From NCBI GenBank assembly GCA_036796575.1, contig DAIRCR010000002.1, positions 21,020-85,019 of the forward strand: a stretch of DNA of 64,000 nucleotides, read 5' to 3'. Shown one piece after another: positions 1-64,000 of the stretch; positions within the stretch are counted from its first letter, which is position 1, and the number at the start of each line of letters is the position of its first letter. The translations under genes and the position numbers were made by a program. This stretch comes from Candidatus Nanopelagicales bacterium. Lineage in GTDB: Bacteria; Actinomycetota; Actinomycetes; S36-B12; UBA5976. The notes below the pieces were generated by a model. The model was not told the DNA's origin. It ran no database searches and saw nothing but the letters and a program-made list of their open reading frames with translations.

Positions 1-876
1 ATGCTTTGCGACTCAGTTGATGTAACCGCTGCGATGAGTGTTGAAGCTCTTCTCGGTACTGACAAAGTCTTCTTGCCAGAGTTACATGAACCTTTGCGTC
101 CTCATCCTGGCCAAGCTTTGAGCGCGGCAAACATGTTGAATGTTTTGAAGGACAGCCCGATTGTCGCATCACATATAGATGACACATCAGTCGTGCAAGA
201 TGCTTACTCGCTTCGCTGTGCCCCGCAAGTTACGGGCGCGGTTCGTGACACCATCACCCATGCGACCTTGGTCGCAACTCGTGAGCTCGCAGCCGCCGTT
301 GATAACCCTGTAGTGTTGGCAGATGGACGTGTTTCATCCAATGGAAACTTCCATGGCGCACCAGTTGCCTATGTTTTAGATTTCTTGGCGATTGCTGCCG
401 CTGACTTAGGTTCAATTTGTGAGCGTCGCACTGATCGAATGTTAGATAAGGCACGTTCCCATGGACTGCCACCATTCTTAGCTGATGACCCTGGCGTTGA
501 TTCTGGACTAATGATTGCGCAATACACCCAAGCTGCATTAGTTTCCGAAAACAAACGTCTTGCCTCCCCTGCCAGCGTGGATTCGATTCCAAGTTCCGCC
601 ATGCAAGAAGATCACGTATCTATGGGTTGGAGTTCAGCTCGTAAACTTCGCCAAGCCATCGATAACCTAACGAAGATTGTTGGCGTTGAATTGATGACAG
701 CGGCTCGGGCGATTGACCTGCGGGCACCCCTGCATCCATCACCAATAACTGGGGCTGCCGTAGCAGAATTGCGAAAAACCAGTCCAGGACCCGGACCAGA
801 TCGCTTCCTAGCCCCTGACATGCAGGCTGCAGTTGATGTCGTTGCGAATGGGACACTGGCAAAACTCGTAAGGTAA
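1..876 (+). CDS. hutH: histidine ammonia-lyase, C-terminal ~290 aa (5' end upstream of window)
   Basis: ORF is open to the window edge. It carries aromatic-amino-acid-lyase motifs DAYSLRC, SNGNFHGAP and AMQEDHVSMG. The MIO-forming region would lie upstream of the window. Confidence 0.85.
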   Translation: MLCDSVDVTAAMSVEALLGTDKVFLPELHEPLRPHPGQALSAANMLNVLKDSPIVASHIDDTSVVQDAYSLRCAPQVTGAVRDTITHATLVATRELAAAVDNPVVLADGRVSSNGNFHGAPVAYVLDFLAIAAADLGSICERRTDRMLDKARSHGLPPFLADDPGVDSGLMIAQYTQAALVSENKRLASPASVDSIPSSAMQEDHVSMGWSSARKLRQAIDNLTKIVGVELMTAARAIDLRAPLHPSPITGAAVAELRKTSPGPGPDRFLAPDMQAAVDVVANGTLAKLVR

Positions 877-880
877 AACT

Positions 881-1408
881 ATGGAGAATGTTCGCAAGCT
901 CGCGCTTTATCTAGTTCTTGCCTTCGCTGTTATTGGAGGCTTAGTCACCATCAATCAAACTTTGGCTGACCACTCTGGTTTGTTTGGACTTGCCTTTACC
1001 TCAGCCTGGTTGTTCCCAATGGTGATTGGGTGCTGGTTAGCCTGGCGCCGCCCAATGATTGCCTTCCCATTGTTGATGATTTGGTCCATGTCAGTTCTGG
1101 GCTTGTTACTTTGGCAATCGCTGGCACCAAGTTGGTGGAACACTATTTTGAATTCGAACGGACCAATCATTACTACTGCGATGTTTGCCTTAACTGCGCC
1201 GCTTGCAATCTACGGCTACAAACGCCGCACTCGTTTCGTGGCGCTCATTCTGATCGGCTTGTCTGTGCTGAATGCATTGGCCACATCGAACACCGAATCT
1301 GGCGAAAACTCTGAGTTAGTGATAACTATTCCAGTTCTTGCAGCTGGCGTGCTTTTCTTAATCGCTTCGTTCGTAGACAAGCGCGACGACTCAACTGAAG
1401 AAAAGTAG
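881..1408 (+). CDS. hypothetical integral membrane protein
   Basis: 175-aa ORF starting 4 nt after the hutH stop. It has several long hydrophobic segments and an acidic tail. I recognise no family. Confidence 0.5.
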   Translation: MENVRKLALYLVLAFAVIGGLVTINQTLADHSGLFGLAFTSAWLFPMVIGCWLAWRRPMIAFPLLMIWSMSVLGLLLWQSLAPSWWNTILNSNGPIITTAMFALTAPLAIYGYKRRTRFVALILIGLSVLNALATSNTESGENSELVITIPVLAAGVLFLIASFVDKRDDSTEEK

Positions 1409-1429
1409 TCTCGCCTACTTAATTGAGGA

Positions 1430-4400
1430 TTACTGAACCACCAAAGTCTTAACGGTCTTTGTTGCCTTAGGTTTCTTACCCTTTTTCGGCTTTGGTTCTT
1501 GAACCGTAAATGTAACTACACACTTACCGGCTTTAAGTGTTTTTAGCTTTGAGCCAGATTTGATGCAAATTCGTTGGGATGATTTGGGTACCTTGACAGA
1601 TACCGTGGCTTTTTTTGAAATAATTTTGACGCCAACTTTCTTAGCCAAGGTTTTTGCAGTAAATTTTTTCTTTGCGTTTATGGTTCGTTTGACTAAATCG
1701 GCTGCGGCTGCTTTTGCTGCGGCTGCTTTTGCTGCGGCTGCTTTTGCTGCGGCTGCTTTTGCTGCGCTATTGTCTGGTGCTGGTGGGTCAACAATTTCAA
1801 CCGTTAGACCATTCCAATTGCCATCTACCAGAGTAAAGGAGCTCACGTTTGCATTTTTTACAAATGCCTTTGGTGAAGGGCCGATGTCGTCGAACGGACC
1901 GCTGCCAACAGTTGGTGCGTTTCCTAGGAAGTAGACACTTGAAAGTAACGATGAACTACTAAATGCAAAGTACCCGATGCGTGTAACACCAGCCGGGATC
2001 GTGACAGAGGTAAGTCGGGATCCAGAGAACGCGTAGTCCCCAATGTAGGTAACTCCCGCTGGGATCGTGATTGAGGCTAGTTGCGTTGCGTATTCGAACG
2101 CGTAGTCCCCGATGCGTGTAACTCCCGCTGAGATCGTGATCGAGGTAAGTAAGTTTGCGCCTTTAAATGCGTAATCCTCAATTGATGTAACAGGCTTGGA
2201 AGACCCACCTGCAAATGACACAGCGGTTGGTGTTATGTAGGTACTTGCATTTCTGTTGGCTGGGTAGGCAATCAGTTTGGCATCGGCTGAAACTAGGCCA
2301 AATAGAACTCCATCGACTGAAGTAAATGCCGCATTAGTAGAAGCTACATTGATTTCGGTTAGGCCAGGGATGTAGTAAAAAGCATCGGTAGCAACTTGAC
2401 TCAAAGTCGCAGGAAGCGAAATAGAGGAAAGGCCAACTGACGAATAAAAGGCATACCCTGCGATCGCATTTACACCCTCGGGGATTACAACATCTCCAGT
2501 GCAAGTATTACCGTTGCTTACCACACCATCCGTTATCGTGAAGATGTTTGTGCTTTCATCTGTCACTCTTTCCCCGGAACACAAGAAATCTCCGTCGGCA
2601 AGCCAGTTGGCAAACAGTGTGAAATCAGCATCGTCATCAGGGGCATAAGGGAAAGTGACCGCAGCTCCACCATCTGTAAGAGACCAACCAGCGAATCCAT
2701 ATCCACCACGAGTTGGCGCAGTTGGCGCGGAGATAATGCCACCGATTGCAAATGGGCTAGCACTCACTTCCGAACCACCGTTGGAGTCGTAGGTCACAAC
2801 ATTAAAAAATGCAACCGTTAAGCTATTCCATTTGCCATTTACGACTGGGGTAAAGGTAGTGTTTCCGGATCTAATGTAAGCATTTGACGAAGGTGCAATG
2901 TTGGCAAACGCGTCAGTACCGACAGTTGGCGCATCACCCAAGAAGTAAATGCTTGTAAGTGCTCCTGCATATCCAAAGGCGCTTGAACCGATAGAGGCAA
3001 CATCAGCTGGGAGGGTGATTGAAGTGAGAGCAGTTGCAAAAGAGAACGCGTCTTCCCCAATTGAGTTAAGGCTGGCAGGGAGGGTGATTGCAGTGAGACT
3101 AGCTGTGTTACGAAACGAGGAGTTTCCGATGGAAGTTACGCCTGTAGGGATCGTGATAGATATCAGTGAGTTTTCGTCATAGAACGCAAAGTTCCCAATG
3201 GAAGTTACGCCTGACGGAATTGAATACGAAGTCGCCGTTTTTCCAACTGGATAATTCAGCAATGTGGTGCCGGTCTTGTTAAACAGCACTCCGTCGGTGG
3301 CAGAGTAGTTAGGGTTATCCCCTGCAACCGTGAAGGAAGTTAGTGCGGTCGTGTTAAAAAATGCATAGTCTCCGATAGAGATAACGCCTGCTGGGATGGT
3401 GATGGAGGTAAGTGTGGCTGCTGCTTCGAATGCATTATTCCCGATAGCTTTTATACCATCTGGGATTACAACTGTGTCTGCACAACTACTACCGTCACTT
3501 ACTACACCACCGGTTATCTTGTAGCGAGGAGTCGAAGAGGGAGTTTCAACTGTAGTTTTCGAACCGGTTGAGCACACGTAGTCCCCATCGGGAGCTAAAT
3601 CTACAACGGTTAACCCCTTCCATTTTCCTGTTGTCCCATCAAGGTCAAATCCATTTGCATCCACGTATACGTAGGCTTTTGCGCCAGACGGAACGCCTAT
3701 AAATGCTCCATTGTCATCAACAGTGGGTTGGTGACCCAAGAAATAAATGTTGGAAAGAGTATAGGCATTCACGAAGGCCCTATTTGAAATAGTGACAACG
3801 GAAGCGTTGATAGTAATCGAAGTAAGTCTCCATGCATCCTGAAACGGCTGGCCTGTAATTTCCGTGTAAGTCGCTGGCAGGTTGATTACTGACAATAGTT
3901 GCGTGCTTTCTGCTATGCCATTTCCAAGTGTGGTCACGCCTTCTGAGATGTTAAGTGTTGTGAGTTTTTGTGCGCCCTGAAACGCGTAACCGCTAATCGA
4001 GGTAACAGGCTTGAGTGGCCCACCTGCAAATGACACAGCGGTTGGTGTTGTGTAGGTACTTGCATTTCTGCTGGCCGGGTAGGCGATCAAAGTGGCGTTG
4101 ATTCCATCTAGATCTAGGCCGAATAGAACTCCATCGACTGAAGTAAGTGCCGCATTAGTAGGAGCGACATTGATTTCGGTTAGTAACCCAGTTCCATAAA
4201 AAGCCGAAAAGCCGACTTGATTCATGCTTTCTGGCAGAGAGACGGAGGTTACTTGAGAACTTCCTCCTCCAAATGTGTAACTGGACGTAGTGGTAACACC
4301 CTCTGGAATTACAACGTCACCAGTACAAGTGCCTTCAGAACTGAAAGTTACATCAGATCCAGCAGTGGTAATTGTGTAGATGTTTGTGGTTTCTGATGTT

Positions 4401-5092
4401 AGAGCACCGGTTGTACACGAGTAAGTGCCATCAGCAATCGGGGCTTTAACAATAAGCCCATTCCATTTGCCATCTACATCAAGAGTAAAGGAAGTTGTGT
4501 TTCCAGCATTTACGTATGCCTTCGGTGAGCTGGCGATGTTGGTAAAGGCGTTGTCCCCAACTGTTGCTGGTGCAGACCCTAAGAAATAAATCCTCGACAG
4601 TGAAGTTGCGCTATTGAATGCGAACTCCCCAATGGAGATAACTCCTATTGGGATGTTGATGGAATTGAGTGAGACTGTCCCCCAAAAAGCACTTTCTTCG
4701 ATCGAGGTGAGCTGGCTACCATCCGCAAAAGATACAGACCTTAGTGCAGTTGCGGCAGAGAAGGCACTATCGCCTATAGAGGCAACGCTCGAAGGTATGG
4801 TGATAGAAGTTATTGATGAGTTGTAAGTGAATGAGTAGTATGCCTTGATGGCGGTAACACCTTCCGGAATCACAACATCATCCGTACAAGTTCCACCATC
4901 GCTGAGCGTTACAGCTGATCCGACAGTGGTGATTGTGTAGATATTTGTTTCTTGAGATGTTGGTTCACCAGTTGAGCACAAGTAGCTTCCATCAGCAAGT
5001 GCTGTTGCATTTGCCGGATTAAAGGCAAGTCCAGATAGCACTATTGCAATGCTGGTTAAAAGACTAGTACTCGGAATAAAAATTCGACGCAT
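1430..5092 (-). CDS. very large secreted BspA-type leucine-rich-repeat surface protein with one Listeria/Bacteroides-type (Flg_new-like) repeat and a Lys-rich C-terminal tail
   Basis: 1220-aa ORF with a signal-like N-terminus (MRRIFIPSTSLLTSIAIVLSGLAFNPANA). It contains many I-P-x-x-V-x-x-I-G-x-x-A-F units. Four higher-order modules each open with ADG.Y.C(S/T)TG..TNI(Y/F)TIT and close with YFLG.AP.VG...KWNGL.V. One segment reads VTYDSNGG...GYGFAGW. There is no LPXTG motif and no C-terminal TM helix. Confidence 0.8.
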   Translation of the reverse strand: MRRIFIPSTSLLTSIAIVLSGLAFNPANATALADGSYLCSTGEPTSQETNIYTITTVGSAVTLSDGGTCTDDVVIPEGVTAIKAYYSFTYNSSITSITIPSSVASIGDSAFSAATALRSVSFADGSQLTSIEESAFWGTVSLNSINIPIGVISIGEFAFNSATSLSRIYFLGSAPATVGDNAFTNIASSPKAYVNAGNTTSFTLDVDGKWNGLIVKAPIADGTYSCTTGALTSETTNIYTITTAGSDVTFSSEGTCTGDVVIPEGVTTTSSYTFGGGSSQVTSVSLPESMNQVGFSAFYGTGLLTEINVAPTNAALTSVDGVLFGLDLDGINATLIAYPASRNASTYTTPTAVSFAGGPLKPVTSISGYAFQGAQKLTTLNISEGVTTLGNGIAESTQLLSVINLPATYTEITGQPFQDAWRLTSITINASVVTISNRAFVNAYTLSNIYFLGHQPTVDDNGAFIGVPSGAKAYVYVDANGFDLDGTTGKWKGLTVVDLAPDGDYVCSTGSKTTVETPSSTPRYKITGGVVSDGSSCADTVVIPDGIKAIGNNAFEAAATLTSITIPAGVISIGDYAFFNTTALTSFTVAGDNPNYSATDGVLFNKTGTTLLNYPVGKTATSYSIPSGVTSIGNFAFYDENSLISITIPTGVTSIGNSSFRNTASLTAITLPASLNSIGEDAFSFATALTSITLPADVASIGSSAFGYAGALTSIYFLGDAPTVGTDAFANIAPSSNAYIRSGNTTFTPVVNGKWNSLTVAFFNVVTYDSNGGSEVSASPFAIGGIISAPTAPTRGGYGFAGWSLTDGGAAVTFPYAPDDDADFTLFANWLADGDFLCSGERVTDESTNIFTITDGVVSNGNTCTGDVVIPEGVNAIAGYAFYSSVGLSSISLPATLSQVATDAFYYIPGLTEINVASTNAAFTSVDGVLFGLVSADAKLIAYPANRNASTYITPTAVSFAGGSSKPVTSIEDYAFKGANLLTSITISAGVTRIGDYAFEYATQLASITIPAGVTYIGDYAFSGSRLTSVTIPAGVTRIGYFAFSSSSLLSSVYFLGNAPTVGSGPFDDIGPSPKAFVKNANVSSFTLVDGNWNGLTVEIVDPPAPDNSAAKAAAAKAAAAKAAAAKAAAADLVKRTINAKKKFTAKTLAKKVGVKIISKKATVSVKVPKSSQRICIKSGSKLKTLKAGKCVVTFTVQEPKPKKGKKPKATKTVKTLVVQ
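1701..1766. repeat. perfect 15-bp tandem repeat (gctgcggctgctttt) x4.4 inside the LRR gene, encoding (AAKAA)n
   Basis: Read directly: the units at 1701-1715, 1716-1730, 1731-1745 and 1746-1760 are identical, followed by a partial fifth unit. Confidence 0.9.
2156..2362. repeat. intragenic ~210-bp duplicated segment, copy A (pairs with 3971-4183)
   Basis: Hand alignment to 3971-4183 shows roughly nine in ten positions identical with one 6-nt indel. The segment encodes LTEINVA.TNAA.TSVDGVLFGL...AYPA.RNASTY.TPTAVSFAGG..KPVTSI. Confidence 0.8.
3971..4183. repeat. intragenic ~210-bp duplicated segment, copy B (pairs with 2156-2362)
   Basis: See copy A. Shared strings include cccacctgcaaatgacacagcggttggtgtt and gaatagaactccatcgactgaagtaa. 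Confidence 0.8.
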
Positions 5093-5291
5093 TTTGAAAC
5101 ACTCACATTGACTAGTTGGAAAGAACTAGCCAATGTGTTCAAAACTAACTTTGTTCCATTTGTACCTTATTTGTATTTGTCCCTTTTACATATTGACAAC
5201 GATTTGTTTCTAATTCGATGCATTATGTGAATGCAAGTGAATCTAAGTCCGATTTGTCCGTTGCTTAACGCGAGTGAATGTTCTTAAGCAA

Positions 5292-6206
5292 TTAAATTAA
5301 CTGAGCCGATTCTTTCGGTGGCCTACTGACCACAACTAACCCGGTGAGGATTAATACCGATCCAACTATGCCAATTGCAGAAACTGTCTCGCCCAAAAGA
5401 ACTACACCCAAGATCGATGCAGTCAGTGGTTCCATCAATCCAACGGTTACTGCTGTAGCTGCGCCAATTCGGGCAATGCCATAAATAAAGAATGCATAAG
5501 CGAGCGCAACTGTAACTATGCCACCGTAAAGTGCTCCCATTAGCAGGACTGGATCTTGCAAGAAGCTAAAGTCCTTGCCAAAGCTGAGTGGCGCCTGGAA
5601 TATGGTTCCGATAGTAAACATTGGAGCAACACATTGAAATGGTGTGTGGCGCTTGGAAATCATTCCCATTCCAGTTGCTTGCAACGAATATCCCAATGCC
5701 GCAGCCATTGCAAAAGCAACTCCGAGAAAACTTACTGTGTTGTCTCCGCTAGGCCAGTTAAGGGCCACCACGCCAGCAACTGCAATCACTGTGCCAATGG
5801 CCCATTGCTTTCCTGGTGGTTGCTTTAGTGCAATCCAAGCGATCAAGCCAACAAAGATCGGAGCCACACCGATTGAAACCACGGCTGCCACGCCAACACC
5901 AGTTAATTGAAATGCCAAAATAAAAAGTGGGAAGAATAATGCGGCGCCGGTGCCGCCAACCAAAATTGGGACAACATCTTGCTTGGTATAACGCTTCTTG
6001 CTTTTGGATAATAAAACGAATAACCAGAGCGCAGTTGTGCCAGTGAGGTTACGAATCAAGGAATACTGGAATTCCGTACCTTCTGGGAAAAGCTTTACAA
6101 CCGGTCCTACTGTGCCCCAGATAATCGTTCCTAGGGCAACAGCAGAAATTCCAAGTACGCGACCATCAGATCGCTTGCGATGCCTACCCGTTTGTTGGGA
6201 AGCCAA
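5292..6206 (-). CDS. EamA/DMT-family transporter
   Basis: 304 aa with about ten hydrophobic helices in two similar halves, the usual DMT/EamA layout. If ATG 6206 is the start, it overlaps the mmsA stop by 23 nt. Confidence 0.7.
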   Translation of the reverse strand: MASQQTGRHRKRSDGRVLGISAVALGTIIWGTVGPVVKLFPEGTEFQYSLIRNLTGTTALWLFVLLSKSKKRYTKQDVVPILVGGTGAALFFPLFILAFQLTGVGVAAVVSIGVAPIFVGLIAWIALKQPPGKQWAIGTVIAVAGVVALNWPSGDNTVSFLGVAFAMAAALGYSLQATGMGMISKRHTPFQCVAPMFTIGTIFQAPLSFGKDFSFLQDPVLLMGALYGGIVTVALAYAFFIYGIARIGAATAVTVGLMEPLTASILGVVLLGETVSAIGIVGSVLILTGLVVVSRPPKESAQLI

Positions 6207-7677
6207 GGTTCAATCCACCATGGCTTGGATCTAACCAACGGCTGGTTACAACCTTGCCACGAGTAAAGAAGTGAACGCCTTCAGTTCCGTGTGCGTGGGT
6301 ATCGCCGAATAGTGATGCTTTCCAGCCACCGAATGAGAAGTAAGCCATTGGCACAGGGATTGGCACGTTAATACCGATCATGCCAACTTCAACTTCATTT
6401 TGGAAACGACGTGCAGCGCCACCGTCATTGGTGAAGATTGCCGTTCCGTTGCCGTATGGGTGATCGTTGATCAACTTCAGTGCTTCTTCGTAAGTATCAG
6501 CGCGGACTACCGAAAGAACTGGTCCGAAAATTTCTTCCTTGTAGATCGTCATGTCCTTGGTTACGTTGTCGAACAGTGTTGGTCCGATGAAGTAACCCTC
6601 ACCATCGCTATCTGGGACTACGTCGCGGCCATCAACAACAACTGTCGCGCCTTCAGCAACACCGGTGTCGATGTAACCCTTGACCTTGTCGCGATGAACG
6701 CCAGTAACAAGTGGACCCATGTCAGTGCCACGAGTTCCATCGCCAGTCACGATCTTGCCCATGCGATCTTCGATCTTTGAGATCAAGTCATCTGCAATTG
6801 GACCAACAGCAACAAGTGCTGAGATCGCCATGCAGCGCTCGCCGGCGGAACCAAAGCCAGCGTTAACTGCTGAGTCTGCTGCAAGATCTAGGTCAGCATC
6901 TGGAAGTACAACCATGTGGTTCTTTGCGCCACCAAGAGCCTGGATGCGCTTGCCGTGTGCAGTTCCGGTTTCGTAGATGTACTTCGCAATTGGAGTTGAG
7001 CCAACGAAGCTAACAGCCTTGATGTCTGGATGAGTAAGAATGCGATCTACTGCTTCCTTGTCACCATGCACAACGTTGAATACGCCATCTGGAAGACCGG
7101 CGTCTTTCCACATCTGTGCGATGAAGTTCTGGGCGCTTGGATCTTTTTCAGATGGCTTAACAATGACTGAGTTACCAGCTGCAATTGCAATTGGGAAGAA
7201 CCACATTGGAACCATGGCTGGGAAGTTGAACGGAGAAATGATTCCAACAACACCTAGTGGCTGACGGATGCTGTAAACATCTACGCCAGTTGAAACGCTT
7301 TCAGAATATCCGCCCTTTAGAAGATGTGGGATGCCGCAAGCAAACTCGACAACTTCTTGGCCACGCATAACTTCGCCAAGAGCATCGGACAAGACCTTTC
7401 CATGCTCAGCGGTAATAATCGCAGCAAGTTCTTCCTTGCGAGCGTTCAAGATTTCGCGGAAGGCAAACATGGTGGTCACGCGCTTGGAAAGCGACGTGGC
7501 TGCCCACTCAGCGCCAGCGCGCTTAGCAACGGCAACGGCTTCGTCCATGTCTGCAGTCGAAGCGAAGTCAACCGTTCCGGACAATTTGCCTGTTGCAGGG
7601 TTGTAAACCTCACCGGTGCGGGCTGCTTTACCTGTCCAAAGCTTGCCGTCGATCCAGTGCGTGATGTGGTTAGTCAT
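6184..7677 (-). CDS. mmsA: CoA-acylating methylmalonate-semialdehyde dehydrogenase (ALDH family)
   Basis: 497 aa. It has the N-terminus ITHWIDGK, the motifs FNFPAMVPMW and VKPSEKDP, and the catalytic Cys in GSAGERCMA. Overall it resembles the MmsA subfamily. Confidence 0.8.
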   Translation of the reverse strand: MTNHITHWIDGKLWTGKAARTGEVYNPATGKLSGTVDFASTADMDEAVAVAKRAGAEWAATSLSKRVTTMFAFREILNARKEELAAIITAEHGKVLSDALGEVMRGQEVVEFACGIPHLLKGGYSESVSTGVDVYSIRQPLGVVGIISPFNFPAMVPMWFFPIAIAAGNSVIVKPSEKDPSAQNFIAQMWKDAGLPDGVFNVVHGDKEAVDRILTHPDIKAVSFVGSTPIAKYIYETGTAHGKRIQALGGAKNHMVVLPDADLDLAADSAVNAGFGSAGERCMAISALVAVGPIADDLISKIEDRMGKIVTGDGTRGTDMGPLVTGVHRDKVKGYIDTGVAEGATVVVDGRDVVPDSDGEGYFIGPTLFDNVTKDMTIYKEEIFGPVLSVVRADTYEEALKLINDHPYGNGTAIFTNDGGAARRFQNEVEVGMIGINVPIPVPMAYFSFGGWKASLFGDTHAHGTEGVHFFTRGKVVTSRWLDPSHGGLNLGFPTNG

Positions 7678-7742
7678 GATTTCTCCTTGTTGCGGTAATA
7701 CCCAAATCTAGTGGGTGGAGCACAGGGTTAGCGAGGTAGGTT

Positions 7743-8309
7743 ATGTCCATGACTGAAATCCGCTCAATTGTTGTATCTACTCAAGAAACCCTGCGGGAAA
7801 GTGGCACTTCAGTGTCCCCGGCGACCGTCAAGGTAATCGCCGCCGCAGTGGTAACTAATCCCCTGGCTGGCAAGGCTTTGGTTCAGGATTTAACCGAACT
7901 CGAAATGATGAGCATCGAAGTAACTGCGATTCTGGCCGATCGGGCCGTTAAGGCTCTTGAAGCCCTGGGCCTAAGTGCTGCAGACATCCGCGGCTATGGC
8001 AAGGGTGCCATCGTGGGAACTGATGGCGAACTTGAACACACTGCTGCAGTTTTGCATCCACGCTTTGGCGCATCAGTTCGCGCGGCAATTGGTGGCGGCG
8101 CAGACATCATTCCTGGAACTAAGAAAGTCGCTGGACCTGGCGCCTCAATCACAATGCCAATTGGTAACAAAGATGACCGTTGGGAATTCGATGACATGGA
8201 TTCGGCCGAGATCACAATCGGCGATGCTCCACGTGCTAACGAAATGGTAATTGCAATTGTCTATTCAGTTGGCGGACGACCACACGCTCGCGTAACGAAG
8301 GTGAAGTAA
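7743..8309 (+). CDS. amino-acid-synthesis (AA_synth) family protein, function unknown
   Basis: 188 aa. Strings typical of the AA_synth family as I recall it: GYGKGAIVGTDGELEHTAAVLHPRFG and ITMPIGNKDDRWEFD. Confidence 0.6.
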   Translation: MSMTEIRSIVVSTQETLRESGTSVSPATVKVIAAAVVTNPLAGKALVQDLTELEMMSIEVTAILADRAVKALEALGLSAADIRGYGKGAIVGTDGELEHTAAVLHPRFGASVRAAIGGGADIIPGTKKVAGPGASITMPIGNKDDRWEFDDMDSAEITIGDAPRANEMVIAIVYSVGGRPHARVTKVK

Positions 8310-8609
8310 ATGTTTAAAGCGATCATTTTGTTAAAGCGTGGCGAAGACATGAGTCACGATGACTTTAAGCAGTGGTGGTTAGTTGATCACTCCAAGAAGG
8401 CCGCAACTTTGCCTGGAGTTCGCAAGATTGTTTTTAACCTTGCCGATGATGGCAGTGCTTATGACGGAATTTCCGAACTTTGGTTTGATTCCAAAGAAGA
8501 TTTTGAAGCTGCATATGCGACTGAAATTGGAAAAAGTGTTGCAGCCGATTCTCTAGCTCACCTTTCGGCTCGCGAACGCATGTTCGTAACCGAAAACGAC
8601 ATCGTTTAA
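8310..8609 (+). CDS. EthD-domain protein
   Basis: 99 aa starting immediately after the previous stop. It has the EthD-like pattern (IILLKRGEDMSHDDFKQWW...H, ISELWFDSKEDFEAA). Confidence 0.6.
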   Translation: MFKAIILLKRGEDMSHDDFKQWWLVDHSKKAATLPGVRKIVFNLADDGSAYDGISELWFDSKEDFEAAYATEIGKSVAADSLAHLSARERMFVTENDIV

Positions 8610-8627
8610 TTCCTAGAAAGTAAATAC

Positions 8628-9524
8628 ATGACAACTGAGATTCGCGGAATCCTCGCAGCTATCACTACTCCTTTCACAGCAGATGGCGGTGCGCTTGATG
8701 AGCCAGCAATGCATGCGCAAATAAATCGACTAGTTGATGCTGGAATTCACGGCGTAGTTCCAACTGGCACAACTGGTGAGTTCATGACACTGACTCCACA
8801 GGAATACCGTCGTGTTTTCGAAGTAGTTAACGAAGCCGCCGCCGGTCGTTGTCATGTCTTTGCTGGAGTTGGTTCTACTTCGACTGCAGAAGCTATCTCA
8901 CTTGCTAAGCATGCCGAGAAGTCTGGCTCTACTGGTGTCATGCTGTTGCCACCGTTTTATGCAGCACCTAACTTCGCAGAGCTACAAGTCTTTATGCGCT
9001 CAGTTGCGGAATCCATTTCGATTCCAGTTATGTACTACAACATCCCAAGTTCAACCGGGGTAACTCTCAATGCCGAACAGATCGCACAGCTTGGAGACAT
9101 TCCTGGAGTCAAATACCTAAAGGACACCTCAGGTGACGCCGTAACTATGGCAGACCTATTGGCTAATCGTTCTGACAAAATCAAGGCATTCAATGGTTGG
9201 GACACATTGACTTTCTTTGGCCTAGCTAGCGGTGCTGAAGCATCAGTTTGGGGAACTGCAACAGTTATCCCAGAACTAGCGGTAGCGCTCTATAACGCCC
9301 TAGCTGTCGACAATGATTTGGCAAAGGGTCGCGAACTCTGGAAGAAGATCTGGCCAATCTGTGACTTCTTGGAGTCAGTCAACTATTACGCCGGCATCAA
9401 GGCAGGCTGTGAACTAATTGGCGCAAGTGTTGGACCGGTTCGCCCACCAGGACTACCACTATCTGCTGAGCAAAAAGCTCATTTTGCAAAGCTGCTTAAT
9501 GCCGCTGGAGTTAAGACGGTTTAA
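8628..9524 (+). CDS. dihydrodipicolinate synthase / N-acetylneuraminate lyase family (class I aldolase-type) enzyme
   Basis: 298 aa. It has the GTTGEF motif, YYNIP, and a Schiff-base Lys context (VKYLKDTSGD). Confidence 0.8.
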   Translation: MTTEIRGILAAITTPFTADGGALDEPAMHAQINRLVDAGIHGVVPTGTTGEFMTLTPQEYRRVFEVVNEAAAGRCHVFAGVGSTSTAEAISLAKHAEKSGSTGVMLLPPFYAAPNFAELQVFMRSVAESISIPVMYYNIPSSTGVTLNAEQIAQLGDIPGVKYLKDTSGDAVTMADLLANRSDKIKAFNGWDTLTFFGLASGAEASVWGTATVIPELAVALYNALAVDNDLAKGRELWKKIWPICDFLESVNYYAGIKAGCELIGASVGPVRPPGLPLSAEQKAHFAKLLNAAGVKTV

Positions 9525-9526
9525 TC

Positions 9527-10576
9527 ATGGCTGAAAAACTAATTATTGAAACCATTGAAGCCCACGCCGAAGGCGAAGGCGGTCGCGTAATTACCAATAT
9601 GGCTCACCTGGTTAAGGGCGAGACTATGAAGGAGCGTTTCGATTACTGTGAAGCCAATTTAGATTGGTTCCGCCACGCAATCTTGCACGAACCTCGCGGC
9701 TATCCGGCCTTATGTGCAGTGTTTATCCTTCCGCCGGTCAATAAAGGCTCTGATTTTGGAATCATTGTTCTGGAACAAGGTGGCTTCACTGCAATGTCAG
9801 GCAGTAACACAATGTGTGCGGTAACGGCTGCCCTAGAAAAAGGCATCGTAAAGATGCAAGAGCCTGAAACCACCGTCACTATTGATACAGCGGTTGGAAC
9901 TATTTCGGTGCTTGCCCGCTGTAAAGATGGCAAAGTTCTCGATGTTGCAATTAGAAACGTTCCAGCTTTCACCGTTTACATTGACAAAGTTGTTGATGTT
10001 CCGGAATACGGTCCAATTCCAATTGACTTAGTTTTCGGTGGACAATTCTTTGCTCAAACCAACATTGCCAACGTTGGACTTGAGATCAAGCCAGAGAATG
10101 CCAAAGCCATAACTCGTGCTGGCGCGGCAATCAAGTACGCAGTAAACAAGCAGCTACAGTTTGAGCACCCAGAGAATCCAAGCATTAACAAGGTTGGCAT
10201 CGTTATTCTGCACAACGGTGATCGTGAGCCAGGTAAGCAAGCACAGAACTCTGCTGTGCTAACTGGCGATAACTTAACCGCAGATCCGGAAACCTGGAAG
10301 GGCATGCTGGATCGCTCCCCTTGTGGCACTGGTACTTGCGGACGAATGTCAGCCCTGTACAGCAGAGGTCAACTTGCTCTTGGTGAAGAGTTCTCGCACA
10401 TGAGCTTCTTAGGCACCAAGTTCTTTGGTCAAGTAAATGAACCAACCAAGATTGGCCAGTACGACGCAGTCGTGCCAACGATTCGCGGCAGTGCCTGGGT
10501 TACCGGTGCAGCGACTTGGGAGATCGATCCAACTGATCCATTCCAGACTGGTTACACCTTGGGCGACATCTGGTAA
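9527..10576 (+). CDS. proline racemase / hydroxyproline epimerase superfamily protein with a Ser/Cys catalytic pair
   Basis: 349 aa. The second catalytic motif DRSPCGTGTC is present. The first catalytic position reads AMSGSNTMC where canonical members have MCGH. Confidence 0.75.
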   Translation: MAEKLIIETIEAHAEGEGGRVITNMAHLVKGETMKERFDYCEANLDWFRHAILHEPRGYPALCAVFILPPVNKGSDFGIIVLEQGGFTAMSGSNTMCAVTAALEKGIVKMQEPETTVTIDTAVGTISVLARCKDGKVLDVAIRNVPAFTVYIDKVVDVPEYGPIPIDLVFGGQFFAQTNIANVGLEIKPENAKAITRAGAAIKYAVNKQLQFEHPENPSINKVGIVILHNGDREPGKQAQNSAVLTGDNLTADPETWKGMLDRSPCGTGTCGRMSALYSRGQLALGEEFSHMSFLGTKFFGQVNEPTKIGQYDAVVPTIRGSAWVTGAATWEIDPTDPFQTGYTLGDIW

Positions 10577-10596
10577 GAGGCGACAGTTTGCGTGCG

Positions 10597-10736
10597 AGCG
10601 CTACTGCAAAAACCTTCTTCGTTAAAACGCTCCGCTCGCGTCCCCAATTTCAGTATGCAGATCCTGCGGATCAGCATGAAATCTGGGGACCGACGCTCAC
10701 TCCGTAGTTTTTCCTCAGAAGTTTTTGCAAGCGCTC
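10597..10736. other. ~140-nt long imperfect inverted repeat (rod-like fold with internal bubble); candidate structured RNA or palindromic element
   Basis: Hand pairing. The outer stem joins gagcgct/tgcaaaaa/cttct (10597-10619) to agaag/tttttgca/agcgctc (10717-10736). An unpaired bubble lies at 10620-10640 and 10690-10716. The inner stem joins tcccca+atttc (10641-10651) to gaaat+tgggga (10678-10689). The apical hairpin is atgcagatcc-tgc-ggatcagcat (10655-10677). Confidence 0.35.
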
Positions 10737-10760
10737 TTCCCGAATCCGCTGGGCTCATAA

Positions 10761-10797
10761 ACGAATAAAGACCGCCATAAAGGCGGTCATTATTCGT
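10761..10797. terminator. bidirectional intrinsic-terminator-like hairpin
   Basis: The stem pairs acgaataa-a-gaccgcc with ggcggtc-a-ttattcgt around an ataaa loop. It is flanked by T-rich runs on both strands and sits just 3' of tRNA-Ala. Confidence 0.6.
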
Positions 10798-10874
<77 letters not shown>

Positions 10875-10898
10875 GAACCTTGTCAATGTTAGTGGACG

Positions 10899-11558
10899 TT
10901 ACTTATCATCACCAATTGCAGGCTCAGGTAACGATCCTGCGTTGTATTCCTGTAGTCGCCATTTCAAGCCCGGCAACTTTGGCATGTTTTCATCAAGTTC
11001 AGAAAGCACTGACCACTGTGCGTTAGCCAGCACACCAAGTATGGTCCACTGCTCTGGCGCTAATCCCAAAAGCCGACCAAGCGCAGATCGCAAAGCACCA
11101 CCATGTGAAGCGACAACTAAAGTTCCACCAGCAGGGATAGTAACGAGTGCATGTTCAATGGCTTCAACTACTCGCTCAGATACTTCCCAACGCGTTTCCC
11201 CACCACCTGGTCTGATCTCTGAGTCGCCACCCCAAGCTGCATAGTCTTCTGGGTACTTTGCCATGATCTCGTCACGAGTCATACCCTGCCATTCGCCAGC
11301 AAAGGTTTCTCGCAAACGTTCATCGACAGTTAGTTCTACTCCAGCAAGATCGGCCAAGGTCCGACCAGTTTCAAGTGCTCTCGATAAGTCGCTAGCAATA
11401 ACGTGAGTAGGTTTCATGGCAAGTAAAGTTTGGGCAGCATGGCGAGCTTGTTCAACACCGACATCATTTAATGGGATATCGATTTGTCCTTGATGACGGC
11501 TCTCAGCATTCCAAACGGTTTGGCCATGGCGCCATAAAACTAAGCGACGTGAACTCAT
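10899..11558 (-). CDS. histidine phosphatase (phosphoglycerate-mutase-like) family protein, GpgP-like position
   Basis: It has the RHGQT catalytic motif (LVLWRHGQTVWN) and SHGG. ATG 11558 forms an ATGA overlap with the rsfS stop. The nadD-rsfS-phosphatase order matches mycobacterial Rv2421c-Rv2419c. Confidence 0.75.
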   Translation of the reverse strand: MSSRRLVLWRHGQTVWNAESRHQGQIDIPLNDVGVEQARHAAQTLLAMKPTHVIASDLSRALETGRTLADLAGVELTVDERLRETFAGEWQGMTRDEIMAKYPEDYAAWGGDSEIRPGGGETRWEVSERVVEAIEHALVTIPAGGTLVVASHGGALRSALGRLLGLAPEQWTILGVLANAQWSVLSELDENMPKLPGLKWRLQEYNAGSLPEPAIGDDK

Positions 11559-11923
11559 ACCAACTCCACAGGGATATGCGGGCAATCGCTCCACAGCCGT
11601 TCTAGGTCATACAGGCTGCGCTCTTCATCTTGCTGAACGTGCACAACAATGTCGAAGTAATCAAGCAATACCCAACGACCCTCGCGATTTCCTTCGCGGC
11701 GGATTGGATCAACATCAATTTCATCAAGTGCGGCTTCGATGGCGTCAACAATGGCACCAACCTGGCGCTCGTTATCAGCTGAGGCAATCAAGAAAATGTC
11801 GGTAATTACTAGGTGTTCGCTGACATCAAGCAGAACTATGTTCTCGGCTTTCTTGTCGTAAGCCGCTTGTGCCGCAATCTTGGCAATCTTTAAGGCATGT
11901 TCAGAGGCAGCCACAAACTCCAC
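11555..11923 (-). CDS. rsfS: ribosome silencing factor RsfS
   Basis: 122 aa with a GTG start. Motifs DKKAENIVLLDV, FLIASADNERQ and WVLLDYFDIVVHV. Confidence 0.9.
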   Translation of the reverse strand: MEFVAASEHALKIAKIAAQAAYDKKAENIVLLDVSEHLVITDIFLIASADNERQVGAIVDAIEAALDEIDVDPIRREGNREGRWVLLDYFDIVVHVQQDEERSLYDLERLWSDCPHIPVELV

Positions 11924-11962
11924 ACTTTCGCAATACTTATTTAATAAGGACTCTAAGACTAC

Positions 11963-12772
11963 TTAATTACTCGGCACGCGGGAAATGTTGGCACTTGACC
12001 ACAAATTGGATGCGCGAAGTTCGACTATTAATCGTGCAATGCTCTGGGTTGGTACATTTGATTTCGCAAGCGAGCCCAAGGCAGAAAGCACTTCATCTAC
12101 GCGCTCCTGATCACCTTGTTGATTCTCAAATACCGCGCGTAAAACTTGATTAGTTCTAGACATAAACTCTTCGGTAGTTTCGAATTGAGACTTAACCATT
12201 GCATATCCAGCAGCAGCTCCTCCAACCAGAACAGCGCTGCCAGGTCGCACGTACTGCGCTGCTTCCCCCGATTCACTAACTCGATAAAGGTTTTCAGAGT
12301 TAATCGTTACTCCACCAACACCGTCAACTAAACCTGCTAACGCTAGACGTTGTAGATATATGGAGCCATCGATAGGAATTCCAAGCGCACCTGAAATGGA
12401 TTGGTCAATACCATCGAATGAACCCTGCAAGCCCGCATCACTGATTGGGACAAATCCTTGACCTGGCGGAACTATCAAAGTTGCTGGATCAATATTCACG
12501 ATAGCTAATTTCGTTCCATCGTCAGATTGCCGAAGGACTGTTACGGAAACAATCTTTTGTTGCGAGTCAATCAAAGCAACCATCAGATTGTTAATGTCAG
12601 TTGCAGGTTCAGCGGTAGCACTCAAAGTTGGACTAGCAGTCGGGCTCGCAGTTATCTCTGCTGGCAATGGCGCAGCCTGGCCATCACCGCGAAGAAAAAA
12701 AACGCCAGTAAGTAATGCGACAGCCAAGATAGAGCTAATCAACCATTTCAAAAATGATGGGATTCGATTCAC
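11963..12772 (-). CDS. membrane-anchored LytR/CpsA/Psr (LCP)-like protein
   Basis: 269 aa with an N-terminal TM helix and a Pro/Thr/Ala linker. The segment GIPIDGSIYLQRLALAGLVDGVGGVTIN is LCP-like. A gene of this type occupies the same slot between nadD and rsfS in other actinobacteria, as I recall. Confidence 0.45.
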   Translation of the reverse strand: MNRIPSFLKWLISSILAVALLTGVFFLRGDGQAAPLPAEITASPTASPTLSATAEPATDINNLMVALIDSQQKIVSVTVLRQSDDGTKLAIVNIDPATLIVPPGQGFVPISDAGLQGSFDGIDQSISGALGIPIDGSIYLQRLALAGLVDGVGGVTINSENLYRVSESGEAAQYVRPGSAVLVGGAAAGYAMVKSQFETTEEFMSRTNQVLRAVFENQQGDQERVDEVLSALGSLAKSNVPTQSIARLIVELRASNLWSSANISRVPSN

Positions 12773-13335
12773 GCTTGATACAGGCCTTGATCTGAGATGT
12801 ATTGGCTTACCTTGTGTGGCACCAGGTATTGCGTATCTGCATTGCTGGAAAATCTCTCGCGCAGTTCAGTTGCTGAAATTCGAACTTCAGGCATTTCTAC
12901 TGAGACAAAGTCAAATGGCACTGAATCTTTTTGTCCGACTCGATTAACGGCAACAATGGTTACTTCGCTTACGAATGCTTTCCACTCGTGCCAGCTGGTT
13001 ATCCCACTTAACGCATCCGAACCAACAATCCAAAAGATTTCATCGGCTGGATTTAGTTTCTTCCACTCCCGCACAGTGTCAATTGCATAGGTTGGTCCAG
13101 TTCGAGCAATCTCTATGTCGCTGGCTCTAAACCGAGCATCATCCGCAGTTGCTAGCCTTACCATTTCCAGGCGTTGCTGTCCGGTGCTGAGTTCACGATC
13201 TCGTTTTTGCCAAGGATCTCCAGCTGGAATAAACACAACTGAATCTAGATTTAACTCTTCATAAACTGAGCTGGCAGCAATTAGATGTCCGATATGTATT
13301 GGGTCAAAAGTACCGCCCAATATGCCAACCCTCAT
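12769..13335 (-). CDS. nadD: nicotinate-nucleotide adenylyltransferase
   Basis: [18 protein letters not shown] carries the (H/T)xGH motif. I chose ATG 13335; the longer ORF reaching 13407 adds a non-homologous N-terminus. There is a 4-nt overlap with the downstream gene. Confidence 0.9.
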   Translation of the reverse strand: MRVGILGGTFDPIHIGHLIAASSVYEELNLDSVVFIPAGDPWQKRDRELSTGQQRLEMVRLATADDARFRASDIEIARTGPTYAIDTVREWKKLNPADEIFWIVGSDALSGITSWHEWKAFVSEVTIVAVNRVGQKDSVPFDFVSVEMPEVRISATELRERFSSNADTQYLVPHKVSQYISDQGLYQA

Positions 13336-14509
13336 GACTACAAGAATACTTGCAACTAGTGTGGAGTTAATCTCCCAGCCAGAAGGGTTAATTGCCTTGG
13401 AACACATTGATCATGTTGTGATTGGTGCTGGCGCAATGGGCAGTGCAACCGCTTGGCAGCTTGCGTTGCAAGGTAAAGATGTGGCCCTTATCGAGCAGTT
13501 TGGGATTGCTCACGATAGAGGTAGTTCTCACGGTGGGACTCGCATTTTTCGGCTTTCATATCGCACTCCCCTTTACACAGATTTAGCGGCCAGAGCACTT
13601 CCAGATTGGCGAGAGTTGGAAGTAGATTCTGGCGAGCACTTGCTTGAGCAAAATGGCCAACTTGATCATGGATACAAAGAAGCAATCGATGAGATTGCCG
13701 CCAGCCTTGATCGACTTGGTCGCAGTTACCAGCGCATGGACGCGGCAGAAGCACATAGCCGCTGGCCAGGAATGAATTTTGAGGATCACGTTCTTTATAG
13801 CCCTGATGGTGGTCGCTGTTTTGCAGACAAGACAGTATCGACACTAATTCGGCGAACCCAAGAACTTGGTGGGCAAGTTCATTTGAATGCACGCGTGCTT
13901 TCGATTCAACTCGATGGCGACCACGCGATTGTGGAAACTGAATCAAAAACTTGGCGAACTCCATCGTTGGTAGTAGCTGCGGGTGGCTGGGTTGAAAAAC
14001 TAGTGGGCCACCTTGTTGATCTTCCCAAGCTAGTTGTTGATGCCGGACAGCCAGCACACTTTCAACCAATTGCAGGCCTTGAGTCAGAGTCATTGTGGCC
14101 AAGCTTCTTGCATCATGGCGCTAATGGTCGCGGTGGCTCACCGCTTGAAGCAAGTGCGTATGGACTTTACACACCTGGTGAAGGATTCAAAGTAGGCACT
14201 TGGAGTGACCGCGAGGCCATTGATCCAGACAATCGAGATTTCGAGATAAGTCAGAAGCACCTCGATGAAATGAAGCAATACGTGTCCCATTGGTTCCCAG
14301 GTTTAGATTTAGAGTCGGCAAAGGCAACTACTTGCTTGTTCACAAACACTCCTGATGAAGATTTCATCTTAGATCGGCGCGGACCGATAACTATTTGCTC
14401 GCCTTGCTCGGGCCACGGATTTAAGTTTGTGCCAACTATCGGCAAGATAACAGCTGAGTTAGCCCTAGGTGGAAAACAAACTACGCCGCAATGGCAACTA
14501 AGTAATTAG
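13322..14509 (+). CDS. FAD-dependent monomeric sarcosine oxidase / N-methyltryptophan oxidase-like flavoprotein
   Basis: It has the dinucleotide fold [26 protein letters not shown] sits at the position of the covalent-FAD Cys of MSOX/MTOX, and SGHGFKF is present. ATG 13322 overlaps the divergent nadD start, so TTG 13397 (AGAAGGG 9 nt upstream) is a more likely start. Confidence 0.7.
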
Positions 14510-16017
14510 TTCAAGTTCTCAGACTCTAAATCTTCTTCAAAATCTTCGATGATTAGTGGATCGATTGTTTCAATAAGGGCTTCTTCAGGTTCCCCAGTTC
14601 CGTATTGACGAATACGGTGGATCGCAAGGCGTTCTTCAGCGCTTAAGCGACGCTTGTCGTACAACCGCTGGTCGGTACCGCGAGGGCCTTGATGTAAGTC
14701 CCCTGCAGTTGGCGCCCAATCAAACACAACCGCACTCGGGCCTTCGCCGATTACAACTTCGTCGCCGGCTACTGCGCCAGCTTTAGCCAATTCAAGTTCG
14801 ATTCCTGCTCTAGCCAAACGATCTGCCAAGTAACCTACGGCTTCATCGTTGGCAAAATCAGTTTGATGAATCCAACGCTCTGGTCTTTCGCCAACAACGC
14901 GGTAACGAATAGTTTCAGCTCCGGACTTTTCAGCTGTGACCGTGAAGCCAGAGTCATCAACAGACTTGGGCGTGACGATAACGCGTGGACGATTCTCGGC
15001 GGCAAAGATTGCTTCAGCGCGTGAGGCTTTAACGATGTCAGCTAGTGCGAATCCAAGTTCCCTAAGGCCCTCGTGGCTAACAGCTGATACTAAGAAAACT
15101 TGATAGCCGCGTTCATGTAAATCCGGAAGCACAAACTCAGCTAGTTCGCGGCCTTCTGGAATGTCTATTTTGTTGAGCACAACTACACGTGGTCGATCTT
15201 CCAAACCGCCGTACTGCTTTAATTCATTTTCGATTACATCTAGGTCTGTTAATGGATCGCGATTTGGTTCCAGGGTTGCGCAATCTAGCACGTGCACAAG
15301 AGCGGCACAGCGCTCAATATGACGAAGGAATTCCAGGCCAAGACCTTTACCTTCACTTGCACCAGGAATCAGACCAGGAACGTCTGCCATAGTGAAAATC
15401 ATTTCGCCCGAGCGAACCACACCAAGGTTTGGTTCCAACGTGGTGAATGGATAGTCAGCAATCTTTGGTCGAGCTGCTGACATGGCTGCAATTAAGGATG
15501 ACTTTCCAGCACTTGGATATCCAACTAGGCCAACATCAGCCACGGTCTTAAGTTCAAGAACGACATCGCGAGTGACGCCCTTCTCACCAAGTAGCGCAAA
15601 GCCTGGAGCCTTGCGCTTTGTCGATGCCAGCGCTGCGTTCCCAAGACCGCCACGACCGCCAGCTGCAATTACGTACCGTGTGCCAATGCCAAGCATGTCC
15701 GTCAAGACTGTGCCATCAGCAAGTGAAACTACAGTTCCTTCTGGAACTGCTAATTCAAGATGTTCGCCATATGCACCATTGCGGTGGTCGCCTTGGCCAG
15801 GCTTGCCATTACCGGCGCTGCGATGAGGACTGCGATGGAAATCTAGAAGAGTTGTAACGGATGGATCAACAACAAGAACTACATCGCCACCATTGCCACC
15901 ATTGCCACCATCAGGTCCGCCAAGTGGCTTGAACTTCTCGCGGTGAACCGAAGCACAGCCGTGTCCGCCATTACCGCCTTGAACATGGAGAGTCACTTGA
16001 TCGATAAACGATGTCAT
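14506..16017 (-). CDS. obgE: GTPase ObgE/CgtA
   Basis: It has the Gly-rich Obg fold ([22 protein letters not shown]). GTPase motifs are G1 [10 protein letters not shown]3 DVPGLI and G4 NKID. A C-terminal extension typical of actinobacterial Obg is present. Confidence 0.95.
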
Positions 16018-16084
16018 TGAATCTCCTTTCCAAAAGAAAAGCGGGCCCGAACCGGACCCGCCAATCTACAAAAATTCCGCGGAA

Positions 16085-16339
16085 TTATTCCGCCGGGACA
16101 ATGTTGATAACACGACGACCGCGACGGCTACCGAACTGAACAGCGCCAGCAGCTAGTGCGAAAAGTGTGTCATCTCCACCACGGCCAACATTCTCACCTG
16201 GGTGAAAGTGTGTGCCACGCTGACGAACAATGATTTCTCCGGCGTTAACAACCTGACCACCGAAACGCTTTACGCCCAAACGCTGTGCATTTGAATCGCG
16301 ACCGTTTCTGGTACTGGAGGCACCCTTTTTATGAGCCAT
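16085..16339 (-). CDS. rpmA: 50S ribosomal protein L27
   Basis: [29 protein letters not shown]...; 84 aa. Confidence 0.97.
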
Positions 16340-16348
16340 GAGTTATAC

Positions 16349-16942
16349 CTACTTCTCTGTCTTCTTAGGGGCCGATGCAGGCGATTTCTTCGCCTTTGCA
16401 TCGGAACTTGAAGTTGTTGCAGCCTTCTTAGCGGCTGGAGCTTTCTTAGCGGCTGGAGCTTTTTTAGCAGGAGCAGCCTTCTTAGCAGCAGGTGCCTTTT
16501 TAGCTGGAGCAGCTTTCTTAGCAACTGGCTTTTCTGCGGCAGGTGCGGCAGGTGCGGCAGGTGCAGCAGCCTTAGTTGGCGCAGCCTTCTTTGAAACTAC
16601 TGGCTTAGCCTTTGCAGTTGCTTTGTCACCAGCAGCGATTTTCTCGCTACCGATTGAAATAATTTGCACATCAGTTAGGTCTGAACGGTGTCCTTGACGA
16701 CGACGGTAACCGGTCTTGTTCTTGTAACGAAGAATTTCGATTTTCGGTCCACGGTTGTGGTCAATAACTTCAGCGGTTACGGTGACGCCTTTAGCGTCGG
16801 TGTTGACCTTGTCGCCATCCACGATCAAAACAGTTGGAAGAACCACTGTCTCGCCTGGCTTGGCTTGAACGCGGTCAAGGCTAATTAGGTCGCCAACGGC
16901 AACTTTCTCCTGGCGGCCACCAGCACGAACGATCGCGTACAC
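16349..16942 (-). CDS. rplU: 50S ribosomal protein L21 with ~100-aa Lys/Ala/Pro-rich C-terminal extension
   Basis: GTG start with AAGGAGA upstream. The L21 core is [14 protein letters not shown]...[14 protein letters not shown]. It is followed by ([12 protein letters not shown])n and an (AAP)n tail. Confidence 0.93.
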
Positions 16943-17028
16943 GAGGTATCTCCTTGAACTAATGCTTGTTTCGGGTGAAAACCCTAAGTCTTAAGCCTCA
17001 TAAGGTTACGGACTCAAGGGCCTTAGGG

Positions 17029-19083
17029 TCAAACCGAGACCGGCTCTTCGGGGGTTAAATCTGGGGTGGAATCTGCGGAATTGTCGTGGGAATGGTCATG
17101 ATTGCCTTTTTTTCCCTTGGTTTTAGGGGTTTTCGAGGTGTCATTACCTTCCATGTTCACAACGGCGCCGCGACCCTGGCAATGATCGCAAGATTCGCTG
17201 AAAACCTCCAGCAATCCAGCGCCAATGCGCTTACGGGTCATTTGAACCAGGCCAAGGGAGGTAACTTCAGCGACCTGATGCTTGGTGCGATCTCGCCCTA
17301 GGCATTCGATCAGGCGACGAATCACTTGATCGCGGTTGCTTTCTAGGACCATGTCGATGAAGTCGATAACGATGATGCCACCGATATCACGAAGTCTTAG
17401 CTGGCGAACAATTTCTTCAGCTGCTTCCATGTTGTTCTTGGTAACAGTTTGCTCAAGGTTGCCACCCTGACCAATGAACTTGCCAGTGTTGACGTCAACA
17501 ACAGTCATCGCTTCAGTGCGATCGATAACTAATGAACCACCTGAAGGTAAGTAAACCTTGCGATCAAGCGCTTTTGCAATCTGTTCATCAATGCGGTACT
17601 CGGTGAATACATCTGTTGTGCCGACATACTTTTCCAAGCGGTCAGCAAGATCTGGGGCCACGTAACTTACGTATTGCTCAACTGTTTCCCAAGCATCAGC
17701 GCCAGAAACAATTAGCTTCTTTACATCTTCATTGAAGATGTCGCGAACAACCTTGATGGAAATGTCTGGCTCGCCGTAAAGCATTGTTGGCGGTGAAGCG
17801 GTTTTTGACTTTGCTTCGATGTCAGTCCACTGCGCCGCCAATCTTGCTACGTCGCGACCTAACTCCTCTTCACTTGCACCTTCGGATGCCGTGCGAACAA
17901 TTACGCCAGCATCTTCTGGAACTATTGCCTTCAAAATTGTTTTCAGGCGAGAACGTTCCCGGTCTGGAAGTTTGCGTGAGATTCCAGTCATTGGGTTATT
18001 TGGAACATAAACCAAGAACCGACCCGGCAACGATATCTGACTTGTTAAACGAGCGCCCTTTTGGCCAACTGGATCTTTGGTCACCTGCACCAATACTGGG
18101 TCACCAGATTTAAGTGCGGTTTCAATTTTCTTTGGCTGTCCATCGAGACCAGCTGCGTCCCAGTTAACTTCACCGGCGTAAAGAACTGCATTGCGTCCTT
18201 TGCCGATGTCAACGAAAGCTGCTTCCATGCCTGGCAATACGTTTTGAACTCGTCCTAGGTAAACGTTGCCAACTAGTGAGCCACTACTGGATTGGTTGAT
18301 GTAATGCTCAACAACAATTCCGTCTTCCAGAACTGCAATTTGAGTACGAGCGCCTTGTTGACGTACAACCATTACGCGCTCAACGTTTTCACGACGAGCT
18401 AGGAATTCTGATTCAGTCAAAATTGGTGCGCGCCTGCGACCGGACTCACGACCATCACGACGACGGTTGCGCTTTGCATCTAGTCGAGTTGAACCAGATT
18501 CATTCTCGGAGCCATCGCGAGTTCGCTTGCGGCTACGTTTACGGGCAGTTGCAGCTTCGGCTGACTCAGTTGAATCTTCGTCGGAAGCTTCTGCTGAACC
18601 TTCCTCAAGTTCGGAACCTTCTGCACCACTACCTGATTTTGGGCGGTTCTTGTTCTTGCCACCGCGACGATTGCGATTGCGATTGCGGTTATTGCCACCA
18701 GTGCGCTCTTCGCTGGATTCGGAGCTTTCACTTGAAGCCGATTCAGCGGTGTCAGCAGATTCTGAAGCTGCAGCTTTTTTAGTAGGAGTTTTTTTGGTTT
18801 GGCCTTTTTTTGGCACCGAAAGTGTTTCATCGCTACTTGCTGACTTGGCAGCAGCTTTTTTCTTAGCTGGCGCAGTAGTCACTGGAGCAGCTTGGAAAAC
18901 AGGAACTGCAATTGGCGCCTTCTTGGCCGGAGCCTTCTTTTTTGCAGCAGCCTTAGCTGGAGCCTTTTCTGACTTTTCAACCTTGTCTGGCTTGGCAGCA
19001 GGCGCATCTACAGGTGGTCCGGCTGGACGCCCAGCGGCACGTCGACGTGGTTTGGATTCTGGTGTTACTTCGTTATCCGACAT
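17029..19083 (-). CDS. rne: ribonuclease E/G family endoribonuclease
   Basis: 684 aa. It has an S1 domain and the catalytic core (GNVYLGRVQNVLPGMEAAFVDIG, VIDRTEAMTVVDVNTG, CDHCQGRG). These follow a ~215-aa low-complexity N-terminus rich in K/A/P and then R/S/E. Confidence 0.9.
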   Translation of the reverse strand: MSDNEVTPESKPRRRAAGRPAGPPVDAPAAKPDKVEKSEKAPAKAAAKKKAPAKKAPIAVPVFQAAPVTTAPAKKKAAAKSASSDETLSVPKKGQTKKTPTKKAAASESADTAESASSESSESSEERTGGNNRNRNRNRRGGKNKNRPKSGSGAEGSELEEGSAEASDEDSTESAEAATARKRSRKRTRDGSENESGSTRLDAKRNRRRDGRESGRRRAPILTESEFLARRENVERVMVVRQQGARTQIAVLEDGIVVEHYINQSSSGSLVGNVYLGRVQNVLPGMEAAFVDIGKGRNAVLYAGEVNWDAAGLDGQPKKIETALKSGDPVLVQVTKDPVGQKGARLTSQISLPGRFLVYVPNNPMTGISRKLPDRERSRLKTILKAIVPEDAGVIVRTASEGASEEELGRDVARLAAQWTDIEAKSKTASPPTMLYGEPDISIKVVRDIFNEDVKKLIVSGADAWETVEQYVSYVAPDLADRLEKYVGTTDVFTEYRIDEQIAKALDRKVYLPSGGSLVIDRTEAMTVVDVNTGKFIGQGGNLEQTVTKNNMEAAEEIVRQLRLRDIGGIIVIDFIDMVLESNRDQVIRRLIECLGRDRTKHQVAEVTSLGLVQMTRKRIGAGLLEVFSESCDHCQGRGAVVNMEGNDTSKTPKTKGKKGNHDHSHDNSADSTPDLTPEEPVSV

Positions 19084-19182
19084 GAAAGTCGTCTCCTATC
19101 GCACAACACCTATGCCGAAGCACTGGTCTTGCGTTCACTCACGCCCTAGGGCGCATAAGCCTATGTAGTGACGATGTAGGGC

Positions 19183-19935
19183 TCAAGCTTGTGTGGCTTC
19201 ACGATCCAAGGTGAAAGGATCACCCACGGACCAACCGTCTTCAAGCAAAGGACCTTGCGCCAGTCGAGTAACCCGAGGGGGAATCTCCTGGGCGAAGTCT
19301 GCAACTTTTTTCAGAGCTGCCAGAACATCGTCTGGTCGAACAGCTGGCACGCCATGCCGAACGACTACTTGAAGTATGGCACAGTCAGTCCCCATCTCCA
19401 CATTTGCCCGAATTAAAGCGGTTCTGGCGTCAAAGGTTCGGATTCCGGACTTGGTCATGCGATCTACCAAAACCTCAGATTCGGACATAAAGGCATCGAG
19501 TGCCCCCTGTAAAGTTTCTTGCGAGGTGCCGGGAAGTTCGATGCGCCAATGGCTAGCTTCAAGCCGGGCGACGAAATCTGGAGTTCGAGCCTCAACTACT
19601 GCCAAAACGTCCAGACCTGGAGGTAATACTTCGTCTAAGACCGCAAGTAACTTTTCTGGGTCAACTATCTGAACTACGCCAATTTCGACATACTCAGCTT
19701 CACTAGCAACACCAGTTGGGGCTGCGTTGGCATAGGAAATCTTTGGATGCGGCGAGAAGCCAGCGCTGTATGCCATTGGGACCCCAGCGCGTTTTAAGGC
19801 TCGTTCAAATGCACGCTGAAAATCTCGATGTGAAGTAAAGCGAAGGCGATCTCGCTTAGCGTGTTGAATTCTTAACTTTTGAACCGCGGGAATAATCTCG
19901 CGACCTGGATCGCGATCACGTGCCACTGTTTGCAA
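19183..19935 (-). CDS. radical-SAM-associated protein (DUF2344 / TIGR03936-like)
   Basis: LRFTSHRDFQRAFERALKRAGVPMAYSAGFSPHPKISY. It overlaps the upstream radical SAM gene by 20 nt. Confidence 0.75.
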   Translation of the reverse strand: MQTVARDRDPGREIIPAVQKLRIQHAKRDRLRFTSHRDFQRAFERALKRAGVPMAYSAGFSPHPKISYANAAPTGVASEAEYVEIGVVQIVDPEKLLAVLDEVLPPGLDVLAVVEARTPDFVARLEASHWRIELPGTSQETLQGALDAFMSESEVLVDRMTKSGIRTFDARTALIRANVEMGTDCAILQVVVRHGVPAVRPDDVLAALKKVADFAQEIPPRVTRLAQGPLLEDGWSVGDPFTLDREATQA

Positions 19936-21868
19936 CTACCCGAGATGGGATTACTGGCATTGGCAGCATTACGGCATTAGTTGGACCCACTTGAATCTCA
20001 GTACCCATGTGATCGCAAACGCCACAATCAAAACACGGCACCCAGCGACAGTCATCAACTTCAACTTCAGAAAGTGCATCTTGCCAATCGTCCCAAAGCC
20101 ATTCCTTGTCCAAACCTGAGTCCAAATGATCCCAAGCAAGAACTTCCGATAGCTCACGTTCTCGGATGGTGTACCAATTAACGTCTACTGCTTCATCAGC
20201 AAATGCAATTTCCGCAGCTGCCATCCACTTGTCATATGAGAAGTGTTCGCTCCAGCCATCGAATCGTTGGCCATCACGCCAAACTTGTTCAATAACTTTT
20301 CCAACACGACGATCACCACGCGATAGCAAGCCTTCAACTACGCCTGGCTTTCCATCGTGGTAACGCACGCCAATTGATTTACCAAATTCACGGTCTTGGC
20401 GAATTGCATCACGAAGTTTGTAAAGACGTGAGTCAGTTGTTTCATGATCTAGTTGTGCAGCCCACTGGAATGGTGTGTGTGGTTTTGGCACAAAGCCACC
20501 GATCGAAACTGTGCAGCGAATGTCCTTACGACCAGATGCTTCACGTCCTGCTTTGATAACTTCATGCGCAAGACGAGCAATCTGTAATACATCCTCATCT
20601 TCTTCAGTTGGCAAGCCACACATAAAGTACAACTTCACTTGGCGCCAGCCAGATGCATACGCAGCTGTTACGGTACGAATCAAATCTTCTTCGGTGACCA
20701 TCTTGTTAATGACTTTGCGAATTCGTTCGCTGCCGCCTTCAGGGGCAAACGTTAATCCACTACGACGACCATTACGCGAAAGTTCATTCGCAAGGTCAAT
20801 GTTGAAGGCATCTACTCGAGTGCTCGGAAGTGACAACGAAGTCTGGGTATCTTCATACCTGTCAGCCAGTCCTTTGGCGATCTCAGCAATTTCGGAGTGA
20901 TCCGCGCTGGATAAGGAAAGTAGGCCAATTTCTTCATAACCGGTCTTTTCCAAGCCATTTGCAACCATGTCGGCGATCGTTGTCATGGAACGCTCGCGTA
21001 CTGGACGAGTAATCATTCCGGCTTGGCAAAACCGGCAACCGCGCGTGCAGCCACGGAAAATCTCTACGCTCATGCGTTCGTGAACGCTTTCTGCGATTGG
21101 AACTAGCGGAGCCTTTGGGTATGGCCATTCATCTAGATCCATAACAGTGTGCTTTGCTACCCGCCATGGCACTCCTGGACGGTTAGGTGAAACGCGACGA
21201 ATCCGGCCATCTTCTAAATACTCGACATCGTAAAACGCAGGAACATACATCACGCCAGACTTAGCAAGGCGCATAAGCAGTTCATCGCGACCGCCAGGGC
21301 TACCTTCGTTCTTAAACTCCGCAATGATGTCGGTGATTGCAAGAACTGCTTGCTCACCATCGCCAAGAACAGCGCCGTCGATAAACATTGAGATTGCTTC
21401 TGGATTAAATGCTGCGTGTCCACCGGCAATTACAAGTGGATGCGTCTCATCGCGATCTACAGCATGTAATGGAACGCCAGCTAAATCGATGGCAGTAAGC
21501 ATGTTGGTGTAGCCAAGTTCAGTTGCGAATGAAACGCCTAGAGCATCGAAGGCACCAACGGGACGATGGGCATCAACGGTGAACTGAGGTACACCGTTTT
21601 CCCGCATTAGCTTTTCTAAGTCAGGCCATACTGCGTAGGTGCGTTCACATAATGTGTCAGCGCGCTCATTAAGTACTTCATACAAAATTTGAACACCTTG
21701 GTTGGGAATACCAACTTCGTAAGCATCGGGATACATCAGACACCAACGCACGATGGTGTCATCCCATGGCTTTACGACAGCGTTAAGTTCGCCACCAACG
21801 TATTGAACAGGTTTTTGCACCCGAGGCAATAACTGTTCCAGTGCCGGAAATACAGACTGGACCGTCAT
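19916..21868 (-). CDS. B12-binding-domain radical SAM protein (TIGR03960-like)
   Basis: It has the CxxxCxxC motif CTRGCRFCQAG. I chose ATG 21868, which lies 10 nt after the ndk stop with AAAGGG upstream, over the longer ORF reaching 21904. Confidence 0.8.
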   Translation of the reverse strand: MTVQSVFPALEQLLPRVQKPVQYVGGELNAVVKPWDDTIVRWCLMYPDAYEVGIPNQGVQILYEVLNERADTLCERTYAVWPDLEKLMRENGVPQFTVDAHRPVGAFDALGVSFATELGYTNMLTAIDLAGVPLHAVDRDETHPLVIAGGHAAFNPEAISMFIDGAVLGDGEQAVLAITDIIAEFKNEGSPGGRDELLMRLAKSGVMYVPAFYDVEYLEDGRIRRVSPNRPGVPWRVAKHTVMDLDEWPYPKAPLVPIAESVHERMSVEIFRGCTRGCRFCQAGMITRPVRERSMTTIADMVANGLEKTGYEEIGLLSLSSADHSEIAEIAKGLADRYEDTQTSLSLPSTRVDAFNIDLANELSRNGRRSGLTFAPEGGSERIRKVINKMVTEEDLIRTVTAAYASGWRQVKLYFMCGLPTEEDEDVLQIARLAHEVIKAGREASGRKDIRCTVSIGGFVPKPHTPFQWAAQLDHETTDSRLYKLRDAIRQDREFGKSIGVRYHDGKPGVVEGLLSRGDRRVGKVIEQVWRDGQRFDGWSEHFSYDKWMAAAEIAFADEAVDVNWYTIRERELSEVLAWDHLDSGLDKEWLWDDWQDALSEVEVDDCRWVPCFDCGVCDHMGTEIQVGPTNAVMLPMPVIPSRVVANSGT

Positions 21869-21878
21869 TTCTAACCCT

Positions 21879-22286
21879 TTACAGTTTTGGGAAAAATAGT
21901 GCAATCTCGCGCGCAGCAGATTCTGGTGAATCTGATCCGTGCGAAACGTTTAGTTGTGTTTCAGTTGCAAGGTCGCCACGGATAGTTCCCATTGCGGCGT
22001 TAACTGGATTCGTTGCGCCCATCATGGTGCGCCAAGCTGCAATTGCTTCGTTACCTTCAATTACGGCTGCAACCAGTGGTCCACCGCTAATGAAATCAAC
22101 TAAGTCCTTGAAGAAAGGCTTATCGACATGCTCGGCATAGTGAGTTTCGGCGATGGAGCGCTCTAGAGTGCGCATTTCCAAGGCAACGATTTTGAAACCT
22201 TTGCGTTCGATACGGGAAATTACTTCGCCAATTAGACCGCGTTCGACGCCATCTGGCTTTACAAGGACAAGGGTACGTTCAGACAT
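21879..22286 (-). CDS. ndk: nucleoside diphosphate kinase
   Basis: [14 protein letters not shown]...; active-site His in NVSHGSDS. I chose ATG 22286. Confidence 0.95.
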
Positions 22287-22296
22287 GTTCTTAATC

Positions 22297-22632
22297 TTAA
22301 AGGTTTTCTCGGGCGGCCTTTGCCTCGTCAACTTTGTTATTCATCACATAGGCCAATCCCCAAATTAATAGGAACAAAATGCCTGGGAAAAGCAGCGGTC
22401 GAACGAATATTCCAACCGCAATAATGACAGCCTGCACGGCTAATCCAGTTGTGATTGCAGCCCTTTTATCGTGCCGGACGCCACCAACGGCAAGTATGCA
22501 CAGAACCATCAATAGGAATGTGCTCCAAATAGCTAAGGCGGTATCAACGTTGTAAACAACGACAGACACTGGAATTGATAGGCCTAAAACAATCGCTTCG
22601 AATACCAAAATCGCGCTTCCCATTACCTTCAT
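22297..22632 (-). CDS. DUF4233-like small membrane protein
   Basis: 111 aa with 3-4 hydrophobic helices. It occupies the conserved actinobacterial slot between folC and ndk. Confidence 0.65.
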
Positions 22633-22639
22633 ATGATTT

Positions 22640-23998
22640 TCATCTCTCCTGGGTATTGGTCTTACCCATAATTGTTCGTGCTGAAGCAGCTGTAACTACC
22701 GAACCAGTCACCACTACTCCGACGCCATTCATGCCTGCGTCATCGGCCATTTCAATTGCGCGATCTATCGCACTGGTCAAATTCGCTTCGACGTGTACTC
22801 GATCGTCTCCAAAGACTTGAGTTGCAAGTTCGGCAATCTCAGGTGCCAACATAGCTCGCTGCGCACCGTTCCAAGTAACAACTACGTCAGTCATAACAGG
22901 CTCAAGTGCTTGCAATACTCCGATGACATCTTTATCTGCCATTACCGAAATCACGCCAATAACCTGGTCAAAAGCAAACGACTCTTCTAGTGCTGTCGCT
23001 AATACAGCAGCGCCGTGTGGATTGTGCGCTGCATCAACGATCACAGTTGGACTTCGACGAACTACTTCTAAGCGCCCTGGTGAAGTAACGGAACCGAATC
23101 CTTCTCGAACTGCATCGATGTCTAAGGTTAGAGTTCCACCAAAGAATGCCTCGACCGCAGCTAATGCCACTGATGCGTTTGCAGCTTGATGAGCTCCAAA
23201 CAGTGGCAAGAGAATTTCATCGTAGGAACCATTGAGTCCATCAAGATTCAAAACTTGTCCGCCGATTGCTAATGCGCGATCACGCACTGAAAACTCAACG
23301 CCTTGTCTAGCCACCATGGCATCGACTGTGGCAGCGCGGGCTAACAAAATTTCTGCAGGTCCAGAATCTTGATACGAAAGAACAGCAATTGAGTCCGGCT
23401 TGATGATTCCAGATTTTTCAATCGCGATTTTTTCAACAGTGTCACCTAGATAGTCAGCATGATCCATGCCAATTGGTGTAACAACACTCACCTGTGGCGC
23501 GACAACATTTGTGGCGTCCCAAGCTCCGCCCATTCCAACTTCAACTACTGCAACATCAACAGGTGCATCTGCAAAAGCTGCGAATGCCATCCCAGTCAAG
23601 ACTTCAAAATACGACATGGCAGGTCCGCCGCTTACCAAACTTTCGTTATCGACGATTGCTAGGTATGGCTCAAGTTCGTCATAAATCTCCACAAACTTTC
23701 CATCTGGAATCGGTTCACCATTTAATCGAATTCGCTCAGTTACTTGATGTAAGTGTGGGCTCGTAACTAGGCCGGTGCGCAGTCCCATCGAGCGCAGCAA
23801 TGACTCGATCATGCGAGCCGTGGAAGTCTTGCCATTTGTTCCAGTTATGTGGATTACTGGATAGGCGAACTGTGGGTCACCCAAAAGGGTCATCAAGTGG
23901 CTAATTCGATCCAAACTTGGTTCGATTTTGGTTTCTGGCCAACGAGATTCCAAGACCTCTTCCACGCGCGCGAGTTCTTGGATTTCGGGCAAAGTCAT
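22640..23998 (-). CDS. folC: bifunctional folylpolyglutamate synthase / dihydrofolate synthase
   Basis: It has the Mur-ligase P-loop ITGTNGKTST. 452 aa. Confidence 0.9.
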   Translation of the reverse strand: MTLPEIQELARVEEVLESRWPETKIEPSLDRISHLMTLLGDPQFAYPVIHITGTNGKTSTARMIESLLRSMGLRTGLVTSPHLHQVTERIRLNGEPIPDGKFVEIYDELEPYLAIVDNESLVSGGPAMSYFEVLTGMAFAAFADAPVDVAVVEVGMGGAWDATNVVAPQVSVVTPIGMDHADYLGDTVEKIAIEKSGIIKPDSIAVLSYQDSGPAEILLARAATVDAMVARQGVEFSVRDRALAIGGQVLNLDGLNGSYDEILLPLFGAHQAANASVALAAVEAFFGGTLTLDIDAVREGFGSVTSPGRLEVVRRSPTVIVDAAHNPHGAAVLATALEESFAFDQVIGVISVMADKDVIGVLQALEPVMTDVVVTWNGAQRAMLAPEIAELATQVFGDDRVHVEANLTSAIDRAIEMADDAGMNGVGVVVTGSVVTAASARTIMGKTNTQER

Positions 23999-24040
23999 GG
24001 GTTCATTCTAATTGTCTTTAATTGTCTAGGATTAGGGATC

Positions 24041-26593
24041 ATGAGCGCGCAACGAATGCCTGAAAAGCCAACACTTGATGGTTTGGAATCCAAGTGGATG
24101 CAAACCTGGGATCAAGCTGGAACCTATTCATTTGATCGCAGCGCTACCCGCGAAAATGTCTTCAGTATCGATACGCCTCCACCAACTGTCAGTGGTTCCC
24201 TGCATGTAGGTCACGTTTTTTCTTACACTCACATTGACTGTGTTGCGCGCTATCAAAGAATGAATGGCAAGTCTGTCTTTTACCCAATGGGTTGGGATGA
24301 CAATGGATTGCCAACTGAGCGACGAGTACAAAACTACTTTGGGGTTCGCTGCGATCCATCACTTCCTTACGACGCAAACTTCCAGCCACCTGCTGAGCCG
24401 GGCAAAGACCAGATCGCAATCTCGCGTCGCAACTTTGTTGAACTTTGTGAACAGTTAACTGTTGAAGATGAAAAAGCTTTCGAAGAACTATGGCGTCGGC
24501 TTGGTACCAGCGTTGACTGGAAATTGACTTACCAAACGATTGATTCCAGAGCTCGCGCAGTTTCCCAGCGCATGTTCCTTAACAATCTTTCCCGCGGCGA
24601 GGCTTACCAAAGTGAAGCTCCGACACTTTGGGATGTAACGTTCCGCACTGCAGTTGCCCAAGCTGAATTAGAAGACCGCGAACGCCCAGGCGCATACCAT
24701 CGCATCTCGTTCCATAAACCTGATGGCAATCCACTATTCATTGAGACAACTCGACCTGAACTAATTCCTGCCTGCGTTGCTTTAGTTGCCCATCCAGATG
24801 ATGAGCGTTACCAACCACTGTTTGGGACCACAGTTACATCGCCGATCTTTGGTGTTGAAGTTCCAGTTCTCGCACACACTCTTGCTGATCCTGAAAAGGG
24901 CTCCGGCATTGCAATGATTTGTACGTTTGGTGACACTACCGACGTAACATGGTGGCGCGAACTGCAATTAGCAACTCGGCCAATCATTGGCTGGGATGGT
25001 CGCATCATTACTGAAGTCCCAGAATGGATTAAGTCAGAGCTAGGCAAGAACGCCTACGCAGCACTTGCTGGTCTAACTGCACATTCAGCAAAAGAGAAGA
25101 TTGCAGAACTACTTCGGGAATCTGGCGACCTCGAGGGTGAGATTCGTCAGATTGTTCACCCAGTTAAGTTCTTTGAAAAGGGCGACAAGCCACTTGAAAT
25201 CGTTACTACCCGCCAGTGGTACATCCGTAACGGTGGCCGCGATGCAGATCTGCGCGCCGAATTAGTTACCAGCGGACAGCAAATCACTTGGCATCCAGAT
25301 CACATGAAAGTTCGTTACCAGAATTGGGTTGAAGGCCTTAATGGTGATTGGTTAATTTCTCGCCAGCGCTTCTTTGGCGTTCCAGTTCCGGTTTGGTACG
25401 GCCTTGATGCTGATGGCAACCCAATGTGGGACAAGGTTCTCGTTCCAGATACTGCGCTACTTCCAGTTGATCCTTCGTCGGATGCACCAGCTGGTTACAC
25501 CGAGGACCAACGCGGAGTTCCAAACGGATTTATGGGTGACCCAGATGTCATGGACACTTGGGCAACCTCATCACTAACTCCACACATTGCAGGTGGCTGG
25601 GGATTTGATGAAGATCTTTGGAGCCGAGTTTGGCCATTTGATGTTCGCCCGCAAGCACACGAGATTATTCGCACTTGGCTATTCGGAAGTGTGGTCCGCG
25701 CTCACTTAGAAGAAAAAGTTCTGCCTTGGAAGCATGCTTTGATCTCTGGTTGGATTCTGGATCCAGATCGCAAGAAGATGTCTAAGTCCAAGGGCAATGT
25801 CGTGACTCCCCTAGATCTATTGGATGAACATGGCAGCGATGGCGTACGTTACTGGGCTGCCAGCGGTCGCCCTGGCACAGATACGGCTTTTGATGTTGGC
25901 CAGATGAAGATTGGTCGTCGCCTAGCAACAAAGATTCTTAATGCCAGCAAGTTTGTTTTACTTCAAGGCAGCGCACCAGCCGAAGCAGTAACTGAACCTC
26001 TGGATAAAGCATTGCTTGCTGCATTGGCTGATGTGGTTGATGAAGCCACCAAGGCATTTGAAGCGTTTAACTACACCAAGGCAATGGAAACGGCTGAGAA
26101 GTTCTTCTGGGAATTCACCGATGATCATCTTGAGTTAGTTAAAGATCGCTCCTACGGTCTTGCTGGTGAGCCTGGCGCAGCTTCAGCGCGAGCTGCCTTA
26201 ACAATCACATTAGAAACTTTGATCAAGCTATTTGCACCATTCTTGCCATTCGTAACTGAAGAAGTTTGGTCTTGGACGCATGATGAATCAGTTCACACTT
26301 CAATCTGGCCAACATCAGAATCATTGCGGGCATTCAACGGTGATGCATCGCTACTGGCTGTTTCGGCAGAAATCTTGTCACAACTGCGCAAGTCAAAGAG
26401 TGAAGCCAAAGTTTCCATGAAGGCTGAAATAACTAAGGCCTTAATCAAGGCATCAGCCGACGACATTGCGAAGGCAAAGTTAGTTGCCGGCGATTTGGCT
26501 GCAGCTGGTCGAGTTCAAAAAGACTTTGTATATGCAGAAAGCGCGAGCCCAATCTCACTTGAGATCGAACTCGCGCCAACTAGCGAAAGTTAA
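24041..26593 (+). CDS. valS: valine--tRNA ligase
   Basis: It has the class I motifs LHVGH and KMSKS. I chose ATG 24041 because the upstream part of the ORF overlaps folC on the opposite strand. Confidence 0.95.
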   Translation: MSAQRMPEKPTLDGLESKWMQTWDQAGTYSFDRSATRENVFSIDTPPPTVSGSLHVGHVFSYTHIDCVARYQRMNGKSVFYPMGWDDNGLPTERRVQNYFGVRCDPSLPYDANFQPPAEPGKDQIAISRRNFVELCEQLTVEDEKAFEELWRRLGTSVDWKLTYQTIDSRARAVSQRMFLNNLSRGEAYQSEAPTLWDVTFRTAVAQAELEDRERPGAYHRISFHKPDGNPLFIETTRPELIPACVALVAHPDDERYQPLFGTTVTSPIFGVEVPVLAHTLADPEKGSGIAMICTFGDTTDVTWWRELQLATRPIIGWDGRIITEVPEWIKSELGKNAYAALAGLTAHSAKEKIAELLRESGDLEGEIRQIVHPVKFFEKGDKPLEIVTTRQWYIRNGGRDADLRAELVTSGQQITWHPDHMKVRYQNWVEGLNGDWLISRQRFFGVPVPVWYGLDADGNPMWDKVLVPDTALLPVDPSSDAPAGYTEDQRGVPNGFMGDPDVMDTWATSSLTPHIAGGWGFDEDLWSRVWPFDVRPQAHEIIRTWLFGSVVRAHLEEKVLPWKHALISGWILDPDRKKMSKSKGNVVTPLDLLDEHGSDGVRYWAASGRPGTDTAFDVGQMKIGRRLATKILNASKFVLLQGSAPAEAVTEPLDKALLAALADVVDEATKAFEAFNYTKAMETAEKFFWEFTDDHLELVKDRSYGLAGEPGAASARAALTITLETLIKLFAPFLPFVTEEVWSWTHDESVHTSIWPTSESLRAFNGDASLLAVSAEILSQLRKSKSEAKVSMKAEITKALIKASADDIAKAKLVAGDLAAAGRVQKDFVYAESASPISLEIELAPTSES

Positions 26594-26597
26594 TTCA

Positions 26598-27878
26598 TTA
26601 AGCGGTTTTTTCCTTTGGAATTCGCTTTGCAGTCGGTACTTCACGCGGAACCAGTGTTGGATTAACGTGCTTGCCAACAACTTCCTTGTTGATTACTACG
26701 CGAGCAATGTCCTCTCGGCTAGGTACGTCATACATAACCGATAGCAAAACTTCTTCCATGATTGCGCGAAGTCCACGAGCACCAGTGCCACGAAGAATTG
26801 CCTGCTCGGCAACTGCTTCAAGTGCATCTGGGGTGAACTCAAGCTCTACGCCATCAAGATCAAATAGCTTCTGGTACTGACGCACAAGCGCATTCTTTGG
26901 CTCAGTCAATACTGCTACTAAAGCTTCTTTATCAAGCTGGGCAACTGAAGTAAAGACTGGAAGACGGCCGATGAATTCTGGAATCATTCCAAACTTCAAC
27001 ATATCTTCTGGCATTACCTGCGAGAAAATGTCTTGTTCGTTTACTTCTTCTTGCTCAATGTTTGCAGTGAAGCCAAGTGCTTTCTTGCCCACGCGCTGGC
27101 GAATGATCTGATCTAGGCCAGCAAATGCACCACCAACAATAAACAAAACGTTGCTGGTATCAATTTGAATAAATTCTTGATGCGGATGCTTACGTCCACC
27201 TTGTGGCGGAACTGAAGCGGTAGTGCCTTCAAGAATCTTTAGCAGTGCTTGCTGTACGCCTTCACCGGATACATCACGAGTAATCGATGGGTTCTCACTC
27301 TTACGTGCAACCTTGTCGATTTCATCGATGTAGATGATTCCAGTTTCAGCCTTCTTGACGTCATAGTCAGCAGCCTGGATTAACTTAAGCAAAATGTTTT
27401 CTACGTCTTCACCGACGTACCCAGCTTCAGTTAATGCAGTGGCATCTGCAATTGCAAATGGCACATTAAGCATGCGGGCCAGCGTTTGGGCAAGAAGGGT
27501 CTTACCAGATCCAGTTGGACCTAACAAAAGAATGTTTGACTTAGCTAATTCAACGCCTTCTTCGCGAGAAGATTCATTCGCGCCAGCCTGAACTCGCTTG
27601 TAGTGGTTATAGACCGCTACGGAAAGTGACTTCTTTGCTACTTCTTGGCCAATTACATACTGGTCAAGGAAGGCATAGATCTCGCGAGGCTTTGGAAGTT
27701 CATCCCAGCCCAGGTTTACTGATTCGCCTAATTCTTCTTCGATGATTTCATTGCATAAGTCAATGCATTCGTCACAGATGTATACGGCAGGGCCAGCAAT
27801 CAATTTCTTGACTTGCTTTTGGCTCTTGCCACAGAACGAACACTTCAACAGGTCGCCACCTTCGCCGATACGAGCCAT
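26598..27878 (-). CDS. clpX: ATP-dependent Clp protease ATP-binding subunit ClpX
   Basis: It has the zinc finger [12 protein letters not shown], Walker A GPTGSGKT and GARGLR. ATG 27878 has GGAGG 8 nt upstream. Confidence 0.97.
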
Positions 27879-27982
27879 AGTGGTCACCTCCCGGGGGAAT
27901 AAGTGTGGACAGATACTTCGAGCGTCTTTCTAAAGTACCTTGAAACAAGCCATTTCTCTTGGCGTACACGCCAGCAGAAAGG

Positions 27983-28600
27983 CTATTTGTTCAGTGGAAC
28001 GCGGCTAGTTAGCACCTGATCGATGATTCCGTATTCTTTGGCCTGAGGCGCAGTAAGGATCTTGTCTCGATCCATGTCGACACGGATTTCCTCAACCGAG
28101 CGTCCAGTGTGATGAGAGAAGATGCCTTCCATTTCATCACGCATGCGCAAGATCTCATTAGCTTGGATTTCAATGTCAGAACCCTGGCCGCCACCTTCGG
28201 TGTAAGGCTGGTGAATCAAGATACGAGCGTGAGGTAACGCAAAACGCTTACCTGGAGTTCCAGCAGCCAAAATTACGGAGGCAGCAGATGCAGCCTGTCC
28301 AAGGCATACGGTCTGCACGTTGCACTTAACAAACTGCATAGTGTCGTAAATTGCAGTCATCGCAGTGTAAGAACCACCCGGTGAGTTGATGTACATCTGG
28401 ATGTCGCGCTCTGGATCAAGTGACTCGAGCACAAGTAACTGCGCCATAACGTCATCTGCCGAAGCATCGTCAATCTGGACACCCAAGAAAACAATGCGCT
28501 CTTCAAAAAGCTTTGCGTATGGGTTGTACTCGCGAACACCTTGTGGAGTGCGCTCGATGTAGCTCGGGAGAATGTAACGCGATTGAGGTGAATAATCCAT
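27983..28600 (-). CDS. clpP2: ATP-dependent Clp protease proteolytic subunit (second paralogue)
   Basis: It has the catalytic context GQAASAAS and LIHQP. It is second in the tig-clpP1-clpP2-clpX order. Confidence 0.93.
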
Positions 28601-28612
28601 GTGAGTCTCCCC

Positions 28613-29248
28613 TTATGCCGTTCCGCCTTCGCCAGCCACGTCGCGCGCACTGCGCACTACGTGATCGACGAAGCCATAGTCTTTTGCTTCTTCTGCTGTG
28701 AACCAACGGTCGCGATCTGAATCTTCAGTAACCGTTTCCACTGATTGGCCAGTGTGCTCAGCAATTAGCTCAGCCATTTTTGCCTTCGTAAATTTCATTT
28801 GCTCTGCTTGGATCTTGATGTCAGCAGCGGTACCACCAATGCCACCGGAAGGCTGATGCATCATGATGCGAGCGTGTGGAAGTGAGTAACGCTTGCCAGG
28901 AGCTCCTGCGCAAAGCAAGAACTGTCCCATAGATGCAGCAAGGCCCATTGCAACTGTTGCGATGTCGTTCTTAACGAACTGCATGGTGTCGTAGATCGCC
29001 ATACCAGCGCTGATTGAGCCACCTGGAGAGTTGATGTAAAGGAATATGTCCTTTTCAGGATCGTCAGCGGCTAGCAAAAGAATCTGGGCACAGATTGCAT
29101 TTGCCATTTCATCTGCAACTTGGGTTCCCATAAAAATGATGCGGTCCTGCAGAAGGCGCTGGTAAACCGAATCGCCAAATTGCTGACCTGATGGGGACGG
29201 GGTGCGTGCTTCCGGAAGTGTTAATCCCGGTACCTCGATGCCGCTCAC
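28613..29248 (-). CDS. clpP1: ATP-dependent Clp protease proteolytic subunit (first paralogue)
   Basis: GTG start with AGGAG upstream. Motifs GLAASMG and IMMHQP. Confidence 0.93.
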
Positions 29249-29261
29249 AAATACTCCTAAA

Positions 29262-29281
29262 TGTTTAGTAACAACTAAACA
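29262..29281. promoter_or_regulatory. perfect 8-4-8 palindrome TGTTTAGT-AACA-ACTAAACA just upstream of the clpP1 RBS
   Basis: Read directly. It lies 14 nt upstream of the clpP1 GTG start, on the leader or operator region. Confidence 0.35.
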
Positions 29282-29404
29282 CTAAGGGGTGGGGGTGACA
29301 TTGGCAGGGGCGACATGGGCATGTTCGCTCCTAGCGTTGGAGATCCTTAGATCTCCCCCAGTTCTATTCGTCGGCCTCGCGGTGTTTACTCGCTTTGAGA
29401 CTGA

Positions 29405-30739
29405 CTATTCGTCAGCCTCAAAGTTTTCTTCATCTGAGCTGGCGTCGAAATCAGCGTCAAAGTCTGCATCTGATTCATCGCCACGAAGCACTGACTCAAG
29501 GTCAACCTTGTTGCCTGATTTATCAACAACGTTCACGCTTTCCAGCACGTGAGCCAATGCCTTGGCGCGACGAACTTCAGAAACTGCGCCTTGCACCTGT
29601 CCGGACTGAACTAGCTGATCTGCAAACTGATCTGGAGCCATGTTGTAGCGCTGAGCTTCCTGAACTAGCCATTGGGATAGCTCGGCATCGTTAACCTGCA
29701 AGTCTTCGACTTCAGCAATCTTGTCCAAGATAATGCGGGACTTAAGTCCATTACGAGTATTGGTTTCGAACTCAGCCTTGTGAGCTTCGTCGCCATGTCC
29801 ATCATCAAAGTGGGCATCGATTTCATCCTGAATCGTGCGCTCTGGAAGATCAAGTTTCACCGCTTCCATAAGTGCATCATGAGTTAGATCGCGAGCCTGG
29901 TAAGCCTGTTCAATCAAGCGGACGCGGCCAAGACGAGTGCGAATGTCTTCGCGTAATTCACCAATGGTGTCGAATTCACTTGCAAGCTGTGCGAATTGAT
30001 CATCAGCATCTGGAAGTTCGCGCTCGCGAACTGCCTTAACGGTTACTTCAACAGTGATGCCTTTGCCACTCCATTGACCAGCAGATGGTGTGAATAGGAA
30101 ATGGCGAACTTCATCGGCCTTTGCGCCACGCACTGCATCGTCAAATCCTGGAACCATGTCATCAGAACCAAGTTCATAACTAAATGCAGTTGCAGCTAAT
30201 TCTTCAACTACCTGACCTTCGTGATCTCCACTTAGGTCAACAAGAAGTACGTCGCCGTCTTTTGCAGCACGAGAAACTTCTTTCAATGCGCCAAAGCGAC
30301 CGCGTAGTGCGGTTAGCTGTTCTTCAACTTGGTCAACTGTCACTTCAGCATCGTCAACAACAACCTTTAGTGAGTCAAACTTAGGTATTTCAAATTCTGG
30401 TCGAACATCAAGTTCAGCCGTGAAAATCAAGCCGGTTTCTTCATCAAGTGTTGTGACATCAACTTCTGGACGCCCGATCTGAACAATCTTGTTTTCGATC
30501 ATGGCCTGAGCTAGACCGGAAGGAATTGCATCGTTAACTGCTTCTTCAAGAACCACGCCTCGACCTACGCGTTGATCAATAATACGATTGGGAATCTTGC
30601 CTTTTCTAAATCCTGGGATGTTTACCTGAGAGCTAATTCGCGCATATGCAGAATCCAATGACGGTTGCAGATCAGCAAACGGCATCTCGATCGTGATCTT
30701 GATGCGGGATGGGGAAATATTCTCGACGACGCTTTTCAC
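29405..30739 (-). CDS. tig: trigger factor
   Basis: It has the N-terminal ribosome-binding motif GFRKGK, a central PPIase-like region and an acidic C-terminal tail. Confidence 0.93.
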   Translation of the reverse strand: MKSVVENISPSRIKITIEMPFADLQPSLDSAYARISSQVNIPGFRKGKIPNRIIDQRVGRGVVLEEAVNDAIPSGLAQAMIENKIVQIGRPEVDVTTLDEETGLIFTAELDVRPEFEIPKFDSLKVVVDDAEVTVDQVEEQLTALRGRFGALKEVSRAAKDGDVLLVDLSGDHEGQVVEELAATAFSYELGSDDMVPGFDDAVRGAKADEVRHFLFTPSAGQWSGKGITVEVTVKAVRERELPDADDQFAQLASEFDTIGELREDIRTRLGRVRLIEQAYQARDLTHDALMEAVKLDLPERTIQDEIDAHFDDGHGDEAHKAEFETNTRNGLKSRIILDKIAEVEDLQVNDAELSQWLVQEAQRYNMAPDQFADQLVQSGQVQGAVSEVRRAKALAHVLESVNVVDKSGNKVDLESVLRGDESDADFDADFDASSDEENFEADE

Positions 30740-30813
30740 GGCTCTCCTATTTATAAGGGCGTTAGATGTGTAGAGCCCGCCCTAAAAAATAAGGCGGACC
30801 CCACAACTACGAG

Positions 30814-30886
30814 TCGGGGCGGAGAGACTCGAACTCTCGGTCTCCTGCTCCCAAAGCAGGCGCGCTAGCCACTACGCTACGCCCCG
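30814..30886 (-). tRNA. tRNA-Pro (anticodon UGG), CCA not encoded
   Basis: Hand fold: acceptor CGGGGCG/CGCCCCG, anticodon loop UUUGGGA, T-loop UUCGAGU. Confidence 0.9.
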
Positions 30887-30954
30887 ATCTTGCTGTTCGA
30901 TTCTAGTAGAAATTATGCGATACTCTAAATCTGTCCAATTGAAAGATTGGCATC

Positions 30955-31025
30955 GCGGGTGTAGCTCAATGGTAGAGCCCCAGCCTTCCAAGCTGGCCAT
31001 GCCGGTTCGATCCCGGTCACCCGCT
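30955..31025 (+). tRNA. tRNA-Gly (anticodon UCC), CCA not encoded
   Basis: Hand fold: acceptor GCGGGUG/CACCCGC, anticodon loop CUUCCAA, T-loop UUCGAUC. Confidence 0.9.
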
Positions 31026-31097
31026 CGTATAGAGGCTCGCGCTTCGAACAGCCAAGACTCCCCAGCAAAGTTTCATACCCTTGACTAGACTTATTTA

Positions 31098-33035
31098 ATG
31101 TCCCTCGCTGCAGCACATCCACTTGATCCGTTATCAAAAATCGAACTAGAAACGGTTATGCAGCATGCCCGTGATCTTTGGGGCATCGACTCAAAATACT
31201 TTTTGCTCACCTGCCAATTGGCTGAGCCTTCTAAATCCGAGGTCCTTGGTTGGACTCCGCAATCAAGCCTGGAACGAGCCGTTCGCATCTCATTTCTGCA
31301 TCGACCAACTTCGGAAGTTTATGAAGGCGTGCTCACCACAAATGGCGCTGCAATTAGTTGGACTTTGATCTCCGGTGCAAAAGCTCCAGTTGTCATGACT
31401 GAGTCGGCACTAGCCGTTAAGGCAGTTCTTAAAGACACACGTGTTCGTGATGCATTAAAGCTGCGAGGCATAACCGATCCTGACACCCAGGTCTATGTCG
31501 AGACCTGGCCAATTGGCGCGCAAATTCCTAAGCACCTCGACAATGGCAAGCGGCTAGTTTGGACACCAATGTGGTTACGGCCAACTCCAGAATCAAATGT
31601 GTACGCGCACCCAATCAATGGTCTTTACGCAATAGTCGATTTGGAATCTGAAGAAGTAATTGACATTGAAGACAGTGGAGTGACTCCAATCCCGATGACA
31701 CCAGGTGACTACCGACTTTCCCAAACTGGTGGTGGAGTGAAATTGAATGATCTGCAGATTGTTCAAAAAGATGGAGCCTCCTGCACGGTTAATGGGTGGA
31801 ACGTGGGCTGGGAACGCTGGAACTTTCGTGTGGGCTGGGATCATCGTGAAGGTTTAGTAATTCATGATGTTCGCTTTGATGACAATGGCGTAGAGCGAAG
31901 AATTGGATATCGCATGTCAATTGCTGAGCTCGTTATTCCTTATGGTGATCCAAGCCAAGGGACTTATCGTAAGAATGCTTTCGACACAGGTGAGTTTGGT
32001 CTTGGTAGTTACACCAACTCCCTAACACTCGGTTGTGACTGCCTCGGCGAAATCTTGTATAAAGATGTCCACCTTCTAACTCCTGAGGGTGATGTACGCG
32101 AAATCAAAAATGCCATTTGTATGCATGAAGAGGATCATGGCATTTTGTGGAAGCACGTCGACATTGATGGTCACGTAGAAGTACGACGAGGTCGACGCTT
32201 TGTAGTTTCGTCAATCGTCACAATTAACAATTACGAATATGGATATTTTTGGTACTTCTATCAAGATGGCTCCATTGAGTTTGAAGCCAAGCTAACGGGA
32301 ATTGTTTTAACGCTTTCAGACACCCCAGGCGTTGATCATCCATCTGCCACAGAAATTGAACCTGGCCTGTGGGCTCCGTACCATCAACATACTTTTTGTG
32401 CGCGCCTGGACTTAGATGTTGATGGTGAGAAAAACACAGTCATCGAAGTTGATTCCGTCGCAAAAGAAATGGGACCAGAGAATATTCATGGTGGTGCCTA
32501 CATAACGCAAGAGACACCAATTGAAAATGAAGGCATGTCAGGACGAATGCTGAACTTGATGACCAGCAGATACTGGAAGATCGTAAATCCAAACAAGAAG
32601 AACCACATGAACAAATCGGTTGGATTCAAGTTAGTTCCCGAAGGAAACTCCTTCCCACTCGCCTCTCCTGATTCTGTTATCGGCAAGCGAGCTGGGTTTA
32701 TGTATCAACATCTTTGGGTGACACCTAACCGCAGGGAAGAAAGATATCCAGCTGGCGAATATCCATTTCAACATGAAGGTGGTGCCGGACTTCCAAGCTG
32801 GACTAAGCAGAATCGAAATCTCGTTAATAAAGATGTTGTGATGTGGTACGTCTTTGGCGTCAATCACATTCCAAGACTCGAGGACTGGCCAGTTATGCCG
32901 GTGGAGCGAATTGGATTCATGCTCAAGCCAACAGGTTTCTTTAAGCGCAGCCCAGCAATGGATGTGGCACCGTCAATGGCAACTTGTTTGCGATGCATCG
33001 GTGATCAAACTCAACCTTGCACTTGTAACCACTAG
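31098..33035 (+). CDS. copper-containing primary amine oxidase (topaquinone enzyme)
   Basis: 645 aa. The TPQ precursor consensus N-Y-E-Y lies in TINNYEYGYFWYFYQDG, and Cu-ligand His residues lie in HQHTF. There is no signal peptide, as in Arthrobacter-type enzymes. Confidence 0.9.
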   Translation: MSLAAAHPLDPLSKIELETVMQHARDLWGIDSKYFLLTCQLAEPSKSEVLGWTPQSSLERAVRISFLHRPTSEVYEGVLTTNGAAISWTLISGAKAPVVMTESALAVKAVLKDTRVRDALKLRGITDPDTQVYVETWPIGAQIPKHLDNGKRLVWTPMWLRPTPESNVYAHPINGLYAIVDLESEEVIDIEDSGVTPIPMTPGDYRLSQTGGGVKLNDLQIVQKDGASCTVNGWNVGWERWNFRVGWDHREGLVIHDVRFDDNGVERRIGYRMSIAELVIPYGDPSQGTYRKNAFDTGEFGLGSYTNSLTLGCDCLGEILYKDVHLLTPEGDVREIKNAICMHEEDHGILWKHVDIDGHVEVRRGRRFVVSSIVTINNYEYGYFWYFYQDGSIEFEAKLTGIVLTLSDTPGVDHPSATEIEPGLWAPYHQHTFCARLDLDVDGEKNTVIEVDSVAKEMGPENIHGGAYITQETPIENEGMSGRMLNLMTSRYWKIVNPNKKNHMNKSVGFKLVPEGNSFPLASPDSVIGKRAGFMYQHLWVTPNRREERYPAGEYPFQHEGGAGLPSWTKQNRNLVNKDVVMWYVFGVNHIPRLEDWPVMPVERIGFMLKPTGFFKRSPAMDVAPSMATCLRCIGDQTQPCTCNH

Positions 33036-33478
33036 CGAGATTCGTAGTCACCAATTTGGCCAATGCGCCTGATGTGACGTTCGGCTTGGCTAAATGGAGT
33101 TTCTAAAAAGGCTTCGATGATTGCAAAAGCTTCTTCTTGAGAATGCTGTCGCGCACCTATGCCAACAACATTTGCGTCATTGTGTTCTTTTGCAAGTTGA
33201 GCAGTGGCAATACTCCAAGCCAGCGCAGCGCGAATGCCCTTAACTTTGTTGGCTGCAATTTGTTCGCCGTTTCCTGAGCCACCGAATACCACGCCTAAAG
33301 AACCAGGTTCGGCTGCCACTGCTTCAGCCGCTGCAATGCAGAACGCTGGGTAATCATCTTCCGCGTCATATTCATAAGCGCCATGATCTACAACTTCATA
33401 GCCCTTGCTAGTTAAGTGCTGAGTCAGTGCATCTTTGAATTCAAGTCCAGCATGATCAGTAGCTAAGTGAACGCGCAT
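33032..33478 (-). CDS. rpiB: ribose-5-phosphate isomerase B
   Basis: MRVHLATDHAG...GSGNGEQIAANK; 148 aa. Confidence 0.92.
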   Translation of the reverse strand: MRVHLATDHAGLEFKDALTQHLTSKGYEVVDHGAYEYDAEDDYPAFCIAAAEAVAAEPGSLGVVFGGSGNGEQIAANKVKGIRAALAWSIATAQLAKEHNDANVVGIGARQHSQEEAFAIIEAFLETPFSQAERHIRRIGQIGDYESR

Positions 33479-33508
33479 TTTTACCTCTTAATCGTCGTTG
33501 AGCAAAAC

Positions 33509-34123
33509 TTAATCGAAAATTGGATCTCTGGTGCGAGTTCGCTTCAATTCAAAGAAGCCGTCAGTGCCTGAAACGAGAACTACCCCATCCCAAAGCTTGC
33601 CCGCTGCTTCACCACGTGGAATTGGTGATACTACGGGTCCAAACAACGCAGTGCCATTGACGTGGATCACAGGTGTGCCAACATCCATGCCAACTGGATC
33701 CATACCTTCGTGATGACTTTTCTTCAGGGCTGCATCAAAATCCGTTGAGTCAGCAGCAGCAATCAGTTCCGCCGGTAACCCACATTCAGCGAGCGCCTCA
33801 ACAATGACTGAAATGTAATCGTCACCTCGGCCTTGGTCATGGATGCGAGTGCCCATAGCGGTGTAAAGCTTTCCAATCACTTCGTCACCGTGTTGCTGTT
33901 GTGCTGCAATAACAACTCGTACTGGTCCCCAAGCGCGCTTCATCAAGTCGATGTACTTTTCAGGAAGTTCGCGACCACCGTTTAACACTGCCAACGACAT
34001 GACATGCCAATTAGTATTTACTGGTCGAACCTGTTCAACTTCGAGCATCCAGCGTGAGGCGATCCAGGCCCAAGGGCAAATGGGATCAAACCAAAAATCT
34101 GCAGTGGTTTTTGTTTCAGTCAT
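33509..34123 (-). CDS. DsbA-like thioredoxin-fold protein, Rv2466c (mycothiol-dependent reductase) homologue with CPWA instead of CPWC
   Basis: It is collinear end to end with my recollection of Rv2466c (FWFDP.CPW.WI.SRW...[31 protein letters not shown]). It shares the rpiB/pepN neighbourhood with M. tuberculosis. Confidence 0.75.
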
Positions 34124-34205
34124 GCATTCAGATTAGACCCGCATCTGCGCCACGAAGTAACAGGTGTCAAGATGGTGTCATTCAGGCGAATCAACGGGAG
34201 TACTA

Positions 34206-36749
34206 ATGTCCAGCACCAATATCAGTCGGTTGGAAGCAAGTGAACGTTCCGCAGTCGTTCAAGCCCAAAACTATGACGTGGAACTAGACCTCTCGACTCG
34301 TGATGACACCTTTGGTAGTCGCACCACTGTTCACTTCACAGCTCGCGAAGGCAACTCAACTTGGATCGATTTCATTGCTCCAAAAGTGCAGCGAATTGAA
34401 CTAAATGGTGAGTCTTTGGACACCTCAATCCACGATGGATTTCGAATCCCGCTGCGCAACCTAAAGTCTCATAACGTTCTGATTGTTGAAGCGGAAGCCG
34501 CTTACATGAACACTGGTGAGGGCATGCATCGCTTTATTGATCCAGTGGATGATGAGGTTTACCTATACACACAATTTGAGATTGCTGATGCACGTCGCGT
34601 GTTTGCCTGCTTCGATCAACCTGACATCAAAGCAACATTTACATTTTCAATTACCGCTCCTGATCACTGGAAAGTTGTTAGTAACTCGGCCACACCGACA
34701 CCAACTTCGGTTCGTGATGGCATTGCAAAGTGGGAGTTCTCTGCCACAAAGAAGATGTCTACTTACATCACAGCGATCGTTGCAGGCCCTTATTACGAAG
34801 TGCGCGATGAATACCAGGGCAAGTTTGGGAACTATCCCCTGGGCTTGTTCTGCCGCAGTTCGCTTTCGGAGTATCTAGATCCGGAAGATCTATTCACCGT
34901 CACGAAGCAAGGCTTTAAGTATTTTGAAGAAGCTTTTGATTATGGCTATCCGTTTGAAAAATACGATCAGTTATTTGTTCCTGAATTTAATGCTGGGGCA
35001 ATGGAAAACGCAGGTTGCGTTACACATCACGAAAGTTATGTTTTCCGCAGCAAGGTAACTCGTGCAACTTACGAACAGCGTGCCAACACGGTGCTGCATG
35101 AAATGGCTCACATGTGGTTTGGCGATCTTGTCACCATGAAGTGGTGGGATGACCTATGGCTTAACGAAAGCTTTGCTGAATGGGCTGCGCATCACGCATC
35201 GGTTGAGGCAACTCAATACACCGAAGCTTGGGTGAACTTTGTAAACCAGCGCAAAGCTTGGGGTTATCGTCAAGATCAACTTCCAACCACTCACCCAATC
35301 GTTGCAGACATGTTTGACCTTGATGCGGTGGAAGTTAACTTCGATGGTATTACTTATGCCAAAGGTGCCTCTGCCCTACGTCAATTAGTTGCCTGGGTAG
35401 GCGAGGATGCGTTCTTTGCTGGCATCCGGGAATACTTCAAGAAGCATGCCTGGGGCAACACCGAGTTAACTGACCTATTAGTTGAACTCGAAGCTGCAAG
35501 TGGTCGTTCCCTTCAAGATTGGACTCAACGTTGGTTGCAGACCGCCGGTGTAAACACACTTCGCCCAGAAATTGTGATTGAAGATGGAAAGTACAAATCT
35601 GTCGTAGTAATTCAAGAGCCACCAGTTGCGCCTGAAGGCGTGGATCAACTTCTTCGCCCACATCACATTGGAATTGGCTTGTACAACCGATCTGGTTCGG
35701 TCATCAAGCGCGATACTCGAATTGAAATAGATGTAGACGGCGCTCGAACTGAAGTACCAGAACTCATAGGACAACCGGCTGCTGATCTGTTGTTGCTAAA
35801 TGACGGTGACTACACCTTCGTAAAGATTCGCTTAGACGAAAAATCAGCGAAGACTTCTGCGACAGGTTTGCGTGACATCGAAGATAGTGTTTCGCGAGCC
35901 TTGATTTGGGGCGCCGCTTGGGACATGACTCGTGATGCCGAATTGAGTACCACCGATTACTTAAACATGGTCCTTGGTGCCGATTTGGGCAGTATTGAAA
36001 TTGGCGTAGCACAACAGCTCTTGCTACAAGCCCGATCCGCTATCGAGCAATTTGGTAACCCAGCAAACCGGGCTGCGAATCGCGATGCACTGGCTGGATC
36101 ACTTATCGAAGCGCTGGCAAAAACTGAGCCAGGTGGCGATCATCAACTTGCCTTTGTTAAAAACATTGCCGGCTTAGCCAGAACTGAAGATCACATTTCC
36201 CTAATTGCTGGTTGGCTGGATGGAAGTGCTACCCCAGCTGGCTTGGAAGTTGATACTGACCTGCGCTGGCAACTCGTGGCTCGCCTGGTTGCATTAGGTG
36301 CGTTACCTGAATCAGCGATCGATCAGGAACTAGAGCGCGACAACACTGCCGGCGGTCAGCGCCAAGCGGCTTCAGCGCGCGCTGGTATTCCAACAGCAGA
36401 GGCAAAGTTAATCGCTTGGAAGTCGGTAATCGAAGATACCAATCTTGCCAATGCGCTACTTGAATCAACCGTCGGTGGATTTTCCCAACCAGATCAACGC
36501 GAGTTGCTCGAGCCATTTGTCGATAAATACTTCGAAGTTATTGGCAATGTTTGGGAAACTCGAACAAATGAAATAGCCCAAACGTTAACTTTGGGTCTGT
36601 TCCCATCGTTACTTGGGTCGCCAGAGATCTTGGCCAAGGCTGATGCGTTTATTGCTAGTTCAGTGGACGTTGGCGCTATTCGATTGATTCGAGAGCTGCG
36701 CGATAACGTTGCGCGATCACTTCGCTGTCAATCTGTGGATGCGAGTTAA
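34206..36749 (+). CDS. pepN: aminopeptidase N (M1 family)
   Basis: It has the motifs GAMEN, HEMAHMWFGD and NESFAEW. I chose ATG 34206. Confidence 0.93.
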   Translation: MSSTNISRLEASERSAVVQAQNYDVELDLSTRDDTFGSRTTVHFTAREGNSTWIDFIAPKVQRIELNGESLDTSIHDGFRIPLRNLKSHNVLIVEAEAAYMNTGEGMHRFIDPVDDEVYLYTQFEIADARRVFACFDQPDIKATFTFSITAPDHWKVVSNSATPTPTSVRDGIAKWEFSATKKMSTYITAIVAGPYYEVRDEYQGKFGNYPLGLFCRSSLSEYLDPEDLFTVTKQGFKYFEEAFDYGYPFEKYDQLFVPEFNAGAMENAGCVTHHESYVFRSKVTRATYEQRANTVLHEMAHMWFGDLVTMKWWDDLWLNESFAEWAAHHASVEATQYTEAWVNFVNQRKAWGYRQDQLPTTHPIVADMFDLDAVEVNFDGITYAKGASALRQLVAWVGEDAFFAGIREYFKKHAWGNTELTDLLVELEAASGRSLQDWTQRWLQTAGVNTLRPEIVIEDGKYKSVVVIQEPPVAPEGVDQLLRPHHIGIGLYNRSGSVIKRDTRIEIDVDGARTEVPELIGQPAADLLLLNDGDYTFVKIRLDEKSAKTSATGLRDIEDSVSRALIWGAAWDMTRDAELSTTDYLNMVLGADLGSIEIGVAQQLLLQARSAIEQFGNPANRAANRDALAGSLIEALAKTEPGGDHQLAFVKNIAGLARTEDHISLIAGWLDGSATPAGLEVDTDLRWQLVARLVALGALPESAIDQELERDNTAGGQRQAASARAGIPTAEAKLIAWKSVIEDTNLANALLESTVGGFSQPDQRELLEPFVDKYFEVIGNVWETRTNEIAQTLTLGLFPSLLGSPEILAKADAFIASSVDVGAIRLIRELRDNVARSLRCQSVDAS

Positions 36750-36767
36750 TTCAGATTTGCAATTGCG

Positions 36768-37085
36768 TTAGTTGCTAATTTGCGAGCGTTCGGTTCCAGA
36801 TACTTGGCGATCCGAGAGTGTTGGGTCGTCTAAGTAACCACCACGAGTCGATTTGCGAGCAGAATTTGTCCAGCTTGGACCTAGTGTTAACAGAGTGATG
36901 ATTCCAGTGATAGCCAAAGGCAAAACCACGAACCACAGAATTGCGTTCAGGGTTCCCATTGGCTCACCTGGCTGATCACCATCATCGCGTTTTGTTGACT
37001 CGGCAAATGCTGGCGAAACCGAGGTAGCCGCCAGTATTGCAACAGCTGATGTGGTGGACCAAATACGGCGAATACTTCTCGTCAT
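36768..37085 (-). CDS. hypothetical small secreted/membrane protein
   Basis: 105 aa with a signal-like N-terminus and one TM helix. I recognise no family. Confidence 0.4.
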   Translation of the reverse strand: MTRSIRRIWSTTSAVAILAATSVSPAFAESTKRDDGDQPGEPMGTLNAILWFVVLPLAITGIITLLTLGPSWTNSARKSTRGGYLDDPTLSDRQVSGTERSQISN

Positions 37086-37163
37086 GCCTTTAGTTTACGA
37101 CAGGAATTTCTCGACACGATTGCGGCCCATGACAAATATGGAGATTGTCGCCAAAATAGAGAT

Positions 37164-37691
37164 ATGACTAATTCAGAGTTACCGGATTGGTTCCTGGGGG
37201 AACCTTTAAGAATCATCATTATTTTCTTGGTTGCATTTGTAGTGCGCTTCTTACTGGTGCGGGCTAGTAACCGCGTTATTCGACAAGCCTTTGGCTCAAG
37301 TGATCGTCGAGATCAAAGAAGCTCTACGATCTCAACGGTCCTAAATACCATGGTTTCAGTAATCATTTGGGGAACCGCAATTTTAATGTCGTTAACAGTG
37401 GTTGGAGTGAATATTGCACCACTATTGGCCAGTGCCGGAATCGCCGGAGTTGCGCTTGGCTTTGGTGCCCAGACGCTCGTTAAGGATTACATCTCTGGAA
37501 TCTTCCTAATTATTGAGGACCAATACGGCATCGGTGATGAAGTTGAGATTGGAACCGTCAGAGGCCGAGTCGAAGCGGTAGCGCTGCGAACCACTCGAGT
37601 TCGGGATGAAGCTGGGGTGCTTTGGTACATCAGAAATGGCGAAATTTTGAACGTTGCTAACTTCAGCCAAAACACGACTTGGGAAAAGTAA
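37164..37691 (+). CDS. small mechanosensitive-channel (MscS) family protein
   Basis: It has three N-terminal helices and the MscS signature region LVKDYISGIFLIIEDQYGIGDEVEIG..RGRVE. It is short (175 aa) compared with typical MscS. Confidence 0.7.
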   Translation: MTNSELPDWFLGEPLRIIIIFLVAFVVRFLLVRASNRVIRQAFGSSDRRDQRSSTISTVLNTMVSVIIWGTAILMSLTVVGVNIAPLLASAGIAGVALGFGAQTLVKDYISGIFLIIEDQYGIGDEVEIGTVRGRVEAVALRTTRVRDEAGVLWYIRNGEILNVANFSQNTTWEK

Positions 37692-37736
37692 GCACTTCCA
37701 CCCTGCATAACGACTAGAAATCCGTAACACTTAGGT

Positions 37737-39230
37737 ATGTCACAACTTTGTCTCGTTACTGGCGCCACCGGATATATCGGTGGTCGACTTATTCCTCGTT
37801 TACTTGAACAGGGCGTGCGGGTTCGAGTACTAGTTCGACATCCAGAGCGAATCGCTCAGCATCCTTGGTTCGACCAGGTTGAAATAGTCAGTGGCACCGC
37901 GGATAACCCTGAAGTATGTGATGAAGCATTACGAGATGTTGACGTTGCCTATTACTTAATCCACGCAATTGGAAGTTCTGGTGACTTTGAAGAGACCGAA
38001 CGAAATACTGCAGGCGTCTTTGCGCAAGCCGCAAAAGCCAACAACGTAGGACGAATCGTTTACCTCGGTGGACTGCAAAATGATCCAAAGCTTTCACCAC
38101 ACTTGAGGTCGCGCGCAGAAGTTGGAAACATTTTCATCAATTCAGGTGTGCCAACAATTGCATTTGGTGCCGCAGTCATCATTGGCTCTGGAAGTCTCTC
38201 GTTTGAAATGCTTCGCTACTTAACTGAACGCTTGCCAGCGATGATTACGCCTAGATGGGTTCGTACCAAGATTCAACCGATCGCCGTGCGTGATGTTTTG
38301 CGCTACTTAGTTGAAGCGCGTAACTTGCCAACCGGATTGAATCGAACATTCGACATCGGTGGGCCTGATGTGCTTACTTATCAGAAAATGATGCATGGCT
38401 ATGCAAAAGTTGCTGGCTTGCGAAAACGAATCATTTTGCCAATTAACTTGCTCTCCCCAGGTTTATCTGCGCGTTGGATTGGCCTAGTAACACCAGTGCC
38501 AAAAAATATTGCTCGGCCATTAGTTGATAGTTTGAAAACCGAAGTAATTTGCGCTGAAAATGACATTAAGCAATACATTCCAGATCCGCCTGAGGGCCTA
38601 ATGGGATTTGAAGACGCTGTTGCCATAGCGCTAACGCGAATTCGACAAGCAAACGTAAAGTCACGCTGGTCTTCGGCATCAATGCCAGGAGAGCCAAGCG
38701 ATCCCCTGCCAACCGATCCTGATTGGGCTGGTGGGTCGCTGTATACAGATGATCGATACGTCCCTTCGAATTCAACGCCAGAATCACTATGGAAAATCAT
38801 TGAGGGCATCGGTGGTGAGAACGGTTGGTACTCGTTCCCGTTGGCGTGGGAAACTCGCGGAATCATTGATCGATTCTTTGGTGGACCGGGTATCCGACGA
38901 GGTCGTCGGGATCCAAACAAGTTACTCGCTGGCGAGATTGTAGATTTTTGGCGGGTTGAGGAATGTATTCCAGGTGAGTTGCTGAGACTTCGGGCCGAGA
39001 TGCATATGCCTGGGCTTGCCTGGCTGGAACTTCGCGTGGAAAAGAATGATGCTGGCGAAACCATGTATCACCAGCATGCCATCTACCATCCAAAAGGCTT
39101 AGCTGGCCACGCATACTGGTGGTCCGTTTGGCCTTTCCATGGCTTTGTATTTGGTTCCATGACCAGAAACATCACCAAGGCTGCTGCCGAACTAGATGCA
39201 CGGGCCAAAGAACTAAATACGGCAAACTAG
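37737..39230 (+). CDS. NAD(P)H-binding SDR-type protein fused to a DUF2867-like C-terminal domain
   Basis: It has the Rossmann motif VTGATGYIGG. The ~170-aa C-terminal half (WYSFP..LW..RG..D...GG) resembles DUF2867. Confidence 0.65.
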   Translation: MSQLCLVTGATGYIGGRLIPRLLEQGVRVRVLVRHPERIAQHPWFDQVEIVSGTADNPEVCDEALRDVDVAYYLIHAIGSSGDFEETERNTAGVFAQAAKANNVGRIVYLGGLQNDPKLSPHLRSRAEVGNIFINSGVPTIAFGAAVIIGSGSLSFEMLRYLTERLPAMITPRWVRTKIQPIAVRDVLRYLVEARNLPTGLNRTFDIGGPDVLTYQKMMHGYAKVAGLRKRIILPINLLSPGLSARWIGLVTPVPKNIARPLVDSLKTEVICAENDIKQYIPDPPEGLMGFEDAVAIALTRIRQANVKSRWSSASMPGEPSDPLPTDPDWAGGSLYTDDRYVPSNSTPESLWKIIEGIGGENGWYSFPLAWETRGIIDRFFGGPGIRRGRRDPNKLLAGEIVDFWRVEECIPGELLRLRAEMHMPGLAWLELRVEKNDAGETMYHQHAIYHPKGLAGHAYWWSVWPFHGFVFGSMTRNITKAAAELDARAKELNTAN

Positions 39231-39234
39231 AGGC

Positions 39235-39609
39235 GTGGAACAATCACTCTTTGATGCAGTTGGTGGCGAAGAATTCTTCGTAAAACTCGTTGATGGCTTT
39301 TATGTTGGCATTGAGTCAGACGAAGTTTTGCGTCCAATGTATGTCGATCAGGATCTAACTGAATCCCGTCGGCATTTAACGCTTTTCTTGCAGCAGTACT
39401 GGGGTGGACCATCTATTTATCAGGCAGAACGCGGTCACCCAAGACTTCGCATGCGCCACATGCCATTTGTAATTGATGACGATGCTCGAGATCGCTGGAT
39501 TTACCACATGCACGCTTCGCTCTCCCAGATTGAAATGGATGAAGCGCTTCGTGACCAACTTTGGACCTACCTAGTCTCTGCCGCCCATAGCTTGGTGAAT
39601 ACGCCCTAA
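39235..39609 (+). CDS. glbO: group II truncated haemoglobin (trHbO)
   Basis: GTG start. The sequence LFDAVGGEEFF..LVDGFY...RPMY...FLQQYWGGP..Y...RGHPRLRMRH.PF is typical of GlbO. Confidence 0.85.
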   Translation: MEQSLFDAVGGEEFFVKLVDGFYVGIESDEVLRPMYVDQDLTESRRHLTLFLQQYWGGPSIYQAERGHPRLRMRHMPFVIDDDARDRWIYHMHASLSQIEMDEALRDQLWTYLVSAAHSLVNTP

Positions 39610-40007
39610 CTTTGCATTAAGCGCGCGTATGTTTCGCGAAGCTCGGCTGGGATTCGGCCAGGCCGACCGCGTTCCATATCCATGCAAACCATCGTGGTTT
39701 TTGCGCGCAAGTATTCGACATCGCCATCGTGCATCGAGTAGGCAATTACGTAAGAGGTGTTTCCCATCGACTCAATCCAGACTGTCATCTCGATTGGTTC
39801 TGGCTGAAATACCAGTGGCTTTACGTAATCAATTTCGTGGCGAACAACTAATTGTCCAAAACCATCTAAGTCAGGAGCAAAGCCTGCTTGTGCCAGCAGC
39901 GATACCCGAGCGTCTTCTAAGTAGCCAACATAAGCGACATTGTTGATGTGCTTAAAGATATCCATGTCTCCCCAGCGCAAATGCACTGGAATTGTTAACA
40001 CTGTCAC
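39606..40007 (-). CDS. acyl-CoA thioesterase (4HBT/YbgC-like hotdog fold)
   Basis: 133 aa. LRWGDMDIFKHINNVAYVGYLEDARV. Confidence 0.75.
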   Translation of the reverse strand: MTVLTIPVHLRWGDMDIFKHINNVAYVGYLEDARVSLLAQAGFAPDLDGFGQLVVRHEIDYVKPLVFQPEPIEMTVWIESMGNTSYVIAYSMHDGDVEYLRAKTTMVCMDMERGRPGRIPAELRETYARLMQS

Positions 40008-40054
40008 CGAATACCTGCCTTAACGTGGGTTAATGCATCAAGCGTATCGGGTTG

Positions 40055-40537
40055 CTACCGAGCGTCTACGAAGTCTGCTTTACTGCCATTTGCATTGAAC
40101 TGTGGTCGCTTAGTTGGAAAGTCAGCTTCGAATAACTGGGAAGTTATCAGCATGTCAGCGGTTGTTCTATTGACTGCGATTCCAGCGTTCCACAAAGTTG
40201 CAATACGCAACAATGCCTTTACATCTGGGTCGTGAGGTTGTGGTTCAAGCGGATCCCAGAAAAAGACCAAAATATCAATTTTGCCCTCGGCAATAGCTGC
40301 ACCAATTTGCTGGTCTCCGCCAAGTGGGCCGCTTAAGAACCGATTGACAGGCAAATCTAGGGCATCGGCTAATAGCGATCCGGTAGTACCGGTTGCGAAT
40401 AGGTTGTGCCTGGAAAGGAGGCGACGATTCTGCCGACTCCAATCAAGTAATTCTGCCTTTTGATTATCGTGTGCGACTAACGCAATGTTTCTGGTAATCC
40501 AAGGCTTAACAACACCTGATTTGATTACATCTCTCAT
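40055..40537 (-). CDS. mgsA: methylglyoxal synthase
   Basis: Motifs IALVAHDNQK, ATGTTG, GPLGGDQQIGA and PHDPDVKALLR. Confidence 0.88.
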   Translation of the reverse strand: MRDVIKSGVVKPWITRNIALVAHDNQKAELLDWSRQNRRLLSRHNLFATGTTGSLLADALDLPVNRFLSGPLGGDQQIGAAIAEGKIDILVFFWDPLEPQPHDPDVKALLRIATLWNAGIAVNRTTADMLITSQLFEADFPTKRPQFNANGSKADFVDAR

Positions 40538-40618
40538 GATTTAAATGTGACACGACAAAGCCAACTAAGTCTTAACAGAGACCAAACTCAAGGTGTACGA
40601 CTATCCAAAAATTGGAAA

Positions 40619-42316
40619 TTAGCCTCGAGTTAGTTTGCGATACGTTGCTCGATGCGGACGAGCTGCATCTGCGCCAAGGCGGTCAATCTTGTTCTTTTCA
40701 TACGACTCGAAGTTTCCTTCAAACCAGAACCATTGAGAGTCACCTTCGTAAGCCAAGATGTGAGTGGCAATCCGGTCTAGGAACCAGCGATCGTGAGAGG
40801 TGATCACGGCACAGCCAGGAAATTCAAGGAGAGCATTTTCCAGCGATCCAAGGGTTTCAACATCTAGATCGTTAGTAGGTTCGTCGAGTAGCAGTACGTT
40901 TCCACCTTGCTTCAAGGTAAGGGCAAGGTTCAAGCGGTTTCGCTCACCACCAGACAGCACGCCAGAAGGCTTTTGTTGGTCTGGGCCCTTAAAACCAAAC
41001 GCACCGATGTAAGCACGAGATGGCATTTCAACTGCGCCAACCTTGATCCAGTCCAGACCATCAGAAACTACTTCCCATACGTTCTTCGCTGGATCTAGTC
41101 CAGCGCGGCTCTGGTCAACATAGGAAAGCTTTACAGTCTCGCCAACCCGAAGAGTTCCAGAGTCTGGCTGAGTGGATGCATCGCTGGTGTCGCCTTCGGC
41201 AGCCGCAACAATCATGCGGAACAAAGTGGTTTTACCAACACCGTTAGGTCCGATCACACCAATGATGCCGTTACGTGGCAATGTGAAAGACAAGTCATCC
41301 ATCAGGATTCGATCGCCAAAACCTTTGGAGAGTTTGTCGGCTTCGATTACGACGTTACCTAAACGTGGACCCGGTGGAATCTGAATTTCTTCAAAGTCCA
41401 TCTTGCGAGTCTTCTCGGCTTCAATGGCCATTTCTTCGTAGCGATCAAGACGAGCGCGACTCTTGGTCTGGCGCGCCTTGGCATTCGAACGAACCCATTC
41501 AAGTTCTTCTTGCAGGCGCTTGGAAAGTTTTGCATCTTTAGCGCCTTCAACCTTTAGGCGGGCTTGCTTCTTTTCCAAATACGTCGAGTAGTTGCCTTCA
41601 TATGGGTAAGCACGACCGCGGTCGAGTTCAAGAATCCACTGGGCAACATTGTCAAGGAAGTATCTATCGTGAGTGATCGCTATAACTGTGCCTGGGTATT
41701 TTTCTAAATGCTGTTCTAGCCAGTTAACGCTCTCGGCATCAAGGTGGTTAGTTGGTTCATCCAAAAGCAACAAATCAGGCTGCTGTAACAAAAGTTTGCA
41801 AAGAGCTACACGGCGACGCTCACCACCGGAAAGCACGCTGACGTCGGCGTCACTAGGTGGGCAACGAAGTGCATCCATTGCCTGCTCTAGTTGGTTATCA
41901 AGATCCCAAGCATTTTTGTGATCAATGGCTTCTTGCAGAGTTCCCATTTCGGCCATCAAGGCATCGAAGTCAGCATCTGGATCTGCCATTTGAGCAGACA
42001 CTTCATTGAAGCGAGCCAGCATTGCCATGGTTTCGGCAACGCCTTCTTGCACGTTCTCAATGACGTTCTTAGAGTCATCTAAATCTGGTTCTTGGGCAAG
42101 CATGCCGACTGTGTAACCAGCTGAAAGCATGGCATCACCATTGGAAATCTTCTCAACGCCAGCCATGATCTTTAACAAGGTCGACTTACCAGCACCGTTA
42201 GGACCAACAACGCCAATCTTCGCGCCAGGCAAGAAGGACAGGGTTACGTCATCCAAAATGACCTTGTCACCGTGGGCTTTACGTGCTTTTGCAAGGGTAT
42301 AAATGAACTCAGCCAT
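40619..42316 (-). CDS. ettA: ABC-F translational throttle protein EttA
   Basis: It has two ABC cassettes (GPNGAGKST/LSGGERRRVAL and GPNGVGKTT/LSGGERNRLNL). MAEFIYT is an EttA-type N-terminus. I chose ATG 42316. Confidence 0.92.
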   Translation of the reverse strand: MAEFIYTLAKARKAHGDKVILDDVTLSFLPGAKIGVVGPNGAGKSTLLKIMAGVEKISNGDAMLSAGYTVGMLAQEPDLDDSKNVIENVQEGVAETMAMLARFNEVSAQMADPDADFDALMAEMGTLQEAIDHKNAWDLDNQLEQAMDALRCPPSDADVSVLSGGERRRVALCKLLLQQPDLLLLDEPTNHLDAESVNWLEQHLEKYPGTVIAITHDRYFLDNVAQWILELDRGRAYPYEGNYSTYLEKKQARLKVEGAKDAKLSKRLQEELEWVRSNAKARQTKSRARLDRYEEMAIEAEKTRKMDFEEIQIPPGPRLGNVVIEADKLSKGFGDRILMDDLSFTLPRNGIIGVIGPNGVGKTTLFRMIVAAAEGDTSDASTQPDSGTLRVGETVKLSYVDQSRAGLDPAKNVWEVVSDGLDWIKVGAVEMPSRAYIGAFGFKGPDQQKPSGVLSGGERNRLNLALTLKQGGNVLLLDEPTNDLDVETLGSLENALLEFPGCAVITSHDRWFLDRIATHILAYEGDSQWFWFEGNFESYEKNKIDRLGADAARPHRATYRKLTRG

Positions 42317-42396
42317 GGTCACGAGTCTAACGTGCGAAAAACAGGAGTGGTTTCGCGCCGATAGAATTGGAAGGCTTCAGGACACCTGCTAGCAAT

Positions 42397-42472
42397 GCGC
42401 CCGTAGCTCAACGGATAGAGCAACAGGTTTCTACCCTGTCGGTTGGGGGTTCGATTCCCTCCGGGCGTACCA
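42397..42472 (+). tRNA. tRNA-Arg (anticodon UCU), CCA encoded
   Basis: Hand fold: acceptor GCGCCCG/CGGGCGU (G1-U72), anticodon loop UUUCUAC, T-loop UUCGAUU. Length is 76 nt. Confidence 0.88.
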
Positions 42473-42521
42473 ATGTGGCCAGAAAAGGCGCCACTATCGT
42501 CTTCTCTCTATATTTAGACAC

Positions 42522-42662
42522 ATGCCTCGCTTTGCTAAAACCAAGAATGGTTTTGCTCCAAAAATCTGTGCTACCTGCGGGTTGGAGTTCGAGTGGCGCA
42601 AAAAGTGGCAACGCGATTGGCAGAACGTTAAGTATTGCTCCGAGAAGTGCAAATCAAAATGA
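42522..42662 (+). CDS. DUF2256-like zinc-ribbon mini-protein (46 aa; absent from the supplied ORF track)
   Basis: My own translation is [46 protein letters not shown] (CxxC...CxxxC). Its TGA overlaps the ATG of the next gene (ATGA at 42659-42662). Confidence 0.7.
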
Positions 42663-44134
42663 CCAAGCGCATTCTCTACATTCCCTTTGATCACCTGAAT
42701 CTCAACTATGGAGTTTTGAAGGATTCCGATCCCAAGACTGATCATGTTGTAATCATTGAAAGTGCCCGCATGACTTCCGGCCGACCATGGCATAACGAGC
42801 GCTTATTCTTTTTGATCTCATCAGCTCGTCACTTTGCTAAAGAGCTGGAACGAGCTGGTTACGAAGTTACTTATCTGAAAAGCCCAACAACTATTGATGG
42901 CTTAAAGCAAATCCAGAAAAGTTTAGGCGAGCTGCCAATTCATGCTGCCGAGCCATCATCATTTCGACAATTCAATCAACTTCAAGAATTCGGGGTGCAA
43001 TACGTACCCAACGATTTCTTCCTAACGTCACGAACTGATTTCAAGACTTGGGCTGATAAACAGAAATCTTTTCTGATGGAAACTTTTTATCGCGCCCAAC
43101 GCATTCGCCTGAACATCATGGTTGAAAATGGCAAACCAGATACTGGCGTTTGGAATTTTGATAAAGACAACCGACTGCCACCACCCAAGAACTACACCTG
43201 GCCAAAGTACTTAGAACATAAACGAGATGAAATCGATCTTGAAGTTTGTGCCGAGCTTGGAATGGAATCAACGAAAACTTGGGCTACCACTCGCGCTGGC
43301 GCGCTTGCGCAATTGGATCACTTCATCAAGACAAGTTTAGTTGATTTTGGTCCTTATGAAGATGCAGTCTCGGCGGATAGTTGGGCGCTACATCATTCAT
43401 TGTTAAGTCCATACCTAAACAATGGCTTGCTACATGCCTCCGAAGTAATCGATGCAGTCTTGCTCAAGTATCACGCGGGTCATGCCCCAATCGGTTCAGT
43501 TGAAGCTTTCGTGCGACAGATTATTGGTTGGCGTGAGTACCTAAATGGCATGTATTGGCACTTGGGCGCTGACTACCGGGATAACAATCAACTGGGAGCA
43601 GTGCGAAAATTGCTTCCGCTGTTTCAAGATTCCAGCAAGACAAAAATGAACTGTGTCAAGAGCATCGTTTCCGACATAGAGACTCGTGCCTGGACTCACC
43701 ACATTCCAAGATTGATGATTCTTAGCAACCTGGCACTGATCACCGGAACTAAGCCAATTGAATTCCTGGATTGGATGCGCGAGCAATTCATCGATGCCAG
43801 CGAATGGGTTATGGTTCCGAATGTAATCGGGATGGGACTGCATGCAGATGGCGGACAGTTAATGACTAAGCCATATGCGGCAGGTGGCGCCTACATAAAT
43901 CGCATGACGCAATCTTGTAAGGGCTGTGATTACGATCCAAAGCTTCGTGTTGGTGACAACGCCTGCCCGTTCACAACTTTGTACTGGGATTTCCTAGATC
44001 GAAATAAAGAAGCCTTTGCGAAGAACCATCGAATGGGTCAGCAAGTAAACGGATTGAAGCGATTGAGCGATTTACCTGAATTGCGCGTAAGAGCCCAAGA
44101 AGTACTTAAGGGACTTGAGAACGGAACTATTTAA
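42659..44134 (+). CDS. FeS-BCP-class cryptochrome/photolyase (PhrB/CryB-like, probable (6-4) photolyase)
   Basis: It is collinear with my recollection of Agrobacterium PhrB ([34 protein letters not shown]...YINRM). All four [4Fe-4S] Cys positions are present (MNC, C.GC.YDP, NACPF). Confidence 0.85.
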
Positions 44135-45147
44135 CGACCATCAAGAATTGGTTGGCCTGGATTCCAAGTAGTTCCGTCACGATCATCTTTACGACGACGC
44201 GCCATTCCAGAAAGAACCTCAAGGACTACTCGGTTACCAAGTAACGCAGTAATGTCGGCGTGATCATAAGGCGGGCTAACTTCTACGACGTCAACGCCAA
44301 CGATTGGTAGTTGGTATGCCATGCGTCGAACGGTATCTAGTAGCTCGCGAGAAGTTAAGCCACCTGGTTCTGGCGTACCCGTTCCGGGCGCAGAACCAGG
44401 ATCTACAACATCAATATCAACACTTAAATAAATCGCATCACACTCTTGCAGTGCAAGTTCGATGGCTTCATCGATACATTCTTTCAATCCACGATGCACG
44501 ATCTCGGTCATCTCGTAGGAACGCATACCTTGAGCGGCCATCCAATCCAAGATGTCAGGTGGTGGCCAATAGCCACGAAGGCCAACTTGAATAAAGCGAT
44601 CGCCACGAACTGCGCCACTGTCAATCAAAAGGCGCATCGGTTGACCATGGCCAACCAAAGATCCAAAGGCAATGTCACCTGTGTCGGCATGTGCGTCAAA
44701 GTGAATAACGCCGACTCTTCCCCACATGTCCGCGCCGCGGGCGACGCCAGTTACGTTTGGCCAAGTTACGGTGTGGTCGCCACCAAGAACTAACGGAATC
44801 GCGCCCGATGCAGCAATCTTTTCAATTACTTTTTCTAAGTTTTCACACGACTTAACAGCATCGCCGGAATACATCTCGACGTCGCCCATGTCATAGACCC
44901 GCAGATCCTTAAGGCCGTTGACGCGAAGAGCCATGCTCTCGCGAGAACCGTTATGTTCTTCATTGCAAACCTCGCGCATGGCCTTTGGACCAAAGCGAGC
45001 ACCGGAACGGTAGCTAGTTCCACCATCGAATGGGGCTCCCACAATTACAACGTCAGCGTCAGCATAAGTAGATGGGACTTCAATGTCGCATTCATCGACA
45101 CCTAAGAATGTGATATTTGGGCCATACATGGATCCGTAGCGAGTCAT
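44131..45147 (-). CDS. agmatinase/ureohydrolase family (arginase fold) enzyme
   Basis: It has Mn-binding motifs GGDHTVT, FDAHADTGD and SVDIDVVDP..PGTGTPEPGG. Substrate (agmatine versus other guanidino compounds) cannot be assigned by eye. Confidence 0.8.
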   Translation of the reverse strand: MTRYGSMYGPNITFLGVDECDIEVPSTYADADVVIVGAPFDGGTSYRSGARFGPKAMREVCNEEHNGSRESMALRVNGLKDLRVYDMGDVEMYSGDAVKSCENLEKVIEKIAASGAIPLVLGGDHTVTWPNVTGVARGADMWGRVGVIHFDAHADTGDIAFGSLVGHGQPMRLLIDSGAVRGDRFIQVGLRGYWPPPDILDWMAAQGMRSYEMTEIVHRGLKECIDEAIELALQECDAIYLSVDIDVVDPGSAPGTGTPEPGGLTSRELLDTVRRMAYQLPIVGVDVVEVSPPYDHADITALLGNRVVLEVLSGMARRRKDDRDGTTWNPGQPILDGR

Positions 45148-45189
45148 AGGAATAGTTTAACTGTTGAAAAATCCAGTTAGGCGCGGAAC

Positions 45190-45381
45190 TTACTTAATGC
45201 GGCCTCTAATAAATGTTGCTATCGCAAGCATTCCGCCAGTTAAAAATAGCAGCCAAGCAATGGGGATCAAAAAGAATGGTTCTACTAGAGTTCCATCTTC
45301 AGCTACCGACGAGCCAATGAGTGAATAGGCAACAACACATCCCAGGCCGGCAATGATTAGGGCGATAGCGGTACGTTTCAT
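45190..45381 (-). CDS. hypothetical two-helix membrane mini-protein
   Basis: 63 aa with two hydrophobic helices. It fills an otherwise empty spacer. Confidence 0.4.
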   Translation of the reverse strand: MKRTAIALIIAGLGCVVAYSLIGSSVAEDGTLVEPFFLIPIAWLLFLTGGMLAIATFIRGRIK

Positions 45382-45456
45382 AACTACTACTCTACGTCAT
45401 TACTTACGTTGCCCCCGCAGATGAAAGCCACTTCTGTCTTCCAATAACCTTGGGAC

Positions 45457-46068
45457 ATGAATGAAACGCCTGAAACCGACCGCATTGTCTGGATCGATTG
45501 CGAAATGACTGGACTAGATCTTAAAAATGATCTGCTGGTTGAAATCGCATGCGTCATTACCAATGCTCAACTTGAACTAGTTGCCGAGGGCTTGAGCATA
45601 GTTATTCAAGCACCAGCAGAACGCCTTGAATCTATGGATCCATTTGTTGTGAACATGCACACCGAATCTGGACTTCTGCCTGAAATTCCAAATGGCATTT
45701 CACTTGAGGCAGCTGAAGAACAGTTATTTGAATATATCTCCTCTCATATTCCAGAAGCCAGCAAGGCTCCCCTGGCAGGTTCCAGTGTTCACGTTGATCG
45801 GATTTTCCTGCAGCGGGATATGCCAAGAGTTGATTCTTACTTGCACTACCGAATCATCGATGTGTCTAGCATTAAGGAATTAGTGCGTCGCTGGTATCCA
45901 CGGGCCTACTTTGCTAGCCCAACAAAGACTGGAAACCACCGCGCACTCGGCGACATCTTGGACTCAATTAATGAATTGAAGTACTACCGCGAAGCAGTCT
46001 TTGTCGAACTTCCTGGTCCTGATACATCAACAGCCAAAGTGATTGCGGCCAAGCACGCACCAAATTAG
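45457..46068 (+). CDS. orn: oligoribonuclease
   Basis: It has DEDDh exonuclease motifs (WIDCEMTGLD, AGSSVHVDR, HRALGDI). Confidence 0.92.
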   Translation: MNETPETDRIVWIDCEMTGLDLKNDLLVEIACVITNAQLELVAEGLSIVIQAPAERLESMDPFVVNMHTESGLLPEIPNGISLEAAEEQLFEYISSHIPEASKAPLAGSSVHVDRIFLQRDMPRVDSYLHYRIIDVSSIKELVRRWYPRAYFASPTKTGNHRALGDILDSINELKYYREAVFVELPGPDTSTAKVIAAKHAPN

Positions 46069-46130
46069 CCCAACTGAACTTCCCTGAATAGAATGGGAAA
46101 CGTTCGCTGCAGAGAAATCTGTTGCAACAT

Positions 46131-46207
46131 GGTGGGTGTAGCTCAGCTGGTAGAGCACCTGGTTGTGGTCCAGGACGTCGCGGGTTCAAGTCCCGTCACT
46201 CACCCCA
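46131..46207 (+). tRNA. tRNA-His (anticodon GUG) with encoded G-1 and CCA
   Basis: Hand fold: G-1 plus acceptor GUGGGUG/CACUCAC, discriminator C, anticodon loop UUGUGGU, T-loop UUCAAGU. Confidence 0.95.
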
Positions 46208-46242
46208 AGTTTTCACCCGGACGGCCTGTCGAGCGTAAGCGG

Positions 46243-46279
46243 CAGGACGTCGCGGGTTCAAGTCCCGTCACTCACCCCA
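46243..46279 (+). repeat. perfect 37-nt direct duplicate of the tRNA-His 3' part (46171-46207): att-site-like scar
   Basis: caggacgtcgcgggttcaagtcccgtcactcacccca occurs twice, separated by 35 nt. The second copy has no matching 5' acceptor strand or D-arm, so it is not a tRNA. Confidence 0.9.
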
Positions 46280-46309
46280 TTAAATGATCAACCTGCTAGG
46301 TTTTGGATC

Positions 46310-46963
46310 ATGTCGACGTCAACACTGGATACGAAAAAGCTCCAGCTTCGAGGTATTCGGTTAGAGCAGTTCACAATCACCTACAACGTGATTGAAGGCG
46401 TAATCGCAGTTACCGCAGGATTTATCGCCAGTTTTATTTCGCTAATTGGATTCGGCTTCGATTCTGGAATTGAAGTTTTTGCCGCTGTATTAGTTTTGAC
46501 CCGCTTGAGGGCGCAGTTCTACTCGGGCGAGTTCAATGAAGCTAAAGAGCGCAAAGCATTAAAACTAATTGGCGTTACATTCTTTTTGTTAGCTGCTTAC
46601 GTCACATTTTCCAGCGTCCGAAACCTACTCACTGAAAGCACTTCGGAAGTAAGTGTTATCGGTATTGCTCTAACTTCTCTATCTGTAATCATCATGCCTT
46701 TCCTAGCTCACCTAAAAATGTCAACTGGTCGAAAACTGGGATCTCGATTGCTAATGGCAGACGCAAAGGAGACGCAACTTTGTGCTTGGCTTTCTGTCTC
46801 AACCTTGGCTGGACTAGTTACGTTCTATTTCTTCAGCTGGAACTGGGTAGACAGTGTGGCCAGTTTGGTGATTGCAGTTTTCGCTATCATGGAAGGTAGG
46901 GAGGCATGGGCTGGTGAACTCGCATGCGATGACTGCGAATGTATTGGTAAGTGCACCTGTTAA
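46310..46963 (+). CDS. cation-efflux (CDF)-like membrane protein, transmembrane domain only, with Cys-rich tail
   Basis: I chose ATG 46310 because the ORF-track start 46163 runs through the tRNA. It has about five or six helices with the segment ITYNVIEGVIAV..FDSGIE. The C-terminus is ACDDCECIGKCTC. Confidence 0.55.
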   Translation: MSTSTLDTKKLQLRGIRLEQFTITYNVIEGVIAVTAGFIASFISLIGFGFDSGIEVFAAVLVLTRLRAQFYSGEFNEAKERKALKLIGVTFFLLAAYVTFSSVRNLLTESTSEVSVIGIALTSLSVIIMPFLAHLKMSTGRKLGSRLLMADAKETQLCAWLSVSTLAGLVTFYFFSWNWVDSVASLVIAVFAIMEGREAWAGELACDDCECIGKCTC

Positions 46964-46966
46964 CTT

Positions 46967-47809
46967 CTAGTTATTACCGGTTTTCGGCGCTGGCGAATAC
47001 TTAGTCGCTGAATCTTCCCGGGTAAATCCATAAAGAGTTAATCCAAATTCACGTGCAGTTTCAACGGCTAATGATGTTGGCGCTGACACCGCAACTACTG
47101 CAGAGATTCTTGCCGCAATTGCCTTTTGAATGATTTCAAAACCACCACGACCCGAGATTGCCAACGAATAACCATCTAGCGGAAGTAACTCATTCATCAA
47201 GGCATAGCCGATGACTTTATCTACCGCATTGTGTCTGCCAACGTCCTCCCGAACCACAATCAACTTTCCTTGTGGATCAAATAGGCCAGCTGCATGCAGC
47301 CCGCCAGTCTTATCAAAAATCTTTTGCTTGGGTCGCATCAACTCTGGCAACTTCAACAATTCTGATTCCGAAATGCCAGGTGCAGCAACATTGGAGCAGC
47401 CTCTGGTACGCAAATCTTCAATGTGGGTAGAGCCACATACGCCACAGGCACTAGAAATTGTAAAACGTCTTTCAAGAGTGCGCGTAACGGCAGGAGCATC
47501 TGGGACGACCCGAGCTACGATCACATTCTCTTGCTCGCGTGGAGTTAACTCTTTATCTTTACAAGTTGTGATGCCAATCAAATCTTCCCTAGTGCGTAAC
47601 AAACCCTCAGTCCAAAGAAAGCCTGCACCCAATTCAATGTCTGCGCCAGGTGTTCGCATAGTTATAGCTAACTGCTGCAAGCCTGCACCGCCATCAATTC
47701 GAATCTCAAGTGGCTCTTCCCCAACCACATGATCACTAATGGTGGTGTTAGTTTTGGTTTTTAACACTTGAATCCGTTGGGTTGGATTCATCGGCTCTTG
47801 GCTAGTCAA
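46967..47809 (-). CDS. fdhD: formate dehydrogenase accessory sulfurtransferase FdhD
   Basis: Motifs ISSACGVCGS, GGLHAAG and VREDVGRHNAVDK. Confidence 0.9.
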   Translation of the reverse strand: MTSQEPMNPTQRIQVLKTKTNTTISDHVVGEEPLEIRIDGGAGLQQLAITMRTPGADIELGAGFLWTEGLLRTREDLIGITTCKDKELTPREQENVIVARVVPDAPAVTRTLERRFTISSACGVCGSTHIEDLRTRGCSNVAAPGISESELLKLPELMRPKQKIFDKTGGLHAAGLFDPQGKLIVVREDVGRHNAVDKVIGYALMNELLPLDGYSLAISGRGGFEIIQKAIAARISAVVAVSAPTSLAVETAREFGLTLYGFTREDSATKYSPAPKTGNN

Positions 47810-48656
47810 CGACTTGCCATTCAGCTACGGCATTAGAGACTGTTTCAATCAGATTGCGAACCTCATCTGGACTAAGGGAATCTTTACCTGCGGCATAGCC
47901 AAGTAAGAATGTTGTTAGAGGTGCTGACTTGCGCTCCACTCCATGAGCTACTTCGCGCGTTAAATCCAACAACTCAGATGTCAGAACTTCGTGTGGATCA
48001 ACGTCAAGCAAGGTTGCTACTCGAGTCATCCACATTTTAGTAATTTGATCCATTGCTTCGCTTCCGTTTACTGCCTTAGCAACATCTTGCCACGTATCAA
48101 AGTCAACAACTTGATCTGGATTCACGTTTACACCAACCATCTGGAGGCTCGACAAAAGCCTTAGTGGTGACTGGTTTACACCTTGGGTTGAATTCAGCAA
48201 GTCCCGCAACAATTCAGTGCGAACACTGGCACACAATGGTTGACCATTACCATCACTTCGAATCGCCCAAGCGCCATCTCTGCCAAGCGCAGCTGCAATC
48301 AATGTCGAAACAGTGTCACTGGAAAGCGTCTGGTCTGCCGCCGAAATGAAGACATATTCACTAGTCACGCTTGTCAGTCCAGACCAAATACCAGCTGCAG
48401 GCCCTCCGCCTGGATTCAAATCCGGAACCCAGGTAACTGATTCATTCGCAACGGTTCCGATTTCGCGTGGGTAACCCACTATGAAAACTTTCCCAGGACA
48501 GGATTGGATCACATCTGCAATCAGTGCATTGCCACCTAACCCAAGTGGCAACATTGCCTTATCTACGCCACCCATGCGCGTTGCACTGCCACCAGCAACA
48601 ATGATCGAATCAGGAATCGATGCATTACCGGTGCTCATAGTTATAAAGCATGACAT
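47802..48656 (-). CDS. mobA: molybdenum cofactor guanylyltransferase MobA fused to a DUF6457-like C-terminal domain
   Basis: It has the N-terminal motif IIVAGGSATRMGG.DKA. The ~90-aa C-terminal helical domain is as seen in actinobacterial MobA. The start (48656 versus 48638) is uncertain. Confidence 0.75.
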   Translation of the reverse strand: MSCFITMSTGNASIPDSIIVAGGSATRMGGVDKAMLPLGLGGNALIADVIQSCPGKVFIVGYPREIGTVANESVTWVPDLNPGGGPAAGIWSGLTSVTSEYVFISAADQTLSSDTVSTLIAAALGRDGAWAIRSDGNGQPLCASVRTELLRDLLNSTQGVNQSPLRLLSSLQMVGVNVNPDQVVDFDTWQDVAKAVNGSEAMDQITKMWMTRVATLLDVDPHEVLTSELLDLTREVAHGVERKSAPLTTFLLGYAAGKDSLSPDEVRNLIETVSNAVAEWQVVD

Positions 48657-48670
48657 GAGTTCGGTAGATT

Positions 48671-49849
48671 GTGACTATGTCAGCGGAGATTAATCACAAT
48701 GTGGAATGGGACTTAGCCGTAGCGCTGAGCTTCGAATCTGTTGTGCCAAAGTCCACTAGTCAACTTCCGATTGCTGATGCCATCAACCTGGTCTTGGCTC
48801 AAGACTTAACGGCAGACATTGACTTGCCTCCAGCTCACACCGCCATGATGGATGGCTATGCAGTATTTGGACAAGGTCCATGGAAGATTGTCGGCGAACT
48901 TCATGCGGGTAGTTTTCTGCCTTACCTAGAAACTGGCTGTGCCCTGAAAGTAAGTACCGGCGCTCACCTGCCCCCACACTGTTCCTTCGTTATCCCCCAA
49001 GAACTGGCAACCTTGTTTGAAGGTGATGTGGCCAGCAAAAACTCATTCACACCAGGCCAGCATATTCGTCAGCCTGGTGATGAAGCCTTGGCTGGCGAAA
49101 ATATCGCCGTTGCTGGCACCTTACTCACACCGGCAGTTGCTGGATTAGCAGCTAGCTCAGGTATCGATGAAGTTTCGGTTTATGAACGACCTAGCGTTTC
49201 GATTGTTGTTACTGGTAGTGAGTTGGCTACTTCAGGAAAGCCTGGACCTGGTCAGATTCGGGATTCACTTTCTGTGCAAGTTAGTCCGTGGTCGCAATAT
49301 CTCGGTGCAACAGTGAACTCAAGTGTTAACTGTGCCGATAACTTAACTGAGCTATGTGCAGCAATTACAAAAGCTGACGGTGACATAGTGGTTGTCACAG
49401 GTGGAAGTTCATTCGGTGAACATGATTACTTGCGACCTGCGCTCGAGCAACTTGGTGCCATTTATGTCGTCAGTGAAATTTGGATGCGCCCTGGTCATCC
49501 ATCTCTGCTAGCTAAACTTCCTGATGGCAAGTTAGTTGCAGGTCTACCTGGCAACCCACTTGCTGCCCTCGTAAGTTTTATGACAGTTGTTGCGCCGGCG
49601 CTGCGTGGTCTCTCTGGGCAAAGTGAATACCGAATAGGCAAAATTGCGCTGGCTAAGGATTTTGTGTGTGATCGCACTCGAGTAGTTCCAATTGTGATGT
49701 CTTCTGGAGCGGCCGAAATGACTGAGTTTCGTGGCTCCGCCATGCTGCGCGGACTTTCGCACGCGGATGCACTCGGAGTTATTTCACCTGGCAACAATCC
49801 AGCTGGAACTCTGATTAGAGTTCTTCCACTGCCTTGGCGAGTTAATTAA
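48671..49849 (+). CDS. moeA: molybdopterin molybdenumtransferase MoeA
   Basis: Motifs MMDGYAV, VVTGGSS.GE.D and PGNP.AA. Confidence 0.85.
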   Translation: MTMSAEINHNVEWDLAVALSFESVVPKSTSQLPIADAINLVLAQDLTADIDLPPAHTAMMDGYAVFGQGPWKIVGELHAGSFLPYLETGCALKVSTGAHLPPHCSFVIPQELATLFEGDVASKNSFTPGQHIRQPGDEALAGENIAVAGTLLTPAVAGLAASSGIDEVSVYERPSVSIVVTGSELATSGKPGPGQIRDSLSVQVSPWSQYLGATVNSSVNCADNLTELCAAITKADGDIVVVTGGSSFGEHDYLRPALEQLGAIYVVSEIWMRPGHPSLLAKLPDGKLVAGLPGNPLAALVSFMTVVAPALRGLSGQSEYRIGKIALAKDFVCDRTRVVPIVMSSGAAEMTEFRGSAMLRGLSHADALGVISPGNNPAGTLIRVLPLPWRVN

Positions 49850-50061
49850 GCATTCGCCTTAGCGCGAAGTTCATCAACGACCTTGTTTAGAGTCTCACTA
49901 AAGTCATTCCGATTACTCGTTACATGCTGGTAAAAGTCAGAGCGCATCTTTGGCGTCCAAAATTTCACAAGATGTTCAGAAATTCGCAAATAAGTCTCTT
50001 CGTGAACTGGGATATTTTTTTCAATGTCTCCAGCCATTCGAGTAAGAATTGAAATGTCCAA
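49846..50061 (-). CDS. fdsD: NAD-dependent formate dehydrogenase delta subunit (FdsD-like)
   Basis: 71 aa with a TTG start 3 nt after the fdsA stop. The L.RMA.DI...F....E......HL.KFW.P.MR pattern matches FdsD. Confidence 0.7.
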   Translation of the reverse strand: MDISILTRMAGDIEKNIPVHEETYLRISEHLVKFWTPKMRSDFYQHVTSNRNDFSETLNKVVDELRAKANA

Positions 50062-50063
50062 AA

Positions 50064-52913
50064 TTATGCCTTAGTCAAAACAGATTCAAGCGAATTCGTT
50101 GGTGCTTCACTCGAATCAGCTGGGCGAATTTCAACGGCTGTTACTTTGAATTCTGGACAGTTTGTCGCCCAGTCTGAAAACTCAGTTGTAATGACATTTG
50201 CCCCACTGGTTGGGTGGTGGAATGTTGTGTGAACTACACCAGCCGGGACACGATCGCTCACAAGTGCAGTCAGAATAGTTTCGCCAATTCGACTCGACAC
50301 TGCAATCTTTTGACCATCAGCAATTCCGCGCATTGCAGCATCTGCCTCATGAATTTCTAGAACATCTTCTGGATGCCAAGTAACGTTTGCGGTTCGACGG
50401 GTTTGAGCGCCAACGTTGTACTGGCTCAAGATACGACCTGTTGTTAGCAGGAGTGGGAACTTACGATTTGAACGCTCTTCAGTTGGCACAAATGGGGTTT
50501 CCATAAATTGACCCTGTCCACGTACGAAACCTTCAACGTGCATGATTGGTGTTCCGGTTGGAGCCGCATCATTACATGGCCATTGCACGCTGCCAACTTC
50601 ATCAAGCATTGCAAAGCTAACGCCTTTGAAAGTTGGTGTGATTTCTGCAATCTCGTCCATGATCTGAGCGGCATTGTCATAGTGCATTTCATAACCCATG
50701 GCCTGCGATAGTTCACAAATGATTTGCCATTCCTGCTTGCCATTCTTAGCGGCCATTACCGGACGCACGCGGTTGATGCGTCGCTCGGCATTGGTGAAGG
50801 TTCCATCCTTTTCCAGGAATGAAGTTCCTGGCAGAAATACATGCGCAAACTTTGAAGTTTCATTCAAGAACAAGTCCTGTACTACAACCAGATCCATCGC
50901 CTTAAGCGACTTTTCCACGTGCATAGTGTTTGGGTCAGATTGTGCGATGTCTTCACCATGTACAAACAGCCCACGGAATTCGCCAGAGATCGCATTGTCG
51001 AACATGTTTGGAATTCGCATGCCTGGATCAGACATGAGTTTTACGTCCCAAAGCATTTCAAACTGTTCGCGAACCGCATTGTCAGAAACATGTCGATAGC
51101 CCGAAAGCTCGTGTGGGAAGGATCCCATGTCGCATGCGCCTTGCACATTGTTCTGGCCGCGGAGTGGGTTAACTCCAACGCCATCGCGGCCGATGTTTCC
51201 GGTAGCCATCGCTAGGTTTGCCATACCCATAACCATGGTTGAACCCTGGGAATGTTCGGTAACTCCTAAACCGTAGTAAATCGCAGCATTCTTGCCAGTG
51301 GCATACATGCGCGCGGCCTGACGAATGGTTTCGGCTGGAACTCCAGATTGTGCTTCTACTACTTCTGGGCTGTTCTCCGGAAGTTCGATGAATTTGCGCC
51401 AGCGATTAAACGGTCCTGGATCGCAACGTTCGGCCACAAACTCTTCATCAATCAAGCCTTCAGTTGCGATGACATGTGCAATTGCATTAACCACTGCCAC
51501 GTTGGTTCCTGGCTGTAGTTGTAAGTGATGATCAGCCTTAATGTGTGCTGATTCAACAAGATCAATCTTGCGCGGATCAATAACAATTAAGTTTGCGCCT
51601 TCGCGGATGCGGCGCTTCATGCGAGAGGCAAATACTGGATGAGCGTCAGTTGGATTCGCGCCAATAACCACGATTACATCAGTCTTTGCTACTGACTTAA
51701 AGTCCTGAGTTCCAGCGGAAGTTCCAAACGTAGTGCTTAAGCCATATCCAGTTGGTGAGTGGCAAACGCGAGCGCAGGTATCAATATTGTTATTTCCAAA
51801 AGCAGCGCGAACCATTTTTTGTACGACAAAGATTTCTTCATTGGTACATCTTGACGAGGAGATTCCACCAATGCTGTTATCGCCATACTTTTCTTGAATC
51901 GCCTTTAGCTTGGTCGCGGTGTATTGAATTGCTTCATCCCACGAAACTTCACGCCATTCATCGGTAATCTTCTCGCGAAGCATTGGCTTCGTGATGCGAT
52001 CTGAATGCGATGCGTAACCCCAAGCAAAGCGGCCCTTAACACAACTGTGACCTTCATTGGCTCCACCAGTTTTTGTAGGGACCATTCGAACTAATTCGTC
52101 GCCACGTAATTCAGCATTAAACGAGCAACCAACACCGCAGTAAGCACAAGTGGTTTGAACGGTGCGAGTTGGCATTCCAAGATCAATTACTGACTTTTCT
52201 TGCAAAGTTGCAGTTGGGCAAGCCTGAACGCAAGCTCCACAGGAAACACATTCACTAGAAAGGAAGTTCAAGCCACCAGGACTTACCTTCGAGTTAAAGC
52301 CACGGCCTTCGATGGTTAGTGCGAGAGTTCCTTGAACTTCATCACAAGCGCGAACGCATCGATTACAAACAATGCATTTGCTTTCATCGAATGAGAAGTA
52401 AGGATTTGAAGCATCAGTTGGAGCATCTAGGTGATTCTTGCCATCCATGCCGTAGCGAACTTCGCGAAGTCCAGCTACTCCAGCCATGTCTTGTAGTTCG
52501 CAATCGCCATTAGCGGAGCAAGTCAAGCAATCAAGTGGATGGTCGGAAATGTAAAGTTCCATGACATTCTTACGAAGTCTGGCTACCTTGGTGGTTTGGG
52601 TGCGCACAACCATGCCGTCTTCTACTGGAGTTGTGCATGATGCTGGGGTACCACGACGACCATCGATTTCAACGATGCACATACGGCAAGAACCAAATGG
52701 CTGAAGTGAATCTGTGGCACAAAGTTTTGGAATATCACAGCCAGATTCTCCGGCAGCACGCATTACCGAAGTACCTTCAGGAACTAAGTGAGTTTCACCA
52801 TCAATCGTGACGCTAACCATGACATCAGAGTTTGATTTTGGGGTGCCGTAATCTGCTTCACCGATACCAGAGCGCATCGGCATAGTTCCGCGTGGATCTG
52901 AAAGTAATGTCAT
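50064..52913 (-). CDS. fdsA: NAD-dependent formate dehydrogenase alpha subunit (Mo-bisPGD, NuoG-like N-terminus)
   Basis: It has N-terminal 2Fe-2S and 4Fe-4S Cys clusters (CATD..C..C, CIVCNRCVRAC, CVSCGACVQAC, CAYCGVGC). The Mo-ligand Cys context is SSSRCTNEE, so it is not Sec. ATG 52913 shares 1 nt with the fdsB TGA. Confidence 0.92.
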   Translation of the reverse strand: MTLLSDPRGTMPMRSGIGEADYGTPKSNSDVMVSVTIDGETHLVPEGTSVMRAAGESGCDIPKLCATDSLQPFGSCRMCIVEIDGRRGTPASCTTPVEDGMVVRTQTTKVARLRKNVMELYISDHPLDCLTCSANGDCELQDMAGVAGLREVRYGMDGKNHLDAPTDASNPYFSFDESKCIVCNRCVRACDEVQGTLALTIEGRGFNSKVSPGGLNFLSSECVSCGACVQACPTATLQEKSVIDLGMPTRTVQTTCAYCGVGCSFNAELRGDELVRMVPTKTGGANEGHSCVKGRFAWGYASHSDRITKPMLREKITDEWREVSWDEAIQYTATKLKAIQEKYGDNSIGGISSSRCTNEEIFVVQKMVRAAFGNNNIDTCARVCHSPTGYGLSTTFGTSAGTQDFKSVAKTDVIVVIGANPTDAHPVFASRMKRRIREGANLIVIDPRKIDLVESAHIKADHHLQLQPGTNVAVVNAIAHVIATEGLIDEEFVAERCDPGPFNRWRKFIELPENSPEVVEAQSGVPAETIRQAARMYATGKNAAIYYGLGVTEHSQGSTMVMGMANLAMATGNIGRDGVGVNPLRGQNNVQGACDMGSFPHELSGYRHVSDNAVREQFEMLWDVKLMSDPGMRIPNMFDNAISGEFRGLFVHGEDIAQSDPNTMHVEKSLKAMDLVVVQDLFLNETSKFAHVFLPGTSFLEKDGTFTNAERRINRVRPVMAAKNGKQEWQIICELSQAMGYEMHYDNAAQIMDEIAEITPTFKGVSFAMLDEVGSVQWPCNDAAPTGTPIMHVEGFVRGQGQFMETPFVPTEERSNRKFPLLLTTGRILSQYNVGAQTRRTANVTWHPEDVLEIHEADAAMRGIADGQKIAVSSRIGETILTALVSDRVPAGVVHTTFHHPTSGANVITTEFSDWATNCPEFKVTAVEIRPADSSEAPTNSLESVLTKA

Positions 52914-54457
52914 CACTTCACCTCTACCTTTATACCAAAATCTGCAGGGAATAACTTGAGTGCGCTTCGAACTGGCAGTGGCGTTAAGCCACCCATTGCA
53001 CATAGTGAGCCATCAGTCATGACTTCGCATAAATCTTCAAGAAGTTCAAGGTTTTTGGCTTGCTCTTCACCGGCAACAATGCGATCAATAACTTCAACGC
53101 CTCGGGTTGAACCAATTCGACAAGGTGTGCACTTGCCGCAAGATTCTTCGGCACAAAATTCCATTGCAAAGCGAGCTTGCTTTGCCATGTTCACAGTGTC
53201 ATCAAAAACCACGATGCCGCCGTGGCCCAGCATGCCGCCAACTTCAGCTAAGGATTCATAACCCATTGGAACGTCCCATGATTCGACACCAAGGTAAGCG
53301 CCAAGTGGCCCCCCAATTTGAACCGTCTTAATTGGTCGTCCACTATGAGTGCCGCCGCCAACTTTGTTCACCAGATCGCCAAGTGTGATTCCAAATGGAA
53401 GTTCAACTATGCCACCACGCAAAATGTTTCCAGCCAGTTGGAAAACTTGAGTTCCGCGCGAACGATCCACTCCAAATGATTGATACGAAGCTGCGCCATC
53501 AGCCAGAATCATTGGCACAGCTGCCAAAGTCATTACGTTATTGATAACAGTTGGCTTGCCAAACAATCCAACTAGAGCTGGGATCGGTGGCTTGGCACGA
53601 ACCATGCCACGCTTTCCTTCCAAGCTCTCCAACATTGCGGTTTCTTCACCGCAAACATAACTGCCGGCGCCAACACGAACTTCTAAATTGAATTTGAATC
53701 CAGAACCAAGAACTGAATCTCCAAGTATTTTGCTTTCATTTGCAATCTCAATTGCTTGATTCAAAACATCAATTGCATGTGGGTATTCAGATCTGACATA
53801 GATCAAGCCTTGAGTCGCACCTACTGCGATTCCAGCAATGATCATGCCTTCGATCAAGGTGAAAGGGTCGCCTTCCATCAGCATTCGATCGGCAAAAGTT
53901 CCACTGTCACCTTCATCGGCGTTACAGCAAATGTATTTTTGATCAGACTCTGTGTTTAGAACCGTTTTCCATTTGATGCCTGCCGGAAAACCTGCTCCAC
54001 CACGTCCGCGAAGTCCAGATTCAGTAACTTCATCAACAATTTTTGCTGGGCTCATCGCAATTGCATTACGCAAACCTTTAAGTCCACCGTTGACTTCGTA
54101 ATCCACCAAGGAAAGCGGATCGGTAACGCCAACCCTGGCAAAAGTTATTCGAGTTTGATTCTTAAGGAAATCCAATTCTTCGACAAGTCCTATGCAAGAG
54201 TCATGTGCACTTCCAGACAGTAGTCCAGCAGCAATCAGCTCAGGTACCTGATCAGCCGAAACATTTGCGTAGCCAACTCTTCCAGTCTCAGTTTCAACTT
54301 CGACTAGTGGCTCAAGCCAAAGCATGCCGCGGGAACCATTTCGTACAACTGTGACATCAAGTCCACTTTTGGTTGCCTGATCGGAAATTGCCTGAGCGAC
54401 TTCATTTGCTCCCATTGATAGTGCTGCCGAGTCCATAGGGACGAAAACTTTTGTCAT
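52913..54457 (-). CDS. fdsB: NAD-dependent formate dehydrogenase beta subunit (NuoF-like, FMN/NAD/4Fe-4S)
   Basis: Motifs GLRGRGGAGFP.G.KW, ADEGDSGTF and ESCGKCTPCR. Confidence 0.92.
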   Translation of the reverse strand: MTKVFVPMDSAALSMGANEVAQAISDQATKSGLDVTVVRNGSRGMLWLEPLVEVETETGRVGYANVSADQVPELIAAGLLSGSAHDSCIGLVEELDFLKNQTRITFARVGVTDPLSLVDYEVNGGLKGLRNAIAMSPAKIVDEVTESGLRGRGGAGFPAGIKWKTVLNTESDQKYICCNADEGDSGTFADRMLMEGDPFTLIEGMIIAGIAVGATQGLIYVRSEYPHAIDVLNQAIEIANESKILGDSVLGSGFKFNLEVRVGAGSYVCGEETAMLESLEGKRGMVRAKPPIPALVGLFGKPTVINNVMTLAAVPMILADGAASYQSFGVDRSRGTQVFQLAGNILRGGIVELPFGITLGDLVNKVGGGTHSGRPIKTVQIGGPLGAYLGVESWDVPMGYESLAEVGGMLGHGGIVVFDDTVNMAKQARFAMEFCAEESCGKCTPCRIGSTRGVEVIDRIVAGEEQAKNLELLEDLCEVMTDGSLCAMGGLTPLPVRSALKLFPADFGIKVEVK

Positions 54458-54927
54458 GCGGTCACCGCCGAGGTTGCGGCAAAGATTTTTTCACAAGTTG
54501 CTCTGCCAATTGGTGCGCCATTGACCATAGCTGCAGGGCCTAGAGCGCAATTACCTAAGCAAAATGTCTGTTCCATTTGGATGTCATCCTTGATGTTTCC
54601 CTTATGGATGTCATAGCCCTTGTCATGTAGTTCGCTTATAAGGCTTGCACTGCCTGATGCTTGGCAGGCTTCCGCAACGCAAACCTTGACTACTGCCTTT
54701 GCAGGTGGTGTTGATCGGAAGTCACTATAGAAAGTGAAGACGCCATAAACCTCAGCGCGCGAAACATTGGAATTCTTCGCAATTATGTCCAAAGCGCTAT
54801 CGGGTACGTAGCCAAGGAGTTCCTGCACAAGTTGCAATGAGCGCAGAACTGCAGATCCATCCCCTTTGTAAGGTCCTAAGTAATTAAGGATGCTTTCTTC
54901 CGAGAAGTTACTCACTTGGCACTCCAA
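54454..54927 (-). CDS. fdsG: NAD-dependent formate dehydrogenase gamma subunit (NuoE-like 2Fe-2S)
   Basis: It has the Cys pattern C..AC...(G)...CLGNCALGP. There is a 4-nt overlap with fdsB. The start is TTG 54927 or GTG 54915, and both overlap the DUF1638 gene. Confidence 0.85.
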   Translation of the reverse strand: MECQVSNFSEESILNYLGPYKGDGSAVLRSLQLVQELLGYVPDSALDIIAKNSNVSRAEVYGVFTFYSDFRSTPPAKAVVKVCVAEACQASGSASLISELHDKGYDIHKGNIKDDIQMEQTFCLGNCALGPAAMVNGAPIGRATCEKIFAATSAVTA

Positions 54928-55501
54928 TTAGTTTTAACAGTTGTTCTTCAAGGTGCTTGTCGCCCACTTGGATGATTTCAAGTGGTAATCCGATTAATTC
55001 AGCAGCGTCTTTTGCGGCAGCTTCTAGTTCAGGAGTTTGATGTTGAGCTAGCCATAAAACTCTTTTGTAGGAATGAAAGTAGTCATCGCGCAATTCTGGG
55101 TAACGGTCTAAGCCCATTTCTGTCATGACGCTTCGGCGAAAAGTCTTAACCAAGTAATCAGTGAATACATACGTCCCCGGAACGGCCTCAAACTCAGCTT
55201 TCATTCTTTCAGCAGTTGCAAATACGTCATAGCAATGGTCACCTGATAAGCGCGAGACTTGATACTTATCGCAAAGTGCATCTATCGCCCCATAAGTTCC
55301 ACAATCTGCGTATGCAATCGCTACTTGATCATGAGTTGGTTGTAATTCCAGAATCATTTTTTCAACTTCAGGTGCAATTCCCTCAGGGCGATTGTGCAGT
55401 AATGGGTTTATTGGCTCGATGCGTAATGTCAGATTTCGACGATCGGCAATTTCGTGCACGTGGGCTGCCAGTGCACCGCAAGCTATAACTGCAACGCTCA
55501 T
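54908..55501 (-). CDS. DUF1638-like protein of unknown function
   Basis: 197 aa. The N-terminus VIACGALAAHV, the motif YADCGTYGAIDA and GDHCYD match my recollection of DUF1638. It overlaps both neighbouring genes. Confidence 0.55.
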   Translation of the reverse strand: MSVAVIACGALAAHVHEIADRRNLTLRIEPINPLLHNRPEGIAPEVEKMILELQPTHDQVAIAYADCGTYGAIDALCDKYQVSRLSGDHCYDVFATAERMKAEFEAVPGTYVFTDYLVKTFRRSVMTEMGLDRYPELRDDYFHSYKRVLWLAQHQTPELEAAAKDAAELIGLPLEIIQVGDKHLEEQLLKLIGVPSE

Positions 55502-57366
55502 GACGGCAGCGCCAGCTCCAAGAAGAACTTGTCATTGAAATCTGGGCGATCGGAAAGCTCCACATAATCAACTTCATCCAGCAAAGTTGTTGCGCCACTT
55601 CGCTCTGTGCTGGAAAGCAGAACCATCTTTGCGCCTTCGCCTGCAACGTTTCCAGCACTAACGATGCGCATCACTGGAAGTTTTGGAACAAGCCCAATGC
55701 CAATTGCCGAAGCAGGTGACAAGTAAGAACCAAATGAGCCAGCTAACAAAACCTGCTGAACATCGTCATCCACAAGGCCTACTTCTTCAAGCAGTAAGCG
55801 CCATCCGGTAGCAATCGAAGCTTTTGCGAATTGAAGTTCGCGAACATCGCGCTGCGACAAGTAAACCGTTGGCTCTTCGCCATCCCAATGTAGGACGAAG
55901 ATTCGATCTCCAGCTTCCCGAGTCAACAAGCGTGACGCTAAATGTGGAGCAATCTTCATGGCGTCTTCATCTGTGACAAATCTGCCTGAGTCATCAATCA
56001 GTTTTGCTTTGTGCAATACATAAACGGCATCAACCAGGCCAGAGCCACAAATGCCTACTGGAGTTGTATCTCCGATGACTCCAAGTTTGATTCCTTCGTC
56101 AGTAACTTGAACAACTTCAATAGCGCCATCAGCTGCGCGCATACCGCAAGCAATCGAGGCAGCTTCAAATGCTGGGCCAGCTGGCGCAGCAGTTGTAAGG
56201 ATTTGATCGCCATTGGAAAGTACGATTTCGCAGTTAGTGCCAACATCAATCAACAGGCGAACTCGCTTATCGCGATCCATGCCAGTTGCTAGGACACCAG
56301 CAACGATGTCGCCACCAACGTATGCGCCAAAGGCTGGGAATAAGAAGACTCGTGCTGATGGCAATAGTTCAATGCCGATTTCAGCCGCTGTAAAGATCGG
56401 CCATTTCTGAGCAGCAGTAATGAACGGTGCAACACCAACTGGCTCTGGATCTACGCCAAGCAAAATCTCAACCATTGTGGCGTTACCAGCGATCGCAATT
56501 TCATAAACCTGGTCTGCTGAGACTTCAGCCTCAGTACAAACCTCTGCAATCAGTTCATTCAATGTGGCAAGGCCAGCAGTTTGCATCAAACCAGCTGCTA
56601 ACGGATCCATCATGGTTGCTGAAATTCGTGAGATTACGTCGGCGCCAAATGGCTGCTGCTTATTCAGCATTGACTTAACTGCCATAGGAGTTCCGGTAAC
56701 TAGGTCTAGCAGGGTTGCTACAACAGTCGTAGTTCCAAGGTCGATGCCAATTGCATAGTTTTGCGCCGAGGTATCCCCTGGCTCGACAGCAATCAAAGCT
56801 TCATTCACAACAACTGCAGTGACTTTGAAATCGTTCTTGCGAAGAACAGTTGGAAGTGTCTTTAGAACTGAGAGATCGGCCTCAAATTCCAAGTCATCCA
56901 TAGCATCGCGTAACCGATCAATGTCCGGGCGCTGATCGTGAAGGGTTGGTTCAATAAGTTCTACATAACGCTTTTGAACTGCCGGTCGCAGAATTACTTG
57001 GCGTCCAACACCAACGGTTGCTGCTTTTGGACGAGTTGAAAGTGGCGGAACATCAACCTTTAGATTTCCATTTGCGCGAGCCACACATGCCAAACGCCAG
57101 CCATCGGCTAGTTGTTCTGGGCTGAAAGCTCGAATATCCAAGCGTGAAACCGGAACTTCACCCTCGATAACTTGGATCTTGCACTTCTTACAAGTTCCAT
57201 GGCCACCACAGGTTGAGTCAATCGCTAAACCGTTCCAGGAAGCAGCATCAAAAACAGTGACACCAGGTGGCACTCGAACATCAGTTCCACTTGGTGTGAA
57301 CTGTAATTGAACGCGACCAAGCCCACTGACAGTTGTGTCAGCCTTTGTGCTTTCTTCGTTTGGCAC
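55498..57366 (-). CDS. RACo-type ATP-dependent corrinoid reductive activase (N-terminal plant-type 2Fe-2S ferredoxin + ASKHA ATPase, DUF4445)
   Basis: GTG start. The ferredoxin Cys motif is STCGGHGTCKKCKIQV...LAC. ASKHA phosphate motifs are GIDLGTTT and DVGTN.E. 622 aa. Confidence 0.8.
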   Translation of the reverse strand: MPNEESTKADTTVSGLGRVQLQFTPSGTDVRVPPGVTVFDAASWNGLAIDSTCGGHGTCKKCKIQVIEGEVPVSRLDIRAFSPEQLADGWRLACVARANGNLKVDVPPLSTRPKAATVGVGRQVILRPAVQKRYVELIEPTLHDQRPDIDRLRDAMDDLEFEADLSVLKTLPTVLRKNDFKVTAVVVNEALIAVEPGDTSAQNYAIGIDLGTTTVVATLLDLVTGTPMAVKSMLNKQQPFGADVISRISATMMDPLAAGLMQTAGLATLNELIAEVCTEAEVSADQVYEIAIAGNATMVEILLGVDPEPVGVAPFITAAQKWPIFTAAEIGIELLPSARVFLFPAFGAYVGGDIVAGVLATGMDRDKRVRLLIDVGTNCEIVLSNGDQILTTAAPAGPAFEAASIACGMRAADGAIEVVQVTDEGIKLGVIGDTTPVGICGSGLVDAVYVLHKAKLIDDSGRFVTDEDAMKIAPHLASRLLTREAGDRIFVLHWDGEEPTVYLSQRDVRELQFAKASIATGWRLLLEEVGLVDDDVQQVLLAGSFGSYLSPASAIGIGLVPKLPVMRIVSAGNVAGEGAKMVLLSSTERSGATTLLDEVDYVELSDRPDFNDKFFLELALPS

Positions 57367-57391
57367 GTTTTATCTCTCGCTTAGTTTGAAA

Positions 57392-58243
57392 TTACGCTTC
57401 TTTATTTGCGCGGAAACTGGTGATCCAATTTGCGCCCCACTGGTCTAATCCAAGAAGTAGGTCGGCTGCGCGAACTGCCTGGACAACTTCTGGAGTACGG
57501 CCATCCATGATTGCTGAGGTCAGACCCATTGACATTGCCATCGGCATGAAAGCTGCATTTAACGCGTGACGATTTGGCAGACCGAATGAAACATTGGATG
57601 CACCGATCGACATGTTTAAGCCGTACTTTTCTTTAATCAAGTAGATCGTTTCAAGGGTGTTCTTGGCATTTTCTGGATCAGCACCAACTGGCATGGCAAG
57701 TGGATCAATCAGAAGGTTATCTAGTGAGATGCCTTCTTTTTCAACGCGTCGCACAATCTTTTCCACAATTACCATGCGGTCTTTGGCAAGCATTGGGATT
57801 TCAATTTCATCATTTGGCAGTGCCAAGATGGCAGCGTCATATTTCTTAACCAAAGGAAGGATGATGTCCATGCGCTCGTCTTCACCAGTCATTGAGTTAA
57901 CCAGTGCTTTTCCTTCATATACGGCCAGACCAGCATCAAGTGCTTCAATTACAGATGAGTCAATGCAGATTGGCAGGTCAGTCAGTGACTGAACTAGCTT
58001 GATGGCCCGGGCTAAAAGTGCTGGTTCGTCAGTAAGTGGCACACCCATGTTCACGTCAAGCATGTCGCAGCCACCAGCAACCTGGTCAGCAACGTCAATG
58101 TTGATAGTTGAAAGATCATCAGCACGAAGCTTTTCCTGGAACAATTTGCGGCCAGTCGGATTCAGGCGTTCGCCAATGATTACGAATGGTAAGTCGTGAC
58201 CCATCGTTACTGTTTTTGTGGCGGAACTAAGCACTGTATGCAT
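57392..58243 (-). CDS. methyltetrahydrofolate:corrinoid methyltransferase (pterin-binding TIM barrel, MtgA/AcsE/MetH-domain-like)
   Basis: The segment FVIIGERLNPTGRK...GCDMLDVNMG is a pterin-binding signature. ATG 58243 has AAGGA upstream and gives a 17-nt overlap with metF. Confidence 0.8.
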   Translation of the reverse strand: MHTVLSSATKTVTMGHDLPFVIIGERLNPTGRKLFQEKLRADDLSTINIDVADQVAGGCDMLDVNMGVPLTDEPALLARAIKLVQSLTDLPICIDSSVIEALDAGLAVYEGKALVNSMTGEDERMDIILPLVKKYDAAILALPNDEIEIPMLAKDRMVIVEKIVRRVEKEGISLDNLLIDPLAMPVGADPENAKNTLETIYLIKEKYGLNMSIGASNVSFGLPNRHALNAAFMPMAMSMGLTSAIMDGRTPEVVQAVRAADLLLGLDQWGANWITSFRANKEA

Positions 58244-59183
58244 GGTCGTCCTTTACTTCGTTAGTTGTTGCATTGTTGGTTGTTATCTCGCGAACTCGGC
58301 CAAGATCTGTCATTAGTCGTTCTAAAGTGTCGTCATTTCTAAAATCAGTAATGTGTAAGCCACGTACTGCCGGTTGCGCCAATGCGTGCTGGGCAAACTC
58401 CAAAGTCTGCAAATACGCTTCTTCGGCTGGATCAGCTGCCTTTTCCACGCGAGCAATTTGATCAGCAGGAACATCAATACCAGGCACACTGTTGTGCATA
58501 AAGTTCAGTGGCCGAGCTCCCTTAACCAAAACAACGGTTGGAATGATTGCGATTTTGCCAGCAAGGCCAGCATCGCGAACTCCAGCACAGAATTTTTCTA
58601 GCCGATCTTGGTGATAACAAATCTGAAGCTGCAGGAACTTTGCGCCTGCTGCGTACTTCTTTGCAACGCGTTGCACTCGGTACTCAAACGGTGGAGCGCC
58701 AGGATTTTCAACTGCGCCAATAAACATGTGCGGAGCTGGATCAATTTTGCGACCAGACATGTACTCGCCACGTTTAATTGTGCTCATTAGGCGAACAAGT
58801 TGTGGGCCATCTAAATCAAAAACTCTACGAGCTTCGGTTTCATCACCGGCAGTTACGTCATCACCCGTAAGTGCAACATAATTTTCTACGCCAAACATCG
58901 AGGCGCCCATGATGTCGGCTTGTTGGGCTAGGCGATTCTTGTCGCGGCACACAACCTGCAAGATTGGCTCTAAGCCAAGTTGCTTAATTGCAATTGCAGT
59001 TGCCACGTTTGATGCGTGTGCATGCGCTGCAGTGTTGTCCGTCGCATTGACACCATCAAACCAACCACGGAACCGATCTGCATACTTCTTTGCTTTTTCA
59101 AGTCCGTTTCCATCTAGGGAATGAAATTCAGCAGTAAAAACAGTTTCAGTTGTATTCATTAACTTTTGCTCAAGAGTCGACAT
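58227..59183 (-). CDS. metF: methylenetetrahydrofolate reductase (MetF family)
   Basis: 318 aa. The stretch VNATDNTAAHAH....AIAIK..G.EPILQVVCRD.NR...Q..I.GA...G..N.VALTGDD is an MTHFR barrel signature. Confidence 0.8.
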   Translation of the reverse strand: MSTLEQKLMNTTETVFTAEFHSLDGNGLEKAKKYADRFRGWFDGVNATDNTAAHAHASNVATAIAIKQLGLEPILQVVCRDKNRLAQQADIMGASMFGVENYVALTGDDVTAGDETEARRVFDLDGPQLVRLMSTIKRGEYMSGRKIDPAPHMFIGAVENPGAPPFEYRVQRVAKKYAAGAKFLQLQICYHQDRLEKFCAGVRDAGLAGKIAIIPTVVLVKGARPLNFMHNSVPGIDVPADQIARVEKAADPAEEAYLQTLEFAQHALAQPAVRGLHITDFRNDDTLERLMTDLGRVREITTNNATTNEVKDDHAYSA

Positions 59184-59581
59184 TAATGATCAACTCCTTG
59201 CGCAACAGATTCATCAGTTGTGTTCTTCCAACCAGCTGGAGTCCAGCGATCTCTCTTAGTGAAGAAGTTCTTCCAGGATGAAGTTCCCTTTAGGCGGTTA
59301 TCAACCGGTGGACGTAAATGGTTGTATTCGTCCTTCCAAGAAGACGGCAAAGGCCAATCCTGCGTGCGGTCATAGGCCTTAAGCCAGACGCATTTCATTT
59401 CTGGCTTCACTTCGCAATGACCGTTTTCGCGCACGCCACCACATGGGCCATTGCGCAATGTCTTTGGGCAATTCATAGGGCAAGTCATGCCAGTTGAATG
59501 CAAAACACATTGCCCGCAGTCTTGGCATCCCCAAACGGGACCCTTAACTACGTGCTCAATGGTTGCGATAAAGGTTGTCAT
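59183..59581 (-). CDS. metV: MetV-like zinc/FeS-ribbon protein (methylene-THF reductase C-terminal-domain family)
   Basis: 132 aa. It has the Cys-rich segment GCQDCGQCVLHSTGMTCPMNCPKTLRNGPCGG. It shares 1 nt with the metF start. Confidence 0.7.
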   Translation of the reverse strand: MTTFIATIEHVVKGPVWGCQDCGQCVLHSTGMTCPMNCPKTLRNGPCGGVRENGHCEVKPEMKCVWLKAYDRTQDWPLPSSWKDEYNHLRPPVDNRLKGTSSWKNFFTKRDRWTPAGWKNTTDESVAQGVDH

Positions 59582-59589
59582 GGTGATGT

Positions 59590-60246
59590 TTACTGGCCGC
59601 GCTTAACGGCGATTAGTTCCTTAGCCTTGCGAACTGCAGTTGAAGCATCTGCTGCATAGCCGTCAGCGCCAACAACATCAGCGTATTCCTGGGTAACCGG
59701 AGCGCCACCAACCATGATGATTACGTCATCGCGCATACCAGCCTTGGTAATTTCATGAATGTTTACCTTGAACATTGGCATTGTGGTTGTTAGGAATGCG
59801 GACATACCAACAACGTCTGGCTGATGTTCCTTGATTGCATCAATGAACTTCTCAGGTGCACACTGCACACCGATATCAATAACTTGGAAGCCAGCGCCTT
59901 CAAGCATGATGTTTACAAGATTCTTGCCAATGTCGTGAACGTCACCCTTAACAGTTCCCATTAGGAATGTTCCTACGGTCTCAGCACCAGTGTCTGCCAG
60001 TAGCGGACGAAGCACATCTAATGCGCCACTCATGGCACGACCAGCAATCAACATTTCTGGCACGAAGTAGTCGCCGCGCTCAAATCGTGCGCCAACTTCT
60101 TCAAGTGAAGGGATCAATGCATCGAACAGGATTGAGTCAGGTGTTAGCCCTTCCTCAAGTCCCATGTGAGTTAGCTCTAGCACGCGAGGTGCATTGCCTT
60201 CCATGGTGCGTTCGTACATTTCCTTTAGAATTTCGTCGGGTGTCAT
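59590..60246 (-). CDS. corrinoid (cobalamin-binding) protein of methyltransferase systems (MtgC/MttC-like)
   Basis: 218 aa. It has an N-terminal helical cap and a Rossmann-like domain with the base-off/His-on motif GDVHDIGKN (DxHxxG). SAFLTTT and GGAP are also present. Confidence 0.88.
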   Translation of the reverse strand: MTPDEILKEMYERTMEGNAPRVLELTHMGLEEGLTPDSILFDALIPSLEEVGARFERGDYFVPEMLIAGRAMSGALDVLRPLLADTGAETVGTFLMGTVKGDVHDIGKNLVNIMLEGAGFQVIDIGVQCAPEKFIDAIKEHQPDVVGMSAFLTTTMPMFKVNIHEITKAGMRDDVIIMVGGAPVTQEYADVVGADGYAADASTAVRKAKELIAVKRGQ

Positions 60247-61010
60247 GCCGCTCCTTCTTGTTGTAAGCCTTGCACTTGGTTTAATTCTCGACGCATAAGT
60301 TGTGCAATGTGCAATTCATCGCCTGGGGTAATTCTCTCAGCCGGACCACTAACCGACAAAGCCGCGATCGCCTTGCCGTTGGCACCTAGAACAGGAATAG
60401 CAACTGCAATCAGACCTTGTTCAAGTTCGTTACGTATAACGGCGTAACCAACTTCTCGAGCTTTTCGAATGTGCTGATCAAGTAATGCGAAATCTGTGAT
60501 TGTTTCTGTAGTGCGCGGCGCCAAAGTGCTCGGCACGGTAGCTCCACCAAAGGCAATCAGAACTTTGCCGGCTGCTGAGCAATGTGATGGAACGCTTTCA
60601 CCAACCCAATTACGACTACCTAATAAGTAAGAACCTTCAACTTGAGCGATGTTGTCGATACCGGTATGTCCGGTTACCGCAAGACTGACGGTTTCGTGAG
60701 TAATGTCAGCAATTCGTTCCATGGCTGGAGTCAATGAACCAATCAATGCTGTGTAAGCGCCACCACGAACTGCAAACTGGTTTAGAACTGGACCTGCTTC
60801 AAAGCCGCCAACCGTGCTTCGGGCCAAAAGCCCACTTCGTTCCAATGCGCTAAGAATTCGAGAAGTTGTTCCCTTAGCAAGGCCGGTGGCTGCAACTAAT
60901 TCACTTAAAGTTTGCGGATCCTCCGAGTTAATAACTCGGATTAAAAGGTCACAGGCGCGATCGATAGATTGCGTTCCAGTTACTGGCTTTTCGCCTAACT
61001 CTTCGCTCAT
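60243..61010 (-). CDS. IclR-family transcriptional regulator
   Basis: It has an N-terminal wHTH (SIDRACDLL......LSELVAATGLAKGTTSRIL.ALE..G) and an IclR effector domain. An ATGA overlap joins it to the corrinoid-protein gene. Confidence 0.85.
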   Translation of the reverse strand: MSEELGEKPVTGTQSIDRACDLLIRVINSEDPQTLSELVAATGLAKGTTSRILSALERSGLLARSTVGGFEAGPVLNQFAVRGGAYTALIGSLTPAMERIADITHETVSLAVTGHTGIDNIAQVEGSYLLGSRNWVGESVPSHCSAAGKVLIAFGGATVPSTLAPRTTETITDFALLDQHIRKAREVGYAVIRNELEQGLIAVAIPVLGANGKAIAALSVSGPAERITPGDELHIAQLMRRELNQVQGLQQEGAA

Positions 61011-61072
61011 CTCGCCTCCCCCTATATAGAGGTCAAATTTCGATCTGAAGCTTTCGAGAAAGTTTCACGATC

Positions 61073-61088
61073 TGGAACCTATGTTCCA
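61073..61088. promoter_or_regulatory. perfect 6-4-6 palindrome TGGAAC-CTAT-GTTCCA in the divergent promoter region; candidate IclR operator
   Basis: Read directly. The half-site string TATGTTCCA recurs at 61183-61191, overlapping the mttB-like start codon. Confidence 0.5.
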
Positions 61089-61148
61089 CATCGTACGCTA
61101 ACATATCGGGTATTCGTCAAGCCTTTTTGATGAAAAGTTTCAACTTGT

Positions 61149-61162
61149 TATCTAACTAGATA
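61149..61162. promoter_or_regulatory. perfect 6-2-6 palindrome TATCTA-AC-TAGATA upstream of the mttB-like gene
   Basis: Read directly. It lies 8 nt upstream of the ACAGGAG ribosome-binding site. Confidence 0.4.
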
Positions 61163-61183
61163 GCCGCACAACAGGAGCCCGTT

Positions 61184-62623
61184 ATGTTCCAGAACAAAAG
61201 CCCACGTTATGAAATTCTTTCGCAGGATGCCATGGCAGTCCTGGATAAGGGTTGGCGACGCATTGTTTCCGAAATGGGAGTCGAGTTTATGCACGAGCGC
61301 GCCTTGGACCTGTTCCGCGCAGCTGGGCAAAAAGTTGAAGGTAACAACGTTAAGTTCGATCCGGATTGGATTCTGGAGCAAGTTGCAAAGGCGCCGAGTG
61401 AATTCACTTTGCAGGCACGCAACCCAGAGAAGAACGTAATCATCGGTGGCGACAACATGGTTTTTGCTGGCGTTTACGGTCCACCGTTTGTGCGCGACTT
61501 GGCTGAGCGCCGTGATGGAACTCTTAAGGACTTCCAGAACTTCACCAAGCTTGGTCACATGTTTGGTGATCTAGATGTATCGAGCAGTGTTGTAGTTGAG
61601 CCAAACGATGCCCACCTAGATACTCGTCACATCGACATGATCCACAACTTGATGACACTTAGTGACAAGCCATTCATGGGCAATGTTGTTACTGGCTTGA
61701 ATGCACGAGACACAATCAAGATGGCTGAGATTGTTTTCGGTTCTCGCGAAAGCATCGAGAAGACTCCAGCCATTATTTCTCTAATTAATTGCAACTCCCC
61801 ACTTCGCTGGGATGATCGCATGTTGGAATCATTGTTTGAATACAGCGAGGCTGGTCAGCCTTGCGTTCTAACCCCATTCCTTTTGATGGGTGCAATGAGC
61901 CCAGTAACAATTCCAGCATCTTTGGTTCAGCAAATTGCTGAAGCATTGAGTGGTATTGCATTGGCACAGCTAGTTCGCCCAGGCTGCCCAGTTGTGTTTG
62001 GTTCATTCCTTTCAAACATTGACATGCAGTCCGGTTCCCCAATGTTTGGTACTCCAGAATCAGCAATGGGTCTGCTTTGCACTGGTCAGATCGCGCGTCA
62101 CTTTAACTTGCCTTTCCGTGGTGGTGGCGGACTAAACGCGGCCCAGACTGTTGATGCTCAGGCGGGTTACCAAACCTTGATGACAATGCACGCAACATTC
62201 CTTGCAGGCACAAACTTCGTTATGCACGCAGCCGGCTGGCTTGAAGGTGGCCTCGTAGCTTGCTATGAAAAGTTTGTTATGGACGTTGAAATTCTTCAGG
62301 CCATGCAGGCTGAGTTCACTCCATTTGAAATCGATGAAGCATCCTTGGCATTCGAAGCTCACGAAGAATCGGGTCATGGTGGTCACTTCCTAGGAACCCA
62401 ACACACCATGGAGCGATTCCGCGATTGCTTCTACCGACCATTCCTGTCGTCAGCAGATAACTTCGATCGCTGGTCACGCAATGGTTCAAAGACAACAGAT
62501 GTACGTGCCAATGAAATTGCGCACAAAATGATCGAAGAGTACGAGCCTCCAGCAATGGATTCCGCAATCAAAGAAGAGCTTGACGAATGGGTCGACAAGC
62601 GCAAAAAGGAGTTATTAGCATGA
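61184..62623 (+). CDS. MttB-superfamily methyltransferase without pyrrolysine (quaternary-amine/methylamine:corrinoid methyltransferase, MtgB-like)
   Basis: An uninterrupted 479-aa ORF. Its length and N-terminal region ([12 protein letters not shown].....RI..E.GVEF....AL.LF..AG..V) fit the trimethylamine-methyltransferase family. No in-frame TAG is needed. Confidence 0.8.
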
Positions 62624-64000
62624 AATCTGATATCGATATTGCTCGGGCAGCTACAACTGAATCAATTGTTTCGGTTGCAGCAAAAATCGGTATTCCTGCA
62701 GATGCAGTTCTGAACTATGGTCCAACAAAGGCCAAGATCAATATGGAATTCATCTCCTCGCTGAAATCTAAGCCAAACGGCAAGTTAGTTCTTGTTACTG
62801 CAATGACACCTACTCCTGCGGGTGAAGGCAAAACGACAACCACAGTTGGTTTAGGTGATGGCCTTAACGCCATTGGTAAAAAGGCAATTGTTTGTCTGCG
62901 CGAACCATCCCTTGGTCCATGCTTTGGCATGAAGGGTGGTGCTGCAGGTGGCGGTTTTGCTCAGGTAGTTCCAATGGAAGACATTAACCTGCACTTCACT
63001 GGCGACTTCCATGCCATCGGTGCTGCGCATAACTTGCTATCAGCAATGCTTGATAACCACATTTACTGGGGTAACGAACTAGGCATTGACGTGCGTCGCA
63101 TCGCTTGGAAGCGCGTAATCGATATGAACGATCGCGCCTTGCGCGAAATCACTGCTGCGCTAGGTGGACCTGGAAATGGTTACCCACGTGAAGCTGGATT
63201 CGACATCACAGTAGCAAGCGAAGTCATGGCGATTCTTTGTCTAGCAATGGATCTAGACGATCTAGAGCGTCGCCTTGGAAACATTGTTGTTGGTTATACC
63301 CGCGACAAAGTTGCAATTACTGCAGCACAACTAAATGCAAATGGTGCGATGACTGTACTCCTTAAAGATGCCTTGATGCCTAACTTGGTTCAGACTCTTG
63401 AGAACAATCCGGCATTTGTACATGGTGGGCCATTTGCAAACATTGCACATGGTTGCAACACAGTATTGGCAACCCATACTGCACTAAAGCTTGGAGACTA
63501 TGTAGTTACTGAAGCTGGCTTTGGTGCCGACCTTGGTGCTGAGAAATTCTTCGACATTAAGTGTCGCAAAGCCGGCTTAGAACCAGCTGCGGCTGTAATC
63601 GTTGCAACCGTTCGAGCGCTAAAGATGCATGGCGGCGTTGCAAAGGATGATCTTGGCAAAGAAAATGTTGCCGCTGTTGAAGCAGGACTTTCAAACCTTG
63701 GTCGTCATATCCGCAACGTACAAAAGTTTGGCGTTCCAGTTGTAGTTGGTGTCAACAACTTCACAACTGATACTGATGCTGAATTTGCTGCAGTGCAAAA
63801 GTACTGCGCTGAAATGGGCGTTGACGCTATTCGCTGCACCCACTGGGCCGAAGGCAGCAAGGGCACGACTGAGCTTGCGAAAAAGGTTGTTGAAATTGTT
63901 GAAGGTGGAACTGCAGCCTTCAAGCCGCTCTACCCAGACACCATGTCACTTTGGGACAAGGTCTCGACAATCGCAACGGAAATCTATGATGCTGGCGAAG
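62620..64000 (+). CDS. fhs: formate--tetrahydrofolate ligase, N-terminal ~460 aa (3' end beyond window; absent from ORF track)
   Basis: My own translation from ATG 62620 (ATGA overlap with the mttB-like stop) is MKSDIDIA...[17 protein letters not shown]...[20 protein letters not shown]. These are canonical FTHFS motifs. Confidence 0.93.

Follow-up and report, generated by a model that had tools for sequence, protein, structure and literature searches.

Oxidation of methyl groups by B12- and tetrahydrofolate (THF)-dependent enzymes in aerobes has long been known from the cmu pathway (PMC3621897). In the aerobe Ruegeria pomeroyi, a B12-dependent system of an MttB-family methyltransferase, a corrinoid protein and a pterin methyltransferase, which also includes a RamA-like activase, a DUF1638 protein and MetF2, has been proven genetically and proteomically (PMC12478193). 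MtgB, MtgC, MtgD, RamA, DUF1638 and MetF2 are all raised on betaine, and mtgC and mtgD mutants do not grow on it (PMC12478193). The MttB-family system is reported to be widespread in marine bacteria and often operonic there with C1-oxidation genes (PMC12478193). SAR11, a streamlined oxic-water heterotroph, is described as gaining energy by 'methylovory' through MetF, FolD, Fhs and formate dehydrogenase (FDH) (PMC3160333). With these three precedents, the strict-anaerobe framing given to the present locus in its preliminary description is out of date.

Organization of the gene cluster

The window, a 64,000-nucleotide stretch of Candidatus Nanopelagicales DNA, contains 13 cluster genes and three Moco/FDH maturation genes, each of which matches the family first proposed for it in Pfam or NCBIfam searches, including the MttB, corrinoid-protein and RACo assignments. 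Eleven genes run on the minus strand, mttB and fhs form a divergent pair, and fdhD, mobA and moeA adjoin the fds end; the layout of open reading frames (ORFs) and the profile matches agree with the preliminary description gene by gene.

60243-61010, minus strand: regulator of the IclR family, at the head of the minus-strand run (Pfam HTH_IclR and IclR_C)
59590-60246, minus strand: corrinoid (B12-binding) protein, MtgC-like (Pfam B12-binding and B12-binding_2)
59183-59581, minus strand: MetV, MTHFR C-terminal/DUF5981 (Pfam PF12225, 89 bits; 132 aa, 8 Cys)
58227-59183, minus strand: MetF, non-canonical methylene-THF reductase of the MetVF type (Pfam MTHFR, 89 bits)
57392-58243, minus strand: methylcobalamin:THF methyltransferase, MeTr/MetH-pterin type, MtgD-like (Pfam Pterin_bind)
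55498-57366, minus strand: RACo/RamA-type ATP-dependent reductive activase (Pfam Fer2, RACo_linker, Raco_middle and RACo_C_ter)
54908-55501, minus strand: DUF1638 protein (Pfam DUF1638, 86 bits)
54454-54927, minus strand: FdsG, NuoE-like 2Fe-2S subunit of NAD-dependent FDH (Pfam 2Fe-2S_thioredx)
52913-54457, minus strand: FdsB, NuoF-like FMN/NAD subunit (Pfam Complex1_51K and NADH_4Fe-4S)
50064-52913, minus strand: FdsA, Mo-bisPGD catalytic subunit, Cys type (NCBIfam Fdh-alpha)
49846-50061, minus strand: FdsD (Pfam FdsD, 38 bits)
61184-62623, plus strand: MttB-family methyltransferase, non-pyrrolysine, MtgB-like (Pfam MTTB, 633 bits; 479 aa)
62620-64000, plus strand: fhs, formate--tetrahydrofolate ligase, cut by the window end (Pfam FTHFS, 745 bits)
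61073-61088, no strand assigned: candidate IclR operator, palindrome TGGAAC-N4-GTTCCA
48671-49849, plus strand: MoeA, Moco biosynthesis, convergent with fdsD (Pfam MoeA_N, MoCF_biosynth and MoeA_C)
47802-48656, minus strand: MobA-like NTP transferase fused to DUF6457 (Pfam NTP_transf_3 and DUF6457)
46967-47809, minus strand: FdhD, sulfur-transferase/chaperone for FDH (Pfam FdhD-NarQ, 200 bits)

Direct reading of the sequence confirmed every overlap and spacer reported earlier, as well as the 173-bp divergent gap between iclR and mttB. ATGA overlaps join iclR to the corrinoid gene, the RACo gene to DUF1638, fdsG to fdsB and mttB to fhs. The metV/metF and fdsB/fdsA pairs each overlap by 1 nt, and metF overlaps the pterin methyltransferase gene by 17 nt. 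The DUF1638 stop overlaps the fdsG start by 8 nt (GTG start) or 20 nt (TTG start), and the other junctions of the minus-strand run are spacers of 8, 25 and 2 nt. The longest fdsA ORF begins at 53003; the ATG at 52913, with AGGTAGAGG upstream, yields a protein of 949 aa, compared with 947 aa for FdsA as called in relatives. Terminator-like matches were fewer than in shuffled sequence, with none at any junction, and the finding of no riboswitch was counted toward operon structure. We infer from this organization that the run is co-transcribed.

The palindrome in the divergent spacer is perfect and has no second exact copy in the window or in the related locus L007. It lies within a block, TTTCAc.ATcTGGAAC....GTTCCACA..GTA, that is conserved across 11 aligned relatives, and an IclR regulator was found in 83 of the 86 orthologous loci described below. 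Both divergent transcripts are probably under the control of the IclR regulator, acting at this single candidate operator.

Host and neighbourhood in relatives

The aerobic reading of the host is supported by a Cu amine oxidase (31098-33035, 493 bits), a mycothiol-type Rv2466c homologue, the lake-water-column origin of the closest MAGs (which carry the labels Actinomycetota or Candidatus Nanopelagicales), and orthologous clusters in cultured aerobic Nocardioides, Phycicoccus and Asanoa, which carry the core genes. Of the O2-dependent enzymes listed previously, three were recovered in the window, namely the Cu amine oxidase, a flavoprotein of the DAO family and a protein related to photolyases; the truncated haemoglobin was not located among the window ORFs of at least 130 aa that were scanned. 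Positions 39606-40007 encode a thioesterase.

Orthologous loci (86 in total) were mapped by tblastn using cluster-gene queries only. In L007, whose MttB is 99% identical to that of the window, the sequence continues beyond fhs, and so past the window end, with a second IclR regulator, a betaine-aldehyde dehydrogenase (BADH; 576 bits), a ProV-type ATPase (362 bits, above the cut-off), a fused betaine/choline permease, a substrate-binding protein and a dimethylglycine dehydrogenase. The substrate-binding protein has a weak NCBIfam choline-binding match, and its L002 counterpart matches Pfam OpuAC. Across the 86 loci, BADH is found in 57, opuAA in 58, a GMC choline dehydrogenase in 45 and purU in 38. 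The mttB-fhs coupling is kept in the window clade and in sister Nanopelagicales loci, where it stands in place of purU. MetVF is present in a minority of actinobacterial loci and in all three proteobacterial cassettes inspected.

The fds genes are not generally joined to the methyltransferase genes. In all eight informative species-level genomes, which belong to one freshwater clade and have MttB proteins 72-99% identical, fdsGBAD directly follows DUF1638 with a stop/start overlap; none of the other loci recovered has this arrangement. The annotated corrinoid-DUF1638-MetV-MetF-methyltransferase-activase cassettes of Paracoccus, Azoarcus and Sinorhizobium likewise differ in having no adjacent fds. 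Because the gene order and the tight DUF1638-fdsG junction recur in eight species-level genomes, the arrangement is not due to chance; it is characteristic of a single freshwater clade and not of the system in general.

Predicted methyl oxidation and its substrate

The cluster likely forms the core, for methyl oxidation, of an island for choline and glycine-betaine catabolism carried by an aerobic actinobacterium of the freshwater plankton. The MtgC-like corrinoid protein would receive on its Co(I) one N-methyl group, most likely of glycine betaine, through the MtgB-like MttB-family enzyme, and the MeTr/MetH-type pterin methyltransferase would pass it to THF. The RACo/RamA-type activase, together with DUF1638, would re-reduce Co(II) corrinoid at the expense of ATP. 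MetVF would convert CH3-THF to CH2-THF, and FolD, which is encoded elsewhere and was correctly described as absent from the window, would lead to 10-formyl-THF. Fhs would then release formate with formation of ATP, and FdsGBAD, an O2-tolerant Cys-type Mo enzyme, would convert formate to CO2 and NADH. This route from methyl group through corrinoid, THF and formate to CO2, already drawn in the preliminary description, is well supported by the L007 continuation and by most of the 86 loci.

The protein families are consistent with these roles. The best NCBIfam match of the corrinoid protein is 'glycine betaine-specific corrinoid protein MtgC' (204 bits, below the cut-off of 370); the DVHDIG (DxHxxG), SxL and GG motifs are present, and PDB comparison gave 187 bits for 1y80 and 142 bits for MttC. 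The pterin methyltransferase matches NCBIfam PRK07535 (297 bits, above the cut-off of 259); in the PDB it retrieved MeTr 2yck (150 bits) as well as folate domains of MetH, but not D. hafniense MtgA. MetF scores only 31 bits against canonical MTHFR structures, its listed top homologues are all Pfam MTHFR proteins (120 of 120), and the single homologue neighbourhood inspected is of the same cluster type. The activase matches RACo (3zyy) over its full length (337 bits) and has a [2Fe-2S] domain at its N-terminus. For DUF1638, no relative with a solved structure was found. By analogy, DUF1638 may be accessory to B12 reactivation: in P. inhibens, a genetic link shows that DUF1638 and a RamA-like protein are required for split MetH (PMC5764234), and in R. 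pomeroyi DUF1638 is more abundant on N-osmolytes (PMC12478193).

The uninterrupted mttB ORF encodes a protein that scores 443 bits against S. meliloti 4yyc, 403 bits against the MtgB of D. hafniense described in PMC13080624 (2qne), and 400 bits against 9yce ('glycine betaine methyltransferase'), versus only 129 bits for the pyrrolysine-type, trimethylamine-specific MttB 7xcl. In the PDB alignment, three of the four betaine-binding residues of MtgB (PMC13080624) are kept (Y97/Y98, R312 and H348), whereas the fourth, F356, is Gly. A 10-residue motif is invariant within the clade and common to 4yyc; this motif and the F356 replacement imply a specificity determinant unlike that of the only structurally defined MtgB. 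Another methylated donor (proline betaine, carnitine, gamma-butyrobetaine, choline or trimethylamine) would leave the remaining pathway unchanged. MttB-superfamily members at 40-50% identity differ in quaternary-amine specificity, and R312 and H348, but not the aromatic pair, are common to several specificities (PMC13080624); R. pomeroyi also has up to seven paralogues without known specificity (PMC12478193). Such a donor is nevertheless unlikely, given the roughly 400-bit scores of 2qne and 9yce and an orthologue group tied in dozens of genomes to BADH, choline dehydrogenase, an OpuA/ProV-type transporter and dimethylglycine dehydrogenase, an enzyme that uses the product of betaine demethylation. 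Glycine betaine is thus the most likely methyl donor predicted from these associations.

The corrinoid protein, pterin methyltransferase, MetVF, activase and DUF1638 could instead constitute primarily a split cobalamin-dependent methionine synthase, in which CH3-THF from MetVF would supply homocysteine via an MtgE-type subunit encoded elsewhere, leaving betaine demethylation and FDH in a secondary role or as mere neighbours. About 70% of marine mtgBCD genomes have no MetH (PMC12478193), and MetF-type enzymes are classically reductive. However, a homocysteine methyltransferase domain was found in none of the window ORFs scanned, and the cluster is joined to mttB, fhs and fdsGBAD, and its relatives add genes for betaine/choline uptake and dimethylglycine dehydrogenase, a combination that would be sensible for oxidation only. 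We regard a primary role in methionine synthesis as quite improbable. The R. pomeroyi corrinoid and pterin subunits serve methionine synthesis as well (PMC12478193), so oxidative flux need not be the sole role of the window cluster; a dual role may exist and would be compatible with methyl oxidation.

Formate dehydrogenase module and comparison with known systems

The FDH subunits closely resemble characterised enzymes. FdsB scores 749 bits against C. necator FdsB (6vw7) and 652 bits against R. capsulatus 6tg9_B; FdsA scores 911 bits in NCBIfam Fdh-alpha (cut-off 666) and 1400 bits against R. capsulatus FdsA (6tg9). The FdsA stretch CARVCHSPTG is identical to the aligned part of the best PDB match, 9wxb, and we take its Cys-His to belong to the FDH active site, as in R. 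capsulatus FdsA. By visual inspection of the 9wxb alignment, FdsGBAD shares approximately 70% identity with the R. capsulatus enzyme, which is self-contained, and it carries no additional domains.

The conserved DUF1638/fdsG overlap raises the idea that FdsGBAD serves as an electronic partner. Low-potential electrons from formate could pass through the FdsG/FdsB clusters to the activase [2Fe-2S] domain or DUF1638 and keep the corrinoid reduced under O2, or an FdsBG diaphorase could accept MetVF electrons, like RnfC2 in Acetobacterium woodii. Such a partner would give RACo a reductant and MetVF an electron acceptor in an aerobe; the MetVF enzymes characterised to date are all from anaerobes and rely there on ferredoxin or RnfC2. 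A second clade (L074 and L083) also has fds beside DUF1638, though convergent. This coupling is nonetheless very unlikely. Activase and DUF1638 occur without adjacent fds in most recovered loci (Nocardioides and relatives) and in the three proteobacterial cassettes, the sister Nanopelagicales clade lacks DUF1638 and fds but has MetVF and the activase, the enzyme resembles a self-contained one, and gene adjacency alone is weak evidence of physical coupling. The best explanation for the placement of fdsGBAD in the coupled run is that a small genome in this way co-regulates the last energy-yielding step and expresses it stoichiometrically with the others; there is no sign of a new mechanism.

A reductive, Wood-Ljungdahl-like methyl branch assimilating CO2 or formate is extremely improbable: FDH, Fhs, MetVF, the MeTr-like methyltransferase and RACo are acetogen methyl-branch families, but CODH/ACS was found in none of the window ORFs scanned (a result for the window, as the tblastn maps used cluster-gene queries), the host is aerobic, the FDH is of the O2-tolerant NAD-linked Fds type, and the cluster is linked with genes for betaine/choline catabolism.

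A full-text literature search for MttB, formate dehydrogenase and THF in Actinobacteria returned no matching paper. The earlier claim of novelty was overstated, since aerobic marine bacteria were already known to oxidise betaine methyl groups in this way: only the translational coupling of fdsGBAD behind DUF1638 and of fhs to mttB appears to be new. The fds-fdhD-mobA-moeA neighbourhood itself is the same in SAR11 (PMC3160333). The joining of FDH genes to the methyltransferase operon is a clade-specific layout of a known type of system.

Organization and putative control of the cluster

The cluster consists of eleven genes in one minus-strand run, a divergent plus-strand pair and three neighbors at the end of the fds genes, which encode an NAD-linked formate dehydrogenase (FDH). 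The ORF list reproduces all of these as they were called in the preliminary description, and Pfam profile searches place each cluster protein in the family named there.

Features of the cluster and their Pfam assignments (minus-strand run in order from 61010 down to 49846)
Minus strand; iclR product; IclR
Minus strand; corrinoid protein; B12-binding_2 (PF02607) and B12-binding (PF02310)
Minus strand; MetV; MTHFR_C/DUF5981 (PF12225)
Minus strand; MetF; MTHFR
Minus strand; THF methyltransferase; Pterin_bind (PF00809), 93 bits
Minus strand; activase; Fer2 and three RACo domains
Minus strand; DUF1638 protein; DUF1638
Minus strand; FdsG; 2Fe-2S_thioredx
Minus strand; FdsB; Complex1_51K/NADH_4Fe-4S
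Minus strand; FdsA; Molybdopterin/Molydop_binding, with NuoG-like N-terminal clusters
Minus strand; FdsD; FdsD (PF11390)
Plus strand; MttB homologue; MTTB (PF06253), 633 bits, residues 3–477
Plus strand; Fhs; FTHFS, 745 bits
fds-end neighbors; FdhD, MobA-like (DUF6457 fusion) and MoeA

Direct reading of the sequence agrees with the gene overlaps claimed earlier. ATGA overlaps are found at iclR/corrinoid, activase/DUF1638, fdsG/fdsB and mttB/fhs, and the metV/metF and fdsB/fdsA pairs each overlap by 1 nt. The metF/methyltransferase overlap is 17 nt, and that of DUF1638/fdsG is 8 or 20 nt, depending on a GTG or TTG start. The other junctions of the minus-strand run are spacers of 8, 25 and 2 nt. 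For fdsA, translation truly starts at the ATG at 52913, and the product then has 949 residues compared with 947 in relatives; the longest ORF begins upstream, at 53003. At the fds end, the gene of the MobA-like nucleotidyltransferase (47802–48656, minus strand), which carries the C-terminal DUF6457 fusion, lies 14 nt from the divergent moeA.

A promoter and terminator scan finds no terminator-like hairpin at the cluster junctions. Sites of this kind are rarer in the window than in shuffled sequence, so the scan is of no help in splitting the operon. Co-transcription from iclR to fdsD is predicted, with indirect support from overlaps and spacers of no more than 25 nt, terminator-free junctions and a layout kept in eight genomes. 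Searched with Rfam models at gathering thresholds, the whole window yields five tRNAs only; riboswitches for cobalamin, THF or glycine are absent near the cluster.

The 173-bp spacer between the divergent mttB and iclR genes contains a perfect 6-4-6 palindrome, TGGAAC-N4-GTTCCA (TGGAACCTATGTTCCA), at 61073–61088. It is the single exact copy in the window, and a single exact copy is likewise present in L007, a relative with a 99%-identical MttB. The palindrome lies within a block conserved in 11 relatives, with MttB identity down to ~72%, and is a plausible candidate operator for the adjacent IclR that would serve both transcripts. A copy with one mismatch (TCGAACATCAGTTCCA) at 57274–57289, ~80 nt inside the activase coding region, is more degraded in L007 and is probably a chance occurrence rather than a second operator.

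Proposed methyl transfer, cofactor repair and formate oxidation

The cluster is probably a module for the oxidation of betaine and choline methyl groups. A methyl group would pass from an MtgB-like enzyme to the corrinoid protein and on to tetrahydrofolate (THF). The resulting CH3-THF would then be processed by MetVF, by FolD (encoded elsewhere), by Fhs with ATP formation and by FdsGBAD with NADH formation. The RACo-type activase and DUF1638 would repair oxidized cofactor, IclR would control the module, and the inclusion of fds in the operon would reflect co-regulation in a compact genome.

The corrinoid protein contains the DVHDIG (DxHxxG), MSAFL (SxL) and VGGAP (GG) motifs of methyltransferase-cognate corrinoid proteins. 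Its best named match is MtgC, at 204 bits against an NCBIfam equivalog cut-off of 370, and by its sequence it is assigned to the MtgC/MttC-type family without a named equivalog. The THF methyltransferase scores 297 bits with NCBIfam PRK07535, above the cut-off of 259, and matches MeTr (2yck/1f6y) and MetH folate domains in the PDB; on these matches it is classed as a MeTr/MetH-pterin type enzyme, MtgD-like. Desulfitobacterium hafniense MtgA is absent from its PDB matches at E ≤ 1e-5. Identity with MtgA is ruled out on this basis, on the assumption, taken from PMC7154762, that MtgA structures are deposited in the PDB. The corrinoid and pterin subunits could also serve as a split methionine synthase, in a primary or an additional role; this is a less likely reading that may apply as a second function, and no homocysteine methyltransferase was found in the scanned window ORFs.

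The activase aligns with RACo (3zyy) at 337 bits over residues 20–616, the full length including the [2Fe-2S] domain. All four Pfam domains are present in the order N-terminal [2Fe-2S] ferredoxin, linker, middle and C-terminal ASKHA ATPase. The protein is a RACo/RamA-type reductive activase and is predicted to be ATP-dependent. DUF1638 has no solved structural relative even at E ≤ 1. MetF, with 31 bits, is very far from the canonical FAD-MTHFR. MetV has 132 residues with eight cysteines and is encoded next to metF with the 1-nt overlap; the pair combines an MTHFR-domain MetF with a Cys-rich PF12225 protein, as expected for the MetVF type.

FdsA scores 1400 bits with Rhodobacter capsulatus FdsA (6tg9), and FdsB scores 749 bits with Cupriavidus necator FdsB (6vw7). 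FdsA contains the stretch CARVCHSPTG, for which 9wxb has the same residues in the alignment, and its gene has no in-frame TGA. The Cys and His of this stretch are taken to be the Mo-site pair, as in R. capsulatus FdsA. With all four subunits G, B, A and D present and Cys instead of Sec, FdsGBAD has the make-up of an NAD+-dependent, O2-tolerant Mo FDH. The R. capsulatus and C. necator Fds enzymes are O2-tolerant NAD-linked FDHs.

Methyl donor, distribution of the locus and host

The MttB homologue is an uninterrupted protein of 479 residues without in-frame UAG and belongs to the non-pyrrolysine branch of the MttB superfamily. Its PDB matches are 4yyc (443 bits), D. hafniense MtgB (2qne, 403 bits), 9yce (400 bits), deposited as 'glycine betaine methyltransferase', and the pyrrolysine MttB (129 bits). 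In D. hafniense MtgB, the betaine contacts Y97, R312, H348 and F356 are established by mutagenesis and a ligand-bound structure (PMC13080624). Transferred through the 2qne alignment with a SEQRES offset of 16, they correspond to Y98, R312 and H348, which are kept, and to glycine at position 356. Gly356 lies within a 10-residue motif (MttB residues 348–357; window 62242–62250) that does not vary among 24 actinobacterial orthologues and also occurs in the 4yyc protein. W352 of this motif may act as a second aromatic residue, and the change from F356 to glycine suggests another aromatic arrangement, perhaps with W352, in an 'aerobic' branch of the family. As to the donor, the sequence speaks for a quaternary amine with a carboxylate group and by itself is no proof of betaine. 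The difference at position 356, a betaine-contact site, is the point in favor of another quaternary amine as methyl donor, but this alternative is disfavored, as the genomic context speaks for betaine.

That context was drawn from 86 loci, obtained by neighborhood look-ups and by scanning genomes, one for each species, and annotated by tblastn with the window proteins and proteins of relatives as queries. Downstream of fhs, L007 encodes a second IclR, a betaine-aldehyde dehydrogenase (BADH; TIGR01804, 576 bits) and a ProV-type ATPase (362 bits, above cut-off), and also a fused betaine/choline permease, a substrate-binding protein and a dimethylglycine dehydrogenase (DMGDH). The substrate-binding protein of L007 has only a weak NCBIfam choline-binding match; its counterpart in L002, a sister Nanopelagicales locus, matches Pfam OpuAC. 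By tblastn, BADH is found in 57 of the 86 loci, opuAA in 58, the GMC choline dehydrogenase in 45 and purU in 38; the count for DMGDH, 16 of 86, is limited by flank length. This linkage is the strongest evidence for choline-derived glycine betaine as the methyl donor and for an oxidative flux. It also supports the function proposed in the preliminary description, from corrinoid through THF and formate to CO2, which is sound.

The core of iclR, corrinoid, methyltransferase, activase and DUF1638 genes, divergent from mttB, is nearly universal among the 86 loci and occurs in the cultured aerobes Nocardioides spp., Phycicoccus, Asanoa and Nostocoides jenkinsii. The metV-metF pair is inserted in 22–23 of the loci. 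Coupling of fhs to mttB is restricted to the window clade and a Nanopelagicales sister group, and purU is present in most other loci. Two public records of metagenome-assembled genomes (MAGs) that carry the cluster, L014 and L016, bear the titles 'Bifidobacterium breve' and 'uncultured Bifidobacterium sp.', almost certainly taxonomic mislabels.

The fdsGBA genes lie behind DUF1638 in the same direction only in the window, L005/L006, L007, L012, L013, L014, L017 and L018. In a neighbor-joining tree of MttB, these eight genomes account for every member of one clade whose upstream sequence is long enough to be judged; four apparent exceptions are truncated contigs. The fds fusion is confined to this one freshwater clade and is missing from all loci recovered outside it, which include those titled Nocardioides, Phycicoccus and Asanoa and the sister Nanopelagicales clade. 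The fusion is not a general trait of the actinobacterial system. In a second clade (L074, 3–3622; L083, 2–3687), fdsB-fdsA lie on the opposite strand and converge on DUF1638, and FDH adjacency thus either predates the co-directional fusion or recurs independently of it. In the sister Nanopelagicales (L002–L004, 4160–4402 and 1589–4159; L087), DUF1638 is absent beside the cluster, with a ThiS/MoaD-family gene, a gene for an MFS transporter, moaA and moaE behind the activase gene instead. The corrinoid system of that clade apparently works without an adjacent DUF1638. Taken together, these two layouts indicate that FDH and Moco genes tend to neighbor the locus and that one lineage fused them into the predicted transcript.

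Co-translation of FdsGBAD with the other proteins could alternatively mean that the enzyme is a direct redox partner of the activase, DUF1638 or MetVF. Formate oxidation (about −430 mV) would then supply low-potential electrons that keep the oxygen-exposed corrinoid as Co(I), and/or MetVF would pass its electrons to the FdsBG diaphorase. Such a self-priming methyl-oxidation complex would explain an 'anaerobic' corrinoid system in oxic lake water, but it is very unlikely, because most homologous cassettes lack adjacent fds genes. A reductive, Wood-Ljungdahl-like role of the genes is disfavored by the lack of CODH/ACS among the scanned window ORFs and by the aerobic host.

The window has an average G+C content of ~48% and contains ordinary chromosomal genes (ValRS, ClpX/ClpP, trigger factor, Obg, RNase E and L21) and a gene for a mycothiol-type Rv2466c homologue. 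The O2-dependent copper amine oxidase of the preliminary description is present; the truncated haemoglobin mentioned with it was not located among the scanned window ORFs. The mttB gene is 99% identical to that of a Lake Pavin water-column MAG (Actinomycetota, LacPavin_0818_WC45_MAG_48_15) and 97–98% identical to genes of MAGs labelled Candidatus Nanopelagicales. Given this gene content and these matches, an aerobic freshwater planktonic actinobacterium is a fair description of the host.

Several other window genes were observed. Genes for an aldehyde dehydrogenase, an AA_synth protein, a DHDPS-family protein, a proline racemase/4-hydroxyproline epimerase family protein and a DAO flavoprotein (6184–10576 and 13322–14509) look like a hydroxyproline catabolic set, in agreement with the predicted use of trans-4-hydroxyproline by acI (PMC5574706). 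A 1220-residue protein (1430–5092, minus strand) with six BspA-type LRR_5 repeats and a Listeria-Bacteroides repeat is a putative surface protein, unusually large for a small planktonic genome. Two divergent tRNA genes (30814–31025) lie directly upstream of the copper amine oxidase gene (31098–33035). Another tRNA gene (46132–46204) overlaps the 5′ end of the longest cation-efflux-family ORF (46163–46963), whose real start is placed further downstream because the Pfam match begins at residue 136.

Comparison with known systems

MetVF biochemistry has been studied only in anaerobes, and the acetogen enzymes of Clostridium ljungdahlii and Acetobacterium woodii are reductive, use ferredoxin or RnfC2 and come from strict anaerobes (PMC8515935, PMC10472528). 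The window shares the pair of MetF and a Cys-rich MetV but has a shorter MetV (132 residues), no RnfC2, a proposed oxidative direction and an aerobic host. With the MtgB/MtgC/MtgA system of D. hafniense it shares an MtgB homologue (403 bits) with three of four betaine contacts and the logic of transfer from substrate through Co(I) to THF. D. hafniense is a strict anaerobe with MtgA, F356 and anaerobic metabolism downstream, whereas the window represents an aerobe with a MeTr/MetH-pterin type enzyme and Gly356, in which oxidation would end in an NAD-linked FDH and respiration. The FDH itself resembles the R. capsulatus and C. necator enzymes (6tg9/6tga and 6vw7; FdsA 1400 bits, FdsB 650–750 bits, CARVCHSPTG kept) and differs from them only in genomic context, with fdsG translationally coupled to a B12-reactivation gene.

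In the 'methylovory' of SAR11, oxidation through MetF, FolD, Fhs and FDH yields ATP and reducing power (Sun et al. 2011, PMC3160333). SAR11 is likewise a streamlined oxic-water heterotroph with an NAD-linked FDH, and its fdhF-fdsB-fdhD-mobA-moeA neighborhood resembles window 46967–54927, but it demethylates betaine by BHMT without a corrinoid system, and its genes are dispersed. Aerobic Methylobacterium extorquens CM4 degrades chloromethane by the cmu pathway (CmuA/CmuB, MetF2, FolD and PurU; PMC3621897), an older aerobic B12/THF route for energy, from methyl through CH3-THF, CH2-THF, formyl-THF and formate to CO2, in which a divergent MetF2 is reserved for oxidation. This route differs in its chloromethane donor, in the fused methyltransferase/corrinoid protein CmuA and in FDHs encoded elsewhere. 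Its PurU hydrolyzes formyl-THF without ATP gain, and the window has Fhs instead.

Three proteobacterial cassettes, from Paracoccus aminovorans plasmid IV, Azoarcus sp. KH32C pAZKH and Sinorhizobium meliloti, contain the same parts as the window: corrinoid protein, DUF1638, MetV, MTHFR, methyl-THF:cobalamin methyltransferase and ASKHA activase. The occurrence of MetVF in an aerobe is thus no peculiarity of the window organism and is rejected as a unique novel element. An MttB-family gene is divergent in Paracoccus and Sinorhizobium, as in the window, and none is annotated in the Azoarcus stretch, where the neighbors are proVWX, purU and a gene for a DMG-dehydrogenase-like flavoprotein with ETF. 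DUF1638 directly follows the corrinoid gene in all three cassettes but follows the activase gene in the window, and a small 'virulence factor' ORF before metV in Azoarcus and Sinorhizobium has no window counterpart. The cassettes carry purU or a formyl transferase in place of fhs, without adjacent fds. An fds set inside a corrinoid cassette is absent from these loci and from the cmu, SAR11 and Ruegeria pomeroyi accounts compared here. A literature search found no report of MttB and formate dehydrogenase combined with tetrahydrofolate in Actinobacteria; for acI and freshwater, searches found only acI-B, which is predicted to use glycine betaine and to encode a betaine transporter.

One of the closest likenesses is to aerobic R. 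pomeroyi DSS-3, in which MtgB, MtgC, MtgD, a RamA-like activase, DUF1638 and MetF2 are induced on betaine (Mausz et al. 2025, PMC12478193); DUF1638 and a RamA-like protein had been linked genetically to B12 reactivation (Price et al. 2018, PMC5764234). Both organisms are aerobes with a pfam06253 methyltransferase, a separate corrinoid protein, a MetH-module pterin methyltransferase, a Fer2/ASKHA activase, DUF1638 and a dedicated MTHFR; the R. pomeroyi system feeds THF-linked C1 oxidation, as is proposed for that of the window. The R. pomeroyi genes are scattered, whereas the freshwater actinobacterium has a compact cluster with an IclR regulator. The R. pomeroyi paper reports neither FDH nor fhs in a cluster, and the words formate and fhs are missing from its main text. 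It describes demethylation, cobalamin reactivation and C1-oxidation genes of other taxa as 'frequently colocated... and even found in operons'. Of the reads for mtgC homologues that it recovered from TARA Oceans data, 5% are attributed to Actinomycetota (PMC12478193).

The distance from known systems claimed in the preliminary description was thus overstated, since aerobic MtgBCD-type systems are already characterized; the cluster reveals no new enzyme and no new pathway logic. If the proposed function is right, abundant freshwater planktonic Actinomycetota use betaine and choline N-methyl groups for energy in a cobalamin-dependent manner. The recent finding in marine Proteobacteria would then extend to lakes and a second phylum and would place an extra B12 demand on organisms in which B12 auxotrophy is common. 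With the ATP-conserving Fhs in place of PurU, the compact operon would be a convenient metatranscriptomic marker of osmolyte turnover, and cultured Nocardioides, which have a ~70%-identical core cluster, are a tractable model. The window cluster joins the recently characterized aerobic MtgBCD-type systems, among which it has a clade-specific operon layout that extends from methyl transfer to CO2.

What the first reader, a model, noticed from the sequence alone, without database searches (positions are those of the whole stretch)
61184..62623. Non-pyrrolysine MttB-family methyltransferase of unknown substrate, translationally coupled to formate-THF ligase
The ORF is uninterrupted (479 aa), so it belongs to the large non-Pyl branch of the MttB superfamily. 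Only a few substrates are known for that branch: glycine betaine, proline betaine, carnitine and gamma-butyrobetaine. Its stop overlaps the fhs start (ATGA at 62620-62623). I do not know this pairing from the characterised anaerobic systems, and it links substrate demethylation stoichiometrically to the ATP-yielding step. I cannot infer substrate identity by eye. Glycine betaine, choline-derived betaines and methylated polyamine-type compounds are all plausible for a freshwater planktonic cell.
Basis: partly seen in the sequence, partly recalled or inferred. Interest (0 to 1): 0.6.

Follow-up and report, generated by a model that had tools for sequence, protein, structure and literature searches.

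The report
Probable glycine betaine methyltransferase, MtgB-type
The gene is a cobalamin-dependent methyltransferase that most likely removes the first methyl group from the osmolyte glycine betaine, and it sits in a full betaine-to-CO2 gene island in a freshwater actinobacterium, so it is a new member of a recently described system and not an enzyme of unknown substrate.

Summary
An uninterrupted 479-aa MttB-family ORF lies at 61184-62623, and its TGA stop overlaps the fhs ATG (ATGA at 62620-62623). Leu317 (codon CTA) occupies the pyrrolysine position.

The "unknown substrate" reading does not hold. Divergently transcribed from the gene are IclR, MtgC, MetV/MetF, MtgA/D, RamA, DUF1638 and an NAD-type formate dehydrogenase.

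In 11 of 11 close relatives with enough sequence, fhs is followed by an IclR regulator, a betaine-aldehyde-dehydrogenase-like gene and an OpuA/ChoXWV-type ABC transporter. Dimethylglycine oxidase follows in 8 of 8 with room (E 2e-177 to PDB 1PJ5). Nocardioides relatives add choline dehydrogenase.

The MttB protein is the only candidate in the island for glycine betaine to dimethylglycine. The module is syntenic with the aerobic MtgBCD system of S. meliloti (PDB 4YYC) and Paracoccus (Mausz et al. 2025).

Three of the four glycine betaine contact residues of D. hafniense MtgB are invariant (Y98, R312, H348). F356 is Gly, with an invariant Trp352.

The fhs pairing is conserved in the freshwater clade but replaced by purU in sister lineages. 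Four-base overlaps are routine in this operon.

Verdict: new member of a known kind. Substrate is inferred, not assayed.

The parts
61184..62623 (+). mtgB-like gene. Non-Pyl MttB-superfamily methyltransferase, 479 aa. Proposed glycine betaine:Co(I)-corrinoid protein methyltransferase.
   Evidence: PF06253 E 2.5e-190. PDB matches: 4YYC 1e-131, DhMtgB 2QNE/9YCE 1e-119, Pyl-MttB 7XCL 1e-36. Y98, R312, H348 and W352 are invariant in 83 actinobacterial homologues. Leu317 sits at the Pyl position.
62620..64000 (+). fhs, formate-tetrahydrofolate ligase. It runs off the window end. The start overlaps the mtgB stop (ATGA). Its own SD, AAGGAG, lies at 62606-62611.
   Evidence: PF01268 E 4e-224; NF010030 at 771 bits, cutoff 652. 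The junction is conserved in relatives.
61011..61183 (.). Divergent intergenic control region. It holds a conserved palindrome at 61067-61094 (ACGATCTGGAAC-CTAT-GTTCCACATCGT), a candidate IclR operator, and the mtgB SD AGGAG at 61173-61177.
   Evidence: Inverted repeat with 12-nt arms, 92% complementary. The core is invariant in 8 relatives while the flanks diverge.
60243..61010 (-). IclR-family transcriptional regulator, first gene of the divergent operon.
   Evidence: PF09339 and PF01614. Present next to mtgB in 52 of 52 long loci.
59590..60246 (-). mtgC-like corrinoid (B12-binding) protein, the methyl acceptor of MtgB.
   Evidence: PF02310 and PF02607. The best NCBIfam match is the glycine-betaine-specific corrinoid protein MtgC (NF047996, 204 bits, below its cutoff of 370). 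43-46% identical to the S. meliloti and Paracoccus cluster MtgC.
59183..59581 (-). metV-like zinc-ribbon subunit (MTHFR C-terminal domain protein).
   Evidence: PF12225 E 1e-25. 52-57% identical to the S. meliloti and Paracoccus cluster homologues.
58227..59183 (-). metF-like methylenetetrahydrofolate reductase. Proposed to oxidise CH3-THF to CH2-THF.
   Evidence: PF02219 E 4e-25. 35-37% identical to the S. meliloti and Paracoccus cluster MetF.
57392..58243 (-). mtgA/mtgD-like methyl-corrinoid:tetrahydrofolate methyltransferase (pterin-binding).
   Evidence: PF00809. NF005719 at 297 bits, above its cutoff of 259. 42-44% identical to the S. meliloti and Paracoccus MtgD.
55498..57366 (-). RamA/RACo-type reductive activase of the corrinoid protein (2Fe-2S plus ASKHA ATPase).
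   Evidence: PF00111, PF17650, PF17651, PF14574. Present in 50 of 52 long loci.
54908..55501 (-). DUF1638 protein, the accessory protein associated with corrinoid reactivation in MtgBCD systems.
   Evidence: PF07796 E 4e-24. Named as part of the system in PMC12478193. Present in 49 of 52 long loci.
50064..54927 (-). fdsG-fdsB-fdsA-like soluble NAD-type formate dehydrogenase genes (54454-54927, 52913-54457, 50064-53003). They continue the same operon.
   Evidence: Assigned by reading the translations (NuoE-, NuoF- and molybdopterin/Fe-S-like sequences); no family search was run on them. Co-conserved with fhs-type loci, with FdsA, FdsB or FdsG in 7-8 long loci.

Best explanation
The ORF encodes the substrate-specific subunit (MtgB) of an aerobic-type, cobalamin-dependent glycine betaine:tetrahydrofolate methyltransferase system.

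Proposed mechanism:
1. MtgB binds glycine betaine in its TIM-barrel pocket. R312 and H348 hold the carboxylate. Y98 and probably W352 hold the trimethylammonium group.
2. Co(I) on the corrinoid protein MtgC (59590-60246) takes one methyl group. The products are dimethylglycine and CH3-Co(III)-MtgC.
3. MtgA/D (57392-58243) passes the methyl group to tetrahydrofolate.
4. MetF/MetV oxidise CH3-THF to CH2-THF.
5. A FolD encoded elsewhere gives 10-formyl-THF.
6. Fhs, running in reverse, releases formate and makes ATP.
7. FdsGBA oxidises formate to CO2 with NADH.
8. RamA and DUF1638 re-reduce Co(II)-MtgC after accidental oxidation.
9. An IclR regulator probably controls both divergent operons through a conserved palindrome.

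In close relatives, and by inference beyond the end of this window, the plus-strand operon continues with a betaine-aldehyde-DH-like gene, a betaine/choline ABC importer and dimethylglycine oxidase. The island would therefore take choline or betaine to sarcosine while burning the methyl groups.

Shown here: gene identities, synteny, residue conservation and junction anatomy. Inferred: the substrate, the direction of Fhs and MetF, the role of W352, and the regulator's operator.
For: 1. Family and non-Pyl status.

2. Gap-filling context.
- In 11 of 11 fhs-type relatives with at least 6 kb downstream, fhs is followed by IclR, a BADH-like aldehyde DH (TIGR01804, 576 bits, the best aldehyde-DH model but below its cutoff of 669) and OpuAA (the proV subfamily model is passed).
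- The OpuAB permease, seen in all 10 relatives with room for it, scores 361.7 against the choline-permease model (cutoff 363).
- Dimethylglycine oxidase follows in 8 of 8 with room (E 2e-177 to A. globiformis DMGO 1PJ5).
- Nocardioides-type loci add a bona fide choline dehydrogenase (TIGR01810, 853 bits, cutoff 732).
- No other large ORF that could carry out betaine to dimethylglycine is present in the island.

3. In 52 loci of at least 19 kb, MtgB co-occurs with MtgC, MtgA and IclR in 52, RamA in 50, DUF1638 in 49, OpuAA in 43, BetB in 42 and BetA in 36.

4. The module is syntenic with, and 32-57% identical component by component to, the S. meliloti and Paracoccus clusters. The S. meliloti MttB protein is PDB 4YYC. 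This is the system that Mausz et al. 2025 showed genetically to be required for glycine betaine catabolism in R. pomeroyi, and it includes RamA, DUF1638 and MetF2.

5. Y97, R312 and H348 of D. hafniense MtgB contact glycine betaine in the crystal structure (PMC13080624). Their equivalents Y98, R312 and H348 are invariant in 83 actinobacterial homologues and in 4YYC.

6. The lost F356 is matched by an invariant W352. Across 108 family representatives, an aromatic residue occurs at 352 or at 356 but never at both (45, 43 and 0).

7. Replacement of fhs by purU at the same position in 32 loci, together with formate dehydrogenase genes in the operon, argues that flux runs from formyl-THF to formate.
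Against: - No enzyme assay exists for this protein, or for any member of the Trp352 (aerobe-type) clade. In R. pomeroyi only mtgC and mtgD were knocked out, and the MtgB candidates rest on proteomics.
- The protein is only 41% identical to the assayed D. hafniense MtgB. It falls in a different subclade (NJ bootstrap 76 for a 53-member clade that holds most Trp352-type sequences and excludes DhMtgB).
- One of the four defining contact residues (F356) is not conserved.
- MtcB and MtyB are 53% identical yet prefer different betaines. Similarity alone therefore cannot fix the substrate.
- The betaine genes lie beyond the window end. They are inferred from relatives, the closest of which is 92.6% identical in DNA over 12.8 kb.
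- The AlphaFold model (mean pLDDT 79) has low confidence in several loops around the predicted pocket (234-241, 277-290, 315-319, 380-426). No coordinates were available, so pocket geometry and the role of W352 are untested.
- The binding protein's best PDB matches are weak (E 8e-20).
Confidence: 0.75

Rival explanations
1. The enzyme demethylates a different acidic quaternary amine, such as proline betaine, carnitine, gamma-butyrobetaine, phosphocholine or an uncharacterised freshwater betaine. The betaine/choline genes nearby would then serve a parallel route.
For: - F356 of DhMtgB is replaced by Gly.
- The Trp352 clade has never been assayed.
- MtcB and MtyB show that paralogues 53% identical can differ in preferred substrate.
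- R312 is conserved across members acting on other acidic quaternary amines, so it is not specific to glycine betaine.
- Bacteria with MtgCD often carry several PF06253 paralogues, presumed to act on other methylated compounds.
Against: - Across 52 long loci the gene travels with choline dehydrogenase, betaine-aldehyde DH, an OpuA-type importer and dimethylglycine oxidase.
- No genes for carnitine, proline betaine or choline-kinase (MthK) pathways were seen in these loci.
- Y98, one of the two aromatic residues said not to be conserved in MtcB, MtpB, MthB and MtyB, is invariant here.
- Without this enzyme the island has no step from glycine betaine to dimethylglycine.
Confidence: 0.13
2. The fhs adjacency is incidental or biosynthetic. 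Fhs would run forward (formate to 10-formyl-THF) for purine and C1 supply, and the overlap would only reflect genome compaction.
For: - Four-base overlaps are common here: 6 of 35 same-strand junctions in the window and 4 of 9 in the neighbouring operon.
- fhs has its own SD.
- The enzyme is reversible (general knowledge).
Against: - fhs follows mtgB in 18 loci on the same strand, and the overlap is kept down to 73% protein identity.
- In 32 other loci the same position holds purU. From general knowledge, PurU only hydrolyses formyl-THF to formate. The gene was identified at scores above the model cutoffs.
- NAD-type formate dehydrogenase genes sit in the divergent operon of the fhs-type loci.
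Confidence: 0.08
3. It is a trimethylamine methyltransferase, as automated annotation says.
For: Source names such as "trimethylamine--corrinoid protein Co-methyltransferase". Same fold as MttB, TM-score about 0.81.
Against: - There is no in-frame TAG, and Leu317 (CTA) sits at the Pyl334 position.
- TIGR02369 scores 289 bits against a cutoff of 525.
- Identity to M. barkeri MttB is only 24-25%.
- The carboxylate-binding R312 and H348 are present, where MttB has Tyr and Tyr.
Confidence: 0.02

Closest known systems
Aerobic MtgBCD glycine betaine demethylation system (Ruegeria pomeroyi; S. meliloti cluster containing PDB 4YYC; Mausz et al. 2025, PMC12478193)
   Same: - Same parts list: a PF06253 MtgB, the B12-binding MtgC, the pterin-binding MtgD, RamA, DUF1638 and a dedicated MetF.
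- Same divergent layout as S. meliloti and Paracoccus, with mttB facing mtgC, DUF1638, metV, metF, mtgD and ramA. Components are 32-57% identical.
- Same Y-R-H-W-G pocket signature as 4YYC.
- Co-location with betaine uptake and downstream demethylation genes.
   Different: - The host is a freshwater actinobacterial lineage, with Nocardioides-type relatives, and not a marine or rhizobial proteobacterium.
- An IclR regulator is inserted at the head of the operon.
- fhs or purU, and in the freshwater clade FdsGBA, are fused into the same island, so the full methyl-to-CO2 route is encoded at one locus.
- No MtgE (homocysteine-binding module) was seen in the window, so the link to methionine synthesis is untested.
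- MtgB identity is only 44-46%.
Desulfitobacterium hafniense MtgB (DSY3156; PDB 2QNE and 9YCE), the assayed glycine betaine:corrinoid methyltransferase
   Same: Same fold (TM-score 0.83-0.84). Full-length alignment at E 1e-119. Y97, R312 and H348 equivalents are conserved, with Leu at the Pyl position. It partners with a corrinoid protein and a methyl-THF methyltransferase.
   Different: - 41% identity, and a different subclade.
- F356 becomes Gly356, and Ile352 becomes Trp352.
- The host appears to be aerobic.
- Methyl groups are oxidised to CO2 and not fed to anaerobic metabolism.
Eubacterium limosum MtpB, MtcB, MtyB and MthB (proline betaine, carnitine, gamma-butyrobetaine and phosphocholine methyltransferases)
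   Same: Same superfamily and the same three-component logic, with a RamA-type activase. The conserved Arg equivalent to R312 binds the acidic group.
   Different: Those enzymes lack the aromatic pair of MtgB and sit in acetogen gene contexts. Here Y98 is invariant and the context is choline, betaine and dimethylglycine. I could not retrieve their sequences, so no direct alignment or tree placement was made.

Membership tests
MttB superfamily (Pfam PF06253) | Full-length match to the MTTB profile above the gathering score, with a TIM-barrel fold | tested here: met
   633 bits against a cutoff of 25, covering profile positions 25-499 of 500. The model matches 9YCE, 2QNE, 4YYC and 7XCL at TM-score 0.81-0.85.
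Pyrrolysine-dependent trimethylamine methyltransferase MttB (TIGR02369) | In-frame UAG (Pyl) at the position of M. barkeri Pyl334, and a score above the equivalog cutoff | tested here: not met
   Leu317, codon CTA at 62132-62134, aligns to Pyl334. 289 bits against a cutoff of 525.
MtgB sensu D. hafniense (glycine betaine:corrinoid methyltransferase) | Carboxylate-binding pair R312 and H348 | tested here: met
   R312 and H348 are invariant in 83 homologues. Their roles are defined in PMC13080624.
MtgB sensu D. hafniense (glycine betaine:corrinoid methyltransferase) | Aromatic pair Y97 and F356 for cation-pi binding of the trimethylammonium group | tested here: inconclusive
   The Y98 equivalent is present. 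Position 356 is Gly. An invariant Trp352 may substitute, since aromatic residues at 352 and 356 are mutually exclusive across 108 representatives. The geometry could not be checked: no coordinates were available and the pocket loops of the model have low confidence.
MtgB sensu D. hafniense (glycine betaine:corrinoid methyltransferase) | Groups phylogenetically with the assayed enzyme | tested here: not met
   The NJ tree places the window protein with 4YYC and Paracoccus in a 53-member clade holding most Trp352-type sequences (bootstrap 76) that excludes DhMtgB. This was a simple NJ analysis, and the deeper nodes are poorly supported.
MtgB sensu D. hafniense (glycine betaine:corrinoid methyltransferase) | [quoted passage not shown] | not testable with these tools
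   This needs purified protein and an anaerobic spectrophotometric assay.
Aerobic MtgBCD module (Mausz et al. 2025) | A PF06253 gene clustered with MtgC (B12-binding), MtgD (pterin-binding), RamA, DUF1638 and a dedicated MetF | tested here: met
   All are present at 54908-62623. They are syntenic with, and homologous to, the S. meliloti and Paracoccus clusters.
Aerobic MtgBCD module (Mausz et al. 2025) | Co-location with glycine betaine uptake genes and downstream demethylation genes | tested here: met
   This holds in relatives only, because those genes lie beyond the window end. BetB, OpuA and DMGO are present in all fhs-type relatives with room, and BetA in Nocardioides-type loci.
Aerobic MtgBCD module (Mausz et al. 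2025) | MtgC and MtgD shared with a homocysteine-binding MtgE (split methionine synthase) | not tested
   No MtgE-like gene was noticed in the window or in the 10-kb flanks of relatives. The rest of the genome was not available.
Aerobic MtgBCD module (Mausz et al. 2025) | Required for growth on, or consumption of, glycine betaine | not testable with these tools
   This needs genetics or physiology in a cultivable relative.

The most novel reading that the evidence does not exclude
The Trp352/Gly356 (aerobe-type) branch of the MttB superfamily has never been assayed. In these freshwater Actinomycetota it might act on a methyl donor other than glycine betaine, or on glycine betaine plus other betaines.

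Independently of that, the island may be a self-contained "methyl-to-CO2" energy cassette: the methyltransferase, an acetogen-type MetVF running oxidatively in an aerobe, Fhs giving substrate-level ATP, and NAD-FDH. Such a cassette would let streamlined planktonic cells use osmolyte methyl groups purely as an energy source. The oxidant for MetVF in that scheme is unknown.
Probability: 0.15. Interest if true: 0.55.

Novelty: new member of a known kind. Interest (0 to 1): 0.3.

Why it matters
If the assignment is right, cobalamin-dependent glycine betaine demethylation extends from marine proteobacteria and anaerobes to widespread freshwater and soil Actinomycetota (Nanopelagicales-type MAGs, Nocardioides, Phycicoccus, Asanoa).

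That would imply a vitamin B12 demand in these lineages. It would also mean that choline and betaine released by algae and plants feed their energy budget through THF-linked C1 oxidation.

The compact island, with its conserved operator-like palindrome, gives a clean marker set for metagenomic surveys. The Nocardioides homologues, which are 70% identical, offer a cultivable system for the first assay of an aerobe-type MtgB.

This is incremental, not surprising. The system type, its parts and its link to C1 oxidation are already published.

Tried and rejected
- **Pocket comparison by structure model.** The AlphaFold2 model reached only mean pLDDT 79, with several pocket loops below 50. The tool returns no coordinates, so the role of W352 could not be checked. 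My guess that 348, 352 and 356 lie on one helix face was not supported: DSSP shows a strand at 345-348 followed by a loop. The Foldseek search found only the expected MttB-family structures and did not discriminate between them.
- **Full phylogeny with MtpB, MtcB, MtyB, MthB, A. woodii and M. vulcani MtgB, and R. pomeroyi SPO2108/SPO2134.** I could not retrieve these sequences with the tools. The tree uses DhMtgB, 4YYC, Paracoccus, M. barkeri MttB and 101 anonymous cluster representatives. Deep nodes are weak.
- **NCBIfam.** It has no MtgB model that reported a hit. Only the Pyl-MttB equivalog matched, and below its cutoff.
- **Riboswitches.** An Rfam scan of the whole window found five tRNAs and no cobalamin, THF or glycine riboswitch.
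- **Promoter and terminator scan around the junction.** There is no terminator between mtgB and fhs. The single promoter-like hit was no more than expected from shuffles.
- **Literature.** Searches for 4YYC and for Nanopelagicales or freshwater Actinobacteria together with MttB or glycine betaine found nothing specific.
- **TMA methyltransferase reading.** Rejected (see rival explanations).
- **Missed read-through TAG.** Rejected. The ORF is full length with a sense codon at the Pyl site.
Full report
**1. Observation**

The ORF at 61184-62623 (+) is real. It is 479 aa long, starts at ATG, ends at TGA and has no internal stop. It matches Pfam MTTB (PF06253) at E 2.5e-190 over essentially the whole profile.

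The start codon is supported in three ways. A conserved AGGAG lies 7 nt upstream (61173-61177). The upstream sequence is conserved in relatives. Hundreds of database homologues are exactly 479 aa long.

The stop overlaps the start of the next gene: ATG at 62620-62622 and TGA at 62621-62623. That gene is formate-tetrahydrofolate ligase (PF01268 E 4e-224; NF010030 at 771 bits against a cutoff of 652). An AAGGAG at 62606-62611 gives fhs its own ribosome-binding site, 8 nt upstream of its ATG.

**2. Not a pyrrolysine enzyme**

Against PDB sequences the protein matches three groups:
- S. meliloti 4YYC, at 1e-131.
- D. hafniense MtgB (2QNE and 9YCE), at 1e-119.
- Pyl-containing M. barkeri MttB (7XCL), at only 1e-36.

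Pyl334 of MttB aligns with Leu317, encoded by CTA at 62132-62134. The Pyl-MttB equivalog TIGR02369 scores 289 bits against a cutoff of 525.

**3. Surroundings in the window**

A compact operon is transcribed divergently from the gene:

| Gene | Coordinates |
|---|---|
| IclR regulator | 60243-61010 |
| Corrinoid protein (best NCBIfam match is glycine-betaine-specific MtgC, below cutoff) | 59590-60246 |
| MetV-like zinc-ribbon protein | 59183-59581 |
| MetF | 58227-59183 |
| Methyl-THF:corrinoid methyltransferase (NF005719, above cutoff) | 57392-58243 |
| RACo/RamA reductive activase | 55498-57366 |
| DUF1638 | 54908-55501 |
| Three formate dehydrogenase genes | 50064-54927 |

The three formate dehydrogenase genes are FdsG-, FdsB- and FdsA-like. 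I read that from their translations and did not run a family search on them.

Downstream of the operon lie genes I read from their translations as fdhD-, mobA- and moeA-like. The locus therefore encodes the route methyl to corrinoid to THF to formate to CO2, except for FolD.

**4. What lies beyond the window end**

The window stops inside fhs, so I used relatives. A scan of one genome per species returned 80 loci. Encoding-contig look-ups gave three more.

The closest relative is L004, a Lac Pavin Actinomycetota MAG. Its MtgB is 99% identical, and its DNA is 92.6% identical to the window over 12.8 kb. In L004, fhs is followed by:
- A second IclR regulator.
- An aldehyde dehydrogenase whose best model is betaine-aldehyde dehydrogenase (TIGR01804, 576 bits, just under the cutoff of 669).
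- An ABC ATPase that passes the betaine/proline/choline proV model.
- A fused permease that sits at the choline-permease cutoff (361.7 against 363).
- An OpuAC-type binding protein.
- A protein matching Arthrobacter N,N-dimethylglycine oxidase 1PJ5 at E 2e-177.

All 11 fhs-type relatives with at least 6 kb downstream carry the aldehyde dehydrogenase and the transporter. All 8 with enough room carry the dimethylglycine oxidase. Nocardioides-type loci additionally carry choline dehydrogenase above its cutoff (TIGR01810, 853 bits against 732).

Counts among the 52 loci of at least 19 kb:

| Gene | Loci |
|---|---|
| MtgC, MtgA, IclR | 52 each |
| RamA | 50 |
| DUF1638 | 49 |
| OpuAA | 43 |
| BetB | 42 |
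| BetA | 36 |

**5. Substrate inference**

The island makes glycine betaine (BetA and BetB, or import) and consumes dimethylglycine (DMGO). It contains no BHMT- or GbcAB-like ORF. The MttB-family protein is the only candidate for glycine betaine to dimethylglycine.

This matches the aerobic MtgBCD system shown genetically in Ruegeria pomeroyi. [quoted passage not shown]

I recovered the S. meliloti cluster cited in that paper, and a Paracoccus one. They show the same divergent layout: mttB facing mtgC, DUF1638, metV, metF, mtgD and ramA. A betaine-homocysteine methyltransferase (MtgE) gene and a betaine ABC ATPase gene lie nearby in S. meliloti.

The S. meliloti MttB protein is identical to PDB 4YYC over the fragment I could reconstruct. 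All seven window components are 32-57% identical to their S. meliloti and Paracoccus counterparts.

**6. Pocket residues**

The crystal structure and mutagenesis of D. hafniense MtgB define four contacts. Y97 and F356 make cation-pi contacts with the trimethylammonium group. R312 and H348 hold the carboxylate (PMC13080624).

Here Y98, R312 and H348 are present and invariant in 83 actinobacterial homologues and in 4YYC. Position 356 is Gly, and position 352 (Ile in D. hafniense) is an invariant Trp.

I examined 108 family members: 101 cluster representatives at the 50% level plus reference sequences. An aromatic residue sits at 352 in 45 of them and at 356 in 43 of them, and never at both (Fisher 5e-15, not corrected for phylogeny). 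This fits a relocated aromatic wall, but it is not proof.

The AlphaFold model has low confidence in several pocket loops and gave me no coordinates. An NJ tree puts the window protein with 4YYC and Paracoccus in a 53-member clade (bootstrap 76) that holds most Trp352-type sequences and excludes DhMtgB.

In short, the protein works like an MtgB and belongs to the aerobe-type module, but it is not a close member of the assayed D. hafniense lineage. Sequence similarity alone would not settle the substrate, because MtcB and MtyB are 53% identical yet prefer different substrates. The context carries the argument.

**7. The fhs pairing**

The pairing is conserved. fhs follows mtgB on the same strand in 18 loci, with an ATGA or GTGA overlap in 14 of them, down to 73% MtgB identity. 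Three points temper its significance.

- In 32 related loci the neighbouring gene is purU (formyl-THF deformylase, above its cutoffs). This is a non-homologous replacement that makes formate without ATP. What is selected at this position is therefore release of formate from formyl-THF, not ATP coupling as such.
- Four-base overlaps are ordinary here. They occur at 4 of 9 junctions in the divergent operon and at 6 of 35 same-strand junctions in the window.
- Fhs would serve all three methyl groups of betaine if dimethylglycine and sarcosine oxidation deliver CH2-THF. That is my inference.

The purU replacement and the formate dehydrogenase genes together argue that Fhs runs towards formate and ATP.

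Co-location of MtgBCD with C1-oxidation genes in aerobes is already reported, although fhs and purU are not named there.

**8. Mechanism, with status of each step**

| Step | Status |
|---|---|
| Import of betaine or choline | Relatives only |
| Choline to betaine | Relatives only |
| MtgB methylates Co(I)-MtgC, releasing dimethylglycine | Inferred |
| MtgA/D forms CH3-THF | Family assignment above cutoff |
| MetF/MetV oxidise it | Direction inferred, acceptor unknown |
| FolD | Not in window |
| Fhs gives formate plus ATP | Direction inferred |
| FdsGBA gives CO2 plus NADH | Assigned by reading the translations |
| RamA and DUF1638 repair Co(II) | By homology |
| IclR acts through the palindrome at 61067-61094, whose core is invariant in 8 relatives | Inferred |

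**9. Novelty and score**

The kind of system is known, from anaerobes since 2014 and from aerobes since 2025. I found no paper describing it in freshwater Nanopelagicales-type or Nocardioides-type Actinomycetota.

What is new is modest:
- The host range.
- The packing of fhs or purU, formate dehydrogenase and the betaine genes into one island.
- The alternative positions of the pocket aromatic (Trp352 with Gly356, versus Ile352 with Phe356).

It is a new member of a known kind. Interest is 0.3. Confidence that the substrate is glycine betaine is about 0.75.

Noticed in passing
window 61067-61094: A palindrome, ACGATCTGGAAC-CTAT-GTTCCACATCGT, lies in the iclR/mtgB divergent intergenic region. 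Its core is invariant in 8 relatives (down to 73% MtgB identity) while the flanks diverge. It is a candidate IclR operator. A second conserved block, GTTCGTCAAG, lies at about 61113-61122.
   Followed up: partly
L003, L021-L083 (downstream of mtgB) versus window 62620-64000: The position after mtgB holds fhs in 21 loci and purU in 32 loci. This is a non-homologous replacement of the step from formyl-THF to formate. Loci of the freshwater fhs-overlap clade (the window's close relatives) also carry FdsGBA.
   Followed up: yes
window 58227-59581; L084 5434-7109; L085 8306-9996: A MetV (DUF5981) plus MetF pair, the type I know from acetogen MetVF reductases, sits in the methyltransferase operon of an apparently aerobic actinobacterium. 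It is also present in the S. meliloti and Paracoccus clusters. The electron acceptor for CH3-THF oxidation is unknown. Nocardioides loci instead carry a separate 282-aa MTHFR-like gene.
   Followed up: partly
MttB-family alignment columns equivalent to window residues 352 and 356: An aromatic residue at 352 and an aromatic residue at 356 are mutually exclusive across 108 family representatives (45 at 352, 43 at 356, 0 at both). The split largely follows two subclades. This suggests two alternative ways of building the cation-pi wall.
   Followed up: partly
window 13322-14509 (+): An oxidase like monomeric sarcosine oxidase or N-methyltryptophan oxidase (NF008425, 250.5 bits against a cutoff of 257). 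It could complete the sarcosine to glycine step of betaine catabolism, but it lies 47 kb from the island.
   Followed up: partly
window 46132-46279: tRNA-His (46132-46207) is followed, 35 nt later, by a perfect 37-nt copy of its own 3' end (46243-46279). This looks like an att-site scar left by an integrative element. The listed ORF 46163-46963 starts inside these repeats, so its N-terminus is probably spurious.
   Followed up: partly
window 6184-10576: A cluster of an aldehyde dehydrogenase, a small protein of unknown family, a DHDPS-like lyase and a proline-racemase-family protein, which resembles hydroxyproline-type catabolism. Assigned by reading the translations only.
   Followed up: no
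window 1430-5092 (-) and 31098-33035 (+): A 1220-aa repeat-rich, probably surface-exposed protein with a KAAAA-repeat and lysine-rich tail, and a copper amine oxidase-like gene. The latter fits an oxygen-using lifestyle. Both were assigned by reading the translations only.
   Followed up: no
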